Shown in pieces: positions 1-64,000 of a stretch of DNA of 64,000 nucleotides; position 1 is the first letter of the stretch; each line of letters begins with the position of its first letter. The DNA comes from an uncultured Gemmatimonadales bacterium (GTDB lineage Bacteria; Gemmatimonadota; Gemmatimonadetes; Gemmatimonadales; Gemmatimonadaceae), in NCBI GenBank assembly GCA_963793305.1, contig CAWBZV010000003.1, forward strand, positions 768,001-832,000, given 5' to 3'. Made by a program: the position numbers and the translations under genes. The notes beneath the pieces were generated by a model. It did no database searches. It saw nothing but the letters and a program-made list of their open reading frames with translations, and was not told the origin of the DNA.

Positions 1-327
1 GTCCCATCCATGCGCGGGGCGCCCCTCCCTGCCGAGGCGCCAACATGGGGTCAGATCGCCTGGCTGCGAGCAAAATCGCTTCATCGGGAATCTGGTATTT
101 GGCGAGTGTGCGATTCGAGTGTTAGCGGCGGCGCGAGATTGCACGAAATCGGCGGCGATAATTGCACACTTTCGTCCATTGCGTGGCAGAAATCGTGCTG
201 GTTGGGCCATGACGCGTTTGAGCAACGTGCCCGAACGTGCACAAATTGTGATATGTAGCATTGGTCCATCTGGCGCGATCGCCCCGCTGACTCTGTATTG
301 CTTCGATCTATCAGGGTCGAGGCCTCA

Positions 328-1368
328 GTGTACGGGTGGGACCGACTCGTGCTGCTCAAACACTTGCTGGAAGAAGGCGTGCCGAAGACGGTCATCGCGG
401 ACCGGCTCGGCGTCAGTCGTCGGGTGATCTACCACTGGATCGAGAGCGGCCAACTCGATCGCGATCTCGCGGAGCCGCCGCCGCCGCGCCGACGCGTGGT
501 GTACGCGAGGAAGCTCGATGCCTATAAGGCCATCGTGGATACGCGCCTCGCGACGTTCCCGGAGCTGAGCGCGGTGCGGTTGTTCGAGGAGTGTCGCGCC
601 GCCGGGTACACCGGCAGTCTGACCCAGCTCAAGGTCTACGTGCGCGGCGTCCGACCACGACCCGTCGAAGAGCCGGTGATCCGGTTCGAGACCGCCCCGG
701 GCGTTCAAGTCCAGGTGGACTTCGCCGATGTGCGCTTCCCCTGGGGGAAGCGCTACGCGTTCCTGGCGGTGCTGGGCTACTCGCGGTTGTTGTATCTCGA
801 GTTCGTGGAGCGCCAGACGATGGACGCGGTCGTGCGAGGTCTGGAAGCCGCGTTCACCTACTTCGGGGGCGTGCCGCAGGAGGTGTTGTTCGACCAGATG
901 CGGGCCGTGGTCGTGAGCGATGCCCGTCCTCGGGGCGGCCGGCTGCTGGAGAACCCGGAGTTCCTCCGCGTCGCGGCACACTGGAGCTTCCGCATCCGCG
1001 CCTGTCGGCCGTATCGCGCTCAGACGAAGGGCAAGATCGAGCGGCCGGTGAGCTATCTCCGGCGGAACTTCCTCTACGGCCGCACGTTCCTCGGCGACGC
1101 GGATCTGGCGTCGCAGGCGCGGGCCTGGCTGGGTGGCACGGCCAACGCTCGCGTGCACGGCACGACGCACGAAGTGCCACGACTGCGCTTCGAGCGCGAT
1201 GAACGGCCCGCGCTGGGTCCGCTGGCGGTGCGGCCGTACGAACTGCTCGTCCTGCCCACGGCGCGCCGGCCGGCGAGTTCGCGCAGCGCGCCGGCCGTTC
1301 CGCGGATCGCCGTCGAGCGACGGCCGCTCGTGGCGTACACGCGGCTGGCGAGCGGGGGGCAGCGATGA
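328..1368 (+). CDS. istA: IS21 transposase IstA
   Basis: N-terminal HTH, RFETAPG.QVQVDF, YSR, LFDQM, PYRAQTKGKIER, ANARVHGTT motifs; GTG start chosen at 328. Confidence 0.95.
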   Translation: MYGWDRLVLLKHLLEEGVPKTVIADRLGVSRRVIYHWIESGQLDRDLAEPPPPRRRVVYARKLDAYKAIVDTRLATFPELSAVRLFEECRAAGYTGSLTQLKVYVRGVRPRPVEEPVIRFETAPGVQVQVDFADVRFPWGKRYAFLAVLGYSRLLYLEFVERQTMDAVVRGLEAAFTYFGGVPQEVLFDQMRAVVVSDARPRGGRLLENPEFLRVAAHWSFRIRACRPYRAQTKGKIERPVSYLRRNFLYGRTFLGDADLASQARAWLGGTANARVHGTTHEVPRLRFERDERPALGPLAVRPYELLVLPTARRPASSRSAPAVPRIAVERRPLVAYTRLASGGQR

Positions 1369-2210
1369 CGCCCACTACTCCGCCCACCCTTCGCGATCGG
1401 ATCCGCGCCCAACTCGCCGACCTCAAGATGCCGGGGAGCCTCGAGGCGCTTGACGATATCCTCCGCCAGGCCGATAGCGGTGCGCTCGTCGCCGGCCCGG
1501 CGATCGAGCAGGTCCTGGGCGCCCACATCGCGCTGCGTAACGCGCGCCGGTTGGAGACCGCGCGCCGCGCCTCGCGCTTGCCGGCGATCAAGACGCTGGC
1601 CGACTTCGACTTCAGCTTCCAGCCGAGCGTGCGGCGCGAGCAGATCGCGAGCCTCCACACCCTGGGCTTCATCGAGCGCAAGGAGAACGTCGTGTTCTTA
1701 GGCCCGCCGGGCGTCGGGAAGACGCACCTCGCGCTCAGTCTCGCGGTCGCCGCCGTCACGGGTGGGCGGCGGGTCTACTACACCACGCTCGCCGAGCTCG
1801 TCGTCTCACTCGAAGAAGCCCAGGCGCAGGGCCGGCTCTCGCATCGCCTGCGGACGCTCGTCTTCCCGAGCCTCATGCTGGTCGACGAGATCGGCTATCT
1901 GCCGCTCAGTCGCACCGGGGCCATGCTCTTCTTCCAGCTCATGTCGCGGCGCTATGAAGTCGCGAGCACCATCCTGACGAGCAACAAGGGCTTCGAAGAC
2001 TGGGGCGACATCTTCGGCGACGACGTGATGGCGGCCGCGCTCATCGATCGGCTCGTGCACCACTGCCACATCGTCAACATCCGCGGCAACAGCTACCGCA
2101 TGAAGCACCACGCCGAGCTCTACGCGGCGTTGCACCCCCATGAACATGAACGAGAACAAGATCGACCCCCCAAACCCAAGGCGTCACGCCGGGAGGTTGC
2201 GGCGCGCTAG
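1365..2210 (+). CDS. istB: IS21 helper ATPase IstB
   Basis: GPPGVGKT, LVDEIGY, TSN, DRLVHH, GNSYR; ATGA overlap with istA stop. Confidence 0.96.
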   Translation: MTPTTPPTLRDRIRAQLADLKMPGSLEALDDILRQADSGALVAGPAIEQVLGAHIALRNARRLETARRASRLPAIKTLADFDFSFQPSVRREQIASLHTLGFIERKENVVFLGPPGVGKTHLALSLAVAAVTGGRRVYYTTLAELVVSLEEAQAQGRLSHRLRTLVFPSLMLVDEIGYLPLSRTGAMLFFQLMSRRYEVASTILTSNKGFEDWGDIFGDDVMAAALIDRLVHHCHIVNIRGNSYRMKHHAELYAALHPHEHEREQDRPPKPKASRREVAAR

Positions 2211-2376
2211 CGGCTCGCCCCCTGTGCAATCTGAGGCCGCCGAAAGTGTGCAATTATCTCCGCCGTTGACACCGCGACAATCATCACCTACGCGTGGATA
2301 ACTGCAATTTCCAAGCAAGGCATCAATCGACGGCCGCCGTCATTGCACAGCCAATTAAGTTGAGCCGCACCGGTGA

Positions 2377-3593
2377 CTATTTTGGCACTTTCCCGGCAAA
2401 TGGCGGTTCGCACACTGTCCGAAGTGCGTTCGCCATTTGGGTCAACGTTTGCACGGGCGCAAAATACCTTACAATTCTTCGATCGATCACAAACCCCTGC
2501 TGTTGCTCGACCGCCAAAGCTTCACGCACCGCACTGACGAGATAGTCCCGAATCGTCGACTCGGCGACCGACCGCCCTAAGCGTTCCTTTCCATCACGCG
2601 GTTTGGTGTTGCGCCCGAGCAAAAGGGTTACGCATGTGTTGGTCAGGCTCCTAAGGCTGTAGTACAGCGTCTGGACTAGGAGTGACTCAGAATCTAATTC
2701 AGATATTGGTATGACTGAATCCAGGTCTACAAATCCGCCATCGAGAACGGCATTTTGGGGGTTGCAGCAGTCACCTGTGCCGCGCGAGCCGAGCGCCCCT
2801 GGGATATACCCCAGCGCGAGGAGTCGGCTGAAGGCTTTGGCCCAAAGCGGCACCGACAGTTGTGGTGGCGGCCATATGCTTGCAAATGCCTTTTCGCGTT
2901 CCGCGAAAGTTGCACTACCGTCAAACGAGCGATCGAAATGGGCTACTCGAAGGGGCAAGCTTCGGTAATAGTACACATAGACAGCGAGACCCCCTGCAAT
3001 TTGACTGTATACTCGGTCCCAAGCACGCGATGACAGATATGACCGTAGTTGTATCGCAAAGCGCTCGACCAACGATCGTGGGAGTGGGTATATGAATAGT
3101 GGAACCGGGTGAGGGCCAGTTCTCCGTACACCATCCAATGCCGCCCTTGGACTTCAAGGGCGACTTTCGCTTCGCGCTCTGCTTCGTAGAGCGTCAGAGC
3201 GCCTGGCACTTTGTTTTCGTATAGGCAAAAATGCTCAGACGAAGTCTCTTGCGTACTTGTGGCATGGAAGGACCCATGTGCCAAATGTGACAGCCATCCA
3301 TCGATATCGTCGCTCAATTCTTCCGCTCCCTTGATCGCAATAACGCCTTTACCAGAACTCGTTCGACGGAAGTAGAGCGATACGCATATAATGCGGCAAC
3401 CTGAGGAAATGATGGCTCGTTCCAGACTTGCCGCGGAGGGCGAGTACGGAAATCCACTTCGCAGGCTTGCGGCTGTTTTCGGTAACCAAGAGATCCTTTC
3501 CGTTTCTGCTATAGCTGGCCAGTACTGCTCACTTGTGGCCAAATCGCAGCACGGCGAGCCTCTCTCTCCAGCCGCAACCTTCGGTTTGTGCAA
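2377..3593 (-). pseudogene. Frameshifted kinase-fold protein, SelO/MchC-like (tentative)
   Basis: ORFs 2943-3593 and 2377-3138 join near 3120 to give IAIKGAE...VPGALTLYEAERE...GYIPG..NPQNAVLDGGFVDLDS; lower GC; start uncertain. Confidence 0.45.
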
Positions 3594-3952
3594 TCGCTAG
3601 CACGTCCATCGGCTCGTCTCGGATTTAGCAAGAATACATCTCTCTTTGTACAGGTTCGTCGAAGGTTGCTCTCAACTGATCGTGCCGACACCCCCGATGT
3701 CGCGGAATATTATGTGGTTCTGTAAAGTAAGGCTGCCCGAGCCTGCGATCGTGTCGCCCGCTACCCTAGGCTCTAGGTCAGTGGGACCGTCTTCTCACGA
3801 TCTGCCCCGGCCTCAGAACTCGTTCGGCAAGTGCTACTGCGTCTCCTCACTGGTCTGACATTGCATCCAATCGAAGCTTAGTCATCTTGGTTTGTACACG
3901 GCGACCTTGCGTGGCTCAACGTGTGTTCTATTTGGGTCGGGGACAATATCTT

Positions 3953-5839
3953 CTATTTATATCCGGCAGCCTGCATCATGAACAGTTCCCGGTAGAGGCC
4001 GGCGCGACTGACGAGATCATGGTGGACCCGTGGTCTCGCGATGGCGCCCCCTCCCCGAAGGACAATGATTCGGTCTGCCATTCGCACTGTGGAGAAGCGG
4101 TGCGAGATTGACACCGCCGTCCGGGCACTCGTTACGGTTCAGAAGAACCGGTTCGAACACTTCATATTCAGCGCGAGCATCGAGTGCCGCAGTCGGCTCG
4201 TCGCACACGAGCACTTGCGCGTTTCGCATGTACGCTCGGGCGAGCGCGACTTTTTGCCACTCGCCACCGGATAGGTCGACGCCACCTTCGAATCGACGGC
4301 CAAGGACCTGACGATAGCCTGCCGGAGTCGCCAGGTAGCACTGACGCGGCGAGCGAGCGCTCCGCGGCGTTGGCGATTGCGGGCGAAGACGGAGTGCTCG
4401 ATCGCGACAGCATTGTCATTGGCGATGTGCTTGCGCTACCGTGATCTCCCAACCGCAATGTTCTCATCGAATCGAAAGTCGTAACGAACGAAATCCTGAA
4501 AAATGACGCCGATAGCATTGCGAAGTGAGTGAATGTCGTATTCTCGAAGGTCAATCCCATCCAAGAGCACTCGGCCTTCGGTCGGATCGTAAAGCCGAGT
4601 AAGGAGTTTCGTCAACGTCGTCTTGCCGGCTCCGTTCTCGCCGACAAGGGCGACCCGTTCTCCTGAACGAAGCTCGAGGTTAACGCCTCTGACTGCCCAA
4701 CGATCGCTATTGTGGTAGCGAAATCCGACATTCTCGAATACGAACCCGTGTTGGATCGCCTTCGGGACAAGCAAGCCTTGTTGGCGAATGCTTATGGCAG
4801 GCCGAATCTCGAAGTACAGGAACAGGTCTCGCAGGTAGAGTGTCTGGTCGTAGATCTCTCGGAATGTCTGCAGGATGCTCTGGATGTAGCTACGGCTACC
4901 GGAGAACGAAGAGGCGAGGAAGGTCAGTGTGCCGATCGTGATGCGTCCGCGTGCAGCGTCGGCGAGGATCAGAATGTACGCGATGTAGTAGCCTAGCGTG
5001 CCAAGGATCGGCAGGGCTCCGCTGACCCAGGCGCGCTGGATCGCCAGAGTTTTGTTCTCCTCGTAGAAAGTCTGAGACATCGTGCGGAACCGTTCGACCA
5101 ACCACGGGGCGAGCCCGAAGGTCTGTACCTCCTTCGCTGTCTTGTCGCACGCCCCGACATAGCGCAGGTACTCAAGCATGCGCCGACCCTCGGTGCGGCC
5201 GAAGAACAATGAGTACGCTCGGCGAGAATAGTGCGTCTCACCAATGAAGCTCGGGAAGATCGCAAGGACCAGGAGTCCCAGCAGCCACGGGTTGAAGGCG
5301 ACGATCGCGCCGCTCAAGCTGAGCAACGTCAGTGAGTACTGGCAGACGCTCAGGAGCTGACCGAGCAGAGTGAGCCGTGCCGTCGAATTCTGCCGCGCAC
5401 GTTCGAGCAAGTCATAGAATTCCGAATTCTCGAACTGCTCGAGATCGAGCGTCGCGGCGTGCTCCATGATCCGGACACTGACATGATTCGTGAACAGGTC
5501 GCCAAGCAGGCTCTCGACCAACGTCGATGCCCGGGATATCGCCTGGTCCGTCACGACGATCGCGATCTCGATCGCGACGAGCGTCCACAGGTGCCGCCAG
5601 TCGGGACCGTGCTGGCGCGCTTTGACGACAGCATCGATGATGAGCTTCGCCACCCACATCGTCGCCAGCGGCGTTGCCGCCCGGACGATGCGGAGCACCA
5701 TCATCGCGAGCGTCAGTTGCCAGTTCGTCTCCCAAATCAGCGCGATGAACTTTGGAACGTACCTGAGCGCGGAGATCCGGTCGCGAAGCTTGGGCGGCTG
5801 TTTGGCAGCCGTGCCGTTACTGCCGTTCGTCGTCGCCAC
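3953..5839 (-). CDS. ABC exporter, fused permease + ATPase, with about 3 frameshifts in the 3' part
   Basis: TM domain and GENGAGKT in ORF 4436-5839; other frames continue with LSGGEWQKVALARA, VCDEPT, SHRFSTVRMAD...QAAGYK* ending at 3953. Confidence 0.88.
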
Positions 5840-5848
5840 GTGTCGTGC

Positions 5849-6040
5849 TCAGGGGTGTGCCGCGAGCAATGTCGGCGTAGCGGTCGTCACTGGCGTGGTG
5901 GAGTGGGCCACCGCCTTGTGCGCGTGGTGACGCGTCGAGCGAAATACGGAGCACAACGGCTCGAACGCCAGCGCTGCCGTGAGTCCAGCAGCGATCAAAC
6001 CCGCACTTGCGAGCACGACAATCCGATGACGCAGTGACAT
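5849..6040 (-). CDS. Small secreted/membrane peptide (63 aa)
   Basis: GGAG RBS; basic + hydrophobic N-terminus; His/Thr-rich tail; stops 9 nt before the ABC start. Confidence 0.55.
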   Translation of the reverse strand: MSLRHRIVVLASAGLIAAGLTAALAFEPLCSVFRSTRHHAHKAVAHSTTPVTTATPTLLAAHP

Positions 6041-6202
6041 GCGATGATCTCCTGCCTGTCACCGCAACGTAAGGTTCGCTGCTCGCGCTCGATACGAACC
6101 ACTAGGCGAATCCCGGCCACACCCACGACAAACGCACGCCCGCATGGAGCGCGCGTCGTAGCGTCGTGGTCTACTGAGCGAGCACGTCGAGCGCGATCGC
6201 TC

Positions 6203-7039
6203 TCAGTACTCGTCCCACTGCCGCGGCCGATTCGGATCGTCGTCATCCCACCCCAGCACGTCATGCGGCAGCGGCGGCAGCTTGAGCCGCTCCTCATTCG
6301 CCGCCCACGCCTTGCGGATGATCTTCTGCAGCGTCTCATACGCCGAGACCATCTTCCACCCCTCCCGCGTCGGCACAATGAGCGGATCCTCATCCCGATG
6401 CGTCATCTTCGCCCGTAGCGTCCGGAACGTCGTCCGATACTCGGGATGCACCGAGCTCCAGTCGGCCTGGAAGTACGCCTCGAGCAGCGTGTCGTGCGGG
6501 ATGCTCTTGCCGGCGAGCATGAAGAGGTGGAAGAAGACGTTGAGCTCCTTGTCGGTGAGCCGCGTCGTGCGACCGTGGCGCGTGACGTTGCGCGTGTGGA
6601 GGTTGACGGTGATGCCTTGGCTCTTGATGATCGGCACACCGGGCGGCTCAGGCTTCGGCGCCTTCCGCATGAAGTTGAGCATCTGCTCGAGCAGTTGCTC
6701 GGAGTCGAACGGCTTCTGGATGCACTTGAGATCCAGCTCCACCTGATCGACCGCGATCATCTCGATCGGGTAGCCCGTCATGAGAATCGTCGGCACCGTC
6801 GAGCCGTACTTCCGCGTCAAGCGAAAGAGATCGAGGCCCTTGATGTCGGGCAGGAAGACATCGAGGAGGAAGAACGATGGCGGCGGGATCGTGAGCGTGT
6901 AGCGAAGGGCGCGCGGGGCATCGGGTGCGGCGCGCACCTCGAACCCGGCGTCGCGCATGGTGCGCGCGGCCATCGCGAGGACGGCGCGGTCGTCCTCACA
7001 GATCACGACGGTCCGGCCGGCGAGCTCCGAAGTGGTCAT
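6203..7039 (-). CDS. OmpR-like response regulator (receiver + winged helix)
   Basis: CEDD, LLDVFLPD, MTGY, KPF; LTDKELNVF...IVPTREGWKM. Confidence 0.85.
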   Translation of the reverse strand: MTTSELAGRTVVICEDDRAVLAMAARTMRDAGFEVRAAPDAPRALRYTLTIPPPSFFLLDVFLPDIKGLDLFRLTRKYGSTVPTILMTGYPIEMIAVDQVELDLKCIQKPFDSEQLLEQMLNFMRKAPKPEPPGVPIIKSQGITVNLHTRNVTRHGRTTRLTDKELNVFFHLFMLAGKSIPHDTLLEAYFQADWSSVHPEYRTTFRTLRAKMTHRDEDPLIVPTREGWKMVSAYETLQKIIRKAWAANEERLKLPPLPHDVLGWDDDDPNRPRQWDEY

Positions 7040-7406
7040 TTCTCGCTATCCAAGAAGAAGAATGGCGCGAGTAAGGAACTACAGACAAATGAATCACTTC
7101 GCAAGTGGGCAACGGACTCAGCCGTAGCAACATTTACTAGCGCGGTGTGACGATAACGGCTATATGACCTCTACGTCGATACGTAATCGTCACGCTTCAT
7201 GCGTCTCTCTTCTTCAGGGAGGCGAAATGTGCCGGAAATACGTCGCCGACGACGCATTGCTGTGTATGGATCGCATGACGTACGGCGGCGGGAGGGCCAG
7301 TGGGTCGTCCCCGCCGAGCGAAACAGGTACGGGCTCTGCAATTAGAGGCCATCTGACCAGACGGTGTCGCGACTCGGTCAGACCACAAATCCGATTCCGC
7401 GCGACA

Positions 7407-7432
7407 GACGTATAACCATGCAGCGTATAGTG
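7407..7432 (+). promoter_or_regulatory. Possible C-box-like double operator
   Basis: GACG-TAT-AACC atgc AGCG-TAT-AGTG; TATA at 7411 and 7426 (15-bp period), upstream of a C-protein-like HTH. Confidence 0.35.
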
Positions 7433-7473
7433 TGTAGCCGCATAGGGTACGCATGCGGCAACATCCACCTAGT

Positions 7474-7746
7474 ATGACACCACAGGCATCGCGGCAGCCT
7501 ATGCAGCAAGCTGTGGATCGGCCAGAGGCTCCGGCCCGCATTACGTTCGCCACGAACGTCCGGCGAGCGAGAATGCAACTCGGTATCTCCCAGGAGAAAC
7601 TCGCCGAGCTCTCTGGGCTCCACCGGACGTTCGTTTCCTCCGTCGAGAGAGGCGAACGCAATATCTCGGTCGACAATATGGAACGCGTGGCTTCCGCACT
7701 TCGCGTGAAGCTCGCGATCCTGCTCACGCCGCCACTCGGCGACTGA
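7474..7746 (+). CDS. XRE HTH regulator, controller (C) protein-like
   Basis: SQEKLAELSGLHRTFVSSVERGERNISVDN; start could be 7453, 7474 or 7501. Confidence 0.88.
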   Translation: MTPQASRQPMQQAVDRPEAPARITFATNVRRARMQLGISQEKLAELSGLHRTFVSSVERGERNISVDNMERVASALRVKLAILLTPPLGD

Positions 7747-7812
7747 GCAAGCGACCCCTGGGAGATCGGCCGGCCGGCACACCGTAAAATGTGCCGGCTG
7801 GCCGGTGGGCCA

Positions 7813-8088
7813 TCAGTCGCCGCGGCTGCGACGATGCGAGTGGCCTTTCGTCGGCAACGGATCCAGTTCCTGCAACGCGGCGCCGAACTCGCGCCAGTTG
7901 ATCCCGAGACCCACCAGCAGCTGGCGGATCTTCCGAAATCCCACGTTGCGCTCGGCCCGTTCGACCGCGCCCACGAACCCGCGGTCCAAACGGGCTTCGT
8001 ACGCGAACCCCTCCTGCGTGTAGCCGGCCGAGCGGCGATACGTGCGAATTACCTCGGCCAATGGCTGCAACTCTTCATGTCGTTCCAC
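7813..8088 (-). CDS. XRE HTH regulator
   Basis: 3' part of ORF 7813-9123 from GTG 8088: TQEGFAYEARLDRGFVGAVERAERNVG; paralog of 53455-53697. Confidence 0.82.
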   Translation of the reverse strand: MERHEELQPLAEVIRTYRRSAGYTQEGFAYEARLDRGFVGAVERAERNVGFRKIRQLLVGLGINWREFGAALQELDPLPTKGHSHRRSRGD

Positions 8089-8116
8089 AGCGGAAGCATA
8101 TCTATGCGACCATGCA

Positions 8117-8182
8117 CCGATACAAGGGTGAGAATACATCCTCGTACACTGCGATGATGTGTATTCGCATACGGTGTATCGG
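8117..8182. promoter_or_regulatory. Nested inverted repeats (operator or hairpin)
   Basis: ccgataca 8117-8124 / tgtatcgg 8175-8182 enclose gaataca 8132-8138 / tgtattc 8160-8166. Confidence 0.45.
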
Positions 8183-8216
8183 CAACCGGTGAGTATGACT
8201 CTGTTAGTGATCGCAC

Positions 8217-9344
8217 TCAGTACGGGTGCTCGAATACCAAGTCCCGCGACACCATCACCAGAAACAACGTCCCGCCGCGCACCGTGATCACCGGTGTCAT
8301 ACGCGCGTCGTTGCGCAACACCTCGAGACTCTGCTCCGTCACCTGCTGACCGAGCGAGCCCGCGAGTACCTGGCCCGGGGAAGCCACGCCGTACGGGACA
8401 CTCGATGGCGGCTGACTCAGTTGCGCGCCGGCGCCGACCAACGACAGCAAGCCCGCGTCGAGATACGCGCGACCCAGGTGCGAGTTCACCGCGCCCCGTA
8501 GTCCCGACGTGCCACCCGCGTCCGCGGACTCGAGGTCCGGCAACGAGAGCGTGCGGCCGCTTGGGAATATCAGGCGCGTCCACACTACCGACAGCGCATC
8601 TTCTCCTTGCGCGACCTTCGAGTCGTAGTGGCCGACTATGCGCGAGCCACGGGGGATCAATACCCAGCGCAGCGACGGCGTGTCGTACACATCGCGCGTG
8701 ACCTGGGCGATAACGAGGCCCGGAAGCGTCGAGTGGATCTCGGTCAGCAATGACGCTGGGATCATCGCGCCGGACTCCAGCACGTAAGGCGATGGCGCTA
8801 CGACCGCGGTCGTGTCCCTGTGCACCACGAGCGCGCTCGTCCACGCGCGAGGAGGCGCGGCTGGTGCCATCAGCGCGACGCGCGCTGGTGGGGTAGGCGA
8901 AGGTAATGGTGAAATCGGCGGCGCGAGAGAGTCTTGCGGACACGACGGCTGCTGCGGATACGACAGCTGCGGCGGATACGACGTGCGCTGCGGATATGAC
9001 GTGCGCTGCGGATATGACGTGCGCTGCGGATATGACGTGCGCTGCGGATACGACGTGCGCTGCGGATACGACGCACGCTGCGGATACGACGCGCGCTGCG
9101 GATATGACGGACGCTGCGGACACGACGGACGCTGCGGATACGACGGGGGCTGCGGATACGACGGACGCTGCGGGACTACGCGTGGCGCGACCGAGGTGGG
9201 CTCGGGCGATGGAGCACGCGCGTGCAATGTCGTCGACCAGAGTACGACCAGCACCGTCACGAATATCAGCACGCCGACCACCACCAGCGCAACGTGGTTG
9301 AGCCGCATCGGACTCGGCGGCCGCGGTCGAAAACTCGTCGACAT
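8217..9344 (-). CDS. trbI: T4SS TrbI/VirB10
   Basis: TM helix, Pro-rich linker, GAMIPASLLTEIHSTLPG, DVYD, LIPRGSRIVG, WTRLIFP, DAGGTSG. Confidence 0.92.
   Translation of the reverse strand: MSTSFRPRPPSPMRLNHVALVVVGVLIFVTVLVVLWSTTLHARAPSPEPTSVAPRVVPQRPSYPQPPSYPQRPSCPQRPSYPQRASYPQRASYPQRTSYPQRTSYPQRTSYPQRTSYPQRTSYPPQLSYPQQPSCPQDSLAPPISPLPSPTPPARVALMAPAAPPRAWTSALVVHRDTTAVVAPSPYVLESGAMIPASLLTEIHSTLPGLVIAQVTRDVYDTPSLRWVLIPRGSRIVGHYDSKVAQGEDALSVVWTRLIFPSGRTLSLPDLESADAGGTSGLRGAVNSHLGRAYLDAGLLSLVGAGAQLSQPPSSVPYGVASPGQVLAGSLGQQVTEQSLEVLRNDARMTPVITVRGGTLFLVMVSRDLVFEHPY
8940..9173 (-). repeat. 18-bp coding tandem repeat, about 13 units (PQR[PAT]SY)
   Basis: tgcggatacgacgtgcgc-type units in the TrbI linker. 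Confidence 0.92.
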
Positions 9345-9353
9345 CGCGTTGCG

Positions 9354-10085
9354 TTACTTGGGGACGAATAACCGCGTGTTGACGATCTCGATCTGACGAC
9401 CCTTGTCGCGCAAGATCGCGCGCGAGAATAGCCGGTCCGTGATGTACGTGTCGTTCGAGACCAAGTACGTCAGCAGCGACGTCGACTTGTCGTCCAACTC
9501 GAGCAGCAAGATCGGTAGGTCCGCGTGACGCGCTGAATCCGACAACCGCACATACGCGTGCGTGCCGTCGTCATACACAGCGACCGGCGACCACGCGACG
9601 TGGCGGTCGGACCGCCAGCGATACGTGAACGACAACGACTCCGGGTGGAACGCGTCCACGGGAATGGCCGCGAGGAGTGAAGCACCCGAATACGAGAAAC
9701 GCACGCGGCGCGTGTACCGCACCGGCCGCCGACCGCACACCGGCGACTCGAGCGCGACATCGTACACCCGGCGATCCGTCGACACCACCAAGTTGGTTGC
9801 GATATCGCAACCCGTCGGCTTGATGATCACCACCGGCGTGCGCCCGACCGTCAGCGTCTGGTCCACGAGCCAACGCTCCGTGTCGCCGAGCGCCGTCGCC
9901 AACACCCGTTCACCCGCTTCGAGCTCGATCACGCAGGCGCGAAGCGGTGCGCACGTGACCACCGGCTGCGAGTGCCCGTACGGATACACGATCGCGTCAC
10001 CTGTTTCGACTACAGACGTATCCGCCTGCTGCGCCAACAACCGCCCCACAATCATTAGATGTGCAACCAGCGGCGACATCCGCAT
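9354..10085 (-). CDS. trbG: T4SS TrbG/VirB9
   Basis: Signal peptide, CAPLRACVIELEAGE, GDTERW, IKP, TNLVVSTDRRVY, VYDDGTHAY. Confidence 0.88.
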   Translation of the reverse strand: MRMSPLVAHLMIVGRLLAQQADTSVVETGDAIVYPYGHSQPVVTCAPLRACVIELEAGERVLATALGDTERWLVDQTLTVGRTPVVIIKPTGCDIATNLVVSTDRRVYDVALESPVCGRRPVRYTRRVRFSYSGASLLAAIPVDAFHPESLSFTYRWRSDRHVAWSPVAVYDDGTHAYVRLSDSARHADLPILLLELDDKSTSLLTYLVSNDTYITDRLFSRAILRDKGRQIEIVNTRLFVPK

Positions 10086-10733
10086 CAGGCCGGCGCCCCC
10101 ACCCGCGTCCACGTGATCGACGTGATGTACACACCCAACGGATTCCGCTCGATCGACTCCGTCGTCTCCGGCGGTGAAAGCCGAACACCCACATACGCTT
10201 CCCACGAATGCACCTCCGGCGTCCTCGCCGTCCACCGGATACTCCGTCTCCACCCACTGAACGCGCCACCCCGGCCCCGATGGCAACACCGCCGTCACCT
10301 CGGCCGTCCTCGTCATCAACCGCCCCAACGCATGCGGGTTGTTCCGCGGATCCGTGAAGTACGCGTTCAAGAACGCCGCCCCTCCCTGATCCACAAACCC
10401 ATACGCCCGCGCCATCACCTCGCCCTCGGCCACATCCGACGGCACAATCGTCCGCACCTCGCGCACGAACTCGGCGATCTGCGATACCACGAGCCGCGTG
10501 TCCGTGTGCCGCAACGGCTCGACCGGCCCCAACGCCCGCGCGAGACCGAGCTTGTCGACCTCCACGACGTACGGCGTCACCCGCGCCGTCAACGACAGCC
10601 GCACAAACCCGAGCGTCTCCGTCAATAAAACGGCGAGCAGTCCGAACGCGACCAGCTGCCAGTTGCGCTTCCCCCGAGCCAAGTTCGCGTACACTCCCTC
10701 GAACTCGGCCCGCGCCGCGAGCCATGTACTCAT
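10085..10733 (-). CDS. trbF: T4SS TrbF/VirB8, one frameshift near 10225
   Basis: KRNWQLVAF, PYVVEVDKLG, WRVQWVE; alternate frame ends ERNPLGVYITSITWTR..*. Confidence 0.85.
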
Positions 10734-11570
10734 AGGCCCTTGAGCGCCGCCGCCAGTGAGAAATCCTGTCGACGCGCGATCCACGACGAGCCGACCTCCG
10801 GCACCCGCGTCGACAGCATCGCGAAGATCAACGCGCCGCCCACCACCTGCCCGAGCGGCGAGCCTGGACCGAACAGCTGGTCCGCGCGAATGAGATCGAT
10901 CCACCCGCGCGAGAGCTCGCTCCCCAAACTCACCATCAAATACAACAGAAAAATCTTCACCCCGACATGCACCGCGTAACTCAAGAACCCCTCGGCGATC
11001 CCCGCCGTCCCCCGAAACGCCGCAAACCCCAGAAACACCACACCGCCACTCAGCACGACGTAGCTCTCGACGAGCACCAGCACGAGCTGCGCGGCCACCG
11101 TCACGTAGGCGAACAACACGAGACACGCCGAGAGCCCAGCGACGATCGCCATCGCGGGGTTCGAGAGCACGCCGACGACGTTCGAGCGACGACAAGAGCT
11201 TGCCGGAGAGCGCGACGCCGATGTCGATCACGTCCGAGGGGTTGACCGTGCCCGGTGCGCCGATCGCGCGCTCGCCCGCGGCCGCGAACCCCGCCACGAA
11301 TGGCGGCATCCAGAACGCGAACGACGTGATCAGCGACAACAGCACCGCCAACAGCATGAACTTGAGCACGAACCGCGCGGCGACTTCGTCCAACGCGTTC
11401 CGCCGAAACCCGTACACCAGCGCCGAGATCGCGACCTCGACCCCCGCCAGAATCGCGAACGTGCGCTGCGCGACCGGAACGAGACGCGCAAGCCAGACGT
11501 GCGAGGCCGCGGCGTAGGCGCTCCCGATCCCGTCCAGGATCTGGCCGCCGGCGTCAGTGGGGAGCTGCAT
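10730..11570 (-). CDS. trbL: T4SS TrbL/VirB6, one frameshift near 11180
   Basis: Polytopic membrane protein; NPSDVIDIG, then ORF 10730-11170 with VESYVVLSGGVVFLGF. Confidence 0.82.
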
Positions 11571-12180
11571 ACGATACCAGTGGTCGATGCGCCGGCGCCG
11601 TCGCCATCGCCGACCAAAGCGCTCGCGCATTCTCATCCGACTCGGCCTGCGCATTCACCTGATGCGCATAGTACACCGCCTCGGCGCTCGTCTGCGCCGC
11701 CACGGCTTGTCGCAAGAGCGTGAGCTCCTGGGCCGTGTACACGTGGATCGTGTTCGCGAGCTCCAGCGACTCCTCGTGACCCTGCGAGGCCGCGACCTGT
11801 GGTTGGAACCGGTCGAGTTGCGCGGCCCCCGGCGCAACGGTCGATGACGACGCGCGGGCGCCGTCGAGAACGCCCGCCAACGTCGACAACGTCGAGCGCG
11901 AACGAGCACGATCGTCCGCCGGGAAATCGCGTGTGGCGACGGCACCCGGGAACACCGATGAGAACCGGCGACTCAAATCTGTCCCCGGCGACTGGGACGC
12001 GGTGACCGTGGATACCACCGACGATATGTCCCGCCACTCCGGAGACCTAAGCTTCCGCAACGCTTGCTCCGCCAACTTGATCTGCTCAACGGCCTTCACG
12101 ACATGCAGAACGTTCTCGGCGTAGTTCGTGGGGTCGAATACGGCGAGTTGAGCGAGTACCAGACTAAGACACAGGTGCAT
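11554..12180 (-). CDS. trbJ: T4SS TrbJ/VirB5
   Basis: AVFDPTNYAEN motif after a short signal; lies between trbE and trbL. Confidence 0.8.
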   Translation of the reverse strand: MHLCLSLVLAQLAVFDPTNYAENVLHVVKAVEQIKLAEQALRKLRSPEWRDISSVVSTVTASQSPGTDLSRRFSSVFPGAVATRDFPADDRARSRSTLSTLAGVLDGARASSSTVAPGAAQLDRFQPQVAASQGHEESLELANTIHVYTAQELTLLRQAVAAQTSAEAVYYAHQVNAQAESDENARALWSAMATAPAHRPLVSYAAPH

Positions 12181-14540
12181 CGGAACCTCCCAGCCAATGG
12201 TCGAGCCACGCGGCTCCGTGTTCGTGCATCGCTCGAGTTGCCCCGGCGCGAACGGCATCGCCAGAAGCCAGCAATGCGCGCGCGACGGGCCCAAGCGAGA
12301 GCTCGAACAAACGGCTGCCACGGGGCGAAGTGAAGTAGTAGTCACGCTTGGGCGCGGCGCGGGCGATCAACGAGATCTCGCGCGCCGTGAGGCCAAGGCC
12401 GGCGTAGATCGCGGCCGTGTCCGGTGAGGCGGCGTCGGCGTTCGGGAGATAGATCCGCGTGGGACACGACTCCCAGATGATCGGCGCCCCCGACAGCTGC
12501 GTCACGTTGTGGGCGACGAGAACGACGGCCGCGTTCTGTTTTCGGAGCGTCAGCAGCCACTGCTTGATCCGCGCGGCGAACGCCGAGCGCATGAGCGGTG
12601 CCCAGACTTCTTCGATCACGATCAGCGCCGGGCGACCGTCGAGGCGGCGCTCGACCTGGTGGAACAACGCCAGCAACGTCGGCACGAGCACGCGGTCGTC
12701 CATGTCCAGCAGCGATCGGAGCTCGAACACCGTGTAGTGCGACTCGCCACTCTCCGCGTCCGCTACGCCATCCAACACGCCGGCATACGCGCCGCCCTTG
12801 ATGTACGACACGAGCGACGCCACCACCGACGCGTCCTGCACCTGCCGCGCGAGCTCGGCCAACGTCCGATGCTCCGGCTCGCACCCGGCCAACAATGTCA
12901 GCGCGCGCTCGATCGCGTTCCGCGACCGCCGGTCTGACTCGCCGACCAACGTCTCGACCCACTCGGCGCACCACGCACGCTCCGCCGTATCATCGACATG
13001 ACGCAACGGTTGCAACACCGCCGCTACCCCGCCCGCCGACAGGTCCACGTGCCGCCCACCGAGCGCGTGGCACAACACCCACGCCGAATACCCGACATCG
13101 AACAGAAATACCCGCGCGTCCGGATACCGGAGAAACTGCGCCGTGAGCAGCCCGACCAACGTCGACTTCCCCGCACCCGTCTGCCCGACAATGAGCGCGT
13201 GCCCGACATCGGACACGTGCAGGTTGACCCGAAACGGAGTCGAGCCATCGGTCGCCGCCCACAACAACGGCGGGCTCTCCGGCGGATAATACGGACACGG
13301 ATTATGCGCGAGCCCCGGCCACGTGCTCGTCACCGGCACGAGATCCGCGATCGCCGCCCCACTCACCACCGGCCGCCGCACGTTCGGCGCGCCGTGCCCG
13401 GGCAACGTGCCCAGAAACGCGTCGACCGCGTTCACCGTCTCGATCCGCGCCCCAAACCCGGCATCACCAAACGCACGCACGATCGACGTGGCCACCGCAT
13501 CGGCGACCTGAGGATCGTCCTCGATCACCACCGCGATCGCGTTGTACACGCAAAACCGCGCGCGCCCGCTGGCGTTCTCCGTCGCCGCCGCGGCCGCATC
13601 GTGCGCCATCCGCGTGGCGTCGTTGTCCAACCACATGCTCTCCCGCGCCGACTCACGACTCGCCATCTCCTGCACCCACTCGGCCGCTCCCTTCCGCTTC
13701 TGAAACCACCGCAACTGATGCCGCCGAATCAATCGCGACGCGGTAGCCTGCGACAGCGGCAGAATCCGGTGCGACCACCGATACGCCGCCGGCAAACTCG
13801 CGATCGGCTCCAACACGCCGGGCGACGAAAGCTCTGGCCACCCCATCACCGCCACACACCGAATCGCCCGCCCGCCGATCGTGGGCTCGAACCCGCCGAC
13901 GAGCTCCTGCGTCGCAAGCGCGAGGTTCAAGTACACACCACCCGGCGGCGCGCGAAGCGGAGACGCCGAGCCGGTGAGACACCCATGCAGATGCGTCACG
14001 AGCGCGTCCGCGCCCAACGGCTCGAGCACGAGACGGTGCCCAAGCCGGTCGGACAACGCGCGCAACGACCGGCGATACGCGCCGAGCACCCCGTTCCAAT
14101 CCACCCGAGCTCCACGACGTCCCGAGAGCAACAACGCCCTCGCCCGCGAATCCGCCTCCGACGGCGGGAGCCACGAGACGCTCAACACATACGACGTTCT
14201 CATATCGCCGCCCCGCACTCGCGTACGCCGCCCGACGCTCCTCATCGATCAGCGCCGCCGCCCGACACGGAAACTCCCCCTGCGGATACGGCGCGGCCGG
14301 CCGCCGCACCGCGTCCAGGTGCCAACACCAGTCGTCCCCATACGCCAACAGCGCGTCGTTGAACGTCCGCGACAACGCCTCCCGCTCGGCGTCACTCGCC
14401 GCCGTCACATCCGGCCCGTGATAGCTGAACGCCGAGAGCAGCGCGCCGTCTTTCTGCAAGATCACGCCGTCGTCCACCATGAACGCCCAGTTCAGGAGAT
14501 CGGCGACGCCTTGGGGTCTCGAACGATGCTCAGCGAGCAT
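12164..14540 (-). CDS. trbE: T4SS ATPase TrbE/VirB4, one frameshift near 14210
   Basis: DLLNWAFMVDDGVILQKDG...YHGPD; DVGHALIVGQTGAGKS, IEEVW, WLLTLRKQN, ESCPTRIYLPN. Confidence 0.92.
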
Positions 14541-14796
14541 ACCCGTGCGGCGGATAGTAGTCCGCGAACCGAAGCGACCGGATGTACACCGCCGTAATCG
14601 CCGGATCGACCGCGGTCGCGCGCGCCATCGCCCAATGCACGCCACCGAGGTAGACGGCCGCAAGCGCGATCGTCGTCACGTGGAGCCCGACGACGATGAG
14701 CAGCCCAAGCGTTGCCGCGCCCTCGGTGATCGCCACCGCGGGCTCGACCCCGGCGAACAAAACGCTACGATGAAGCGAAGCGTGAATCACAGCCAT
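14530..14796 (-). CDS. trbD: T4SS TrbD/VirB3
   Basis: IHASLHRSVLFAGVE, two TM segments, DP...YIRSLRFADYYP. Confidence 0.85.
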   Translation of the reverse strand: MAVIHASLHRSVLFAGVEPAVAITEGAATLGLLIVVGLHVTTIALAAVYLGGVHWAMARATAVDPAITAVYIRSLRFADYYPPHGYAR

Positions 14797-14834
14797 GCAG
14801 AGTTCACAGTAGTTCGCGATGCGCCGACCCCGCG

Positions 14835-15137
14835 CTACACCGTCGCCCCCGCAAACTGCAGCAACCCCACGATCTGCACCGCCCCAAACATGAGCGCAAT
14901 CGCGAAGATGGCCTGCCCGATGCGCCGCGCCCCTTCCTCGTGCCGCGTAAACCCCCACACGACACCGCCGATCACGAGCATGAGCCCCGCCATGACGCGC
15001 GCCGTCGGCCCCGTGAGGTTCGCCAGCAGCGTCGAGAACGGCGCGTTCCACGGCATGTCCGTGCCGCCCGTACCCGCGTGCGCGAGCCGCGGCCACAGCG
15101 ACAACCACAGCGCGATCAGGGAAAGTCGAGCTCGCAC
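14835..15137 (-). CDS. trbC: T4SS pilin TrbC/VirB2
   Basis: Signal AHA, GTGGTDMPWNAP...LTGP, two hydrophobic helices. Confidence 0.9.
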   Translation of the reverse strand: MRARLSLIALWLSLWPRLAHAGTGGTDMPWNAPFSTLLANLTGPTARVMAGLMLVIGGVVWGFTRHEEGARRIGQAIFAIALMFGAVQIVGLLQFAGATV

Positions 15138-16075
15138 TGGTCCTCCACCGGATCGATGATGAACCGCCCCGCCTCATCCAGCCCGACCACTCGGACGAGG
15201 CTCTTCACTCGCCGCCCCGGCCCCATCATCACGATCCAGTCCACCGCCTCCACGATGAGCGCGGCCTGCGATGGCACGTTCGCCCGCTGCGCAAGCCGAT
15301 CGAGCCGCGCCAGCGCCCCCGCGGGCGTCATCGCGTGCAGCGTCGCGACGCCGCCCGGATGCCCGGTCGCCCACGCGTCGAGGAGATCGAGCGCGGCCTC
15401 GTCGCGCACCTCGCCGACGATGATCCGGTCCGGACTCGCGCGGAGCGTCGCCTTGACCAGCTGCGCGAGCGTCCCGCCAACCGGCGTCCTGAGCGCCAGA
15501 TGATCGTCCGCCACGCACTGGAGCTCGGCCGTGTCCTCCAAGATCACGATGCGCTCGGACGGGAAGATCGCCGTGATCTCGTGGATGACGGCGTTGGCGA
15601 ACGTCGTCTTCCCCGAGTTCGTGCTGCCGCACACGAGAATGCTCTCGCGACTCCTGATCGCGGACCCGAGTCGCTGGCGATGCGCCGGCCACAGCGCCAG
15701 GCGCGCCACGTAGTCGTCGAGCCCGTACACGATCGCCGGTGGCTTCCGAATCGTGAACGCGGGCTCACGCGTCACCGGCGGCACGAACCCTTGCAGCCGC
15801 GCCCGCCGGAAGAACTCGTCCGGCAGCGTCGTCTGCAGGAACGGCGACTCGGACTTGAGCAACACGCCCTCACGCGCGGCGGCCGCGTTCAAGAACATCT
15901 CGACCTGCTCACTCTCGAGCGTGCACGGGAACGACGTGCGCCCGGCCGAACGCGTCTCGAGCCGCACTTGATGGTCGTGCGGGTTGACGTACACCTCGGT
16001 CACGTCCGGGTCCGTCAATGCGCCCGCTATCACCGGCCCGAGGTGCCGGAGCAGCGGTTCAGCTTCGTCGATCAC
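15116..16075 (-). CDS. trbB: T4SS ATPase TrbB/VirB11
   Basis: DPDVTEVYVN, TIRK, GSTNSGKTT, LEDTAEL, PDRIIVGEVR, WATGHPGG. Confidence 0.94.
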   Translation of the reverse strand: MIDEAEPLLRHLGPVIAGALTDPDVTEVYVNPHDHQVRLETRSAGRTSFPCTLESEQVEMFLNAAAAREGVLLKSESPFLQTTLPDEFFRRARLQGFVPPVTREPAFTIRKPPAIVYGLDDYVARLALWPAHRQRLGSAIRSRESILVCGSTNSGKTTFANAVIHEITAIFPSERIVILEDTAELQCVADDHLALRTPVGGTLAQLVKATLRASPDRIIVGEVRDEAALDLLDAWATGHPGGVATLHAMTPAGALARLDRLAQRANVPSQAALIVEAVDWIVMMGPGRRVKSLVRVVGLDEAGRFIIDPVEDQCELDFP

Positions 16076-16130
16076 TCTAGCCTCCTGTCGAATGTCCCTA
16101 CTTCATACGACAGGGCTCCCCTCGAATTAA

Positions 16131-16749
16131 TCAACGGACCTGAACCGTATCCCCCGCATGCAGCAACCGGCCGGGCGCGACCAGCACGGTCCCTTCTTCG
16201 ACCGACACTCGTACCGTTGGCTCCCAAGGGTTCGCGCGCACCGTGAATATCGTGCCGACCGCGGTAATCGTCGCGTCGCCCGCGTGCACTTGGAAGGGAT
16301 GCGCGGCATCGGGCCGCACCAGGAACCGCGCCTCGCCTTCGAGATCGACCACGCGTGGTGGACGGAAGAACGACACGCGATAGCGCACACGCGCGAGCGG
16401 TTCCAGCACCGCGCGCGAGCCATCCGGCAGCCGAACCGTCGCTGGGCCGAGGTAGCGTTCATCGACATGCGCCGCGATCACCGGCGCGACACTCAGGTAC
16501 GTCACTATGCCGAACACGAGGAGCGCCGCTACGCCAACGATCACTTCCAGTCGACGCAGCGTCCGACGCACCGTGAGACGCGCCGTGAGCTCCCCCCATC
16601 CCTGATCGACGTTCGAGCGCCGGTGCCGGTGGCAGCGCGCTCTCGGCCAACGCCAACAATCGCGCGGCACGCTCGCGCGCGGGATCGCCTTCGATCTCGC
16701 CCGCGAGCACCTCGAGGTACTCGGCGTCGTCGCGCGGCAGCTCGGTCAT
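16131..16749 (-). CDS. Short FecR-like anti-sigma factor, probable frameshift near 16605
   Basis: ATG 16749 overlaps the sigma stop (MTELPRDD..); TM segment then LPDGSRAVL, LEGEARF, AVGTIFTV, VSVEEGTV. Confidence 0.78.
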
Positions 16750-17321
16750 CGCGAGTCCAAAACCTTCGCCAGCGTGTCCGCCCACTCGGTATCGGCGAGA
16801 CCGCGCGCCAGCAGGTGGAGGGCGCGTGCGTGATGGCGGTTCACGGTGATCACCGAGAGTCCGAGTGCCGTGGCAATGGCCCGCGTGTCCAGGCCATCCA
16901 CGTGGTACAGGAGATAGACTTGGCGGCATCGCTTCGGCATCGCCTCGATAATCGACGCGACCCGTTCCTCGAGCTCGCGAACCACGGGACGGTGCGGCCC
17001 GGAGTTGTCCACCGTTGGCTCCCATTCAGACAGTGGGGGGTCGATCGCTCGCCGGCGCTTGACCCCCAGTTCCGGGGCGCGATTGTTGACGGCGCCGAAC
17101 AGGTAACTCGAGAGGCTATCGCGCACCGACCAGCGCTCGCGCGAGCGCCAGAGGGCCAAGAAAACGTCCTGGACCAGCTCCTTGGCGTCCTCGATCGCCA
17201 GCCCGCCAATCCGGCGGGCGAACTTGACCAGCAACGGCCAATACGCCCGGTACAGCGTCTCGAACGCCTGCCGGTCGCCCGCGCGGACCGCGGCGATCAA
17301 GGCCTCTTCTTCGCGTTGCAT
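16746..17321 (-). CDS. ECF sigma-70 factor
   Basis: GDRQAFETLY, AKELVQDVFLALW, region 4 IATALGLSVITV. Confidence 0.93.
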   Translation of the reverse strand: MQREEEALIAAVRAGDRQAFETLYRAYWPLLVKFARRIGGLAIEDAKELVQDVFLALWRSRERWSVRDSLSSYLFGAVNNRAPELGVKRRRAIDPPLSEWEPTVDNSGPHRPVVRELEERVASIIEAMPKRCRQVYLLYHVDGLDTRAIATALGLSVITVNRHHARALHLLARGLADTEWADTLAKVLDSR

Positions 17322-17334
17322 GTGACGTTTTTGA

Positions 17335-18639
17335 GTGCCGGTCGTATCCCGCCAGATGACCCTTGCGCGCGAAGCTGGTGGGTCAGCGTCTACTCGGCAA
17401 GATGGCGATGATGCGGTTGATCGAACGACGCGTCACCGCTGTCATCCGCGTTCCCGCGCCCTCCTGATCTGCCTCTTCCCCGCCATCACCGCATGCGCGA
17501 GGCACGCCGCGCCATCGCCGGGAATCACCGCCGCACCGCCTGCGGCGCCGGCCGCGTACCTGCCCGCGCACAACGTCGTGAGCGGGAGCCTCGCGCAACG
17601 ACGCGCGACGTTACAACGGGTGCTCGACGCCTACCGGACGCGGAGCGCCGTACCAGGCGCCGTGATCGCCGCGCGGTTCTCCGACAACACGACCATCGCC
17701 GTTGCCTCCGGCCTCGCCGATCGCGAGCGCGGCACAACCATGCCGGCTGAGGCACGGATGCTGGCCAGCGGCGCGGCCAAAACGTTCTACGCGGCGCTGG
17801 CTATGGAGCTCGTCGGCGAAGGACGGCTCAACCTCGACACGCCGATCACCGCGTATCTCCACGGCGCGCCATGGTTGCATCGCCTGCCCAACGTCGACCA
17901 CGTGACCACGCGCATGCTCATGCTGCAGACGAGTGGATACGGCTCGTATACGCAGGCGTTCTACGACGATCTCGCGAAAGAGCCCCTCAGACCTCGCGAG
18001 CACATCGAGATACTAAAATCGCTCTTCGATACTCCACCCAAAGCCGAACCCGGCGAGCGGTTCGAGCCAAGTGACCTCGACTACGATCTGTTGGCCGTGG
18101 TCGAGGAAGCCGTCGCGCACGAGAGTCCGTACGCCGAGATCGACCGGCGGTTCATACACAAGTTCGCGCTGCGAGAGACGGTGCCCGTGCACGGCCCGCG
18201 CGTCGAAGGGCTCGTGCCTGGATATCTCGGCGTGGAAAGTCCTGTCGGGAATGTCCTCACCAGTGACGGCACCTTGGTCGTGAACCCTCAATACGAGTGG
18301 GCCGGCGGTGGCTACGTGTCGACGGCCTCGGACCTGGCGCGATGGATGGGCGCATACTGTCGCGGCGAAGTGCTCTCGCCCAAGCTCTGGGCCGAAGTCG
18401 TCCGCGGCGTCGACGCGCCCGGTGGTCAGTGGGGACTCGGCCTCTGGATCGAGCACACACCGCTCGGGCCGGCGTATCGCGCCCAAGGCATGTTCCCAGG
18501 CTATCGCACTGAAGTGCGGTGGTACCGGGATCTCGATCTCGCGGTGGCCATCCAGGTGAACATCTCCGACAGCGACCCCCTGGCCGCCGTCCTCGACGAG
18601 GCGGCACGCGCCTTATCAGCTTCGCCAACTAACAGCTGA
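17335..18639 (+). CDS. Beta-lactamase-fold (class C/serine hydrolase) lipoprotein with degenerate catalytic motifs
   Basis: Lipobox-like ITAC; GLAD, LNLDTPI, TTRMLMLQTSG, AGGGYVSTASDLARW; start uncertain. Confidence 0.8.
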   Translation: MPVVSRQMTLAREAGGSASTRQDGDDAVDRTTRHRCHPRSRALLICLFPAITACARHAAPSPGITAAPPAAPAAYLPAHNVVSGSLAQRRATLQRVLDAYRTRSAVPGAVIAARFSDNTTIAVASGLADRERGTTMPAEARMLASGAAKTFYAALAMELVGEGRLNLDTPITAYLHGAPWLHRLPNVDHVTTRMLMLQTSGYGSYTQAFYDDLAKEPLRPREHIEILKSLFDTPPKAEPGERFEPSDLDYDLLAVVEEAVAHESPYAEIDRRFIHKFALRETVPVHGPRVEGLVPGYLGVESPVGNVLTSDGTLVVNPQYEWAGGGYVSTASDLARWMGAYCRGEVLSPKLWAEVVRGVDAPGGQWGLGLWIEHTPLGPAYRAQGMFPGYRTEVRWYRDLDLAVAIQVNISDSDPLAAVLDEAARALSASPTNS

Positions 18640-18660
18640 GGCCGGTCAAGATCTGTCCGG

Positions 18661-20148
18661 TTGCTGCCACGCCACGACATATTGCCAGGTGTGGAGAGGA
18701 GCGTAGGCGCTGATGTCGAATGGACCTATAACGTCCATACCGGCACGGTGAAAATGAGCGAGGCTCTAGAGACAGCGTTCGGTTGGTCTCCCGCCAGCGC
18801 TAAGCCCCGCCGTTGGTGGATCGATCGGGTGCACCCCGATGACCGCGAGCGCGTCATCGTCAAGACCGACGACATGCTGCGCGGCGACGAGAAAGCGTGC
18901 GGGCTGTCTTATCGGTTCCGACATAAGAGCGGGCAATACGTGCGCGTCCTCGACCGGTGGTCGGTCGAACGCGACGGCGAAGGTCGGGCAACCCGCGTCA
19001 CCGGCACCATGGTCAACCTGTCGATGCGCGGCGCGACGCTCGATGCGGCCCGACTCCGATTGGCGCTCGCCGCGGGCCAGGTCGGCACGTGGGACTGGGA
19101 CCTCACCACCAACGAGTGGACCCTCGACGCCCGCGGCCGCGCCATCCTCGGCCTCTCCGACACGGGCCCCGAACAGTTCCTGCGCACCGTGCACCCGGAC
19201 GACCGCGAGCGCGTCTCGGCCCGCCTCGGTCAAATCCAGTCTGACGCCGAAAGCGACTACGACGACACCTTCCGCATCATCCGCCGGCCCGAGGGCCTGC
19301 GATGGGTCGCCGTCAAAGGCAAAGTCGTGAGCGACGGCGACGACCGGCGGCTCCTCGGCACAATAGTCGACGTCACCGACCGGCGCGCGTACGAAGTCCA
19401 AGTCCTCGCGGCCGAGGCGGCGAAACGCAACGACGCCGAGGAGGCGAACAAGGCCAAGTCCGAGTTCCTGGCGGCGATGAGCCACGAGCTCCGCACACCG
19501 CTCAACGCCATCGCGGGCTACACCGAGCTCCTGGAGCTCGGCGTCCACGGCGAGCTCACCGATGCACAGCGCGAAGACCTCCGCCGCATCCGCCACGCCA
19601 GCGGCCACCTGCTCGGTCTCATCTCCGATATCCTCGACTTCACGCGCATCGAGGCCAAACGCATCGAGCTCAAGATCCGCGACGTCGAGCTCGACCCGGT
19701 GCTGACCGAAGCGTTCGCGATGATCGAGCCGCAAGCGCGGTCGAAAAACGTGACCGCGACATACACCGGCGCGCCAGGCGGCTGCACCACGAGAGCGGAC
19801 GCGGAGCGCGTACGCCAGATCGTCCTCAATCTCCTCTCCAACGCCGTCAAGTTCACCCGCGGGGGCGGCTGCGTCGCGCTCGGCTGCGAAGTGATCACGG
19901 CTGGGCCGATGCAGATCACCGTCACCGACACGGGTCGCGGCATCCCGCCCGACAAGCTCGAGGCGATCTTCGAGCCGTTCGTCCAAGTCGGCCGCGCCCT
20001 CGCGCCCGGCGAGCACGCCGGCGTCGGACTCGGCCTCGCCATCAGCCGCGAGCTCGCGCGACGCATGGCCGGCGATCTCACCGTCGTCTCCGTGCACGGC
20101 GAGGGATCGACATTTACTCTGACGCTGCCCGCTGGTGGAGACGCCTGA
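18661..20148 (+). CDS. PAS-PAS histidine kinase
   Basis: Two VHPDDRERV PAS/PAC units; MSHELRTPL, NLLSNAVKFT, DTGRGI, GLGL. Confidence 0.95.
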   Translation: MLPRHDILPGVERSVGADVEWTYNVHTGTVKMSEALETAFGWSPASAKPRRWWIDRVHPDDRERVIVKTDDMLRGDEKACGLSYRFRHKSGQYVRVLDRWSVERDGEGRATRVTGTMVNLSMRGATLDAARLRLALAAGQVGTWDWDLTTNEWTLDARGRAILGLSDTGPEQFLRTVHPDDRERVSARLGQIQSDAESDYDDTFRIIRRPEGLRWVAVKGKVVSDGDDRRLLGTIVDVTDRRAYEVQVLAAEAAKRNDAEEANKAKSEFLAAMSHELRTPLNAIAGYTELLELGVHGELTDAQREDLRRIRHASGHLLGLISDILDFTRIEAKRIELKIRDVELDPVLTEAFAMIEPQARSKNVTATYTGAPGGCTTRADAERVRQIVLNLLSNAVKFTRGGGCVALGCEVITAGPMQITVTDTGRGIPPDKLEAIFEPFVQVGRALAPGEHAGVGLGLAISRELARRMAGDLTVVSVHGEGSTFTLTLPAGGDA

Positions 20149-20494
20149 GGCGATCGTCGGAGCCGTCCGCGCGCTCATCGACTACGAGGCGTCGATGGCC
20201 GACTACGTCGCGCTCGCGCGCCGCGTCACTTCGTCGGGCTCCCTCAAGCGCCTGACCGCGGACCGCGCGCAGCTCGCCGGCGACCGCCGCCGCGTGCGGC
20301 GCGAGCTCAAGGCGATGCTGGCCGACTACTGCGCCGCGCTCAAGGCCGAGGGCATACCGCCCGAGCGCATGGTGATCGCGATCAAGGACCTCGCGGTCGT
20401 GGCGCTCGGTGCGCAGCAGACGTTGCAGACGAACGCATTGCGCGGCGATCTCCTCGCGTGGGCGATCGAGGGATACTACGCCGTCCCGGATTGA
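20135..20494 (+). CDS. Hypothetical helical protein
   Basis: Overlaps the kinase stop; host-like codon usage; GIPPERMVIAIK. Confidence 0.6.
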   Translation: METPEAIVGAVRALIDYEASMADYVALARRVTSSGSLKRLTADRAQLAGDRRRVRRELKAMLADYCAALKAEGIPPERMVIAIKDLAVVALGAQQTLQTNALRGDLLAWAIEGYYAVPD

Positions 20495-20787
20495 GACACG
20501 TCAACCCAATCGATAAAAATTCTGATCATATCGACGAGATTGCGGCTGCCGCCATCACCGATGAAGTGTCCATCGGACACACGGCAGTAGAGCCAATCGT
20601 CGTCGCCGTTCTTCCAACGGACAGCCTCGAACGGCTTGCCCTCCACGGGAGTCTCCTCTATCGGAATGGAGACTCGCCACCCGGGATTGTCCACGTTGTG
20701 GATATTGATCCCATAGCTATGCTCCCAATCGCCATCGACGTTCGAGTGATACCAGTCCTGTAGCGCTTCGAGATAGTCTCGGCCCAT
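20476..20787 (-). CDS. Immunity protein Imm53
   Basis: LQDWY...DGDWEHSYGI...DNPGW (WE and PGW motifs). Confidence 0.85.
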   Translation of the reverse strand: MGRDYLEALQDWYHSNVDGDWEHSYGINIHNVDNPGWRVSIPIEETPVEGKPFEAVRWKNGDDDWLYCRVSDGHFIGDGGSRNLVDMIRIFIDWVDVSQSGTA

Positions 20788-20808
20788 GTGCGTCAGCTTC
20801 CTCGCATA

Positions 20809-20884
20809 TCAATTCGGAATTTCACCTGGCTGCGGAGGCCTCGCCGAGCCATCGGGCTCTTGGACGCGCGGTGTCTCGACCTGC
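20809..20884 (-). pseudogene. Possible remnant of a toxin C-terminus (Ntox24-like tail)
   Basis: Startless frame QVETPRVQEPDGSARPPQPGEIPN* directly upstream of Imm53. Confidence 0.4.
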
Positions 20885-20928
20885 CACCGAATCGTTCGTC
20901 GCGGCGAGCCAGGCGAACACGAGTGGGA

Positions 20929-22026
20929 TCATCGGCGGGTCTCGACTTCGTGGTAGACCCGAACCAAGTCACGCGCGATGGCCGCGAAGCTCAGCCGCCG
21001 TTCGAAATCCGCGGCAACGTCGTTCGATGCCTGCGGGAGCGGCCGTGTCATCGCGCGCCGGAACGCGGCGGCGAACGCGTTGGCGTCGCCGGGTGGCCAG
21101 AGCTCGCCACTCGCACCCACGATCCGTCGGAACGATGGGATGTCGCTCACGACCGGTACGACGCCGCACGCCATGGCTTCGAGCAGCGAGTACCCGCCGC
21201 TCTCGGAGTGGCTGCCGAGCACGAAATAGTCTGCGCTACTATAGATGTCCTGGAGCTCGGCGTGCGGCCTGGGCCCCAGGAGCGTGATCGCGGGATGAGC
21301 CGGGAGAGCGCTCCGGAGTGTGTCGTCAGTATAGACCATATAGAGGTGTGCGCCCGGCACCTCCGATAACGCGGACAGAAATCCCCGAACAACCGTGACC
21401 GGGTCCTTGAGCGCGATCAGCCGGCCCACCCAGAGCACGACCGGCGAGCCCGCGAGACCCGTGCGCGCTCGGGCGGCGGCGCGGTCGGCGCGCCGGAACA
21501 GCGTCGAGCCCTCGGTGATCTCGTAGATGGGCTGACGCGCCGAGATGACGCCGGCATCGAGCCACGGCTTGGCCTGGTCGCGCGTCGTGAACACGAACGC
21601 ATCGATCGGAGCGAAGCACCAGCGGTGCAACGCGCGCAGGCGGCGCGACGGTGCACCCGCGTGGTCCTGCGCGATGAGCCGCGTAGTTGCCGGAAGTGCG
21701 GCACGCAGCGCTCGGAGTTGCAGCGGGAACGTGAGACCGTTCGCGTGGACGAGCGTGGGTTCGAGGCGTCTGGCGGCGCGGTGGAAGTCCCACGGGATGT
21801 CCCAGCGGCCGAGCCCGGGGCGTAGGCGGTCCGCGTGGAAGACATACGCCACGCCGTTCCGGTCAACGCGCGCGCTGCGGTGGAACCGCTGCAGCACCGT
21901 GATCTCGACGCCCTCGGACGCGAGGGCCTCCGCGGTCCCGCTCACGGTAACGTACCGCGCGAGGAGGTCCTCGGGCGACGCCAGCTCGCGGTCGTAGGCG
22001 TAGTTCAAGTACAGGACTCGCGTCAT
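20929..22026 (-). CDS. GT4 glycosyltransferase
   Basis: WVGRLIALKD, ESGGYSLLEAMACGVVPVVSD. Confidence 0.92.
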   Translation of the reverse strand: MTRVLYLNYAYDRELASPEDLLARYVTVSGTAEALASEGVEITVLQRFHRSARVDRNGVAYVFHADRLRPGLGRWDIPWDFHRAARRLEPTLVHANGLTFPLQLRALRAALPATTRLIAQDHAGAPSRRLRALHRWCFAPIDAFVFTTRDQAKPWLDAGVISARQPIYEITEGSTLFRRADRAAARARTGLAGSPVVLWVGRLIALKDPVTVVRGFLSALSEVPGAHLYMVYTDDTLRSALPAHPAITLLGPRPHAELQDIYSSADYFVLGSHSESGGYSLLEAMACGVVPVVSDIPSFRRIVGASGELWPPGDANAFAAAFRRAMTRPLPQASNDVAADFERRLSFAAIARDLVRVYHEVETRR

Positions 22027-22240
22027 CAATTCAAGTCCGGCTGGACCGCGCAAGCCGTGGCGATCGTTGCGGCCAAGACGACGCCGGGCGATCTCGCTAC
22101 AAGGTTGAGACGGACGCGCGCGGGCGTTACGTCCCGCGTCACAAGTGCGATGTGACCGGGTACTGTCCTCGTCGCGTTGCCCGCTGAGTCACAGCACATT
22201 CGCCCTGTCTTCGTCGATTCCGCAATTTTGTCAGCATCCG

Positions 22241-22280
22241 CCGTTTCTCAGCGTGCCACGCCATTCCTCAGCGTGCCACA
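22241..22280. promoter_or_regulatory. 20-bp tandem direct repeat, candidate AraC-type binding site
   Basis: ccgtttctcagcgtgccacg / ccattcctcagcgtgccaca (17/20) in the divergent intergenic region. Confidence 0.55.
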
Positions 22281-22464
22281 CGCGGCGCGTGACGTCTCAA
22301 AGTAGTCGTGTCTCCAATTCGCGTCACGTTGGCGCACGTTGTGTTTTCATGCGTGCGCAACAACCTGATAATCCACCGGCAATGGCGCGTCCTCGCAACG
22401 TGTCATATACTCGTCGCCCCGCGAAGCTCTCGTTGCTTCGTGTCACCGCCTCATCGAGCAGTCG

Positions 22465-23256
22465 ATGTCCGTCCGTCTCGCGTCATCGCTGGTGGCTGTG
22501 AACGTGTACCCCGAGCACCGGGCGCACATCGCCAGAGCCGTATGGCCGGTGTCTCGCATCGCGTTTCTGGACTACTGGGACATCGATCGACATCTCCGAC
22601 ACCAGGACGCCACCGAGGCGACGTACCTCGTCTCGATCAATCCCGTGAGTCGCTCCGAGATCAGCGACGTCATTCGCGAAATTCGTCGCGCCCGGCCGGT
22701 CACGCCGATTATCGCCTACGCCACGCTCCTCGACGACTGGGCCGTGGAAGCCGTCCGCGCGATCCAGGCTGGCGCCAACCATCTCGCGCTCCGCGGGTTC
22801 GATGACCTGCGACGCGTCATGTCGCACGTGCACGCCGACGCGCAACTCGTACCCGCGTGCGCGGATACCCTGAAGATCGTTCTCCCCTGGGTCCCGCAAC
22901 CGGCGCACACCGTCGTCGGACTCTGCACCATGCGCGCGGCGCGCACCCTGTCCGTGAACGACGTCGCGCACACGATCGGTACCAGCAAACGCTCCCTGCA
23001 CCGGCAGCTGCACTCGCTCGGCCTGCCCACCCCCGAATCCACCATCAGTTGGTGCCGGCTCTTCGTGGCCGTCTACCTCTTCGCCCTCAAACGCGAGCCC
23101 GTCGACCACGTCGCCGGTGCACTCGGCTTCGGAACCGGTGCGGAGCTCCGCAACATGCTGCGGCGATACACCGGGTGCACGCCCACCGCGACGCGCGACC
23201 CGGATGCCGTCTCGCGGCTGGCCCGACTCTATCGCCAAGCCGGGCGGACCGCATGA
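22465..23256 (+). CDS. AraC-family regulator with receiver-like N-terminus
   Basis: LSVNDVAHTIGTSKRSLHRQL...VDHVAGALGF...LRRYTGCTP. Confidence 0.85.
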   Translation: MSVRLASSLVAVNVYPEHRAHIARAVWPVSRIAFLDYWDIDRHLRHQDATEATYLVSINPVSRSEISDVIREIRRARPVTPIIAYATLLDDWAVEAVRAIQAGANHLALRGFDDLRRVMSHVHADAQLVPACADTLKIVLPWVPQPAHTVVGLCTMRAARTLSVNDVAHTIGTSKRSLHRQLHSLGLPTPESTISWCRLFVAVYLFALKREPVDHVAGALGFGTGAELRNMLRRYTGCTPTATRDPDAVSRLARLYRQAGRTA

Positions 23257-24638
23257 CCACCGAGATCGCACTCGCCGACGGACTGACGCGCGACTACCTC
23301 CTCCACCATCGCGTGTGCCCCACCGGATACGCCGACGGCGGCGCCGTTCGTATCTCGGCCGCGCCCGACGCGCTGCTCGACGACGCGCTCGATGATCTCC
23401 GCTTCGTCTACGGCGCCGAGGTCGTCGTCGAGCCGGCGAGCTTGGGCAACGTCGAACGCGCCATCGAACGGCTCACCACGCGCGCGGGCCGCGACATCGA
23501 GTTGGCGCGCGTCGATCACGAGGACGAGCGCACGGCCAATGTCCGCGACCTCGCGACGCAGCCGCCGGTCGTCCGGTTCGTCAACCTGCTCGTGCGCGAC
23601 GCCTACGACGCCGGCGCGAGCGACATCCATCTCGAATCGGCCCGATCCGGACTCGGCGTCCGGTTCCGGCTGGACGGCGTGCTTGGCCCCGCGCCCGAGC
23701 CGCCGGCCGAGCTAGCCCACGCGGTCGTCTCGCGCATCAAGCTCCTGGCCGAGCTCGACATCGCCGAGCGGCGGCGGCCACAGGACGGTCGCATACGTGT
23801 ACGGCTCGAAGACCGGGAGCTCGACCTTCGCGTGTCGACCGTGCCAACACTCTTCGGCGAAAGCGTCGTGCTCCGACTACTCGATCGCGGCGGTCGACCC
23901 GTCGCACTCGAGGAGCTCGGCATGCCGGCCGGGATCCTGGCGAGCGTCAGCCGCCTCGCCGCGCGGCCCCATGGCATGATCCTCGTGACCGGGCCGACCG
24001 GTAGCGGAAAGACCACGACACTCTACTCCGCACTCCAGCGGCGCGACACGAAGGCCGAGAAAATTATCACGGTCGAGGACCCGGTCGAATATGAGTTGCC
24101 GGGGATCACCCAGGTCCCGGTGCACCGGCAAGCCGGCGTCACGTTCGCCGCCGCGCTCCGGTCCATTCTTCGCCAGGACCCCAACGTCGTCATGCTCGGC
24201 GAGATGCGCGACCCCGAGACGGCCGAAGTCGCGGTGCAAGCGGCCATGACCGGCCACGTGGTGTTCTCGACCCTGCACACGAACGACGCCGTGAGCGCGA
24301 TCCCGCGGCTCGTCGACCTCGGCGTCCCGCCCTATCTCATCGCCGCCACGCTGGACGGCGTACTCGCCCAACGCTTGGTGAGAAAAATCTGCGACGCCTG
24401 TCGCGGCGAGCAATGTCCGGCATGTCGCAACACGGGCTATCGCGGGCGGCTCGGTCTGTTCGAGCTATTCCCCGTCGACGATGAGGCAAAGCAAGCGATT
24501 GTCTCCGGCGCCTCGCGCGCCGATCTCACGGCGCTCGCCCGAACGAAAGGCATGCGAACGCTGGCCGAGGATGGCCAGACGAAAGTGGCGGCTGGGCTCA
24601 CGACTCTCGAGGAGGTACTCCGTGCGGCGGACGCGTAA
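23253..24638 (+). CDS. gspE: T2SS ATPase GspE
   Basis: ASDIHLE, PQDGRI, GPTGSGKTT, TVEDPVE, LRQDP, GEMRD, TGH.VFSTLH, CxxC pair. Confidence 0.95.
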   Translation: MTTEIALADGLTRDYLLHHRVCPTGYADGGAVRISAAPDALLDDALDDLRFVYGAEVVVEPASLGNVERAIERLTTRAGRDIELARVDHEDERTANVRDLATQPPVVRFVNLLVRDAYDAGASDIHLESARSGLGVRFRLDGVLGPAPEPPAELAHAVVSRIKLLAELDIAERRRPQDGRIRVRLEDRELDLRVSTVPTLFGESVVLRLLDRGGRPVALEELGMPAGILASVSRLAARPHGMILVTGPTGSGKTTTLYSALQRRDTKAEKIITVEDPVEYELPGITQVPVHRQAGVTFAAALRSILRQDPNVVMLGEMRDPETAEVAVQAAMTGHVVFSTLHTNDAVSAIPRLVDLGVPPYLIAATLDGVLAQRLVRKICDACRGEQCPACRNTGYRGRLGLFELFPVDDEAKQAIVSGASRADLTALARTKGMRTLAEDGQTKVAAGLTTLEEVLRAADA

Positions 24639-25065
24639 CGCATTTACGCTCATTGAGCTCATCGTCGTTATCGCGATCATCGCGACGCTGGCCGCCGTCG
24701 TGGCGCCGGCCGTGTTCAGAAATGTCGGCGATGCAAAAGTCGGCGCCGCGAAGAGTCAGATCGAAGTCTTCGCGCTGGCGCTCAACGCGTATCGGCTGGA
24801 CAACGACAACTTCCCGACCACTGATCAGGGCCTGGAAGCGCTGCGCACGTCGCCGACCGCCGGCGATCCACCGCGGAACTGGCGCGGGCCATACCTGAGT
24901 CGTGTCGTACCGCTCGATCCCTGGGGCCGGCCCTACGTCTATGTGGCACCCGGCAAAACGAACCCGCAGTCGTTCGATCTCTATACGCTTGGGCGAGACG
25001 GGAAGCCCGGTGGTGATGGCGAGGATGCCGACATCACCTCATGGGGCGGCCCAGTCCAGCCGTGA
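24622..25065 (+). CDS. gspG: T2SS major pseudopilin GspG
   Basis: AFTLIEL, YRLD, PTTDQGLEAL, NWRGPYL, DPWG, DGKPGG.GEDADI; GGAGG + GTG start. Confidence 0.95.
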   Translation: MRRTRNAFTLIELIVVIAIIATLAAVVAPAVFRNVGDAKVGAAKSQIEVFALALNAYRLDNDNFPTTDQGLEALRTSPTAGDPPRNWRGPYLSRVVPLDPWGRPYVYVAPGKTNPQSFDLYTLGRDGKPGGDGEDADITSWGGPVQP

Positions 25066-26249
25066 CGACTTCGGCGTACTCGTATCGCGCCGCGCGCGGC
25101 GATGGCACCGTGGAGCTCGGCACCGTCGATGCCGCGAGTCGGGATGCCGCGTCGAGTGTCCTCTCCGGCCGCGGCCTGTGGGTACTCAACGTCCGGCCCG
25201 CCACGCCAACCCTGACTCGCGCCAAGCTCTCGTCCGGTGAGCTGGCATTGGGACTGAGACTGCTTGGCTCGCTGCTCGACGCGGGACTGCCCGTGGCGCG
25301 CGCACTCGCCGCGTTCGCCGACGTTGCGCCCGATGGCTGGCGGCCCGCGCTCGGCGGACTCACGGCCGGTGTCCGCGAAGGACAGTCCTTAGGCGCCGCG
25401 CTCGGAGCAAGCCCGATCGACATCCCGGCCGTCGTCATCGGCATGGTGCAAGCCGGCGAAGCCGGCAGCGGCCTCTCGGCCGCCGTCATCCGTGCCGCCG
25501 ATCTCATGGAGTCGGCCGCGGCCACGCGTTCGGCAGTGCGCAGCGCGCTCGTCTACCCGGTCGTGCTCACCGTCGCCGGCTCGGGGTCACTCGTGTTGCT
25601 CGTCGGCGTCGTCCTCCCGCGATTCGCGAAGGTGCTCGCCGATCTGGGCGCCGCGCTACCGGCGAGCACGCGCGCCGTGCTCGATATCTCCGCGGTCGTG
25701 CGCGCCGGGGCGATACCGGGCGCAATCGCGTTGGCCTTGGCACTCGGTGCATGGCGGGCATGGGTCGGCACCGCGAGCGGGCGAGCGCGGTGGGACGCAT
25801 GGCTTCTCTCGCTGCCGCTCATCGGTACGATCCGACGTGCCTCCGGGACCGCACGAGTGGGAGCCGCCGTGGCGTCGCTCCTCGACAGCGGCGTGCCGAT
25901 CGCACCGGCGTTGCTCGCCGGAGCGAGAGCGAGCGGGGACGCGGCGCTCGAAGCGCGGCTCATGGAAGCGCGGGCCAGTGTCATCGCCGGGACGCCGTTG
26001 TCGAGCGCCATCGCGGCGAGCGACGCGGCGACATCGACTGTTGTGCGCCTCGTGCGAGCCGGCGAAGAGAGCGGGCGGCTGGCCGAGATGCTGAGTCGGG
26101 GGAGTGTGCTGGAGGCGGAGCGGGCACGGAGGCTCGTGAACGGTGCCGTGAAGCTCTTGGAGCCGGCGCTCATTCTCATGTTCGGCGGCATCGTCGCGTT
26201 CGTCGCCGCGGCACTGCTGCAAGCCGTGTACAGCGTGCGGCCGACATGA
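25062..26249 (+). CDS. gspF: T2SS platform protein GspF
   Basis: GMVQAGEAG, SALVYP, AGEESGRL, LLEPALI. Confidence 0.92.
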   Translation: MTTSAYSYRAARGDGTVELGTVDAASRDAASSVLSGRGLWVLNVRPATPTLTRAKLSSGELALGLRLLGSLLDAGLPVARALAAFADVAPDGWRPALGGLTAGVREGQSLGAALGASPIDIPAVVIGMVQAGEAGSGLSAAVIRAADLMESAAATRSAVRSALVYPVVLTVAGSGSLVLLVGVVLPRFAKVLADLGAALPASTRAVLDISAVVRAGAIPGAIALALALGAWRAWVGTASGRARWDAWLLSLPLIGTIRRASGTARVGAAVASLLDSGVPIAPALLAGARASGDAALEARLMEARASVIAGTPLSSAIAASDAATSTVVRLVRAGEESGRLAEMLSRGSVLEAERARRLVNGAVKLLEPALILMFGGIVAFVAAALLQAVYSVRPT

Positions 26250-26545
26250 ACCGACTCGGTGTCACACTGATCGAGCTCATCGTCGTGCTGGCGATCCTGA
26301 GCGTCATGGCGGGCGTGACGACGCTGGCGTTTCGGAGCGCGGACATGACGCCGCGAGTTGCGCCGTGGGTGAGCGCGATTGCCGCGGCGCGGCGGACCGC
26401 GGTGGACTCGAACCGCACGGTGAGCCTCACCGTGCGGGTAGGCGACAACGTGTATGCGGCGACCGCTCTCCCAGACGGGAGTGTCGTCGCGGACGCAGCC
26501 TTGGGCGTCGACCGGGTCACCGGAGAGGTCACGCGTGCGCCGTAG
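26246..26545 (+). CDS. Minor pseudopilin (GspH-like)
   Basis: MNRLG|VTLIELIVV prepilin motif. Confidence 0.8.
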   Translation: MNRLGVTLIELIVVLAILSVMAGVTTLAFRSADMTPRVAPWVSAIAAARRTAVDSNRTVSLTVRVGDNVYAATALPDGSVVADAALGVDRVTGEVTRAP

Positions 26546-26891
26546 ACCACGTCGCGGGGTGGTGCTGCTGGAAGCGATCGTGGCGCTCACGATCCTGACC
26601 ATCGCCGCGCTGGCCAGCGCCGCGATGGTTCGGCAAGCCGTGGACGGTGTGCGCCGCGCGCAGGAGGCCGAGCACGACGTCCGTAAGGCGAGCGCCTTCA
26701 TGGAGGCGATCGCGCTCTGGCCGCGCGCCGATCTCGACCGGCACCTCGGTAATCGCGCCGAAGGCCCCTGGCGGCTCCAGATCGATCGGCCGGTGCCGAC
26801 GCTATACCTGGTTGCGCTGACGGACTCGCTGGCGCGGCGTGAGCTCGTGCGGACCGCGCTCTACAGGCCGGAGCCGCCCAGTGCGCCGTAG
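26535..26891 (+). CDS. Minor pseudopilin (GspI-like)
   Basis: RRG|VVLLEAIVAL prepilin motif. Confidence 0.78.
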   Translation: MRRRPRRGVVLLEAIVALTILTIAALASAAMVRQAVDGVRRAQEAEHDVRKASAFMEAIALWPRADLDRHLGNRAEGPWRLQIDRPVPTLYLVALTDSLARRELVRTALYRPEPPSAP

Positions 26892-27420
26892 CCGGAGGCG
26901 AGGGTTCACCCTCATCGAGCTCATGGTCGCGATCACGCTGTCCGGCATCGTGCTCCTCGGCGCGCGCGCGCTGTGGGAATCGCTCGCGGGATCCGTCGAC
27001 CGGCTGCGGACCCAGGCGACTGCCGACGCCCGAGACATGAATGGCGAGCGGCTACTGCGGTCGCTCGTGGGCCGGCTCGAGGTCGGCACCGACCAATCGC
27101 ACGAGTTCGCGGGCGATGAGTCCCATGCCCAGTTCACGACGTGGTGCGATATGCCGGCCGGGTGGCAGGAGCGGTGCGACGCGGTGATCGCGATCGAGCC
27201 CGACTCGAGCGCGGGACTGAGGCTCGTCGCGCGACTCTCGACCGGTGATGTCGTCGCGCTCGAGCGCGGGTTCAGCACCGGGAAGCTCCGCTATCTCAAT
27301 GATCCCATTGGCGGGGGCGTGTGGTTCCGGATCTGGGGTCACGGGATCACGGCGCCACTGGCGATCGGCGTCATCACCGATGGCGACACCACGATCGTAC
27401 GGATCGGGGAGCGCGGGTGA
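26881..27420 (+). CDS. Minor pseudopilin (GspJ-like)
   Basis: RRG|FTLIELMVAI prepilin motif. Confidence 0.8.
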   Translation: MRRSRRRGFTLIELMVAITLSGIVLLGARALWESLAGSVDRLRTQATADARDMNGERLLRSLVGRLEVGTDQSHEFAGDESHAQFTTWCDMPAGWQERCDAVIAIEPDSSAGLRLVARLSTGDVVALERGFSTGKLRYLNDPIGGGVWFRIWGHGITAPLAIGVITDGDTTIVRIGERG

Positions 27421-28334
27421 CGACCCGGCGAAACGGCTTCGCGTTGCTCGCGGCGCTCTGGGTGACGGTCGCCCTGAGCGCGATGGCCCTGACGGGCCTC
27501 TTGGTGGCTCGCGAGGTCATGAGCGGCTCAAGAAACCGGATCGCGCTCATGCGCGGCCAGTGGCGGGCCGAGGACTGCCTCGAGCGCGCGCGAGCGGTGA
27601 TCAATGACGCGCTGAGCGGCGGGCACGCGATCCCGCGGCCGGTCGCCGGTGGATGGGAGGCACTCGATCGCGTCGTCGCCGCGTCGCCAGCCATCACCGA
27701 CGCCGCGTGCGACGTGACGCTGGCGCCCGCGGGCATGGCGGTGGACTTGAACACGGCCGATGGCGAGCAACTGCTCGCGCTGTTCCGCGCAATGGGTATT
27801 GGCGAGCCGCGTGCCGACTCGATGGTCGACGCGCTGCTCGACTGGCGCGATGCGGACGACATCCCGCGACCGCTGGGAGCCGAGCGGAGCTGGTATCACG
27901 CGGAGGGGCGGTTCGCGCCGCGCAATGGGCCGTTCGCTGACGTCAAGGAGCTGCGCCGCGTGCGCGGGTTCGAGGATCTGCCGGACTCGATACTCGACGC
28001 GGTGTTCACGGTCGAGCCGGGGCGGATCGTATGGACGCGCGCGCCGCTCGTGGTGCTGGCGAGCCTTCCTGGCATTGGTGAGGAGGCCCTGGCGCGGATC
28101 ATCGAGCGACGCGAGCGCGGCATCTCGGTCGCGGACATGAACGCGCTCTCGGCCGACCTGTCACCCGGCGCGCGACAACTGCTCGTCGCGCGGTATGGCG
28201 ATCTCGCTCGGCTGACGACGGACCGGCCCGACTCATGGATCCTCACCGCGCGTGGGGGCAGCTACGCGATCGAAGTCCGCCTCGCCCCGGCGGGCTCGCG
28301 CGCCGCCATCGTGCGACGCCGGACGACGCCATGA
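27417..28334 (+). CDS. gspK: Minor pseudopilin GspK
   Basis: G|FALLAALW without Glu5, VDLNTA, LLDWRDAD, GAE..Y, PRNGPF, ELRRVRG. Confidence 0.9.
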   Translation: MTTRRNGFALLAALWVTVALSAMALTGLLVAREVMSGSRNRIALMRGQWRAEDCLERARAVINDALSGGHAIPRPVAGGWEALDRVVAASPAITDAACDVTLAPAGMAVDLNTADGEQLLALFRAMGIGEPRADSMVDALLDWRDADDIPRPLGAERSWYHAEGRFAPRNGPFADVKELRRVRGFEDLPDSILDAVFTVEPGRIVWTRAPLVVLASLPGIGEEALARIIERRERGISVADMNALSADLSPGARQLLVARYGDLARLTTDRPDSWILTARGGSYAIEVRLAPAGSRAAIVRRRTTP

Positions 28335-29377
28335 GTCTCACCGTCGGCCTGGCCATCGAGCGCGATCGACTCCGCGCCGTCGGCGTGCGCGGGGCGCGCG
28401 TCCTCTGGGGCGTGGACGCCTCCCTCACCGACTCGACGCCGCTCGCCGACGCACTCACGGAGTTCCTGGCGCAACTGCCGCTCGGCCGATTCTCGCGGCC
28501 ACGGGTCACGATAGCGCTTGGCGCCACCTTCGCGCAAACGAAGCGACTTGCTGGCCTCCCGCCGATCGGTGATGAGCGCCTGTTGGCGCGAACCGTGAGC
28601 GAGCACGCGTCCCGGTTCTTCCTCAAGAACGGCGTCCCGCTCGTGACGACGTCGGTTCGTCTCGACGAGCACGGAAACCCATGGGGCGCCGCGCTGCAAA
28701 AGACCGTCGTCGACACGATCGTGAGCGCGTGCCGCACGAGCCGCCTTCGACTCTCCGGCATCGTGCCGGCAGTCGATGTCGCCAGGACCGAGGTCGCGGC
28801 CCTCGCGCCATTGGGCAGCGAAGCGACGCTGTTCGCGGCGGCGTACGGAGCCGCGGTGACCGCCGGCGCGCTCACGTGGCGCGCGGGAACCACGGACCAC
28901 GAGGTCGCGCCGCGCTGGCGCATGATCACCATAGCGAGCGCCGCGGGAATGGCGCTTCTCCTCGCGATCCTCGCGCCCGGCCTGGGCGCCCGCGTCGCCG
29001 AGCATCGCGCGGTTGCGCATCTGGCGACGATCGCGGCGTCGACGCGAGCGACGCAGCGCGTCGCGCGCGACTTAGGGTTGGTGACCGAGGCCCTCGGCGA
29101 GGTCGCGACGTTCGATCGCGGTCGCCGGCCGGTGACGATGCTGATGGCCGCGCTCGCCAAGGCCTTGCCGGACGGCGCGGCGTTGTTGGCGTTCCACGTC
29201 GACAGCGCGGGCGGTTCCGTTGTCGCCCTCGCGCCGCGCGCCGCTTCGCTGCTCACGCGTCTGGAAAGCGTGTCAGGGCTCGCTTCGCCGGAGATCGTGG
29301 GACCCGTGACCCGCGAGACGGCGGCCGGAAATCAGGTCGAGCGCGTGACGATCCGATTCCGGTGGAGCACGAAATGA
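28331..29377 (+). CDS. GspL/PilN-like assembly protein
   Basis: Cytoplasmic domain, TM, periplasmic LAKALPD...F; operon position. Confidence 0.65.
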   Translation: MSLTVGLAIERDRLRAVGVRGARVLWGVDASLTDSTPLADALTEFLAQLPLGRFSRPRVTIALGATFAQTKRLAGLPPIGDERLLARTVSEHASRFFLKNGVPLVTTSVRLDEHGNPWGAALQKTVVDTIVSACRTSRLRLSGIVPAVDVARTEVAALAPLGSEATLFAAAYGAAVTAGALTWRAGTTDHEVAPRWRMITIASAAGMALLLAILAPGLGARVAEHRAVAHLATIAASTRATQRVARDLGLVTEALGEVATFDRGRRPVTMLMAALAKALPDGAALLAFHVDSAGGSVVALAPRAASLLTRLESVSGLASPEIVGPVTRETAAGNQVERVTIRFRWSTK

Positions 29378-29955
29378 CGACACTCTCCGCGCGCGACCGA
29401 CGCACGCTGCTCGTGGGGAGTGCGGTCATCGCGTCCCTCGTCGTGCTTGCCAAGGGCGTTCCGGCTTGGCGCCAATGGGTGGCCGAGTCACGCTCGGGCG
29501 CCGAGGAGCAAGCGCGGGCGGCCGCGAGCGCGGATGCGCTGCTCGCGCACGCGACGCCGATGCGGGACACGCTCGCCGCGCGGAACGTGCGGTACATCGC
29601 GCTCGCGCCGGCGGTCGTGGCAGGCAATACGCTGGCCGAAGCCTCGGCGACGTTGGCGTCGCTCGTGTCGAGTGCCGCGTCCGCGGCCGGGGTCAAGTTG
29701 GGTGCGGTGCAACTCCGGTCACCGGCTGATACCGGAGGGCGCCGGGCGTTCGTGCGCGTCAGCGTCCACGCCGATCTCGTTGGCGATATCCACGGCGTCA
29801 TGGCCATGCTCGCGATCCTGGAACGCGGGCCCGCGCGACTTCGCGTGCGCGAGCTCACGGTGACGCAGCCGGATGCCAGTGCGCCGGGCGATCGCGTGGA
29901 AGCATTACGGGCGGATCTCACGGTCGAGGGAGTAGCGATGGCAAAGCGCCAATGA
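29374..29955 (+). CDS. GspM-like protein
   Basis: LSARDRRTL + TM; LE....RLRVRELTV. Confidence 0.7.
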   Translation: MTTLSARDRRTLLVGSAVIASLVVLAKGVPAWRQWVAESRSGAEEQARAAASADALLAHATPMRDTLAARNVRYIALAPAVVAGNTLAEASATLASLVSSAASAAGVKLGAVQLRSPADTGGRRAFVRVSVHADLVGDIHGVMAMLAILERGPARLRVRELTVTQPDASAPGDRVEALRADLTVEGVAMAKRQ

Positions 29956-30419
29956 CGCGCGTCGAACGGGTTCTCATGGTCACCACCGCAGCCCTCGCCG
30001 CGCTCGCCGCGGTCGGTTGGTACTCGAACGCTCGCGCCGGAGCGCCAATGGGTGACTCGCTCGCGGGGGCCGCACGCGATGTCGGTGCGGCGCCTGCGGA
30101 ATCGATCGAAGCCGCCGCCGCGCGCGTGGCGGAGACAGACCCGTTTCGGATAGAACGGAAACCCGCCGCGATCGCGTACCGACCCGATCTCGAAGGGGTG
30201 GCGCCACCGCCCAAGCCGCCCAAGCCCCAGCTCGTACTCGAGGGGTTGGTCGGCGGCGCGGCGCTCATCGATGGCGCGCCGGGGCATCCCGCGACCGCCA
30301 TTGTGCACGTCGGCGATACGCTCGGCGGACTGCGCATTCGGCACATCGGCCGCGACACCGTCATCGTGTCGGGCTCGGACACGACCTGGCGACTGACCTT
30401 GAGGCACGCATGGCAATGA
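29952..30419 (+). CDS. GspC/PilP-like protein
   Basis: TM, DPFR, Pro-rich stretch, LVLEGLVG...ALIDG...VGDTLGG..IRHIGRDTV. Confidence 0.6.
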   Translation: MTRVERVLMVTTAALAALAAVGWYSNARAGAPMGDSLAGAARDVGAAPAESIEAAAARVAETDPFRIERKPAAIAYRPDLEGVAPPPKPPKPQLVLEGLVGGAALIDGAPGHPATAIVHVGDTLGGLRIRHIGRDTVIVSGSDTTWRLTLRHAWQ

Positions 30420-31891
30420 TCCGGCACGGACTCGCTGTTCTCGCGATCGCCTCGAGCCTGAGCGCACAGCGAGCCCCGTCGCCGGTGAGCGACGTCGGCG
30501 ACAGCGTCACGATCCACCTCGTGGATGTCGATCTCCGCGTCGCGGTCTCGGCACTCGCGCCATATCTGGACCGGCCGGTCGTCTTCGGCAACGTGCCCGC
30601 GTTACGGGTGACGCTCGAGACGCCGCATCCCGTTCCTCGATCGGATATCGAGCGCCTCTTACGGGGCGTCGTCGAATCCCAAAATATGGAGGTCGTCGTC
30701 GACTCCGCGGCCGGCCTCTATCGAGTCAAGCCGCATGACCCTCTGCCACCGCCGGTCGCGACCTCGCGTGGCACGGGAGCGCATGGCGATGGGCAGGAGC
30801 TCTACGTCATTCATTTGAGCCACGCCCGCGCGGCCAATGTCGCCGCGACGGTCAATGCGCTCTATGGCCACGCGAGCGCGCTCGGCGAGCCGGGCGCGAC
30901 GCGAGAGGGCACGCTCTCGGGTCAGCTGGCGCAGAGCGCGTTTCAACCGGCGCTCGCGCCGCCGCCGACGTCGCCCGGCCCCGGAAGTCTGGCCGGCGGC
31001 AAATCGGCGGCGCTCTCCGGCGAGACCGCGATCATCCCTGATGCCGGGACGAACAGCCTGCTGATCCGCGCCAACCCGGCGGACTACGAGCTCATTGCCG
31101 CGGCGGTCAAGGAGCTCGACATCCGGCCGCTCCAAGTGCTGATCGAGGTGCTGATCGTCGAGATCAGCAAGAACTCGAACTGGACCGCCGGGCTCGGGGT
31201 CACCTTCCCGAATCAACAAGCGAAGGGGACGAGCACATCGATCGGCGGCTCCACGCCGAGCGCGGGGCTCGGCGACTTCGCGTTCAACGTGATGCGGACG
31301 GGGAGTCCGGCGTTCAGCGCGAGCCTCACCGCGGCGGCCGCGAAGGGCGAAGCGCGCATTCTCTCGCGACCCATCGTGTTGGCCGAGAACAACGAGGAGG
31401 CCGAGATCCTGGTCGGGAGCCAGCAGCCGTTCATTCAGGTGCAGCAGACGCAGGTCGGCGCGGTCGCGCAGAATCAGGTCGTGCAGTACCAGGACGTGGG
31501 CACGAAGCTCACGGTGCGTCCCACGATTTCGGCCGATGGGTTTGTGCAACTGCTCCTCACGCAAGAAGTGAATCAGGCGACGACGCAAGTGCAATTCAAC
31601 GCGCCGGTGATTTCGACCCGCACGTTGCGCACGCGGCTCCTCGTGCGGGATAGTCAGACGGTGGTGCTTGGTGGCCTGTCCAGTCGGGAGCGGGACAAGA
31701 ACTCGAGCGGCGTGCCCATCTTGTCGTCGATTCCACTCATCGGCCTCCTGTTCGGGCAACAAGGTCGCACCAACACGGGCACCGAGTTCTTTCTCTTTCT
31801 CACGCCGCACATCGTGCGCGACGATATCGACGCGGCCCGGGTGACGCAGCCGATCGATTCCCTGATGCGGCGGGAGGCGCCCGCGCCATGA
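30410..31891 (+). CDS. gspD: T2SS secretin GspD
   Basis: Signal peptide, TNSLLIR, LDIRPLQVLIEVLIVE, NNEEAEILVG, DVGTKLTVRP, GVPILSSIPLIGLLF. Confidence 0.93.
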   Translation: MAMIRHGLAVLAIASSLSAQRAPSPVSDVGDSVTIHLVDVDLRVAVSALAPYLDRPVVFGNVPALRVTLETPHPVPRSDIERLLRGVVESQNMEVVVDSAAGLYRVKPHDPLPPPVATSRGTGAHGDGQELYVIHLSHARAANVAATVNALYGHASALGEPGATREGTLSGQLAQSAFQPALAPPPTSPGPGSLAGGKSAALSGETAIIPDAGTNSLLIRANPADYELIAAAVKELDIRPLQVLIEVLIVEISKNSNWTAGLGVTFPNQQAKGTSTSIGGSTPSAGLGDFAFNVMRTGSPAFSASLTAAAAKGEARILSRPIVLAENNEEAEILVGSQQPFIQVQQTQVGAVAQNQVVQYQDVGTKLTVRPTISADGFVQLLLTQEVNQATTQVQFNAPVISTRTLRTRLLVRDSQTVVLGGLSSRERDKNSSGVPILSSIPLIGLLFGQQGRTNTGTEFFLFLTPHIVRDDIDAARVTQPIDSLMRREAPAP

Positions 31892-32925
31892 TCGAACGCG
31901 GCGGTGCATTTGACATCGGCCAGCATCTCATCGGTGACTCGCGCGCAATGCAGGAATTGCGCGCGGTCGTGGCGCGTCTGGCGCCGACGAAGTTGGCGGT
32001 CCTGATTCACGGCCCGACCGGGGCCGGGAAAGAGCTCGTCGCGCAGGCGCTCCACGTGCTGAGCCACCGCACGGGCCGGTTCGTTCCCGTCAATGTCGCG
32101 GCCGTTCCCGATGCGATGTTCGAGGATGAGTTCTTTGGCCACGTGCGGGGGGCATTCACGGGAGCCATCCGGGACCGTTTCGGCCTGTTGGCCGAGGCGC
32201 ATCACGGCACGTTGTTTCTCGACGAGGTGGGTTCGTTCAGCGCGACGGCGCAGCCCAAATTGCTCCGCGTGCTGGAGACGCAACTGTTCCGACCGATCGG
32301 CGCGCGGGCCGATCAGCGCAGCGAGTTTCGGACACTGGCCGCGACGAACGAGGAGCTCGAGGATCTCATCGGCGCCCACCGGTTCCGCCGCGATCTCCGC
32401 CGCCGGCTCGCGGAGTGCGTCGTGTACGTCCCACCGCTCGTGGACCGCCGCGAAGATATCGGGCCGCTGGCGCAGCACTTCGCGCAACGCGTCGCGGGGA
32501 CGCGCGCCATCGTGATCACACCGGATGCCCGGCGGGTGCTTCAAACCTACGATTGGCCGGACAACGTGCGGGAGTTGCGGCAGACGATCGAGTGCGCGTT
32601 GGCGCTCGGCGACGGGATGCGCGTCGATGCGAACGGTCTGTGCGCCGCACTCGGCACCCGCGCCACCGCGCGGCCGACTGCGAGCGGCGGCGAGATCGCG
32701 CTCGACCGCCAGCGTCTCGTGCAAGTGCTCGAAGAGTGCGACTGGAACACGGCGACCGCCGCGGAGCGCATCGGCGTGAATCGTTCGACGATCTACCGTC
32801 GGATGTGGCGATTCGGCGTGACGCAGCCAGACAGCAATGATTTGCGCGATTTGCGCCGAACCGACGCAAATCCGCATGCCTCGGACGCAAATGGCGCGAA
32901 TGCGGCCGATCGTGTCACACGGTGA
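31888..32925 (+). CDS. Sigma54-dependent activator (AAA+ + Fis HTH), no N-terminal regulatory domain
   Basis: GPTGAGKE, FFGHVRGAFTGA, LFLDEV, WPDNVREL, AAERIGVNRSTIYRRM. Confidence 0.93.
   Translation: MIERGGAFDIGQHLIGDSRAMQELRAVVARLAPTKLAVLIHGPTGAGKELVAQALHVLSHRTGRFVPVNVAAVPDAMFEDEFFGHVRGAFTGAIRDRFGLLAEAHHGTLFLDEVGSFSATAQPKLLRVLETQLFRPIGARADQRSEFRTLAATNEELEDLIGAHRFRRDLRRRLAECVVYVPPLVDRREDIGPLAQHFAQRVAGTRAIVITPDARRVLQTYDWPDNVRELRQTIECALALGDGMRVDANGLCAALGTRATARPTASGGEIALDRQRLVQVLEECDWNTATAAERIGVNRSTIYRRMWRFGVTQPDSNDLRDLRRTDANPHASDANGANAADRVTR
32839..32901. promoter_or_regulatory. Candidate upstream activator sequences
   Basis: gatttgcg at 32839 and 32848; inverted cgcaaatc at 32865 and cgcaaat at 32886; perfect 8-bp inverted repeat with 9-nt spacer. 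Confidence 0.55.
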
Positions 32926-32964
32926 AGATCCAATGCCACAGGGGGTTAGCGAGATACCGCTGTG

Positions 32965-32980
32965 CGGTCCGTCGCGTGCT
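32965..32980 (+). promoter_or_regulatory. Predicted sigma54 -24/-12 promoter of the Rhs gene
   Basis: cGGtccgtcgcgtGCt: GG 32966-67, N10, GC 32978-79; GGAGG 33007-11 then GTG 33019; -24 box only partly matches consensus. Confidence 0.55.
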
Positions 32981-33018
32981 TAAGAACGCCTCCGACTCTC
33001 GCGCCCGGAGGCGTGTTC

Positions 33019-36000
33019 GTGCTCACGAATTGTTGGCGGTTCGTTCTTGTTGTTGTCTGCGCGTTGCTCGTCGCACTCGCTGGTGGGGTTCAGACGGCGT
33101 CCGCTCAGGTCGTCCCGCACCCACCGCGTCCATTCATCTGCATGCCCGGCCAACCCGGGTGTCACACGTATCCCCCCTCGGCGAGCATCAGCCCGACCAC
33201 TGAGACGGTCTCGTCGCGGACGCTGGCGGTGACGGTGACGCTGTGTGACAGCGTCAGCCTCGGAGCCGATTCGGTCGTCTTCAACGGCACCAACAACACG
33301 AGCGCCTTCACGGTCACGAACGTGACCGGATCGGGCCAATGCGCCGTGGAGAAGAAGCTGACCGCGACGCTTCCGCCACTGAACCTCGGGGCGAACACGC
33401 TCGTCGCGTACGTCTACAATGACTTCAGTGGCAACCTGACGAGCTCCATCGCATCCGTCACGTATACATACAACCCACCGCCGAGCGTCAGCGTGACGCC
33501 GAAGGGCAGCTCGCTCTCGCTCCCGACCTCGGCCTCCGACTCCGTCACGTTCACCGTGACGAGTCTCGAGTCGGGATCCGACAGCGCCGCCTTCACGTGC
33601 TCGGCGCCCGGCATCACCACGAGCTGCACGGTGGTGGCCGGGAAGCGATTGGCGGGCGGCGCCAACGCGCCGATCGCCGTACACCTCAATCAGCCGGCGG
33701 CCGCGACGGGCACGGTCACCTTGACCGCGACGATGACGGGGACCCTGGGCTCCGACAATGGGACCATCAACCTCACGCTCATCGATCGCACCCAAGTCCT
33801 GCGGATCGTCGCCGGCGGAGGGATACAGCAGGTGTTGCCGAGTGCCGCCATCGTCGCGCCATTCACGGTGACGAACTACGGCAACCTGCAGGACACCGTC
33901 AACCTCAGTACCACGTGCCCGGGGTCGGCGTTGAGTGGCAGTTGCACGCCGTCGGTCACCTCCTTCACGCTGACTCCGGGGGCATCGCGTGCCGTCACGG
34001 TGAGCGTCGCGGCCGGCACCACGGTCGGTGCGACCGGAACGGTGGGGTTGGTCGGCGCACTCGCCAGTGGTGGCGTGCGCGACAGCGCGTACACCGACAT
34101 CACCATTCGCGCCGCCCGCTCACACGGCGTCGAGCTCGGCGCGGTGAACGACTTCTCGCAGCAGACGCCCGCCCTCTGCTACGCGCGGGCGATCGTGCCG
34201 CGCGCGGCGTACGAGTGTGGCAACCTCCGCATCGCCCATGCCCTGCCGGCCGTCCGGACCTACAACAAGGTCCGGGTGCCGACGCTGCTGTACAGTAGTC
34301 AGCTCGCGCACCCGCATCCCGTGATCAATGCGATCATCACCCTCGACGCGAGCCAGGGCACGCCCGACAGCGTCCTCGGGCAGCTGATGGATGGGAGTGG
34401 CAATACCCTCGGCCATGGCAAGTGGGCCGGCGCCTCATTCGCCAACGGCGCGTCGCGCGCGGTGAGCATCGGTTACAACGCGAGTGGCGTGACGACGAAC
34501 GAGTACAGCTGGAAGGTGCAAGCGCAGGCGTTCTATCCCGATACGATGCTCCCCTACGTCACGAACGAGTTCTATGCGCTCGTCAGCGCGCAGGCCTCGC
34601 ATCTCGGACACGGCTGGACCGTGGCCGGCGTCGAGTCCATGCACGTCTACTCGTGCGGGTGCTCGATGTTGTGGAATTCGGCGGATGGCAGTGCCGAGTT
34701 TTACTCGAACCAGAGCACGGGTTCGTCGTCGACGTTCGCGCCAACGTCGGGATTGCTGACGCGGCCCGACACGATGAAGACCGATCACTCGACCGGGGTG
34801 CTGCACTACATTCGCTACGCGCCGCACGGCGTGCAGGTGATCTTCGATTCCACGGGGCATCATCTCCAAACGCGCGACCGCCTCGGGCACGTGACCACCT
34901 TCACGTACGTCAATGGGACGGACGTCGCCACCATCACGGTGCCGGCGCCGGGCGCGACGCTAACCTATCAGTTCGTGTACGACGGCACGACGCACATGTT
35001 GGACTCGGTCATCGCGCCGTCCGTCGGGGGGGAGCCGACCCGCGCCACCAAGCTCACGATCAACAGCGCGGGCGATGTGACGGCGATCCGGGACCCGGAT
35101 GGGATGTCGGTCACGTTCAACTATCGCACGGGTGGCGACTCCGACGTCATCACGTCGCTCACGGATCGCCGTGGCACGTATACGGCCTTCACCTACGATG
35201 CCGCGCGGGAGCTGGCGACCGCAACGGTCGACTCGACGAGCGGTGGATTCAATCTGACGACGAGCTTCGCCGGCGCGAACGCCTCGACGCTCACCGCTGC
35301 GCTCAACCAGGATTCGGTCTCGATGCTCGTGAACGGGCCGCGGACCGATGTCAGCGATACGGCGCGGATCTGGACGAATCGCTTTGGCCAGCCGGTCCGG
35401 CTCCGCGATGCGCTCGGCTACGAGACCGACCTGACGATGGGCAATACGACGTACTTGGCGGAGGTGACCCGACTCCGCCACCCCAACGGCCAGGTGCTTG
35501 GCGCGGTCCCCGATCCACGTGGCAACCTACAGAGCGAGACCGACTCGAGCCTCGTCAGCGGTGGTCAGTACGCCACGACGGCCTATACGTACGATGGCAA
35601 GTTCGACTTCGTCACGAGCATCACACCCCCATTGCTCGACGCGACGACGTTCACGTACGACACGGTGAATGGAAATCGACTCACGGCGCGGAATGCGCTC
35701 GGCGACTCGACCACCATCAACTACTTCTACGGCAACAGCGACTCGTTGCTCTCATCATCCCAGCCTCCCCACACGGCCAAGGACTCGATCCAGTACGATG
35801 GCGTCTTCGGCAACGTCGTGGGCGAGATGACGCCGCTCGGGTATTGGACGCTGACCCTCCTCGACGGGTATGGTCGGGATTCGTTGGCCATCACGCCCCT
35901 TCCGGCAGCCGACAAATCGCACGACCCGACGGGCGCGGGCGCCGTACGCGATACGACGGAGACGTTGTACGACCCGCTCGATCGTCCCTACTTCACGCTG

Positions 36001-38574
36001 ACGATCGCGCCGACGTACAACGGCGTGGTGCGCCAGACATCGAGCGTGCTCACCGACTACGACGGGGAAGGCGCCGTTCTCTCGACGCAGATCCAGCCAT
36101 CGCCGGACCCCAACAACATTGAACTGATCACCACGTTCCACTTTTATGACCGCGTCGGGCGGCTGAGCTACACGCAACATCCAGACAATTCGAAGGACAG
36201 CACGTACTACGACGCCGCTGGGAACGTGGATACCATCTATACCCGGCGCGGATACAAGATCCCTCAGGCGTTCGATGCATTGAATCGCATCGTGAAGCGC
36301 ATCGTGCCCTCGGTGTTCTACCCCAAGGACTCGATCGGCATTCCGGCGTTGACGGAGCAGAAGAGCTTCTACCTCACACAGAACCCGCCGTACGGCAATC
36401 TCACGATTCCGGGCGACAGCGCGGCGTTTCGCTATGACGAAGTCAGCAATACCGTCGAGGCGGACAATGCCGATGCGCGGATCAGCCGTGTCTACGACGC
36501 CGCGGGCCGGTTGCTCACCGAGACACAGCGCGTCCGCACGCGTGATGGTCAGAACTTCAATACGCACATCTACACGGTGGGGTACGGCTACGATCGCGAC
36601 AGCCGACGCACACTGGTCGTGCATCCAAGCCAGCTGGCGGCGATCGTCAGCGGCCAGTCCCGCGATACGTCCATCTACGGGTACGACCTGGCATCGCACG
36701 TGAGTACTGTGCGGGACATTCTCGGCGGAACGTTCACCTATGGGTACTCGGCCCGTGGCGATCTCATATCGTTGGCATTCCCCGATGGCGCGACCGAGGA
36801 GCGATTCGGGACCGATGACGACGGGCGCTTGACGAACGATTCGATCGGCCCCCTCAGCGGGGCGGCGAATTCGCGGAAGACGGCGCTGACCTACGATGCG
36901 CGCGGCAAGATCCTGACGGGGGTCAACACCTTCGGCATCCAGGACAACGTATCGGCAACGTATTCCGCCATGGGACACGTCGTCGTGCACAATGCTTCAT
37001 TCATCTTTCCGGCGTACGACGGCAGTCCGCAGCAGAACGGCACGGATGACGAGACGTACACACTGGATCCCCTGGGGAATCAAGTCAGCTCGACCTCGAG
37101 CACCAATATCGCCGTCGGGACCATCTCTGATCCGACGACCAGCCTCGCGTTGGCGGGCTACAACAACCGCATTGGGGAGCAGACGGTGCGTCAGGGAGGG
37201 AGCGCCGGTGTCCATGGCTCAGCCGACGCGCTGTTATACGACGCGGAAGGCAACCTGTACGGGACCTATCAGACATCAATCGTGCAGGGCGACCCCGCGG
37301 TAGATCTCTTCTCGTACTATGGCGCGGACAATCGGCTCCGCATGGCGGACAATCGAACGGTCGCCAATGCGTTCGTCCAGACGCTGACGATTTCGAGCCG
37401 CGCGCTCGAGACCTATCGCTACGACGCGCTCGGCCGCCGGGTGTTCAAGCAAGCCGACGACTGGTGTCCGACCAACACGACGGTCTGGAACTACTGCCAT
37501 CGCGCCACGCTGCGCCGCTTTGTGTGGGACGGCGCGCAAGAGTTGGACGAAATTCAGACGCAGGATACCGCCGTCGTATCGATTGCCGAAGCCGACACCG
37601 GCGTCGTCAAGCTCGGCATCCAATGCAATGGCGTGTGCTCCGACAACAACAAATTCTTCGGTCGAGTGCTGTACACGACCGGATTGACGGTCGACCAGCC
37701 GTTGGCGGTGACGCGTGTGGACTATGCCGACTCGGCGACCGTCGTCAATGGCTTAGCCGGCACGCCGGTGCCGTACTATGTCCACCCGCCACTCACGTTC
37801 GTGCCGGTGTGGAACGCCTACGGCCGGTGGGACGCTGTTCTCGATTACGAGTGCGTGACGATGCCGGGCAGCACGCAGCCGCGCTGCGTCGACTCGCAGG
37901 TCGAACTCGGACTCAATCCATACGACAACCTGCACGTCAACGTCCTCAGTTATATGGGATCGATGTTGGAGGACAAGCGCGATGAGACTGGGACACGATA
38001 CCGGCGGGCTCGCACGTACAATCCGACCACCGGGCTGTTCACACAGGAAGATCCCCTCGGCCTCGCCGGCGGGCTCAACGCCTACGGCTTCGCGGAAAGC
38101 GACCCGGTTAATTATTCCGATCCTTTCGGGTTGTGTCCCTTCGGTCAGGTGGTGTGCAACCTCTTCAATAGTTACGCGAACTGGCGTGACGATCAGGAAA
38201 GTGAGTACAAGGAATTTCACGGCGGCGACCAGGTGGTCGCGCTCGAGGTCCCCGGCATATTTGCCGCTGCCAGCCCCGAAGGCATCGCGGAAGGACTCGG
38301 GGAGATCGGAGAGCAATTCGAAAACATCTCAAACGAACTCAAGACCTCGAATCACTTTCAAGCGGCTCGGATGGAGCAGACGGGCCGCCTGGAGACAGGT
38401 GCCGATCACGCGCATGAGCTCAAGGACTTCGCCAACGGCCTGCGCAACTCCGCGGTCAAACTGAAACGTATCTTGAGTAATCCCAAGCTCGAGGCTGCGG
38501 TTCGTAAAGATGCACAGGAGCTCCTCAGCAACGTCAGCATACTGCGCGACCGTATCATGGAGGCACTGAAGTGA
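33019..38574 (+). CDS. Signal-peptide-bearing Rhs/YD-repeat polymorphic toxin with Ig-like N-terminal domains and Ntox28-like tip
   Basis: Sec signal ...VQTASA|Q; Thr/Ser beta-rich domains; YD repeats; YDALGRR; QEDPLGLAGGLNAYGFAESDPVNYSDPFGL; helical tip DHAHELKDFANGLRN...LSNP. Confidence 0.93.
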   Translation: MLTNCWRFVLVVVCALLVALAGGVQTASAQVVPHPPRPFICMPGQPGCHTYPPSASISPTTETVSSRTLAVTVTLCDSVSLGADSVVFNGTNNTSAFTVTNVTGSGQCAVEKKLTATLPPLNLGANTLVAYVYNDFSGNLTSSIASVTYTYNPPPSVSVTPKGSSLSLPTSASDSVTFTVTSLESGSDSAAFTCSAPGITTSCTVVAGKRLAGGANAPIAVHLNQPAAATGTVTLTATMTGTLGSDNGTINLTLIDRTQVLRIVAGGGIQQVLPSAAIVAPFTVTNYGNLQDTVNLSTTCPGSALSGSCTPSVTSFTLTPGASRAVTVSVAAGTTVGATGTVGLVGALASGGVRDSAYTDITIRAARSHGVELGAVNDFSQQTPALCYARAIVPRAAYECGNLRIAHALPAVRTYNKVRVPTLLYSSQLAHPHPVINAIITLDASQGTPDSVLGQLMDGSGNTLGHGKWAGASFANGASRAVSIGYNASGVTTNEYSWKVQAQAFYPDTMLPYVTNEFYALVSAQASHLGHGWTVAGVESMHVYSCGCSMLWNSADGSAEFYSNQSTGSSSTFAPTSGLLTRPDTMKTDHSTGVLHYIRYAPHGVQVIFDSTGHHLQTRDRLGHVTTFTYVNGTDVATITVPAPGATLTYQFVYDGTTHMLDSVIAPSVGGEPTRATKLTINSAGDVTAIRDPDGMSVTFNYRTGGDSDVITSLTDRRGTYTAFTYDAARELATATVDSTSGGFNLTTSFAGANASTLTAALNQDSVSMLVNGPRTDVSDTARIWTNRFGQPVRLRDALGYETDLTMGNTTYLAEVTRLRHPNGQVLGAVPDPRGNLQSETDSSLVSGGQYATTAYTYDGKFDFVTSITPPLLDATTFTYDTVNGNRLTARNALGDSTTINYFYGNSDSLLSSSQPPHTAKDSIQYDGVFGNVVGEMTPLGYWTLTLLDGYGRDSLAITPLPAADKSHDPTGAGAVRDTTETLYDPLDRPYFTLTIAPTYNGVVRQTSSVLTDYDGEGAVLSTQIQPSPDPNNIELITTFHFYDRVGRLSYTQHPDNSKDSTYYDAAGNVDTIYTRRGYKIPQAFDALNRIVKRIVPSVFYPKDSIGIPALTEQKSFYLTQNPPYGNLTIPGDSAAFRYDEVSNTVEADNADARISRVYDAAGRLLTETQRVRTRDGQNFNTHIYTVGYGYDRDSRRTLVVHPSQLAAIVSGQSRDTSIYGYDLASHVSTVRDILGGTFTYGYSARGDLISLAFPDGATEERFGTDDDGRLTNDSIGPLSGAANSRKTALTYDARGKILTGVNTFGIQDNVSATYSAMGHVVVHNASFIFPAYDGSPQQNGTDDETYTLDPLGNQVSSTSSTNIAVGTISDPTTSLALAGYNNRIGEQTVRQGGSAGVHGSADALLYDAEGNLYGTYQTSIVQGDPAVDLFSYYGADNRLRMADNRTVANAFVQTLTISSRALETYRYDALGRRVFKQADDWCPTNTTVWNYCHRATLRRFVWDGAQELDEIQTQDTAVVSIAEADTGVVKLGIQCNGVCSDNNKFFGRVLYTTGLTVDQPLAVTRVDYADSATVVNGLAGTPVPYYVHPPLTFVPVWNAYGRWDAVLDYECVTMPGSTQPRCVDSQVELGLNPYDNLHVNVLSYMGSMLEDKRDETGTRYRRARTYNPTTGLFTQEDPLGLAGGLNAYGFAESDPVNYSDPFGLCPFGQVVCNLFNSYANWRDDQESEYKEFHGGDQVVALEVPGIFAAASPEGIAEGLGEIGEQFENISNELKTSNHFQAARMEQTGRLETGADHAHELKDFANGLRNSAVKLKRILSNPKLEAAVRKDAQELLSNVSILRDRIMEALK

Positions 38575-39035
38575 ACATAGACCTGTCGCCGTGGAGGGCA
38601 CCGGCGGAGCTCGTCGACGCGATTTGGGCTGCGCGACGCGAGCAGCGGAGGGACCTGCAACCGGCGATCGTGCAACTGCTCGATCACGATAACCCGACCG
38701 TTCGTGAAGAGGCGGTGTCGTTGCTTTTTGTCAAGTGGGCGGATCGCTCGCTTCGTGACCGGCTCATCGGCCTGATGCGATCCGACCCTGATTTCGGGGT
38801 ACGGGCGCGGGCAGCCGGGGCCCTTGGACTGACATCGGACGACCGGAGCCGGCGCCGCGACTGTGAAGTACTCCGGCAGATCGTACTCGATAGGGAAGAC
38901 GACCCGGTCGTCCGTAAGGCGTGTTATGAGGCACTACAAGGAATGATCCACGGCAAGGCAATGCTACTCGACGACGATGTCGATCTCGATGAGGATGTGG
39001 ATTTGGAATGGGTGAAGGCAGCCTGCGGTGACTGA
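38571..39035 (+). CDS. HEAT-repeat immunity protein
   Basis: GTGA overlap with the toxin stop; DHDNPTVREEA, DPDFGVRARAA, DDPVVRKAC repeats. Confidence 0.85.
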   Translation: MNIDLSPWRAPAELVDAIWAARREQRRDLQPAIVQLLDHDNPTVREEAVSLLFVKWADRSLRDRLIGLMRSDPDFGVRARAAGALGLTSDDRSRRRDCEVLRQIVLDREDDPVVRKACYEALQGMIHGKAMLLDDDVDLDEDVDLEWVKAACGD

Positions 39036-39091
39036 GTGGCGCACCGGGCGCTTCACGGTCTTACGTCCACCCTTGACGGGATAAGACGCAA

Positions 39092-39124
39092 GCCGCTAGT
39101 GCGGATTCGGCCCGCACTAGCGGC
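39092..39124. terminator. Perfect 13-bp stem-loop, terminator-like
   Basis: gccgctagtgcgg-attcggc-ccgcactagcggc; weak U-tract. Confidence 0.6.
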
Positions 39125-39137
39125 GCATTCATGGTAA

Positions 39138-39233
39138 TCATTCCGTCACGAGAAAATTGAACTGGCCGAGCCCCTGCGCGCGCGCGAAGTCTGCGGTGCT
39201 GCCGAGGCGGCCCGGTCCGCGCGACGTGATGTA
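39138..39233 (-). repeat. Diverged duplicate of the 3' end of the FkbM gene (43972-44067)
   Basis: YITSRGPGRLGSTADFARAQGLGQFNFLVTE* vs YITSRGPVPLGSTSDFARAQELGQFNFLVTE*. Confidence 0.92.
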
Positions 39234-39562
39234 AGGAAATCGTTCCTGAAGGCATCCATCTCGTGAGCCTCGGTCGCCGTCACGGGCACATTGCGTGTCG
39301 AATCGACCGTCTCCGACGCGAGCAGTTGATCCAAACAGCCGCTCATCCTCGCGCGCTACGCGCGCCGTGCGCGCGATCGACGCCTCGACGTCCACCGGCT
39401 CGCTGGCGGCTTCGACGCTCAACCAGAGGCCGATCCTGGCCCACTCCGCCGCAATCGCGGCCACTGTGTCATTGACTCCGGCGTCGGGCGAATGCTTGGC
39501 AGCTGTCGTCCTCATCTCACTTTGCCTGCGTGCCAGGCCAGGCATCGAGCGCCGTCACCGCG

Positions 39563-40225
39563 GGCGCGCTCGAAGATAAGTTGGATGCTGCAGGTACGGT
39601 GAATCGCCGAGCGCGAACTTACGATCCTCTCACGGGGCGGCTTACGCAGGAGGATCCGGCCGGGTTAGCTGGAGGGCTGAATGAGTACGGTTTTGCAGCC
39701 GGTGATCCGGTCAACTACAGTGATCCGTTCGGCCTGTGTCCACCATGCGACGGCAATGGCGTGTCGCCCCAGCGCCACCATACACCGACCGCTGACGAAG
39801 AGGCATTGCAGGGCCCCGGACTGCTTGATCCTGTCGCAATCGGGACTGGGTTCTTGGCGGGTCCGGTGGATGCTGCGATCACTGGGGCGATAGAACGCGC
39901 TGGTGCGGATGCTGCAGCCACATCGGCTGCCAAAGCGGGCACCAAGGTGTATCGGGTTTTCGGCGGGGAGGCGAAGCCCATGGGTCGCTATTGGACTCCC
40001 GTAAATCCCGCAGAAGTAGCAGGCTTCCGGGCTGCGGCGGGGCTGCCAGTCGAGAACACGGGCCGATTCGTGATCGAAGGGGTGCTGCAGGATGCTACCG
40101 GAGTGCAGGTAGGGCGTGCGGCGGCCGGTGCAGGCGGTAGGGGTGGGATCCCTGAGTTCTTGGTTCCCGCGCCGGCGAAACAGATTCAAATTATAAACGT
40201 GTCTGGCGCGAACCCACCATTCTGA
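39563..40225 (+). pseudogene. Orphan Rhs core fragment + toxin tip 1 (ADP-ribosyltransferase-like, tentative)
   Basis: LEDK...RRARTYDPLTGRLTQEDPAGLAGGLNEYGFAAGDPVNYSDPFGLC mirrors 37957-38136; tip VYRVFGG...GRYWT..P...GLP..N...GGIPEF. Confidence 0.88.
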
Positions 40226-40232
40226 GGGGGGC

Positions 40233-40622
40233 ATGAGCGACAAGGGTCCAGATTTCTTCCTTGGCTCGAGCGACAGCCGCGGTGACTTTGCGCGCGCGCG
40301 TGCAGCATCGGCGCGCGCGCGCCTCGCCGGGCCGAACAACGTTCAGTATCTGTGGATTCGCGTTGAGCCGGCGATAATCGGACAGCCGTACGGCTTAGGC
40401 GGAGCGGATATTCACGACCTGATAATCGCTCCGCACTACGACGGCAGTACCTTGTTCCCGATCAAGGAGTTTCCCATGCCTGTTGTCGTTTACCGTGCAT
40501 TAAGCGATCGGGTGTTCGAGACACTTCGATTCGGTGAAGAAGACGTCTCTAACATCGCATGGGGAGAGCTGTACCGGACGCGCGACGCGGCGGTAGCCGC
40601 CTCGGGGGGCGAAACTCTCTGA
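40233..40622 (+). CDS. Putative cognate immunity protein of tip 1
   Basis: Starts 7 nt after the tip 1 stop with GAGG RBS; small alpha/beta protein. Confidence 0.72.
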   Translation: MSDKGPDFFLGSSDSRGDFARARAASARARLAGPNNVQYLWIRVEPAIIGQPYGLGGADIHDLIIAPHYDGSTLFPIKEFPMPVVVYRALSDRVFETLRFGEEDVSNIAWGELYRTRDAAVAASGGETL

Positions 40623-40677
40623 CGCCACGCTACCTGCAACAAGAGGACAGCGTCTATCCATTTTGCTACGAGTGCGT

Positions 40678-41019
40678 ATGAAAGACCGGTCTTCCAACGA
40701 GCGTCGTGAGCGGCGCGTCGAGTTTCTGGGCGAGCAAGATGGTCCACCGGAGCGCGAACTCAAAGCGCTTCTGCAGAAAGAACTTCGTCGATTCCCTACG
40801 GTGCGGCGAGCCTACCTTGCGCGCGTCGGGTTTGCACCGGATGCTGCAGTATCCGTGGCGTTGTGCATTGCTCCGAGCTCAAAGAATGATCAGGCCATAG
40901 TTCAGACAGTCAGTCGTGTGTTTGGAGCGTACTTCGCTTCTGAGGCTCATCTCGACATCGTCTTTCTTGATGCCGAACAGGAAGAAGATCTGAGACGCGT
41001 CTGTGGTTCGTTCCTCTAA
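40678..41019 (+). CDS. SseB C-terminal-like domain protein (probable orphan immunity)
   Basis: FLGEQDGPPERELK...VRRAYLARV...LDIVFL. Confidence 0.65.
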   Translation: MKDRSSNERRERRVEFLGEQDGPPERELKALLQKELRRFPTVRRAYLARVGFAPDAAVSVALCIAPSSKNDQAIVQTVSRVFGAYFASEAHLDIVFLDAEQEEDLRRVCGSFL

Positions 41020-41032
41020 AAACCGTGGGAAT

Positions 41033-41160
41033 CCGCTTCGCCCGCGGGTCGGGTGTTAATTCGGGCCTCGGTGGGCCGTCTGGATCGCCGGACCTCACAG
41101 TCGTCGCGCGGGTCGAGTGTAAATTCGGGCCTCATCGAGCCTTCCGGATCACTGGACCTC
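41033..41160. repeat. Two degenerate tandem units with 64-bp period
   Basis: cgcgggtcgggtgttaattcgggcctc (41043) vs cgcgggtcgagtgtaaattcgggcctc (41107); ggacctc at 41090 and 41154. Confidence 0.8.
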
Positions 41161-41169
41161 GCGCCTGTC

Positions 41170-41590
41170 ATCAGGGCCGCGCCGTGGACAGAGGGGTGGT
41201 CGTCCCACTGACTGAGGCTCGCAGCCTGGGTGTGTTTGCGGACCTCCCCCCGTACACCGCGTGTGACGACCGTGTGTCTCCTCGAGCGTCCACGGCGCAT
41301 TCCGGATCGCTAGGTCTCTCGTCTCACGCGGAATAGCTCGTGATCAGTTGTCAAACAGCGCCGAAGAGCTGCGTGCGTAGTGGGACCTCCACGCGACGAT
41401 CAAAACCTCGGTGCTCGGCGGGTCACGCCGGCACGACACATCTTCATAGACGCTTCGGATCCGAGGGAGACCTAGACGGTTGTATGACGACGGTCACCTG
41501 CGCGAACAGCCAGGGCCGCAAGGAACTTGAAGGTCGAAGCATCTCCCTCCACGCTCGGCTCACCACCCGTACCTTCGTCTTCTCCTCCGT
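41170..41590 (-). ncRNA. Candidate structured RNA downstream of the IS110 recombinase
   Basis: Inverted repeats 41179-41189/41288-41298 (11/11), 41310-41320/41465-41475, 41449-41457/41535-41543; no credible ORF. Confidence 0.45.
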
Positions 41591-42858
41591 TCATGCCGCT
41601 CGATACGGCGACTCACGCTGGAGCACCTGCCACCGCCCGGCGTCGAACGGTTCTGCGGTCTGCATGATATGCAACAACATCGGGACGAGCTTCCGGGCGA
41701 TCGCACACACGGCGCTCACCTTGGATCCGCCGTTTCGCGCGACCAGCGCGACGTACTGCTCATGACACAATCCACCCGTCCGGCAGCATCGGCCCGCGAG
41801 CAGGAAGAGCTGGCGTCGGAGCGCCGGCCGCCCGCGCTTCGTCTGTCGGATCCGACTGCGGACGGACGTTCCGCTTTCCTTCCCCGCCAGGTTCATGCCG
41901 GCGAGCTTCAGCACCTGGCGCGGCGAGACGTAGCTCGCCGGCGTGCCGAGTTCGGCGACGAGGGTCGAGGCGCAGACGACGCTCACACCCGGCACCGTGG
42001 TTAAGGCGGCGACGGCCGTGATCTCCTGGGCGAGCTCCGTCAACTGAGCCTCGACCGCCCCGATGTGAAGCCGGACGATCGTCCACCGGGCGAGGAGACG
42101 CCGGATCTCCTGACGGCGGGCACCGCGATCGTCGACCACTCCGATCGTCAATGCCGCGGCCGTCAGGAACGCGTTGATCCGGTCTGGCGCGAAATGGTTG
42201 TGCGAGACCTTGCGGATGAGCGCTCGTACACGCATCGGTCGCTCGGCATCGAGCTCCGCCGGCGTCGACCAGTGCCGGAGCAGCGCGATCGGCGTGCAGT
42301 ACTTCACGTCGGTGAACGTGGCGGTGAACTCCGGCCAGACGACGTCGAGGACGCTCAAGAGTCGGTTCTTGAGTCGCGTCTCCTCGACGGCGAGCCGCTG
42401 GCGCTCGGTCGTCAGGGCCCGAAGGGCGATCGCGCGCGGCTCAAGAAGGGCGTAGCTGACGAACAGACCGTCGCTCACGAGCCGACAGATCAGGCTAGCG
42501 TCTTTCGCATCGTCCTTCCGTGGGCTGTTGTCTTCCATCTCCTTGAGCCGCTTCGTCAGAGCCGAGAGCACCGTGACCACGCGTAGCCGCGCCGGTGCAG
42601 ATCGGCGGCGAAGGTCTGCCCATGGTGGCCCGCGAACTCGATGCCCACGAGCATCCGTTCGCGGGGCACGTTGGGGAACAGTGCGGTGAGATGTGCGTCA
42701 GCAGCATCGAACCCGCCGCGACTCACCGGCACTGTAATGGCCTTGGTGCGACGGCTGTCCGGCCCGCGTGCAACGAGCATGTGAAAAGTCTTGCCGGTGT
42801 CGACACCCACATGGACGCAAAAGGTACGGGCGTACGCGAGCTTGTCGTCGGCGTGCAT
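41591..42858 (-). CDS. IS110 DEDD recombinase/transposase, one frameshift near 42580
   Basis: VGVDTGK, GIEFAG, KDDAKDA; PGVS...LVAELG, KESG, TKRGRPALR, AIARKL. Confidence 0.92.
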
Positions 42859-42869
42859 GGCGCGGGCGA

Positions 42870-43055
42870 GTAGAGTGTGGTAGCGTCAGCCGGGGGAGGC
42901 CAGACTCTCTCACCCGTGAGAATGTTGCCGCTACACTAATGCACGCTGCATACCACACCTCGCGATCACCAGCGCTCGATCAATGATCGACGGCAAAACA
43001 AAACCCAATGTCGGTGTGCAGCGCTCTATAGTGGCTGCACACTAACATCGGGAGA
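42870..43055 (-). ncRNA. Candidate bridge-RNA-like structure upstream of the IS110 recombinase
   Basis: About 19-bp hairpin 43004-43052 with G-U pairs, then stem gtgtggta/taccacac enclosing a large internal loop and an inner tctca/tgaga hairpin. Confidence 0.5.
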
Positions 43056-43062
43056 TAGATGT

Positions 43063-43599
43063 GTAAATTACTCGGACCCATTCGGTCTGAGCCCATGCCC
43101 TCCAGACAACGACTGCGGCATCAGCGCGAGCGACGCACTCGCGGCTCTCACGGGCGCGGGTCGGCTCCTTCAGCCCGCGCAAGGACCTCTCGAAGTGGCT
43201 GGTACGATTGCGGTCGCACCGCTGGCCGGGGGAGTGGGGGCAGCCGAGGAGATCAGCGGTGCCGTGATTGCGCTCGGACAGACGCTGAGGTCCGGAGCCG
43301 GTAGCGGGGTTCTGACAGCGGCGGGAGTAGCGGGACGAGTGGCGTCTGCGACCGGCGGCGCCGTTTCCCAGCTAGCCAAGTCGGAAGGTTTCAAAGTCAC
43401 GGTGGACGCCGGGCGAGCTATTGTCGCTAGAATTAAGTCTACTGGCGACATCCGTGTGGGTATCGACGGCATCGGCTCACTGACACGCGAGGGCGTAGTG
43501 TCCGCGAATCGAGCGCTCACCCATCTGAAGAACCTGTCGAGCCAAGAGATAATTGGTCTCATCAACAAGGCTCGTGAATTGCTCGCAGCGCCACGCTAA
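43063..43599 (+). pseudogene. Orphan Rhs toxin tip 2, truncated at the VNYSDPFGL junction
   Basis: gta aat tac tcg gac cca ttc ggt ctg in frame with ORF 43195-43599; tip ...IRVGIDGIGSLTREGVVSANRALTHL (possible RNase fold). Confidence 0.82.
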
Positions 43600-43623
43600 C
43601 CAACCTCTGACGCCTTATCTCTC

Positions 43624-43959
43624 ATGGATCGCGCCGTCCTGCCGCAGGCACTCAATGGTGGTTACATCGAGGAGTACGAGTTCGACCTGCGTCGGAATCT
43701 ATTCTCCATGCGAGTCCATGTTCTCGACAACGATCTGCTGTCCAGCTATAACGTGCGGTTCGAGAAGTTGAGTCAGTTCGCGATGGATAGTGAGAGCCTG
43801 GGTGACAAAGAGCGACTCGAACTGACCGAGATCTGGATCGACTCGACTCCGGAGTCGTCCAGTACCGAGGAGTGGAGTATTACGATAAGCATGTGGGACA
43901 TTACTCACATTCGCCTGCGGTGCGCCATCATCGTGATCGATGGCGCACCGCTGCGCTGA
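43624..43959 (+). CDS. Putative cognate immunity protein of tip 2
   Basis: Acidic beta-rich 111-aa ORF 24 nt after tip 2; lower GC. Confidence 0.68.
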   Translation: MDRAVLPQALNGGYIEEYEFDLRRNLFSMRVHVLDNDLLSSYNVRFEKLSQFAMDSESLGDKERLELTEIWIDSTPESSSTEEWSITISMWDITHIRLRCAIIVIDGAPLR

Positions 43960-43971
43960 CGACGAGAGACA

Positions 43972-44886
43972 TCACTCTGTCACCAAGAAATTGAACTGCC
44001 CGAGCTCCTGCGCGCGCGCGAAGTCGGAGGTGCTCCCGAGGGGGACCGGCCCGCGCGACGTGATGTAGGAGACGTTGAGGCCGAGGCTGAGGACGCGGTC
44101 GATGATGTGGCCCTCGTTGATCGCCCGCCCGAGAAACTCCATGATCAGCGTCGGCCGCCCACGCGGGCGACGCAGCGTGCGCTCGAATCCATCGAGCAAT
44201 CGCATCTCGTGCCCTTCGACGTCGATCTTGAGCAACGCCGTCTCCGGCGCGATGCCCTCGCGCTCGAACACCTCGTCGAGCGAGACGACCGGCACGTCGA
44301 ATCGCTCGCGCAGGTCGCCCAATGCGGTGCGCCCCGACTCTAGCGTGCTTTCCTGATCGTTCTCGCGAACGTAGAACGTCATCGTGCCCGGCTCGGCGCT
44401 GACGCCCGCGTGGCGCACCTCGACGCGCGGGCTCCAGCCGTTGCGCTCGACGTTCCGTTCGATGAGAGACGCGAGATGGGGCGTTGGCTCGTACGCGATG
44501 ACGCGCGCATGAGGTGCGTGGCTCGCGGCGAGATAGGTGAACACGCCGACGTTGGCGCCAATGTCGAAGATGGTCGTCGCCTCGCGCGCGAGCGATGTGA
44601 AGAGACGAATGGTCGACCAGTCGGCATACTGCTGGAGCGGCTGGACGAGCAGGCTGCGGCAACTCGGCAGCGACAGGTCCAACTCTAATGTGACCACGGA
44701 CGCCCCGAGGTCGATCGACGCGACCGTCGTGCGGTGTGCCGAGCGACAGACGAGCTCTTCGACCGCGCGAGACGCGGAGTTGCCGCCGAGGATGCGGCGT
44801 TGCCCCAAGCGGGCCACCAGCGCGATCAACGGCGGACCGAGTACGGTCGACCCAGTGCGGCGCAACGTGCGCGCGACGACCGACAT
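43972..44886 (-). CDS. FkbM family methyltransferase
   Basis: FDIGANVG, AYEP, SLDE, LKIDVEGHE, IMEF. Confidence 0.92.
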   Translation of the reverse strand: MSVVARTLRRTGSTVLGPPLIALVARLGQRRILGGNSASRAVEELVCRSAHRTTVASIDLGASVVTLELDLSLPSCRSLLVQPLQQYADWSTIRLFTSLAREATTIFDIGANVGVFTYLAASHAPHARVIAYEPTPHLASLIERNVERNGWSPRVEVRHAGVSAEPGTMTFYVRENDQESTLESGRTALGDLRERFDVPVVSLDEVFEREGIAPETALLKIDVEGHEMRLLDGFERTLRRPRGRPTLIMEFLGRAINEGHIIDRVLSLGLNVSYITSRGPVPLGSTSDFARAQELGQFNFLVTE

Positions 44887-44945
44887 GCGGGAAAATCTAG
44901 GGGCGCCGGGCGCCGCGAGCACGAATATCGCAATAGGAGGCCGGC

Positions 44946-45188
44946 ATGCACGGCATGCACGAGATCGGAGCAAACACGGTCGCGACCTGGATCTGCGTGG
45001 TCCTCGTGATCCTGGTCATCCTCGGCGTCCTGCGCGCGCTCGTACGCCCCATTGTCGCCGTCGCGCTCATCGCGATTATTCTCATCATCTTCGGCGTCCT
45101 CCGCGAAGACTCGGTCGCTCGCTTCGCCCGCAACACCGTCCACCAGGTCCACCAATTCGTGGCATCGCTCTTCAGCGCGGCGCGATAG
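44946..45188 (+). CDS. Small membrane protein
   Basis: AGGAGG RBS; two hydrophobic helices. Confidence 0.7.
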   Translation: MHGMHEIGANTVATWICVVLVILVILGVLRALVRPIVAVALIAIILIIFGVLREDSVARFARNTVHQVHQFVASLFSAAR

Positions 45189-45221
45189 GAACACTCCAGG
45201 TGTATCGCGTATTTATCAGAT

Positions 45222-46007
45222 ATGATAGGTACCGTTCATCTCCGCGTCTCGAGCCTCAACCGAGCGATCGCGTTCTATCGCGACCTCTTGGGACTCAAGG
45301 TCATTGCACCAGGCGTCCTCGCCTCGAGTGAGAATGGCCCGCCGCTGATCACGCTGACCGAGCTGCCCGGCGCCACAAAGCCAGGTCGCACGACCGGCCT
45401 GTATCACGTGGCGATCCGCGTGAGCGATGCCCCCGCGCTCGGGCGCCTGCTCGCACGGCTCCTCGCCGCCGACTACCCGCTGCAAGGCGCCAGCGACCAC
45501 CCGACGAACAAGGCGATCTACCTGGCCGATCCCGATGGCAACGGCATCGAGCTCACGATCGATAATCCCAAGTCCGAGTGGTTCGGCCCAGATGGCCAGC
45601 TGCGCCTGGCGTCGCCGCCGCTCGACGGCCACGCACTCCTCGAGGCCGCCGGCCCGGCGCCATGGCCCGGGCTCGATGGCGGGGCCGATATCGGGCACAT
45701 CCACCTACATGTGGCCGATCTCGATCGCTCGATCGCGTTCTATCGCGATGTCGTCGGCATGGACCTCAAGTATTCGCTCCATCGGTTCCGCGCCGCGTTC
45801 ATGGCGTTCGGCGATTATCACCACCACCTGGGCCTCAACACGTGGAATGGCGTCGGAGCAAGTCGCCCGGCGAGCGATGCGGTGGGGCTCGTTTCGTTCA
45901 CCATCCAGGCGCCTGATACAACCGACGGCGACCGCGAGCTCGTCGATCCCGACGGAAATCGCGTGTTAATAACGGCCGGTGTGACTCAAGGAGCGGGCAG
46001 CCTCTAG
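45222..46007 (+). CDS. VOC family protein (CatE-like ring-cleaving dioxygenase/glyoxalase)
   Basis: GLYHVA, ASDH, YLADPDGNGIE, IGHIHL, YHHHLGLNTW. Confidence 0.9.
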   Translation: MIGTVHLRVSSLNRAIAFYRDLLGLKVIAPGVLASSENGPPLITLTELPGATKPGRTTGLYHVAIRVSDAPALGRLLARLLAADYPLQGASDHPTNKAIYLADPDGNGIELTIDNPKSEWFGPDGQLRLASPPLDGHALLEAAGPAPWPGLDGGADIGHIHLHVADLDRSIAFYRDVVGMDLKYSLHRFRAAFMAFGDYHHHLGLNTWNGVGASRPASDAVGLVSFTIQAPDTTDGDRELVDPDGNRVLITAGVTQGAGSL

Positions 46008-46072
46008 CCGTAAACTGCGTCAGCCGCTACTGTTGTAGGGTTACCCCGACCCGAGGAGGGGTCCTGCGACGG

Positions 46073-47650
46073 TTGCGCATCGGCGTTCTTGATCTCGTTA
46101 CGAGCGGCCCGGCCCACGGGCTGTACTCAAAGCTCATGAACGCCAATTTGGCGAGCATCATGCCGCAGGTCATCGGTGCATGGTGTGAGGAAGCGGGCCA
46201 TGAGGTCCGCTTCGTGTGTTATACGGGGTACGAGGACCTCTCCAAAGAGTTGCCCGCGGACACCGACCTGCTGTTCATCTCGTCGTTCACCGAGGCCGCA
46301 CAGCTCTCGTACGCGATCAGCGCGATGTATCGCCAGCGCGGCACCATCACCGCGATCGGCGGCCCCCACGCGCGTTGCTATCCAGAGGACTCGGCCAAGT
46401 ACTTCGACTACGTCTTCGGATTTACGGACAAGCCGCTGGTCTTGAGCATGCTCGCCGACTGCGAGCAGCATCGGCCGATGGGCGTTCAGCTGAACGCCGG
46501 CAAGCAGCCGCGCCAACTGCCCAGCGTCCGCGAGCGCTGGAAGTTCATCCAGGTCACGCTCGCCAAAGCGCCGACGATCAAGATCGTCCCGATGCTGGCG
46601 AGCTTGGGATGCCCATATACGTGCAGCTTCTGCATCGACTCGACCGTCGATTATCAGCCGTTCGAGCCCGAGCAAGTACGCGATGATCTCCGGTTCTTGC
46701 TGGAGAACATGAAGCGGCCGCGCATCGGCTGGCATGACCCGAATTTCGGCGTGCGCTTCGACGAGACGCTCGGCGCGATCGAGGAGGCGATCCCACCCGG
46801 GAGTGCGGACTTTATCGCCGAGTCGAGCTTGTCGCTGCTCAACGAGGATCGCCTGCCCCGACTGAAAAAAAACGGGTTCGCCGCGATGCTGCCCGGTGTC
46901 GAGTCCTGGTTCTCGCTTGGCAACAAGGCGAAGACGGGCAAGCACTACGGGATGGAGAAGGTGAAAACGGTCGCCGAGCATGTGAACATGGTCATGCGCT
47001 ACATCCCGTACATGCAGACCAACTTCGTGCTCGGCCTCGACACCGACGAGGGTGACGCGCCGTTCGAGTGCACCAAGGCGTTCGTCGATTTGGCGCCGGG
47101 TGCCTTCCCGGGATATTCGCTGCTCTCGGCGTTCGGCCGGGCCGCGCCGCTCAACCTGGAGCTGCAACGCGCCGGGCGCGTGCTGCCGTTCCCGCATCAC
47201 TTCCTGAACAACAACCTGGCGATGAACGTCAAGCCCAAGAACTACACTTGGGAGTCGTTCTACGACCGCGTCATCGATCTCACGACCTATTCGTTCTCAC
47301 CTCGGGCGATCTGGAACCGGTTCAAGGCGACCGGTGGGACGATCCCGAAGTGGATGAACGTCGTGCGCGCGATGTCGAGCGAGGGGTGGGGACGCCAGCG
47401 GTACTACACGAAAGTGCGGGCGCTCCTCAGCTCGGACGCGAGTGTCCGGCGGTACTTCAACGGCGAGACGGACACGCTGCCGGCGTTCTACGAGAACCGC
47501 GTGAAGCAGGATCTCGGGCCGTTCTGGTCGGAGCTACCGGAAGGCGCGCTGCGGCACGATCCCAACGCCTACTTGAACGCCGAGCGGGAGCGGGTGACGC
47601 GTGGGACCGAGGCTACTGTCGAACTTCAGCGTTCCTCGCCGGCGTCCTGA
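46073..47650 (+). CDS. Radical SAM protein with B12-binding-like N-terminus
   Basis: GGPHA, GCPYTCSFC, DPNFG, PGVES, FVLGLD. Confidence 0.88.
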   Translation: MRIGVLDLVTSGPAHGLYSKLMNANLASIMPQVIGAWCEEAGHEVRFVCYTGYEDLSKELPADTDLLFISSFTEAAQLSYAISAMYRQRGTITAIGGPHARCYPEDSAKYFDYVFGFTDKPLVLSMLADCEQHRPMGVQLNAGKQPRQLPSVRERWKFIQVTLAKAPTIKIVPMLASLGCPYTCSFCIDSTVDYQPFEPEQVRDDLRFLLENMKRPRIGWHDPNFGVRFDETLGAIEEAIPPGSADFIAESSLSLLNEDRLPRLKKNGFAAMLPGVESWFSLGNKAKTGKHYGMEKVKTVAEHVNMVMRYIPYMQTNFVLGLDTDEGDAPFECTKAFVDLAPGAFPGYSLLSAFGRAAPLNLELQRAGRVLPFPHHFLNNNLAMNVKPKNYTWESFYDRVIDLTTYSFSPRAIWNRFKATGGTIPKWMNVVRAMSSEGWGRQRYYTKVRALLSSDASVRRYFNGETDTLPAFYENRVKQDLGPFWSELPEGALRHDPNAYLNAERERVTRGTEATVELQRSSPAS

Positions 47651-48281
47651 ACGAAGGCGCGCCGCCTTGCCCCGAGGCGGCGCGGTACCAGTCTCCCAGC
47701 TCGCGCCAGGCACCCGCCGTCTCCTGAACCGGCGCAGCGCTGCGCCATGCGCAGAGCCCGCTGCCGCGGGTCGTGAGACAGTCGCGCCGGTAGCTGACGC
47801 CGAAGTGCACGAGCACCCAGTCTTCGTACGCCGCGACGCCGTACAGCGCCTCTGACAGCGAGGTGCAGGCCTCCCGCCATTCGCCCGGGCTGATCGGCGA
47901 CCGGACTTTCGTCGCCTGGAGCGGCACGCAGGAGTTAGGGTCGATCCGAACGCCTTCCGTGCGCCGTGGCTCGAACCCGAGGCGCCGTACATAGACGCCG
48001 GACGAGGTCGGGTCGCCGGGAGCGGTCGTGACGAACATTCCGCTCTCGCAGACCCGCATGAGCCGCATGCTCTCCATGGTCAGCGAGTACGCGCTGGACG
48101 ACAGCGTCCCGCCCGCGACCGGTCCGCAGTCGCAGGTGAACCCGTACGCGAGAAGCAGATTACCGGACGGGTGCTTGACGTCGTGGTTCCAGAGCCAGAG
48201 CTGCTGGTCGAACAGGCGTTCGGCCCGCGTGCGCATCGCGCGCGGAAGTTGAAATGGAATAAGGGTATGCGAGAACGCCAC
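47613..48281 (-). CDS. Hypothetical protein
   Basis: QQLWLW..DV.HP.GNLLLAYGF; starts 9 nt after the anti-sigma stop. Confidence 0.6.
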   Translation of the reverse strand: MAFSHTLIPFQLPRAMRTRAERLFDQQLWLWNHDVKHPSGNLLLAYGFTCDCGPVAGGTLSSSAYSLTMESMRLMRVCESGMFVTTAPGDPTSSGVYVRRLGFEPRRTEGVRIDPNSCVPLQATKVRSPISPGEWREACTSLSEALYGVAAYEDWVLVHFGVSYRRDCLTTRGSGLCAWRSAAPVQETAGAWRELGDWYRAASGQGGAPSFRTPARNAEVRQ

Positions 48282-48290
48282 GAATCGGAT

Positions 48291-49049
48291 CTACCGCGAA
48301 ATGGTGTCAATGTTCCGAGCTAATTCCTGCAAGTCACTTGGGTTCACGTCGGATACGGCCCAGTAGACCATTCCTGCGTGCGTCCAGTGTAGCATGGAAT
48401 ATCCTAGACGCAACTCACCTGCCGGTTTCGACTCGTTGCCGCCGGGCCATTCGTAGACGTTGATCTTGTGCTGGCGGCGGCCGTAGACGAGCGCCGCGAC
48501 CCGCTTGCCGGCGATGAAGTCGACCCGGCCGCCGAGCAGAGGGAAACCCTGAGGGGCGAGGTCGACTACAGACGGTGCGAAGTCGAGCTTGCCCGAGTAC
48601 CAAGGTTTCACGGTGTGTTGGTCAGTGGACGCAACGTCGAACAAGTGCGCTTGATCGCCAGCGAGCGATCGGACATGGCTATCAAGCACTTCCTGGGCCG
48701 TGGTATCGTTACCGCTCTGTCGGCCGCCAACCGCCAGGCCCACGGCCAGCACAACCGCCGCGGCGGCGGCGAGGACTCCTGGGCTCCACATCGGGCGGCG
48801 CCGGCGGGCCCAGGGGCTTGCTGCCGTTGCTTCGGCGGCTTCGAGCGTGGCGGCAATGCGCTCACGGAGTGCGGCCGGGGCAGTCTCCGCGCGCGCCTGC
48901 CGGCGCAACGCGTCGCCCATCGCGCGATACTCGGCCAGGCGTGCGGTGCAAGGCGGACAGGTGGGCAAGTGCGCCTCCAGTGATGCAACGTCATCCAGCT
49001 CGCCGTCGGCGTAGGCGCTGAGGAGATCTTCAAATTGCTCGTGCGTCAT
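48291..49049 (-). CDS. Zinc-finger (HxxxCxxC) transmembrane anti-sigma factor
   Basis: LSAYADGEL, HLPTCPPC, TM, STDQHTVKPW, LLGGRVD, WAVSD. Confidence 0.92.
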   Translation of the reverse strand: MTHEQFEDLLSAYADGELDDVASLEAHLPTCPPCTARLAEYRAMGDALRRQARAETAPAALRERIAATLEAAEATAASPWARRRRPMWSPGVLAAAAAVVLAVGLAVGGRQSGNDTTAQEVLDSHVRSLAGDQAHLFDVASTDQHTVKPWYSGKLDFAPSVVDLAPQGFPLLGGRVDFIAGKRVAALVYGRRQHKINVYEWPGGNESKPAGELRLGYSMLHWTHAGMVYWAVSDVNPSDLQELARNIDTISR

Positions 49050-49573
49050 GTGGCCCTCTCAGCGACATCCCCAATGAGCTTGCGCAAGCGCTCGCGGGCG
49101 CGAGCGAGGCGCGACATCACGGTCCCGATCGGTGCGTTGATCGCCTGCGCGATCTCCTTGTACGAGAGCCCTTCGAGCTCGCGGAGTACCACGACTTCGC
49201 GCGCCTCGTACGGCAGCTGGGCGAGCCCTTGCTCGATCGTCAACCGCTGGTCTTCGTCCACGCTCAACGGGTTCGAGTGCAGCCGATCGTCGAACTCGAT
49301 GGTCTCCGCGCGATCCATGCTGCGCCGACGCGACGAGTAGCAGGTGTGCCGCACGATCGTGAGCAGCCACGCGCGGCTCTCTTGCTCAGAGGCGCCGCCC
49401 GCGCCACGAAACCCATCGAAATATCGCAGTGCGCGCAGATACGCCTCCTGGACCACATCCTCGGCGTCATGACGATTGCGCGTCAACTGCCGCGCGACGG
49501 CGTACGCGGCATCGAGGTGTGGCATCATCAGCTTCGCGAAGCGGCCGGAGCGCTCGTCAGGGTCCTCTTTCAC
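49046..49573 (-). CDS. ECF sigma-70 factor
   Basis: DAEDVVQEAYLRA, AWLLTIVR, LSYKEIA, GTVMSRLARAR. Confidence 0.94.
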   Translation of the reverse strand: MKEDPDERSGRFAKLMMPHLDAAYAVARQLTRNRHDAEDVVQEAYLRALRYFDGFRGAGGASEQESRAWLLTIVRHTCYSSRRRSMDRAETIEFDDRLHSNPLSVDEDQRLTIEQGLAQLPYEAREVVVLRELEGLSYKEIAQAINAPIGTVMSRLARARERLRKLIGDVAERAT

Positions 49574-49625
49574 TCTACCAGTATAGCGCCCGGAATAATC
49601 CCGCCGCCCCCGCGGTCTTCCGGAT

Positions 49626-50885
49626 ATGCCAAACTTTATCAAAGACGACATGGCCCACGACGGAGTCGACCGTCGTGGCTTTCTCGAATGCATGGCGTGG
49701 GCGGGCACGGGCCTCGTCTGGTCCATGGTCGGCGGTGTGCCGCGCTCGTTCGCCATCGGCGACGCGAAGGCGCCCAAGGACCTGTTCTTCGTGCAGATCT
49801 CGGACAGCCACATGGGATTCGACAAGGCGGCAAATGCCGACGTGGCTGGCACTTTTCAAGAAGCCATACGCCGTATCAACGCCTTCCCCAGCCAACCGGC
49901 ATTTCTCCTTCACACCGGTGATATCAGCCACCTGTCCAAGCCGACGGAGTTCGACGCCGTCGATCAGATGATCAAGTCGGCGAAGACCAAGACCGGTTCG
50001 ATTTTCTACGTCCCGGGCGAGCACGATGTGTTGAACGACCAGGGCGCGAGTTACCGGGATCGCTACGGCAAGAACACGCAGGGCAACGGCTGGTACTCGT
50101 TCGACCACTCCGGCGTGCACTTCATCGGGCTCGTGAACGTCATGGATCTCAAGCCCGGCGGCCTCGGAAGCTTGGGCTCGGAGCAGCTCGAGTGGCTGGA
50201 GAAAGACGTGAAGGGCCTGGCGTCTAGCACCCCGATCGTCGTCTTCGCCCATGTGCCACTGTGGGCCCTGTATCCCCAGTGGGGCTGGGGCACGGATGAT
50301 GGTGCACAGGCGCTCTCGTACTTGAAACGATTTGGGTCCGTGACCGTGCTCAACGGCCACATCCACCAGACCGTGCAGAAGATCGAGGGGAACATGACGT
50401 TCCACACGGCCCTCTCGACGGCGTTCCCACAGCCCGCGCCTGGGACGGCCGCGGGTCCTGGCCCAGTCGATGTCGGCGCCGACCGCCTGAGAAGCTTTCT
50501 GGGGCTTTCCAGCATCCGGTTTGCGGCCCACGCCGGCACGCTCTCGATCGTCGATTCGTCGTTGGCCGGCACGCCGGTGGCGGTGGCCGGAGCATCGAGC
50601 GCTCGTGGCAAGCCAAAGACACTCGCGCCTGTCGCCGACAATGAGATCGCGATCGACAACTTCGTGTTCAATCCGCCGAATCGCACCGTGCCGGCGGGGA
50701 CGACCGTCACCTGGATCAACCGCGACGACGTCCCGCACCGGATTGCCAGTTTTACTAACGCATTTACGCCCGGCCCGACGCTCGATACCGACGGCAAGTT
50801 CTCGCAGAAGTTCGAGACGCCGGGCGTGTACAAGTACTACTGCACCGTGCATCCCACGATGACGGGAATCATCACGGTCCAGTAG
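49626..50885 (+). CDS. Tat-exported metallophosphoesterase fused to a cupredoxin domain
   Basis: DRRGFL; SDSH, GD, GEHD, AHVP, GHIH; C-terminal PH...YYCTVHPTM. Confidence 0.9.
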   Translation: MPNFIKDDMAHDGVDRRGFLECMAWAGTGLVWSMVGGVPRSFAIGDAKAPKDLFFVQISDSHMGFDKAANADVAGTFQEAIRRINAFPSQPAFLLHTGDISHLSKPTEFDAVDQMIKSAKTKTGSIFYVPGEHDVLNDQGASYRDRYGKNTQGNGWYSFDHSGVHFIGLVNVMDLKPGGLGSLGSEQLEWLEKDVKGLASSTPIVVFAHVPLWALYPQWGWGTDDGAQALSYLKRFGSVTVLNGHIHQTVQKIEGNMTFHTALSTAFPQPAPGTAAGPGPVDVGADRLRSFLGLSSIRFAAHAGTLSIVDSSLAGTPVAVAGASSARGKPKTLAPVADNEIAIDNFVFNPPNRTVPAGTTVTWINRDDVPHRIASFTNAFTPGPTLDTDGKFSQKFETPGVYKYYCTVHPTMTGIITVQ

Positions 50886-52704
50886 GGAGGGCGAACACCA
50901 CCAGCGCGTCGCCATCGCCGAACACATCACCACCACCCGCGGCGACGGCGACGTACTGGCGTCCATCGCGCCCCTTGTACGTCATCGGCGTCGCCCGCCC
51001 GCCCGCGGGGAGATCGGCCGCCCACAACTCGCGGCCGGTCTCGATGTCGAACGCGCGAATCTTGCGATCCATCGTGGCGGCCATGAACACGAGCCCGCCG
51101 GCCGTGACGATCGGGCCGCCGAGGTTCGGGCTCCCGTGGCCGTCGTTGCCGAGGGGCACGTCCCAAATGTGTTCGCCCGTCCTCAAGCTCACGGCTACCA
51201 AACGGCCCCAGGGCTGAGGAGAGCAGGGGACGTGATTCGGCGCGATGATCCGCCGGCGCATGATGTACGGCGTCCCGCGCATCCGTGTGTACTGATAGTC
51301 GTAGCGCGATGACATGCTGTCGGCCGCCGCGCGGTCGAACTGATCATTGGGAATCAGCTTCACTTCGGCCACGACAGTATTGACGCCGGCGACCACGATG
51401 GACCGCGATGGGTCGTACGCGACACCACCCCAGTTCACGCCGCCGATGTTCGACGGAAGCTGCAGCGTCCCCTCGAGACTCGGCGGCGTGAAGATCCCCT
51501 CGTAGCGCAGGTTCGCCATCAGCGCCCGGCACTCCGGCGTGACGCTGTCGAGGCTAATGTGATGCGGGCTCAGGATGATCGACGAGAACGGCTGCGTGGG
51601 CGAAGCCTGCTCGCCGGGAATCGTGCTGGCGGGCACCGGGCGCTCTTCGACCGGGAACAACGGCTTGCCCGTCTCGCGGTCGAGCACGAAGAGCATACCG
51701 GTCTTTGTCGCTTCGAGTACGGCCTCGCCGCGTGGGGTCTTCACCAACGCTGGCGGCCCCGCGTTGTCGTAGTCCCACAAGTCGTGATGGACCGTCTGGA
51801 AATTCCAGACCATCTTGCCCGTCGTCGCGTGCAGGGCGACCACGGAGCTGCCATACCGATTGTCGCCGAGGCGCTCGCCGCCGTAGTAGTCGACGCTGGG
51901 ACTCGTCGTCGGCAGAATCACCCAGTCGCGGGCCGAGTCGACGGCGATGACCGACCAGACATTGGCGCCGCCGGTTTGGTGGGCATGAGGGCCCATCCAC
52001 GTGCGCCAGGCTGGGTCCGTGGAGTCTTGGACCACGGGATCCCAGGTCCACCGCAGCGCGCCCGTGCGGGCGTCGAATGCGCGGACCTCTCCGCTCGCCG
52101 CGTTGATGCGGCCGTTGTCGGCAATCGCCGAGCCGACCACGACGAGCCCGTGCACGATCGCGGGCGGTGACGTCTCCTCGTACTCCTCCGGGTAGTCGGT
52201 GCGCGGTGCGTTCCGAAGACCGGCTCGCAGGTCGATGGTTCCATGGTTGCCGAACTCGTCGATCGGCTTTCCAGTCTTGGCATCGAGCGCGATGAGACGG
52301 GCGTCGATGACAGCGACGAAGATCCGCCGGCGACCGTGGTCGTCCACCCACGTCGACACGCCACGGTTGGCGAAGTCGCCGAATTCGAGCTTGAGGTCCT
52401 CATGCGGGTCGAATTTCCAACGCTCAGCCCCCGTCACGGGATCTAGCGCTATGACTCGGCCAAGGGGCGTGCTGACGTACATCGTGCCGTCGACGACGAG
52501 CGGCGTGGCCTCGAATTGTTTTGGGCGCTCTGTCTTGAATTCGGGGGCCATCTCGCCCGTGTGATAGATCCAAGCGACTTTGAGCCGCGAGACGTTGGAC
52601 CGGGTGATTTCCGTGAGCGGAGAAAAACGGCCGCCGGCGCGATCATGGCCATAGGCGGGCCAGTCGCCGGTCTGCAGCAGCAGGAGTGTCAGGGGGATGA
52701 TCAT
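50872..52704 (-). CDS. PQQ-dependent dehydrogenase (glucose/quinate type)
   Basis: RFSPL.EI, FEATPL, RGV, QTVHHDLWDYD, GGVNWGG, ATPMTY...QYV. Confidence 0.93.
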   Translation of the reverse strand: MIIPLTLLLLQTGDWPAYGHDRAGGRFSPLTEITRSNVSRLKVAWIYHTGEMAPEFKTERPKQFEATPLVVDGTMYVSTPLGRVIALDPVTGAERWKFDPHEDLKLEFGDFANRGVSTWVDDHGRRRIFVAVIDARLIALDAKTGKPIDEFGNHGTIDLRAGLRNAPRTDYPEEYEETSPPAIVHGLVVVGSAIADNGRINAASGEVRAFDARTGALRWTWDPVVQDSTDPAWRTWMGPHAHQTGGANVWSVIAVDSARDWVILPTTSPSVDYYGGERLGDNRYGSSVVALHATTGKMVWNFQTVHHDLWDYDNAGPPALVKTPRGEAVLEATKTGMLFVLDRETGKPLFPVEERPVPASTIPGEQASPTQPFSSIILSPHHISLDSVTPECRALMANLRYEGIFTPPSLEGTLQLPSNIGGVNWGGVAYDPSRSIVVAGVNTVVAEVKLIPNDQFDRAAADSMSSRYDYQYTRMRGTPYIMRRRIIAPNHVPCSPQPWGRLVAVSLRTGEHIWDVPLGNDGHGSPNLGGPIVTAGGLVFMAATMDRKIRAFDIETGRELWAADLPAGGRATPMTYKGRDGRQYVAVAAGGGDVFGDGDALVVFALPTGP

Positions 52705-52762
52705 GGGCCCGAACGTACCTGTTGTCGGCCCCCGACTCTACAAAACCGGGTCAGGCGGGACC

Positions 52763-53410
52763 TCAGAGGGACGAGCGGGACACGTGATAGATCGCCATCT
52801 TGCCCTCTTTCTCGGTCTCCACCGCGAGCCCCTCGCTCTCACAGGCCCGCACAAACCCCGGTGCATGCACCCGCCCCGGATCGACAATGATCCCCTGGCC
52901 CTTGGGCGCCAACGTTCGTGCGAGGGCGCTGGCGATGAGAGCGGAGTAGGGCCGCTCGTACAGCACGTCGGCGCCAACAACGGCGTCGAATGTGCCCAGG
53001 TCTGGCATTGAGCGCCAATCAACGAGGCGCGTTTTGGGTGCACGCCTCGCGATCGCAAGAGCATTCAACTCGGCAAACAGGAGCGCGTCGGCGTAATAAT
53101 CTGTCGCCGTCACGTTCCAACCGGCCGCCAACGCGACCGCGGTGACCAGGCCGACCCCACAGCCGAGTTCCAGCAAACGTCCTTGTGCCTGGGGTAGGTG
53201 ATTGGCGAGCACCAGGGCCGATGGCCAGAGCTCGGCCCAATACGGCAGACGTTCATCATGCTCGAAGTCTTCGGGGCTGATCAACTCGTCCGCGCTACGC
53301 GGCTTGCGGATCGCGACCGTCGTATCGCCGACCGCGACCGACACAGTGACGACCGCAAACCGTCGGCCGAGCCGTCGTCTCAGTACTTGGTACTTTTGGA
53401 CCGGGGACAT
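52763..53410 (-). CDS. SAM-dependent methyltransferase (Methyltransf_16-like)
   Basis: PYWAELWPSA, LELGCGVG, TDY, GADVLY, DPGR. Confidence 0.88.
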   Translation of the reverse strand: MSPVQKYQVLRRRLGRRFAVVTVSVAVGDTTVAIRKPRSADELISPEDFEHDERLPYWAELWPSALVLANHLPQAQGRLLELGCGVGLVTAVALAAGWNVTATDYYADALLFAELNALAIARRAPKTRLVDWRSMPDLGTFDAVVGADVLYERPYSALIASALARTLAPKGQGIIVDPGRVHAPGFVRACESEGLAVETEKEGKMAIYHVSRSSL

Positions 53411-53454
53411 TTCAACGGTCGACGAATGCGCATCGGTCGTGTTAGTCTCGCCGC

Positions 53455-53697
53455 GTGCCACGACATCCAGATCTCAAGCCGTTGGGCGACACATTGCGGG
53501 AATTCCGTGAAGCCGCCGGAATCTCGCAAGAAAAGTTGGCGGACAAGGTGGGGATCGACCGGACGGTTATCGGCGCGACCGAGCGCGCCGAGCGCAACGT
53601 GGGATATCGGCAGATCCGCCGCGTGCTGGTCACGCTCGGCGTGAGCTGGACCGAGTTCGGACGGGAACTGGATAAACGAGATCAACGGCGCCGGTGA
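53455..53697 (+). CDS. XRE HTH regulator
   Basis: ISQEKLADKVGIDRT...ERAERNVG. Confidence 0.88.
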   Translation: MPRHPDLKPLGDTLREFREAAGISQEKLADKVGIDRTVIGATERAERNVGYRQIRRVLVTLGVSWTEFGRELDKRDQRRR

Positions 53698-53698
53698 C

Positions 53699-53724
53699 GC
53701 GCCCGGCCTCGAAGAGCCGGGCGC
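53699..53724. terminator. Stem-loop between convergent genes
   Basis: gcgcccggc-ctcgaaga-gccgggcgc. Confidence 0.5.
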
Positions 53725-53760
53725 ATCTTAACCGAGTTTCTAGCGGCGTAGTTCAGCCGC

Positions 53761-54177
53761 CTAGAAACGAACGAATACGGCTTCGCCCGTGTGCTCCGCG
53801 CGCTCGGCGGCCTGCGCCATCGCCTCACGCTGCGCGGCTGGCGTGTTGTCCGAGGGGGTGATCATGGACGTCTTCGGGGCCATGCCAGCGCCGGCGCACG
53901 TCACCTTGATGTCCATCGGCGAGAAGATGCCGATCGTGATCCACTCCACCAGCAGGTTGAGGAAGCTGTGCTGGGTCTCGACCTTCGCTACGCCCGATGC
54001 ACACTGCTTGGACACGTCCATGACGTTGGGCGGCACGAGACCGTCGACCCACGACTTGGCCCACTGCTGCTCGACGACCGTCGAGCTCTCGGCGCGACCG
54101 GTCGTGATGACGGCGTGATAGCACGCCATTGAGGATACGAGAGCCAGAACGAGCGGGGCACGGAAGGATCGTTTCAT
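53761..54177 (-). CDS. Bor/Iss-like lipoprotein
   Basis: Lipobox SMAC; GLVP, C..GVAKVETQHSFLN...TIGIFSP...VTC. Confidence 0.82.
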   Translation of the reverse strand: MKRSFRAPLVLALVSSMACYHAVITTGRAESSTVVEQQWAKSWVDGLVPPNVMDVSKQCASGVAKVETQHSFLNLLVEWITIGIFSPMDIKVTCAGAGMAPKTSMITPSDNTPAAQREAMAQAAERAEHTGEAVFVRF

Positions 54178-54366
54178 GCGTGAGCCTCTGAGGCAGGAGA
54201 TGGGGGATAGGCGCGCGGACATAATGGAATATCCAGGGTACCTCGGCAACCCTACTTAGGCCCCGAAAGAGAGCACCACCAAGAACCAGGTGCGGGGGGC
54301 CTGGCTCTTGGCGATGCGCATTTTCCCTGTGACCTACGTCACAGGCCCCATATTATTCTCACCACC

Positions 54367-54711
54367 TCACCTGGTGCGAGCCCAGGGGATGATATCGAGG
54401 CGCTCGAAGGGGATCGCCTCGCCGGTGCGTTCGTCCCGGCCGAACTTCTGCGGGTCGTGGTACAGACGGCGCAGCGCCTCGTCGATCTCCCCCAACTCGC
54501 GGGTCTCGCGCCCGGCCTCCTGCGCATCGAGCTCGCTGTCCATGGTATCCGTCCCCTCGTCCGCGAGGTGATACGGATAATGGGAAACGTCTCCCGCCGC
54601 GTCGGACGAGGTCACGCTCTTTCGCTGCCGATACTGATCGAGAGCGCCGATCACGCGCGACCGCTCCTCGAGCAGCCGCTTCTCCAGGTGCTTGCGTTGT
54701 TCGTCCGTCAT
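54367..54711 (-). CDS. DksA/TraR family protein lacking Zn cysteines
   Basis: HLADEGTD, IDEALRRL, FGRDERTGEAIPFERL..IPWA. Confidence 0.85.
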   Translation of the reverse strand: MTDEQRKHLEKRLLEERSRVIGALDQYRQRKSVTSSDAAGDVSHYPYHLADEGTDTMDSELDAQEAGRETRELGEIDEALRRLYHDPQKFGRDERTGEAIPFERLDIIPWARTR

Positions 54712-56963
54712 TCCGCCCCCCGCAGCGCAACTGCTGCCTGTGTAACGACCGCCGCCTCGTCGTCCAGCACCTTGCCGACGCGGACGATCTCCGAGTCCGC
54801 CAGTCCCCATTCCTTCTGTTCGATGGCCTCTCGAACGCCTGGCACGGTCTTCACCCCATACCCGGTATAAAATCCCGGCGCGTACAGCAGGTGTCTATAC
54901 CAGGGCCGGTTCGGCAAACCCCCGGCCGAGGTGAGAGCCCGTTCGCTTCGAATCAGTAAAGAGTTGATCGCGGCGAGTTTGTCGGGCGCTATGCGATCGA
55001 GCGCGGTCCCGTCCGTGTCGGCGGCCGCGGCCGCGTACTGTGACGCGGCCCGCGTCAGCGCATCGACCCCGTTCTCGAGCGGGGCGAAGTCGAGGTGCGG
55101 GGGCGTCGCCACCGAGTCCGGCGCTATCGTCGGTTGGCGGGGGTCGTTGACCGCCGCGAACACGCCATCGCGGAGCTCGCGGTTCTGCTCATTCAGCGAG
55201 TCGGTTTCGTCCTTGGCGAGCTTCTCGAGCTGCGTCCGATACTGGGCAACCGTCTCCGCCAGACCCGTATAATCAAACGGGATAATTTGCGCATCGGCCA
55301 AACGCATGACGCTCGTGCCGATCGTCTGCGCCAGGGCGCGACCGTACACGAAGCCCGTGTCCGAGAAGTGCGTGTACCAGTAGAAGTCGTCGTAGATCGA
55401 GTGGTAGATCCCGCCCGGGGTCTCGCCGTTGTATCCGAGGTTCGCCGAGGCGACCCCCAGGTGCTGAACGAAGGCCGAGTAGTCCGAGCCGGAGCCGAGC
55501 GCGGCGATGCGCAGGTTGCTGCGCGTGCGGACCTCGTCTCGCTCGGCCGGCGGGCCGTAGCGGAGACGTTCGGCTTGCCACCGGCGCCACACGGGGAGAC
55601 GCGTCTCGGGGTCCTGGATGTCCTTGGCGACATCGTTGAAGAACGCCTCCAGAATGTGCGAGCCCTCGATCTGCAGATATCCGCGATCGTTCGAATCCGT
55701 GTTGAGATACGCGACCGCATGTTGCTGGAGCTCGTCCGCGTGGGTCTCGGCCCACTCGGTCGAGCCGAGCAAGCCAGGCTCTTCGCCGTCCCAGGCGCAG
55801 TAGATGATCGTGCGGCGCGGCTTCCAGCCTTTGGCCAGCAACTGCCCAAACCCTCTAGCCTCCTCAATCAACGAGATCTGGCCCGAGATCGGATCCTCGG
55901 CCCCGTTCACCCACGCGTCGTGGTGATTGCCGCGGACGATCCACTCGTCCGGCGCCACGCTGCCTGGGATTCTGGCGATGACATCGTAGAGCGGCTTCGT
56001 GTTCCAGTCTGACTTGAGAAGCAGATGGACCTTGGTCGGTCCAGGGCCGCCGAACCGATACGTGATCGGCAGGCTGCCCCGCCAAGCGGCTGGGACAACC
56101 GGTCCCTTGAGCGCAGCCAGAAGCGGCTGTGCATCGCCATAGGAAATCGGCAGCACGGGGATCTTGGTCAGCGTCTTCACTTCGCTCAACGCCAACCGCT
56201 TCGCGCCCGGCACTGCCCCGATGCCAGGCGTCAGCGGATCGCCCGGATACGTCGGCATGTCCATGACGCTCCCGCGCTGCACGCCATCGCGCGGACGCAT
56301 CGGACCGTTCGGGAACACTTCACCCTCGGCGTACCCATCTTCGTGCGGATCGGAGTAGATCAAGCAACCAACGGCGCCATGCTCGGCCGCGACCTTGGGC
56401 TTGATGCCGCGCCAGGAGCCGCCATAGCGGGCGATGACAATCGCGCCTTTGACCGAGATCCCGTGACGCGCCAGCTCTGCATAGTCAGCCGGCACGCCGA
56501 AATTCACGTAGACGAGCGGCGCGGTGACGTCACCGTCGACGGAGTAGGCGTTGTATGTGGGCAGTTGCTCGGTCGCTTGACCCGACGTGGGATCGACGCT
56601 GAGCGCGGATTCTTTGAGCGAGAGACGAAATGGCGTCGGGGCGACCATCTCCACGAGCCGCTCTTTCGGCGTGGGGTACAGCACGTCGAATTGTTCAATG
56701 TGTGCGTCCAGGCCGAAGGATTTGAACTTTCCAAGAATCCACTCGGCGTTGTCCTTGTCGTATGCGGTGCCGACGTTATGTGGGCGCGCACTCAAACGCT
56801 GCATCGAGGCGCGCATCGTGTCTGGCACGGGGAGCGATTGGAATTGCTTTTCCCAGTCGCGTTCCGAGCGCGCGGCGGCGGTCGAATAGCCAGTGAGCCG
56901 CGGGTCGGGCGAAAAAATTATTACTACGGCAAGTAGCGGGCCGAGCCGAGTGAGTATAGGCAT
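54708..56963 (-). CDS. M28 peptidase, glutamate carboxypeptidase II-like (PA + TfR dimer domains)
   Basis: YNAYS, RGIK, QRGS, GNHHDAW, DPISG, WDGEE, GSGSDY, YHS. Confidence 0.93.
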   Translation of the reverse strand: MPILTRLGPLLAVVIIFSPDPRLTGYSTAAARSERDWEKQFQSLPVPDTMRASMQRLSARPHNVGTAYDKDNAEWILGKFKSFGLDAHIEQFDVLYPTPKERLVEMVAPTPFRLSLKESALSVDPTSGQATEQLPTYNAYSVDGDVTAPLVYVNFGVPADYAELARHGISVKGAIVIARYGGSWRGIKPKVAAEHGAVGCLIYSDPHEDGYAEGEVFPNGPMRPRDGVQRGSVMDMPTYPGDPLTPGIGAVPGAKRLALSEVKTLTKIPVLPISYGDAQPLLAALKGPVVPAAWRGSLPITYRFGGPGPTKVHLLLKSDWNTKPLYDVIARIPGSVAPDEWIVRGNHHDAWVNGAEDPISGQISLIEEARGFGQLLAKGWKPRRTIIYCAWDGEEPGLLGSTEWAETHADELQQHAVAYLNTDSNDRGYLQIEGSHILEAFFNDVAKDIQDPETRLPVWRRWQAERLRYGPPAERDEVRTRSNLRIAALGSGSDYSAFVQHLGVASANLGYNGETPGGIYHSIYDDFYWYTHFSDTGFVYGRALAQTIGTSVMRLADAQIIPFDYTGLAETVAQYRTQLEKLAKDETDSLNEQNRELRDGVFAAVNDPRQPTIAPDSVATPPHLDFAPLENGVDALTRAASQYAAAAADTDGTALDRIAPDKLAAINSLLIRSERALTSAGGLPNRPWYRHLLYAPGFYTGYGVKTVPGVREAIEQKEWGLADSEIVRVGKVLDDEAAVVTQAAVALRGAE

Positions 56964-57012
56964 GGCACGAAGTTGTGGCGCGCCGCTCGTCGACGCCAGT
57001 ATACTGTAACGC

Positions 57013-57831
57013 ATGAGCGAGCCGGCAACGTCCCCGGCCGCGGCGGAGCCAGCACAGGTCACCGTAGCCACCGCGACCGACAGTGGGAAATACGTTTACT
57101 GCATAGTTCGCAGTGACAAACCCCGGGATTTCGGGGAGATCGGCATCGGTGGGGGACGTCGGGTCTATACCGTCCAGTACAAAGATCTGTCGGCGGTGGT
57201 GAGCAACACGCCGATCGTGTTGTACGATCCGACAAGAGAAAACGTTCTCGCTCACGAGTTCGTCAACGAGACCGTCATGCGCGAGTACACGGTCATCCCG
57301 ATGAGCTTCGGCACGTTGTTCCGATCCGAGGACAACGTCACCGAGTTGCTGCGCTCGGCGTATCAGGCGTTCAACGATGTGCTCGACAAGATGCAGGACA
57401 AGATCGAATTTGGGCTCAAGATCCTGTGGGATCGCGAGAAAGTCATCGCCAATCTCGAGCAGCAGAATGACGAGATCCGGCGGCTCAAGGACGAGATCAC
57501 GAACAACGCCAGCTCCTCGACGTATTTCGCGCGGATGCAACTCGGGCGACTCGTCGAGGCCGCGCTCGAGGAGACCGGCAATCGGCTCGTCGCCGACGTG
57601 CACGACGCGTTGAAGCCCATCGCCGTCGCCAGTCGCAGCAACAAAGTCATCGGCGATCGTATGATCATGAACGCGGCGTTTCTCGTCGAGCGGGCGAAGA
57701 GTGAAGAATTCGACGAGGTCGTGCGCGAGGTCAGTCATCGCTACGACGAACTGCTGACGTTCAAGTACACCGGCCCCTGGCCGCCGTACAACTTCGTCAA
57801 CATCAAGCTCAAGCTCGAACGCGCGAGCTGA
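57013..57831 (+). CDS. Gas vesicle protein GvpF/GvpL
   Basis: YVYCIV, HE.V, VIPMSFGT, NAAFLV, TGPWPPYNFV. Confidence 0.93.
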   Translation: MSEPATSPAAAEPAQVTVATATDSGKYVYCIVRSDKPRDFGEIGIGGGRRVYTVQYKDLSAVVSNTPIVLYDPTRENVLAHEFVNETVMREYTVIPMSFGTLFRSEDNVTELLRSAYQAFNDVLDKMQDKIEFGLKILWDREKVIANLEQQNDEIRRLKDEITNNASSSTYFARMQLGRLVEAALEETGNRLVADVHDALKPIAVASRSNKVIGDRMIMNAAFLVERAKSEEFDEVVREVSHRYDELLTFKYTGPWPPYNFVNIKLKLERAS

Positions 57832-57843
57832 CGAGATCCCGCC

Positions 57844-58095
57844 ATGGGATTGCTCACGAAGTTGCTGTTCTTCCCGGTCGCTGGGCCCGTCGCCGGCATC
57901 CGCTGGACATTGGGCCAGGTGCAAGGCGTCGCCGAGCGAGAGCTCACCGACGATACGAAGATCAAGAACGATCTCATGGAGTTGCAGCTCAGACTCGAGC
58001 TCGGCGAGATCGACGAGGCCGAGTATGCGAAGGCCGAGGCCGTTCTCATGCAGCAGCTCCGTGACGTCAGAGAGTGGCGCGAGCGACTCGGCTGA
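57844..58095 (+). CDS. gvpG: Gas vesicle protein GvpG
   Basis: LLFFPV.GP..GIRW, AERE, LELGEIDEAEY...E..L. Confidence 0.88.
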   Translation: MGLLTKLLFFPVAGPVAGIRWTLGQVQGVAERELTDDTKIKNDLMELQLRLELGEIDEAEYAKAEAVLMQQLRDVREWRERLG

Positions 58096-60445
58096 TCTTT
58101 TAGCCGCGCTCCCGCGGTGGGTTATCGTTGGCGGGAAAGGGGGCGTCGGTAAGACCACGATCGCCATCGCGCTCGCCAAGGCCGCGGCCGGCCGCGTACT
58201 GCTCCTCTCCACCGACCCGGCGCGCGCTCTCGGCCCCGCGCTCGGCGAACCTGTCGGTCCCCACCCGACCAAGCTCCTGAGCATCCCCGGCGTCTTCGCG
58301 CAGCAGCTCGACGCGGCGGTCGAGCGCGACGCGTTTCTCGCACGTTGGCGAGAGACGCTCGTCACGGTGATCGATCGTGGGACATACCTCGATCGCGAGG
58401 ACATCGTCGGTTTCATCGACGCGGTGCTCCCCGGGACCGACGAGGCCATGGCACTGTTGTCGCTCGCCGATCTCGCTGCGTCGAGCGAGTGGGACCGTGT
58501 CATCATCGACACGGCTCCGACAGGCCACACGCTACGGCTATTCGCGCTGCCACAAACGTTCGGCCTCGTTGTCGATCTCTTGGAGCTCATGCAGGAGAAG
58601 CACCGGTTCATGGTACGCGCGCTCACGCATCGCTATCGCGCCGACGCGGTCGACGCGATGCTCGCCGAGCTTCGACACCGCGTCGATGCGCTTCGGGCAT
58701 TGCTTACCGATCCGGGTTCGACTCGCCTGGTGCTCGTCGCCCGCGCCGAGCCCATGGTCGTCGCCGAGACCGAGCGCTACGCCGCCGCCTTGCCCGGGCT
58801 CGGCCTCACGGCCGGTGCGCTCATCGTCAACGCCGTCTCCGACGACTCTGATCCGAATGCGCTCGCTTCGCTCGCGTCACTACTCCCCGGTATCCCGCAC
58901 CTCTCGCTCGCGCGATGGCGCACGTCACGCAAACGGCCCGAGTCACGCGAACGGCCAGATTCACGAGCCGCGCAGCGGACGTGGGCCGAACGTTCTGAAG
59001 AGCTACGACGTTCGGGGGAGCCACGACGTCCGGAGGAGCCACGACGTCCGGAGGAGCCACGACGTCCGGAGGAGCCACGACGCCCAACAGAGTCAGGACG
59101 CGCAACAGAGTCAGGACGCGCAACAGAGTCAGGACGCGCAACAGAGTCAGGACGCGCAACAGAGTCAGGACGCGCAACAGAGTCAGGACGCGCAACAGAG
59201 TCAGGACGCGCAACAGAGTCAGGACGCGCAACAGAGTCAGGACGCGCAACAGAGTCAGGACGCGCAACAGAGTCAGGACGCGCAACAGAGTCAGGACGCG
59301 CAACAGAGTCAGGACGCCCCACAGAGTCCGGAGGCCCAACAGAGTCCGGACGCCCCACAGAGTCCGGAGGCCCAACAGAGTCCGGAGGCCCAGCAGAGGC
59401 ACGACGCCCGGCGGAGCCACGCCCAGCAGAGGCACGACGCCCGGCGGAGCCACGTCCGACAGAGTCACGCCCGACAGAGTCACGCCCAAAAGAGCCTCGA
59501 CACCTGGTGCAAGGCGACGAGGCGCGAAGCGCCGAGGAGGAGGACCCAGCGTGGCTCCGCCGGCGCCTGCACAGCGATGCGGCGCGAACCGCCGAGGATG
59601 CCCTCCGGCCGCTGACGATCGTGGGTGGCAAGGGCGGTGTCGGCAAGACGACCGTGGCGTGCGCGCTGGCGATCGAGGCGGCGAGAGACGAGCAGTTGGT
59701 GCTCGTGGTCTCGACCGATCCCGCGCCGTCGATTGCCGATGCGCTGGGGCTGGAGGTCGGCGACGAGACCGTCGCGATCACGCCCGGACTCTGGGCGCGG
59801 CAGGCCAATGCGACCGCGGCGTTCGCCGAGATGCAGAAGGCCTATCGGCAGCGGGTCGACGCCCTGTTCGACCGGCTCATCGGCGCAGGGTTCGATGCCG
59901 TCCACGACCGGAAGATCCTGCAGGATCTCCTCGCGCTCGCGCCGCCGGGGATCGATGAGCTCTACGCCCTGGCGACGATCGGCGAAACGCTGGCCGCGGG
60001 GCAATTCGACACCATCATTGTCGACCCCGCCCCGACCGGCCATCTGCTGCGACTGTTGGAGACGCCAGCGTTGGCGCTCGACTGGAGCCACCGCATCATG
60101 CGCCTGGCGCTGAAATACAAGGAGATCGCCTCCTTCACCGAGACGATGGGCGATATCCTGACGTTCGCGCAACGCACCCGCGCGGTGCGCGATCTCCTGG
60201 CGGATCCGGCCCGCTCGACGGTGATTCTGGTGACGCTGGATGAACCGCTGGTACGGTCGGAGACGGAGCGCCTGACGGTGGCGGTCGCCACGCTGGGGCT
60301 CACCGTGGGCGCTGTCATATGGAACCGAAGCAACCTGCCACTGTCGGCAGGCGGCGCCGTCCCGCAGTTTGCGGCACCAGAGGAGTCGCCGTCGCCACGC
60401 GGGCTGGAGGCGCTCCGGCAGTGGTACCGTCAGTGGAGAGGCTAG
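58061..60445 (+). CDS. Tandem ArsA/GET3-family ATPase with long repeat linker
   Basis: Two GGKGGVGKTT / STDPA / D(T/P)APTGH sets. Confidence 0.92.
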   Translation: MTSESGASDSADLLAALPRWVIVGGKGGVGKTTIAIALAKAAAGRVLLLSTDPARALGPALGEPVGPHPTKLLSIPGVFAQQLDAAVERDAFLARWRETLVTVIDRGTYLDREDIVGFIDAVLPGTDEAMALLSLADLAASSEWDRVIIDTAPTGHTLRLFALPQTFGLVVDLLELMQEKHRFMVRALTHRYRADAVDAMLAELRHRVDALRALLTDPGSTRLVLVARAEPMVVAETERYAAALPGLGLTAGALIVNAVSDDSDPNALASLASLLPGIPHLSLARWRTSRKRPESRERPDSRAAQRTWAERSEELRRSGEPRRPEEPRRPEEPRRPEEPRRPTESGRATESGRATESGRATESGRATESGRATESGRATESGRATESGRATESGRATESGRATESGRATESGRATESGRPTESGGPTESGRPTESGGPTESGGPAEARRPAEPRPAEARRPAEPRPTESRPTESRPKEPRHLVQGDEARSAEEEDPAWLRRRLHSDAARTAEDALRPLTIVGGKGGVGKTTVACALAIEAARDEQLVLVVSTDPAPSIADALGLEVGDETVAITPGLWARQANATAAFAEMQKAYRQRVDALFDRLIGAGFDAVHDRKILQDLLALAPPGIDELYALATIGETLAAGQFDTIIVDPAPTGHLLRLLETPALALDWSHRIMRLALKYKEIASFTETMGDILTFAQRTRAVRDLLADPARSTVILVTLDEPLVRSETERLTVAVATLGLTVGAVIWNRSNLPLSAGGAVPQFAAPEESPSPRGLEALRQWYRQWRG
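59016..59490 (+). repeat. Coding VNTR: EEPRRP x3, TESGRA x12 (59087-59302), then degenerate TESGRP/TESGGP/AEPRP units
   Basis: Perfect acagagtcaggacgcgca 18-mers. Confidence 0.95.
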
Positions 60446-60452
60446 CGCCCTA

Positions 60453-61184
60453 GTGTATTACGTGTACGGCATTGTTCCGGAGACACTCACGAATCCACCG
60501 ACGGGACTCGATGGAGCGCCGGTAACGCTCGTACCAGTCGGAGACCTCTCGGCGCTCGTCTCGGATGCCGACTACGATCCCGCGACCGTCGAGGCGCGGC
60601 TCGCGGATCTCGACTGGCTGTCGCCACGAGCCGTGGCGCATGACTCAGTCGTGAGCTGGGCGAGCGACAAAGGGGGCGTGATCCCGTTCCCGATGTGGGT
60701 GCTCTTTGGCGACACGCCAGCGCTCGAGCGCGGCTTGGCCCCACGGCTGGCCGAGTTCCACCGCGAGCTCGCCCGCGTGACGCCGGGCCGCGAGTACTCG
60801 GTACGCGTGTTCGCGTTGAAGGAAAAATTGGCCGCGCTGAGCCCCGCGGTCGCGCAACTGGAGTCGGAGATCGAGAAAGCGACGCCGGGCCAGCGCTATC
60901 TGCTGGAGCGGAAGCTCGAGGGTGTGCGCCAGACGGAAGCGCGCGAGGTCAGCGCCTCGGTGTCCAACTCGATTCACGAGGAGCTCTCCAAGCTCGCACT
61001 CGCCGCCACGACCGAGCCAGCGCCCAAGTCCGCGGCGATCCTCAACGCCGCGTACTTGGTGAGCCGGGACACCCCGGAGCCCTTCCAGGCAAGGCTTACC
61101 GATCTCATCCACAAGTTCGAGCCGTTGGGATTCCGGTTCGAGTTCACCGGCCCCTGGCCACCGTACCACTTTGTCGGCCGCTGA
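60453..61184 (+). CDS. Gas vesicle protein GvpL/GvpF
   Basis: YYVYGIV, AHDSVV, PG..YL, LNAAYLV, TGPWPPYHFV; start uncertain. Confidence 0.9.
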   Translation: MYYVYGIVPETLTNPPTGLDGAPVTLVPVGDLSALVSDADYDPATVEARLADLDWLSPRAVAHDSVVSWASDKGGVIPFPMWVLFGDTPALERGLAPRLAEFHRELARVTPGREYSVRVFALKEKLAALSPAVAQLESEIEKATPGQRYLLERKLEGVRQTEAREVSASVSNSIHEELSKLALAATTEPAPKSAAILNAAYLVSRDTPEPFQARLTDLIHKFEPLGFRFEFTGPWPPYHFVGR

Positions 61185-61380
61185 CGAGCCGCTGGTCCTG
61201 AGTGATCTCATCAGTCGCGTGCTCGACAAGGGCGTCGTGCTGAGCGGCGACGTCGTCATCTCGATCGCGGATATCGACCTCATCAAGCTCGAGCTCCACG
61301 TACTTCTTTCGGCTGTCGAGACTACTCTCCGTCGTGAGTCCCACGTACCTGTACTGCCTGACCACGCCCGCGGCGCCTGA
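61171..61380 (+). CDS. GvpA/J-family protein (GvpS/M-like)
   Basis: LSDLISRVLDKGVVLSGDVVISIADIDL. Confidence 0.85.
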   Translation: MSAADEPLVLSDLISRVLDKGVVLSGDVVISIADIDLIKLELHVLLSAVETTLRRESHVPVLPDHARGA

Positions 61381-61952
61381 CCCGCCGGCCGGCACCGTAG
61401 GACTCGACGGCGGCGCGGTACGGAGGCTCGGCGACGCATGGGTCAGCGACGTCCCGTCGCGGTCCGTAAAGGCGACCGTCGACCGCATTCGCGCACACGA
61501 TGCCGTCGTCTCCGCTGCCCTCGGCACCGGGTCCACACCGGTACCCGCGCGCTTCGGTCAGACCTTTGCCGATGACACCGAGTGTGTGGCGGCGATCTCG
61601 GCCAAAAAAGACACCATGAGCGCGGGTCTTGCTCGGGTCGCCGGCATGGTCGAGATGACGGTGCTGTTTCGGGTCGAGACCACGCTCGACTCCTCGTCAG
61701 GTACGGCTTACTTGCAGTCGCTCGCCCGGCGAGATCACACGCTCGACGAATTGCGTCGTCTCAACGGGCGTTTCGCCGATGTCGTGCGGGAGTCGACCGA
61801 ACGTGCGGACGAGGGCACGGTTACGCTCTCCCATCTCGTCGATCGCGGGTCGATTGACCGATATCTGGAGAGGGTTAGAACCGTCACATCCGGGATGGAC
61901 GTTCCGGATCCTAGGTCCCGGAGCCCCGTACTCGTTCGGCCCGCCAGTATGA
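61334..61952 (+). CDS. Gas vesicle protein GvpL/GvpF, frameshift near 61905
   Basis: YLYCL, HDAVV, PVPARFG, GTAYL, LSHLV; alternate frame ends GPGAPYSF..*. Confidence 0.8.
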
Positions 61953-62260
61953 CCGAGGATCTGGACCTCGACCTGAGACGAATCGCCCGAACGCTGCCCG
62001 AGCGTATCGAGGCCGACGCCGAGCACGCCGAGGCAGGTCTCGCCCGTCTCGCCTTGACCGTGATCGAGTTACTCCGTAAGGTCCTTGAACACCAGGCGGT
62101 ACGCCGGATGGACGGCGGGACGCTGTCAGCCGAGGAGATCGAACGCCTCGGACTCGCGTTGCTCAAGTTGAACGACCGGATGCAGGAGCTGAAGACGACA
62201 TTCGGCCTCTCCAACGAGGATTTGGAGATCGACTTGGGACCCCTGGGTCGCCTGAGATGA
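61949..62260 (+). CDS. gvpK: Gas vesicle protein GvpK
   Basis: GLARLALTVIELLR...QAVRRM..GTL...IERLG...LEIDLGPLG. Confidence 0.92.
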   Translation: MTEDLDLDLRRIARTLPERIEADAEHAEAGLARLALTVIELLRKVLEHQAVRRMDGGTLSAEEIERLGLALLKLNDRMQELKTTFGLSNEDLEIDLGPLGRLR

Positions 62261-62276
62261 GGATGGGATAAACCAC

Positions 62277-62585
62277 GTGTCAGAACTCGTTTCGCCGACG
62301 CGAAGCCACGGGCTGGTCGAGATCCTCGACCGGGTGCTGGACAAGGGCCTGGTCATCGCGGGCGACATCAAGGTCAACCTCGCGAACGTCGAGCTGCTGA
62401 CGATCCAGATCCGGCTCTTGGTCTGCTCGATCGACAAGGCCGAGCAGATCGGCTTGAACTGGTGGCGTCACGACCCCCGGCTGACCGCCGGCGGGCAAGG
62501 GGCGTCTATATCCGGTACAGAGCTGTCCGATCGACTGGCACGAATCGAGCAGCAGCTCATCAAACTCTCGCAACCGAGGACGTAA
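62277..62585 (+). CDS. gvpJ: Gas vesicle protein GvpJ
   Basis: [41 protein letters not shown]. Confidence 0.88.
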
Positions 62586-62589
62586 CTCG

Positions 62590-62901
62590 ATGGCCGTCGA
62601 ACGCTCCCCAAGTGGCAGCTCTCTCATCGACGTCCTGGATCGGGTCCTGGACAAAGGCATCGTCATTGACGCCTGGGTGCGAGTCTCGCTGGTCGGCATC
62701 GACCTGGTGACGGTCGAAGCCCGCATCGTGGTCGCGTCGATTGATACATACCTGAAGTATTCCGAGGCGGTGGGGATTACGTCTCCGGTCTCGCGGCCCC
62801 GAGAGGCGCTGGCGTCCGCGGACACGGGGGAGTTGGAGCGCATGCGGGTTGAAAACGCCGACCTCCGACGGCGCCTCGAGCACCACACTCGCGGTAGCTG
62901 A
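62590..62901 (+). CDS. gvpA: Gas vesicle major structural protein GvpA with C-terminal extension
   Basis: [53 protein letters not shown]. Confidence 0.94.
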
Positions 62902-62916
62902 TCCGAGACCACCGGT

Positions 62917-64000
62917 GTGAGCGCCGCGCAGCTGCTCATAGGACGCGACGGGGTCGACCAGGCCGACGCGCCCGCGTTGTTGGAGTTTCTGGCGACGCTC
63001 ACCGAGGCGCCGGATTGCCCTACGGCGTCGGCCTATCTGCTGGCGCGCCTCACCGTGCGGCGCGCGGTGCTGATGCTCGTCGACCCGGTGCGCGACATCT
63101 TGAGCGTCTACTCCAGCATTGGCGTCCCGGTCGATGAGCTGGGGGACGAGGGCCTCTCCCTGGGCGACGAGCGGCATCCGCTGGTCGTGTCGGCGATGAC
63201 CATGACCACCGTCAGCGGGTCGTCGGTCCATTTCGGGCTGCCGTTCGCCGAGTGGGTGGCGTTCCCGATGCCGCAGCCGACGTTCCGCGGCGCTCCCGTG
63301 CCGATCGCCGGGCATCATGCCACCCAGCTCGTCGCCGGGGTCGGCGGCCAGGTCACGCCCGCCTCCTTGCGACCGGGCCAGGCGCCGCTCGGCGTCGTCG
63401 TCATCGAGGGGGTGCCGGCGCCGCAACGCTTGGCGTTTCTGTCTCGACTCGTGGCGCTCGCCGGGCCCGTGATCGCGCGGTTCGAGGCGCTCGGCGTGAG
63501 CGACGAGCAGGCCGAGCGGCTTCGGCAGCAGCGGGACCGGCTTCGCATGATGATCGATGCGTTGCCCGATCCGATCGTCATTACTGACGCCGCGAATGAC
63601 ATCGTCGTGCAAAACGCGCGGGCCGAGCAACTGCTGTCCTCGCGCGAAGGGGACTCTCAGGGTCGCCGTCGGGCGGTCGAAATAAATAATCTGCTCTTCA
63701 CGTCGTATTTGTCGAAGGCGATGATGACGGGCGCCATCGACAAGCAGAGCGGCCCTCGCGAACTCAACCTCGTCGATCCCACGGAAGGCGCAGACATCCT
63801 GTTCGAAGTCCTCGCGCATCCCCTTCGCGATGATGTGGATCGCAAAGGTGCGTTTCTCTCGGTGCTGCGCAATGTCACTGATCTCCGGCGCGCGGTCAAT
63901 GAGCTCGAACGCCACATGCAGCGCGTCAGGCTCGCGGAGATCGATGCGACGCGCGAGCGGGATCGGCTCAATCTCATCCTCGAGAACGTCGCCGACCCGA
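62917..64000 (+). CDS. PAS-domain sensor protein, runs off the window
   Basis: Open frame from GTG 62917 with no stop (absent from the ORF track): MIDALPDPIVITDAANDIVVQNARAE...VLRNVTDL...LILENVADP. Confidence 0.82.
   Translation, partial: MSAAQLLIGRDGVDQADAPALLEFLATLTEAPDCPTASAYLLARLTVRRAVLMLVDPVRDILSVYSSIGVPVDELGDEGLSLGDERHPLVVSAMTMTTVSGSSVHFGLPFAEWVAFPMPQPTFRGAPVPIAGHHATQLVAGVGGQVTPASLRPGQAPLGVVVIEGVPAPQRLAFLSRLVALAGPVIARFEALGVSDEQAERLRQQRDRLRMMIDALPDPIVITDAANDIVVQNARAEQLLSSREGDSQGRRRAVEINNLLFTSYLSKAMMTGAIDKQSGPRELNLVDPTEGADILFEVLAHPLRDDVDRKGAFLSVLRNVTDLRRAVNELERHMQRVRLAEIDATRERDRLNLILENVADP

Follow-up and report, generated by a model that had tools for sequence, protein, structure and literature searches.

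The 64,000-nt stretch of Gemmatimonadaceae DNA analysed here (the window) carries an intact AraC-gspEGFHIJKLMCD operon with a sensor-less sigma54 activator gene as its last member, followed by a gene for an Rhs protein with a predicted signal peptide. Judging from sequence comparisons, with a probability of about 0.72, this type II secretion system (T2SS) operon, which belongs to a Gemmatimonadales secretin clade (clade A) and is conserved beside signal-peptide Rhs genes, exports the Rhs proteins as antibacterial polymorphic toxins. Clade-A operons adjoin such genes and usually end in their own activator, suggesting a dedicated and co-regulated export machine. A broader reading is given somewhat better than even odds, namely that this T2SS lineage is specialised for polymorphic toxins and constitutes a dedicated Gemmatimonadales "Rhs secretion system" that exports cocoons of ~1500-3300 residues. 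On this reading, toxin transcription would be hard-wired to synthesis of the machine by the sensor-less sigma54 activator, which would be exchanged as a unit with its binding sites and the Rhs gene.

Searches with Pfam and NCBIfam profiles confirmed the gene order E-G-F-H-I-J-K-L-M-C-D proposed in a first-pass annotation of the window (Table 1). Also as proposed there, the genes overlap: with the start codons chosen, neighbouring genes share 4-25 nt at each of the 12 junctions that lead from AraC to the gene following gspD. The operon encodes GspE, GspF and GspD, the GspG pseudopilin together with H, I, J and K, and an L/M/C set, the assignments of H, I, L and C being weak or positional. GspG scores 159.9 on TIGR01710 (cut-off 88.85), GspE, GspF and GspD find their best matches in T2SS models with scores below the equivalog cut-offs, and the best PDB matches of the secretin are T2SS GspD. 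Systems of this class secrete folded periplasmic substrates. An AraC gene heads the operon in 4 of 60 clade-A genomes; in many of the others a sigma54 site precedes gspE instead. The shortness of the secretin was considered as an Rhs-specific trait and ruled out, since the Rhs-free sister group of secretins, in which gspE follows gspD, aligns over equal length. The description of the system as self-contained overstates the case: gspO is missing from the operon, the sole prepilin peptidase gene (PF01478) being unlinked at 358 kb of contig C5; RpoN would be needed; and at least five other Rhs-family paralogs occur elsewhere in the genome, one of them with the same upstream repeats.

Table 1. Features of the T2SS-Rhs locus, in window coordinates.
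Feature	Position	Strand	Profile or remark
AraC-family regulator, first gene of operon	22465-23256	+	PF12833
gspE, ATPase	23253-24638	+	PF00437; TIGR02533 best match
gspG, major pseudopilin	24622-25065	+	PF08334; TIGR01710 above cut-off
gspF, platform	25062-26249	+	PF00482
Minor pseudopilin block gspH-gspK	26246-28334	+	N-methyl motifs; PF21687, NF037980
gspH, minor pseudopilin	26246-26545	+	Weak/positional assignment
gspI, minor pseudopilin	26535-26891	+	Weak/positional assignment
gspJ, minor pseudopilin	26881-27420	+	
gspK, minor pseudopilin	27417-28334	+	PF21687
gspL, gspM, gspC-like block	28331-30419	+	PF05137, PF10741, NF040576, weak NF041515
gspL	28331-29377	+	Weak/positional assignment
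gspM	29374-29955	+	
gspC-like	29952-30419	+	Weak/positional; NF041515 E 7e-4
gspD, short secretin, 493 aa	30410-31891	+	One Secretin_N repeat detected; clade A marker
Sensor-less sigma54 enhancer-binding protein, overlaps gspD	31888-32925	+	AAA+ with GAFTGA, Fis-type HTH; PF00158, PF02954
Predicted activator binding site	32840-32892	+	4 repeat half-sites, 2 per orientation
Predicted sigma54 -24/-12 promoter of Rhs gene	32965-32983	+	9.8 bits
Rhs	33019-38574	+	Predicted Sec signal peptide, Ig-like domains, YD shell, DPxG core end, Ntox28-like toxin
Ntox28-like C-terminal toxin part of Rhs	38140-38571	+	
HEAT-repeat protein, predicted immunity, overlaps Rhs stop	38571-39035	+	PF13646
97-nt copy (87%) of 3' end of flanking fkbM gene	39137-39233		
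Orphan cassette 1: core remnant, C-terminal domain and small partner gene	39530-40622	+	TIGR03696
Small partner gene of cassette 1	40233-40622	+	
SseB_C-like small gene, possible orphan immunity	40663-41019	+	PF14581 E 2e-4, below cut-off
IS110-family transposase, two ORFs, within orphan array	41591-42858	-	
Orphan cassette 2 and small partner gene	43066-43959	+	Cassette until 43599
Small partner gene of cassette 2	43624-43959	+	Weak YxiG-like
Second copy of fkbM 3' end	43971-44067		Orphan array bracketed by the two copies

The gsp genes had been placed directly upstream of the Rhs gene; in fact the activator gene intervenes, and the Rhs start lies 87-93 nt beyond it, behind its own predicted promoter. 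The annotated length of ~1850 aa held (1851 aa from the GTG at 33019), and the protein contains YD repeats and an RHS-associated core with a DPxG cleavage motif, matching TIGR03696 above the cut-off. For the proposed signal peptide, the protein passed a heuristic only (a hydrophobic N-terminus with the end ASA-Q), and the proposed Ig-like domains appear as beta-sandwiches in a structure model. The same heuristic was passed in 21 of 35 loci (no start was found in 10 of the 35), versus 399 of 2153 background proteins. Across the family N-termini resemble signal peptides, and each protein holds 13-42 Cys residues. Profile matches of the Rhs include RhsA (7q97). When the conserved domain ahead of the shell was searched against the atlas, all scores stayed below 0.8 and no lead emerged. 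The body is conserved and the tips are variable, 75 of them falling into 69 clusters. Ntox28 tRNases are all-alpha domains with a [DN]HxxE motif. On its own the window tip scores 22.2 bits on Ntox28 (cut-off 25); Ntox28 matches were obtained for 20 of 24 tip homologues, and the H and E of the motif are nearly invariant. Searching the PDB with the tip as a single sequence yielded nothing useful.

Downstream, the HEAT gene and the orphan DPFGL cassettes reported at first pass were found again, the cassettes being two in number. At two loci from metagenomes, too, a HEAT homologue comes after the related tip. The C-terminal domain of cassette 1 gives a weak TNT-like match (atlas score 0.90), to be taken as a lead only, and cassette 2 retains only ~10 core codons. 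The occurrence of a small ORF after Rhs (34 of 38) was discarded as evidence of immunity, since random positions also have one in 208 of 300 cases.

A repeat cluster like that at the activator gene was found at only one other site in the genome, before the Rhs paralog at 166.4 kb of contig C3. The predicted Rhs promoter of the window retains GG-N10-GC with a deviant -24 box; it does not fit the strict pattern, and none of the 27 training sites scores as low. Across the family, 28 of 35 same-strand loci have a sigma54 site after the activator; shuffled sequence gave 3.8 of 48 on average, and the reverse strand 13 of 48. Sigma54-dependent promoters are predicted across the family, the window site being deviant and rpoN (contig C22) being split into two reading frames in this assembly. 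Some operons have Rhs genes on their upstream side as well, several of which carry sigma54 sites of their own. The position of the promoter between activator and Rhs suggests a transcriptional cascade in which the machine comes first and the toxin second.

The arrangement recurs in other genomes, and in a GspD tree (a quick IQ-TREE run with 3 short rows skipped) the secretin belongs to a single, mostly Rhs-linked clade, clade A. Rhs genes were present in 43 of the 52 clade-A loci assessable with at least 5 kb downstream and in 0 of 25 other secretin loci, indicating that the link is not due to chance. Similarly, the activator immediately follows gspD in 51 of 64 clade-A versus 0 of 31 other loci. 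Apart from gsp genes, just two neighbours recur across 60 genomes, Rhs (43) and the activator (39); the cluster ranking third reaches 5. Among 350 genomes the Rhs family occurs in 35 of 53 with clade A, 9 of 78 with another T2SS and 25 of 219 with no T2SS. In all such counts kin are not independent, so that significance is overstated. In an Rhs-anchored metagenome sample, 14 loci extend at least 3 kb upstream, and 6 of these contain gsp genes. Nine of the 52 clade-A loci lack an Rhs within the 20 kb retrieved, two of these having one farther upstream, and the nearest Rhs points the other way in 7 loci. A plasmid search recovered a single weak, unrelated Rhs. Taken together, clade-specific synteny and shared sigma54 control strongly support the T2SS-Rhs coupling that had been proposed from the window.

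Such coupling would also be seen if the genes merely travelled together under common control and the Rhs left the cell through the PilQ type IV pilus machine, in vesicles or by lysis, the T2SS being helpful, incidental or devoted to another substrate. This is unlikely, even if it accommodates several observations: 25 of the 69 Rhs-family genomes show neither clade A nor GspG, which, like the missing gspO, weighs against strict dedication, and in five of them that are near-complete (3-30 contigs, 96-100% completeness) the only intact secretin is PilQ-like; several of these five contain long open Rhs frames; in genus g70, five genomes carry the Rhs but not clade A; and activator-Rhs pairs exist without gsp genes (in genome G155, and in G000 at 1393 kb of contig C3). 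However, no alternative neighbour recurs as a candidate substrate, and Rhs frequency is 12% with another T2SS and 11% with none, but 66% with clade A. Also, unlinked Rhs proteins are intermingled with linked ones in the Rhs tree (FastTree, 81 rows) rather than forming a separate branch, and deletion remnants in which the end of gspD is fused to a broken Rhs fit joint decay.

A quite improbable reading leaves the export step as above and takes the nature of the cargo from its Ig-like arrays and teneurin-like fold. Those arrays vary in length in a family of 1600-3000 aa, the modelled fold has similarity to teneurins, and the signal-peptide Rhs4/5 of Myxococcus, described as acting in kin discrimination, are thought to be surface-located; yet the window Rhs has no lipobox (found in only 1 of 25 candidate starts scored) and no anchor was seen, while polymorphic tips, the Ntox28-type DHxxE and coupled partner genes are traits of toxin systems. 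Still further from expectation, and very improbable, is an ordinary T6SS effector served by an unlinked T6SS, with the T2SS as a mere bystander. Among Rhs relatives with solved structures T6SS effectors are the majority, and the initial statement that no T6SS gene is visible held for the window (no PAAR or VgrG among 68 proteins scanned) but not for the genome, which encodes TssC, Hcp, VgrG, PAAR and TssM on contig C5. Against this, the Rhs has a signal-peptide-like N-terminus and no PAAR or VgrG match, and of the clusters neighbouring the operon, none besides gsp, Rhs and activator is shared by more than 5 of the 60 genomes.

If, as preferred here, the T2SS exports the Rhs as a toxin, the operon would probably be transcribed from an AraC-led promoter in this genome and from a sigma54 promoter in many relatives, its last gene giving the sensor-less activator. 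The activator would bind the repeats at the 3' end of its own gene and fire the sigma54 promoter of rhs; scattered paralogs that carry these repeats would be switched on too, and the cargo would be made after the machine. The Rhs would cross the inner membrane by Sec and fold with disulfides in the periplasm, the YD cocoon enclosing the self-cleaved tip, and passage through the secretin would follow. The Ig-like domains may then bind targets, in whose cytoplasm the Ntox28-like tip would presumably act as a tRNase, with the HEAT protein protecting kin. Tips are likely swapped by recombination, the orphan array being left behind.

By what route signal-peptide Rhs proteins and teneurin-like toxins get across the Gram-negative outer membrane is still open, a point made for teneurin-like proteins in PMC13018210. 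The locus offers a candidate crossing machine, testable by single deletions. If the reading is true, the Gsp T2SS would join those secretion systems to which an array of polymorphic toxins is linked, the upper size of secretin cargo would be put to the test and a little-cultured bacterial order would gain a first antagonism system, with the operon-terminal activator as a simple machine-before-cargo circuit.

The operon shares with the canonical Gsp T2SS of E. coli, Klebsiella, Vibrio and Pseudomonas the GspC-M set and the GspG and GspK pseudopilins, and differs in its E-first order, the absence of gspO, its terminal sigma54 activator and a secretin of 493 aa versus 620-650 aa for full-length solved GspD chains. 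The tip aligns weakly (E 0.03) with the CdiA-CT of E. coli 536 (PDB 5j5v), including the Ntox28-type DHxxE. That toxin has a HEAT-like immunity protein, CdiI, and a C-terminal CysK-binding motif; the window tip lacks the motif and is borne by an Rhs, not by a CdiA/T5SS protein. Bacillus WapA has a single membrane to cross and hence requires no outer-membrane exit. Like WapA and Myxococcus Rhs4/Rhs5, the present protein would be a large signal-peptide Rhs of T6SS-independent antagonism, the outer-membrane exit of Rhs4/5 not being given in the part of the source used (PMC10433427). Bacterial teneurin-like proteins are Sec-signal YD-shell toxins with polymorphic tips, as is predicted for the present family; their authors, in the sections drawn upon, report no evident machinery for delivery and expect Gram-negative members to have lipoprotein signals (PMC13018210). 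The window Rhs has a profile match to 9ifo/9pt5, a partial similarity only, and its 765 modelled residues show neither a TIP domain nor a propeller.

Zhang et al. (2012) described signal-peptide RHS polymorphic toxins and termed the ancestral Sec route 'Type II' (PMC3482391). Toxin-immunity order, orphan cassettes and an Ntox28-like [DN]HxxE tip are common to those toxins and this locus, whereas the neighbourhood section of that paper, as far as consulted, deals with T5SS, T6SS, T7SS, PVC and MuF genes, not gsp operons (PMC3482391). The initial claim that no characterised example is known stands for a linked, self-regulating T2SS-Rhs system, none being found described in the literature searched, but not for T2SS-dependence as such: Xanthomonas perforans Bcn-A, a 1398-aa Rhs/YD protein with an immunity gene, loses its extracellular activity in an xpsD mutant (PMC7259588). 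In the portion of that report used here, no gsp operon or sigma54 activator is described at the bcnA locus and no signal peptide is reported for the protein (PMC7259588), whereas in the present case one T2SS clade is linked to Rhs across 35 genera.

Pfam and NCBIfam profile scans of the window (G000 C3:768001-832000) recovered an araC gene followed by gspE-G-F-H-I-J-K-L-M-C-D, a sigma54 activator gene, the Rhs gene, a HEAT gene and orphan cassettes, bearing out both the gsp order and the downstream HEAT and orphan genes of the first-pass annotation. Neighbouring genes overlap at 12/12 junctions from araC through the activator, as had been claimed for the gsp genes, and no interrupted frames occur within the operon. 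The Rhs gene does lie downstream of the gsp genes, but not directly as stated, the activator gene intervening between gspD and Rhs at 87-93 nt from the Rhs start. The activator carries AAA+ and HTH domains, and no sensor domain was detected in it by the Pfam/NCBIfam scan. Several points weigh against the coupling: the operon lacks gspO, rpoN is split in this assembly, and the source genome also encodes a second T2SS and a T6SS. The closest named relatives of the window secretin are from Gemmatimonadaceae and Gemmatimonadales genomes, and in one close relative of the operon (locus L255) an AraC-like gene replaces the activator between gspD and Rhs.

Type IV secretion genes and IstB/integrase genes also found in the window by Pfam possibly represent an integrated conjugative element, and gas vesicle genes were detected in the same way. 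On contig C12 of the source genome, locus L007 presumably resembles a Tc-like cluster in layout and is unrelated to the T2SS family.

Coordinates of features in the window and elsewhere in the source genome (G000)
Feature	Location	Strand
IstB-type ATPase and integrase-domain gene	window 298-2210	
VirB8/VirB9-like and VirB4/TraG-like type IV secretion genes	window 9354-14245	-
Sigma54 activator gene, overlapping gspD	window 31888-32925	
Rhs gene	window, start 33019	
Gas vesicle genes GvpL/F and GvpK behind ArsA-like ATPase	window 58025-62260	+
L007: 1832-aa gene and Rhs-core gene adjoining 2284-aa gene	C12:308-327 kb	
rpoN, two reading frames in this assembly	C22:20210-21659	

Secretin matches were gathered from 60 relatives and 350 genomes of the order, their surroundings were fetched and the genes mapped. 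A tree was built from 99 secretins, with 3 short rows skipped; in it the window secretin falls inside a 68-row clade, clade A (SH-aLRT 96). The recurrent T2SS-Rhs synteny anticipated by the first-pass annotation emerged from this survey: among loci whose downstream sequence reaches 5 kb or more (leaving out 16 shorter clade-A and 6 other loci), Rhs occurs at 43/52 in clade A vs 0/25 outside it, counts that include related genomes, which are not independent samples. In the suggested GspD phylogeny, the Rhs-linked secretins of these loci all fall in clade A. The activator follows gspD at 51/64 clade-A loci vs 0/31 others. When 1090 proteins encoded around the operon in 60 genomes were clustered, nothing besides gsp genes recurred there except Rhs (in 43 genomes) and the activator (in 39). 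Linked loci, in which the gsp operon adjoins an Rhs gene, were found in 35/39 genera (three genomes added from other locus surveys; the unpublished genome G012 is counted in tallies only), and 18/78 Rhs-anchored metagenome loci, mostly short, carry gsp genes (6/14 of those with at least 3 kb upstream). Outside the order 2/102 genomes gave matches, with Rhs absent from the available DNA of both. Judged from these neighbourhoods, the T2SS-Rhs system is real, widespread and specific, export being its predicted step.

Across whole genomes, the Rhs family was detected in at least 35/53 clade-A, at least 9/78 other-T2SS and at least 25/219 GspG-less genomes, all lower bounds because four candidates were scored per genome and 11 clade-A genomes with a locus Rhs were missed. 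Counting against the coupling, GspG was not detected in 25 Rhs-family genomes, five of them near-complete and with a PilQ-like protein as sole intact secretin, and long open Rhs frames are present in such genomes. Rhs of GspG-less genomes are interspersed with linked ones in the tree and several loci resemble deletion remnants, which favours repeated loss of the machine, with a second exit route for Rhs as a less likely alternative and export by the T2SS kept as the main reading. Five loci (L054, L125, L128, L132, L134) look as though an Rhs-T2SS island had lost its central part, a truncated gspD directly adjoining an Rhs, or a piece of one, on the opposite strand. At L097, L106, L230 and L281 a second or partial copy of gspD lies near Rhs arrays, and L097 has a degraded gspD-activator-Rhs unit in tandem repeat.

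A sigma54 -24/-12 pattern follows the activator at 28/35 loci with same-strand Rhs, at 1/7 with inverted Rhs and at 2/6 without Rhs (controls: shuffled mean 3.8/48, reverse strand 13/48). The window site keeps GG-N10-GC, yet is below all 27 training sites in strength. Four repeat half-sites lie upstream of it; the only other such cluster in the 5.7-Mb genome precedes an unlinked Rhs paralog that carries a sigma54 site of its own, and since the pattern was derived from these two places only its exclusivity is informative. Sigma54 sites also accompany two further paralogs, where the repeat is another one. Among 20 gspE upstream regions, 10 contain a sigma54 site, 8 a second activator and 13 an Rhs (11 preselected for known Rhs; 2/9 among the remainder). 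The window activator shares only 45% identity with its counterpart in genomes that match the window GspE at 96-98%, suggesting that activator, predicted binding sites and Rhs may be swapped as one unit. In roughly a dozen of the loci surveyed for the sigma54 pattern, a AAGTCGTTG-type motif, presumably resembling an IHF site, recurs some 40 nt upstream of that pattern; it was not seen in the window. Besides rpoN, gspG (contig C6) and Rhs paralogs (contigs C5 and C12) are split, which suggests assembly indels.

The N-terminus of the window Rhs (1851 aa) is hydrophobic and ends in ASA-Q. All 46 family matches examined have variable C-termini and contain 13-42 cysteines per protein, and most begin, as judged by eye, like signal peptides; a heuristic was positive at 21/35 linked loci (10/35 without a start found) vs 399/2153 background proteins. 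Modelling of 765 mature residues (pLDDT 80.5 on average, initial 122 residues unreliable) predicts beta-sandwiches followed by YD strands, with Foldseek matches to ciliary central-apparatus proteins, teneurins and Rhs shells. The C-terminal tip scores slightly under the Ntox28 cut-off, but 20/24 aligned homologues match this family, and DHxxE of its profile aligns weakly with CdiA 5j5v (E 0.03). A CysK motif and a HEAT-like fold belong to the E. coli 536 CdiA/CdiI pair; homologues of the HEAT gene lie downstream of a related tip in two metagenome loci. The orphan array sits between duplicated copies of 97 nt from the end of the flanking fkbM gene, consistent with tips being replaced through recombination.

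Alongside the observed gene content, coupling, clade-specific linkage, promoter-like motifs and tip polymorphism, we propose that operon expression would yield the activator, which would switch on rhs; the Rhs protein would then be exported via Sec, fold in the periplasm and pass through the clade-A secretin of this operon, its Ig-like domains would bind the target, and the tip would act as a tRNase against which the HEAT protein would confer immunity.

Bacillus WapA, from a cell with a single membrane, needs no outer-membrane exit. The first-pass statement that no characterised example is known holds for the linkage, no gsp operon linked to rhs genes being described in the full-text literature searched (mostly without subscription papers; the supplement of PMC3482391 may bear on novelty). 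For function it needs qualification, as Xanthomonas Bcn-A activity is abolished in an xpsD mutant according to PMC7259588. The system is composed of known parts with one functional precedent; what is new is the probably dedicated secretin clade and the predicted built-in sigma54 relay.

What the first reader, a model, noticed from the sequence alone, without database searches (positions are those of the whole stretch)
41020..43090. IS110 recombinase sitting at the conserved Rhs core/tip junction
Seen: orphan tip 2 begins abruptly at VNYSDPFGL (43063), touching the element's upstream non-coding end. The usual preceding core (..YGFA.GDP) is missing. GTGTAAATT occurs at this junction and again at 41117. 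Known: IS110 enzymes are RNA-guided, site-specific recombinases. Inferred: this element may target the conserved Rhs junction and could move or shuffle toxin tips. Caveat: removing the element between the two 9-mers does not restore an Rhs core on the left, so the history is more complex than a clean insertion.
Basis: partly seen in the sequence, partly recalled or inferred. Interest (0 to 1): 0.75.

Follow-up and report, generated by a model that had tools for sequence, protein, structure and literature searches.

The report
RNA-guided jumping gene swaps toxin tips
A small mobile element of soil bacteria carries the business end of an antibacterial toxin gene plus its antidote, and uses RNA guides to splice that end exactly into a resident toxin gene, pushing the old end aside; this gives a concrete mechanism for how such toxins change their warheads.

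Summary
The 9-mer at 41117 is a guide inside the bridge RNA (handshake + core + right target), not an end. The RNA downstream of the IS110 gene has one donor loop and three target loops. The target loops spell synonymous forms of the Rhs G-D-P|V-N/S codons. The donor loop's right guide matches the start of Rhs tip 1 at 39710, so tip 1 and its two following genes are cargo. Insertion fuses the cargo tip in frame to the resident core and strands the old tip (tip 2). Among homologues, 55 of 76 distinct left junctions abut an Rhs tip. The right donor guide matched the cargo-tip junction in 52 of 52 testable cases. One cargo sits at three different integron attC-type sites of one genome, and another at an Rhs core and at a non-Rhs site. 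Other IS110s of the phylum lack the link (1 of 29, spurious). This copy's recombinase is frameshifted. Activity, RNA expression and circles were not shown. I found no report of this system in ten literature searches.

The parts
39712..43064 (-). Whole mobile element (3.35 kb): left end, IS110 gene, multi-loop bridge RNA, then inverted cargo (Rhs tip 1 + two genes)
   Evidence: Ends defined by guide matches and by homologue junctions
39530..39709 (+). Rhs core remnant (about 60 codons from GTG, 78 open codons) ending in G-D-P; left target at 39703-39709
   Evidence: TIGR03696 55.3 bits, cut-off 32.5; open frame; left guide of loop D equals 39702-39710
39710..39716 (+). Right junction: core GT (first two bases of the Val codon) + right donor CAACT
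   Evidence: Pairs with donor right guide at 41397-41405 over 7 positions incl. one G-U (sequence); covariation 52 of 52
39710..40225 (+). Cargo: Rhs tip 1 (171 aa), putative antibacterial toxin domain, activity not identified
   Evidence: ORF; no Pfam/NCBIfam/PDB hit; 40% homologue is the tip of a plain Rhs module in G010
40233..40622 (+). Cargo: 129-aa ORF, possible immunity gene
   Evidence: Position only; no family hit
40663..41019 (+). Cargo: SseB_C-like protein, probable partner of tip 1
   Evidence: PF14581 21.8 bits, just under cut-off 22.5; a 49% homologue directly follows the tip-1 homologue in G010
41043..41099 (-). Target-binding loop E: left guide 41080-41088 (G-D-P with CCA), right guide + handshake 41053-41061 (V-N with GTT)
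   Evidence: in the model's training set, so the score is by construction
41107..41163 (-).
   Evidence: handshake geometry from PMC11208158
41264..41321 (-). Target-binding loop F: left guide 41302-41310, right guide 41274-41282 (G-D-P|V-S variant)
41344..41390 (-). Conserved hairpin and TTTGACAA motif between donor loop and target loops; role unexplained
   Evidence: Invariant columns in 7 homologues; present across both subclades
41390..41460 (-). Donor-binding loop: left guide 41436-41443 (= 43057-43064), right guide + handshake 41397-41405
41591..42858 (-). IS110 recombinase gene (422 aa in intact homologues), frameshifted near 42581-42582 in this copy
   Evidence: intact homologue passes NF033542 (155.7 bits, cut-off 140)
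42859..43062 (-). Left non-coding end, strongly folded; left donor at 43056-43062
   Evidence: z -3.97; conserved in L045-L047 up to the junction
43063..43069 (+). Left junction: core GT + right target AAATT
43063..43599 (+). Displaced tip 2 (178 codons, no core, no start)
43624..43959 (+). Probable immunity gene of tip 2 (weak YxiG-like hit)
   Evidence: PF24711 17.7 bits, under cut-off
32962..39035 (+). Context: full-length Rhs gene (1870 aa) and HEAT-repeat partner; not hit by the element

Best explanation
It is an IS110-family bridge-recombinase element whose far end is the start of an Rhs toxin tip. The mobile unit is left end + recombinase + RNA (one donor loop, two or more target loops) + an inverted cassette of toxin tip and immunity gene. 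The donor loop joins the left end to the third base of the Val codon in the tip's V-N-Y-S-D-P-F-G motif. A target loop finds the G-D-P|V codons of a resident Rhs gene, and strand exchange after the second base of that Val codon fuses the cargo tip in frame to the resident core and leaves the old tip, without core, behind the element's left end. The new junction is again a target, so related elements stack into arrays. Several target loops cover synonymous codon variants, and some members carry extra loops for integron attC-type sites. Shown by sequence comparison: ends, guides, covariation, co-movement of cargo, frame. Inferred: RNA expression, catalysis, circle or direct transfer, toxin and immunity activity. 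The copy in this window is probably non-autonomous (frameshift) and landed in a short core remnant, so its tip is probably silent.
For: Loop D matches both flanks of this site. 55 of 76 distinct left junctions abut an Rhs tip, in 37 of 45 clusters; 39 of 53 clusters have the motif within about 1.5 kb against 1 of 29 control IS110 loci, that one spurious. 67 distinct cargo junctions at median 1463 nt behind the gene. Right donor guide matches own cargo junction 52 of 52, nine sequence classes, 5.9% by chance, permutation p 0.0005 over 33 clusters. Left donor guide 37 of 38. Right target guide exact 21 of 63, within one mismatch 45 of 63, against 4.9% and 25% for other clusters with the same core, p 0.002; core base and guide agree 58 of 60. 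Same cargo (99.3-99.7%) at three sites with different flanks in G191, near integron integrases. L074/L076: 98.8% over 1672 nt, ending at the junction, Rhs core versus non-Rhs flank; L095/L098: 100% over 1935 nt, a filled and an empty form. 10 of 31 core junctions have 500 or more open codons upstream. Loop stems covary (31 two-sided changes, 0 of 500 shuffles). Carriers form one clade, SH-aLRT 98, quick tree.
Against: No circle or empty site for this copy. No RNA data. The left target guide test was weak (21 of 30 within one mismatch against 45% for other clusters, 22% shuffled). 18 of 63 left junctions have no guide within one mismatch. 9 copies with 2.1 kb or more downstream showed no tip junction by my pattern, and 28 of 125 had no left end called. 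Only 6 of 60 cargo tips pass a Pfam cut-off; 42 of 67 have an ORF right behind. 13 of 105 full-span genes are split. Most Rhs junctions of the hosts carry no element (10 core matches and one element in G000; 42 matches in G122). Relatedness inflates all tests; loci were chosen by likeness to the query.
Confidence: 0.87

Rival explanations
1. A compact IS110 (gene + RNA only) inserts at Rhs junctions, and tips come to lie behind it by homologous recombination between Rhs modules; the cargo is not part of the element.
For: Homologous recombination between cores is the published model (PMC2935791). Near-identical recombinases carry different tips, and likeness ends 0-60 nt behind the last loop at no fixed point. 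The tip 1 + SseB_C pair also occurs without an element.
Against: It predicts a core fragment or right donor next to the RNA; none is seen. The donor guide tracks the distant tip junction 52 of 52. Tips with no core base sit at attC-type and other non-Rhs sites, with identity ending exactly at the junction.
Confidence: 0.06
2. Same mechanism, but purely selfish: the tip only restores the 3' end of the gene that the element cuts, as integrating phages restore their target gene (recalled), and the immunity gene makes loss costly. Tip exchange is a by-product. This differs from the best explanation in why, not in how.
For: Many copies sit in silent places (core remnants, other elements' ends, attC-type sites; 36 of 67 cargo junctions are not at an Rhs core). 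The recombinase travels with the cargo. Only 11 of 401 genomes of the phylum have a match.
Against: Cargo tips are very diverse while the junction is conserved across two subclades about 37% identical, which fits selection on new warheads, though also on escape from immunity.
Confidence: 0.5
3. The element moves by one-sided strand transfer from its junctions, with no free circle; the extra target loops act as separate short RNAs.
For: Target-loop-only RNA and direct top-strand transfer were shown for CazIS110-1 (10.1101/2025.10.25.684509). The first core base differs between donor and target in many members (C versus G) and each junction keeps its own left base, which fits top-strand-only joining.
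Against: Spread between hosts is easier with a circle; no data here separate the two routes.
Confidence: 0.3

Closest known systems
IS621 / IS110 bridge recombinases (PMC11208160, PMC11208158; passages read)
   Same: DEDD + Tnp domains, two-loop guide logic, 7+2+5 target with two handshake bases, cut after the second core base, no target duplication.
   Different: One target loop there, two or more here with different guides; RNA downstream of the gene; right end is protein-coding toxin sequence 1.2-2 kb away; insertion makes a new in-frame gene and regenerates a target.
IS1111 group incl. attC-targeting ISKpn4 and ISPst6 (PMC11187229; passages read)
   Same: Non-coding region downstream of the gene; guide order as in IS1111; some members here insert at attC-type sites.
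   Different: Protein 422 aa rather than about 340; only a short imperfect sub-terminal repeat; attC is a second target beside Rhs; toxin cargo.
Expanded cargo-bearing IS110 loci (10.64898/2026.08.14.744561; first part and passages read)
   Same: Genes carried inside IS110 ends; repeated insertion at occupied loci; tandem non-coding repeat units next to the gene are mentioned.
   Different: Cargo there is plasmid-derived, with resistance genes, and picked up by half-matches; 'Rhs' and 'toxin' do not occur in its main text. Here the cargo class is fixed and is itself the donor end; that paper says insertion does not regenerate a target, here it does.
Rhs C-terminal displacement (PMC2935791; passages read) and orphan CdiA-CT modules (PMC7662968; passages read)
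   Same: New tip in, old tip shunted to a silent downstream place; a mobile pool of tips was predicted.
   Different: Proposed there: homologous recombination through core fragments of variable length, no enzyme named. Here: base-exact crossover, no core fragment on the displaced tip, a dedicated RNA-guided enzyme.
Tn7 / CAST two-pathway targeting (recalled; also named) and TIGR arrays (search listing only)
   Same: More than one target class per element; tandem guide units.
   Different: Single protein; guides are whole bridge-RNA loops; no spacer acquisition machinery seen.

Membership tests
IS110 family bridge recombinase | DEDD RuvC-like (PF01548) + Tnp20 (PF02371) domains | tested here: met
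   intact homologue P0003 passes NF033542; best PDB hits IS621 and ISCro4
IS110 family bridge recombinase | Catalytic D, E, D, D and Ser | tested here: met
   D20, E74, D117, D120, S329 invariant in 44 homologues; roles by analogy with IS621 D11/E60/D102/D105/S241
IS110 family bridge recombinase | Non-coding RNA with target and donor loops whose guides covary with the DNA sites | tested here: met
   left target guide only weakly
IS110 family bridge recombinase | Handshake bases pair with the other partner's positions 6-7 | tested here: met
   The right target guide extends over the donor's GT in the window and in the 12 distinct exact 9-mer matches
IS110 family bridge recombinase | RNA is expressed and bound by the protein | not testable with these tools
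   No RNA holder listed
IS110 family bridge recombinase | Circular intermediate / empty site | tested here: inconclusive
   No joint in contigs of 4 runs; no empty site in 60 relatives; a filled/empty pair exists for homologues L095/L098
IS110 family bridge recombinase | Intact recombinase in this copy (autonomous element) | tested here: not met
   Frameshift near 42581-42582; only copy found in the 92% complete genome
IS1111 group | Long non-coding region downstream of the gene, top-strand complement first | tested here: met
   Sequence against PMC11187229
IS1111 group | Sub-terminal inverted repeats of 7-17 bp | tested here: inconclusive
   Imperfect repeat, 44-84% complementary at seven of nine positions; own versus cross p 0.02, one of four offsets tried
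IS1111 group | Transposase of about 340 aa related over its length to IS1111 | tested here: not met
   422 aa; no tree with ISfinder references was built. Not filed as IS1111
Orphan Rhs module made by homologous displacement | Displaced tip keeps a core fragment of variable length | tested here: not met
   Tip 2 and 55 homologous displaced tips start at the Val codon with no core; the remnant at 39530 does fit this older route
Rhs toxin-immunity pair | Tip is toxic and neutralised by the next gene | not testable with these tools
   6 of 60 cargo tips pass Pfam cut-offs (NlpC/P60, Tlde1, lysozyme, M23, DUF4329, DUF4951); window tips unassigned

The most novel reading that the evidence does not exclude
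These elements are an old, dedicated RNA-guided toxin diversification system: a transferable warhead cassette with an expandable array of guides that tracks host codon variants of the Rhs junction, uses integron sites as a second landing place and source of new cargo, and builds stacked toxin-immunity libraries that the host draws on in bacterial competition.
Probability: 0.4. Interest if true: 0.93.

Novelty: new variant of a known kind. Interest (0 to 1): 0.88.

Why it matters
How polymorphic toxins change their tips has been left to chance homologous recombination; the 2009 model predicted a mobile pool of tips and asked how its circles arise. This clade supplies an enzyme, a guide and a base-exact crossover, so the question becomes testable with one protein and one RNA. 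For IS110 biology it shows natural multi-guide bridge RNAs with several target classes, an element end made of coding sequence, and insertion that creates an in-frame fusion and a fresh target. It also warns that IS110 boundary callers that look within about 1 kb of the gene will miss such elements.

Tried and rejected
41117 as target duplication or right end: rejected, it lies inside a repeated hairpin and changes with the junction in homologues. My first reading of the donor right guide (41410 region, note) was wrong: that stretch is stem. TTGACA motif as a promoter: no sigma-70 site found. Rfam: nothing near a gathering score. Folding the whole 3' region gave z -0.12, so global folding gives no support; support comes from covariation. 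No RNA holder listed. Contigs of 4 of 11 listed runs showed no circle or empty-site joint; contigs drop rare forms. Empty site or tip 2 not found in 60 relatives. No relative in viral contigs; plasmid hits only about 32%, flanks not read. Tip 1 activity: PDB, NCBIfam, Atlas (unnamed clusters 0.91; TNT 0.89, a lead only), two low-confidence models (pLDDT 51 and 32) and one fold search gave nothing. A likeness of tip 1 to an ADP-ribosyltransferase tip was recalled and not confirmed. Fixed cargo-swap point behind the RNA: not found. attC hairpins could be drawn for 6 of 10 rebuilt sites only. The careful tree did not finish; the quick one is cited. Earlier scan notes held nothing on this system.

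Full report
1. Observation. Tip 2 starts at 43063 with no core. The 9-mer lies at 43061 and 41117 and five times in the whole genome. The minus-strand gene is an IS110 recombinase, the only copy found in this 92% complete genome. It carries a one-base gap near 42581-42582 against three intact homologues; contigs of two runs of one study show the same sequence. This copy is probably dead in cis.

2. What the second 9-mer is. It lies in one of three similar hairpin units downstream of the gene (the model was trained on them). Each unit has an outer stem, a left guide, an inner stem and a right guide. In 23 such units the stems covary (85% paired, 31 two-sided changes, 0 of 500 shuffles; slid controls 25-41%; structure drawn by me from these sequences). 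In IS621 the right guide pairs with positions 8-14 and two handshake bases pair with the donor's positions 6-7 after exchange (PMC11208158, passages). That is GT + GT + AAATT, the 9-mer at 43061-43069. The left guide of the same loop (41144-41152) equals 39702-39710, the G-D-P codons of the core remnant. Loops E and F spell other codon choices of the same motif.

3. The real ends. The donor loop's left guide (41436-41443) equals 43057-43064. Its right guide (41397-41405) pairs with 39708-39714, the junction between the core remnant and tip 1. So the element runs from 39712 to 43064 and holds tip 1, a 129-aa ORF and an SseB_C-like gene in the opposite orientation. Both junctions fall in the same position of a Val codon, so the insertion is clean and in frame.

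4. Homologues. I collected loci from genomes and metagenomes (the best 80 of 125 confirmed stretches, 77 loci). They hold 125 copies at 33% identity or more, duplicates included, in 98 clusters at 95% and 65 at 85%; two more distant copies were dropped. A left end was called for 97 of 125; after dropping two bad calls and duplicates, 76 distinct junctions remain: 53 Rhs tips, 2 frameshifted Rhs tips, 6 attC-core sites, 4 CTAAC repeats, 11 other. Downstream, 67 distinct tip junctions lie 0.6-2.0 kb from the gene: 31 on an Rhs core, 17 on another element's left end, 19 on other DNA; one spurious call was dropped and 9 copies with enough sequence showed none. Control: 1 of 29 other IS110 loci of the phylum had the motif, spuriously, against 39 of 53 clusters in a like-sized window (control loci were often short). 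Named hosts are Gemmatimonadales or Gemmatimonadaceae; metagenome contigs have no taxonomy. Carriers form one clade with two deep branches (quick tree, 76 rows).

5. Guide covariation. Right donor guide against own cargo junction: 52 of 52 testable (of 67), nine classes, 5.9% chance rate, p 0.0005 with one copy per cluster. Left donor guide: 37 of 38 (located by pattern). Right target guide: 63 of 76 testable, 21 exact, 45 within one mismatch, against 4.9% and 25% across clusters with the same core; p 0.002. The first core base follows the guide in 58 of 60. Left target guide: weak, 21 of 30 against 45%, as expected for a nearly constant target. Kinship inflates these figures, but exact matches span 12 different 9-mers.

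6. Cargo moves with the element. In G191 one cargo (99.3-99.7%) sits at three sites with different flanks on both sides, 4 kb to about 40 kb from integron integrases, and the array holds a loop for that site. L074 and L076 share 98.8% over 1672 nt up to the junction, one on an Rhs core, one not. L095 and L098 are identical over 1935 nt; in L098 the tip is on its core, in L095 an element of the other branch has inserted at that junction. In 10 of 31 core junctions 500 or more open codons precede the cargo tip, so full toxins are re-armed; in the window only 78 do. Near-identical recombinases also carry different tips, with no fixed swap point: how cargo is first captured is open.

7. Cargo identity. 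I scanned 60 of 65 tips (141-197 aa); 6 pass a Pfam cut-off, four of them cell-wall enzymes. Tips 1 and 2 remain unassigned. That they are antibacterial toxins follows from their place behind the Rhs core motif and from knowledge of the family, not from a test.

8. Limits. No RNA, circle or activity data. Most Rhs junctions of these hosts have no element, so this is one route of tip exchange beside homologous recombination; the remnant at 39530 and the duplicated methyltransferase end at 39137 fit the older route. Whether hosts benefit or the element is simply selfish is not settled.

9. Literature. Ten searches found no paper linking IS110 or bridge RNA to Rhs tips; the direct search gave 0. 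Seen: passages of PMC11208160, PMC11208158, PMC11187229, PMC2935791, PMC3482391, PMC7662968, PMC13604230, 10.1101/2025.05.14.653916 and 10.64898/2026.10.21.760802; first part and passages of 10.1101/2025.10.25.684509 and 10.64898/2026.08.14.744561; abstract of PMC13626964. No supplements were read; bioRxiv supplements are closed, and their tables of IS110 targets or repeat units could hold members of this clade. Subscription journals and ISfinder were not searched. An earlier scan note on a transposase beside displaced gene ends (e1-1014403) is a loose analogy, unchecked.

10. Verdict. A member of the IS110 family by domains, residues and guides; not filed as IS1111. It works as an RNA-guided toxin-tip exchange cassette. 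New variant of a known kind; interest 0.88.

Noticed in passing
window 39137-39233 and 43971-44067: An 87% copy of the 3' end of the FkbM methyltransferase gene lies behind the main Rhs pair; it suggests the main tip and HEAT gene arrived by a separate displacement.
   Followed up: partly
window 39334-39573: 87% alike to G000:C5:1483487-1483729, 1.5 kb behind another Rhs junction; a gene fragment of unknown kind.
   Followed up: no
window 41043-41099, run X4: A contig of a related strain has a changed guide base at 41057 (Val codon variant) and a joint that points to one more loop unit (single contig, depth 3.9).
   Followed up: partly
window 41190-41245: A fourth unit starting like the target loops but with no Rhs match and no model hit; decayed loop or guide for an unknown target.
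   Followed up: partly
L029, L030, L031 (G191), L033 (G122), L116, L118: Insertions three bases before a GTTAG core, beside integron integrases in G191 and G122, with a matching guide loop in G191.
   Followed up: yes
L065, L076, L084, L101; loop at L106:7751-7806: A second non-Rhs target at the end of a roughly 21-base tandem repeat followed by CTAAC; L106 has a loop whose guides fit it. In L076 the right flank forms an attC-like hairpin.
   Followed up: partly
L027, L040 (G269), L046, L051, L060, L088, L096-L098, L106: Stacked arrays in which elements of the two branches (about 37% identical) insert at each other's tip junctions.
   Followed up: yes
L001:1-2990: The recombinase is cut by other insertion sequences (they look like IS3 and IS21 types; recalled, not scanned), while RNA and cargo are intact.
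   Followed up: no
L046:5750-5870: About 48 bases of the left end are duplicated in tandem.
   Followed up: no
window 30410-32925: A secretin-like ORF and a sigma-54-type regulator ORF lie just upstream of the Rhs gene (labels recalled from the translations, not scanned); may bear on how the toxin is exported or controlled.
   Followed up: no
G122: 42 Rhs core matches in one genome, a very large arsenal.
   Followed up: no
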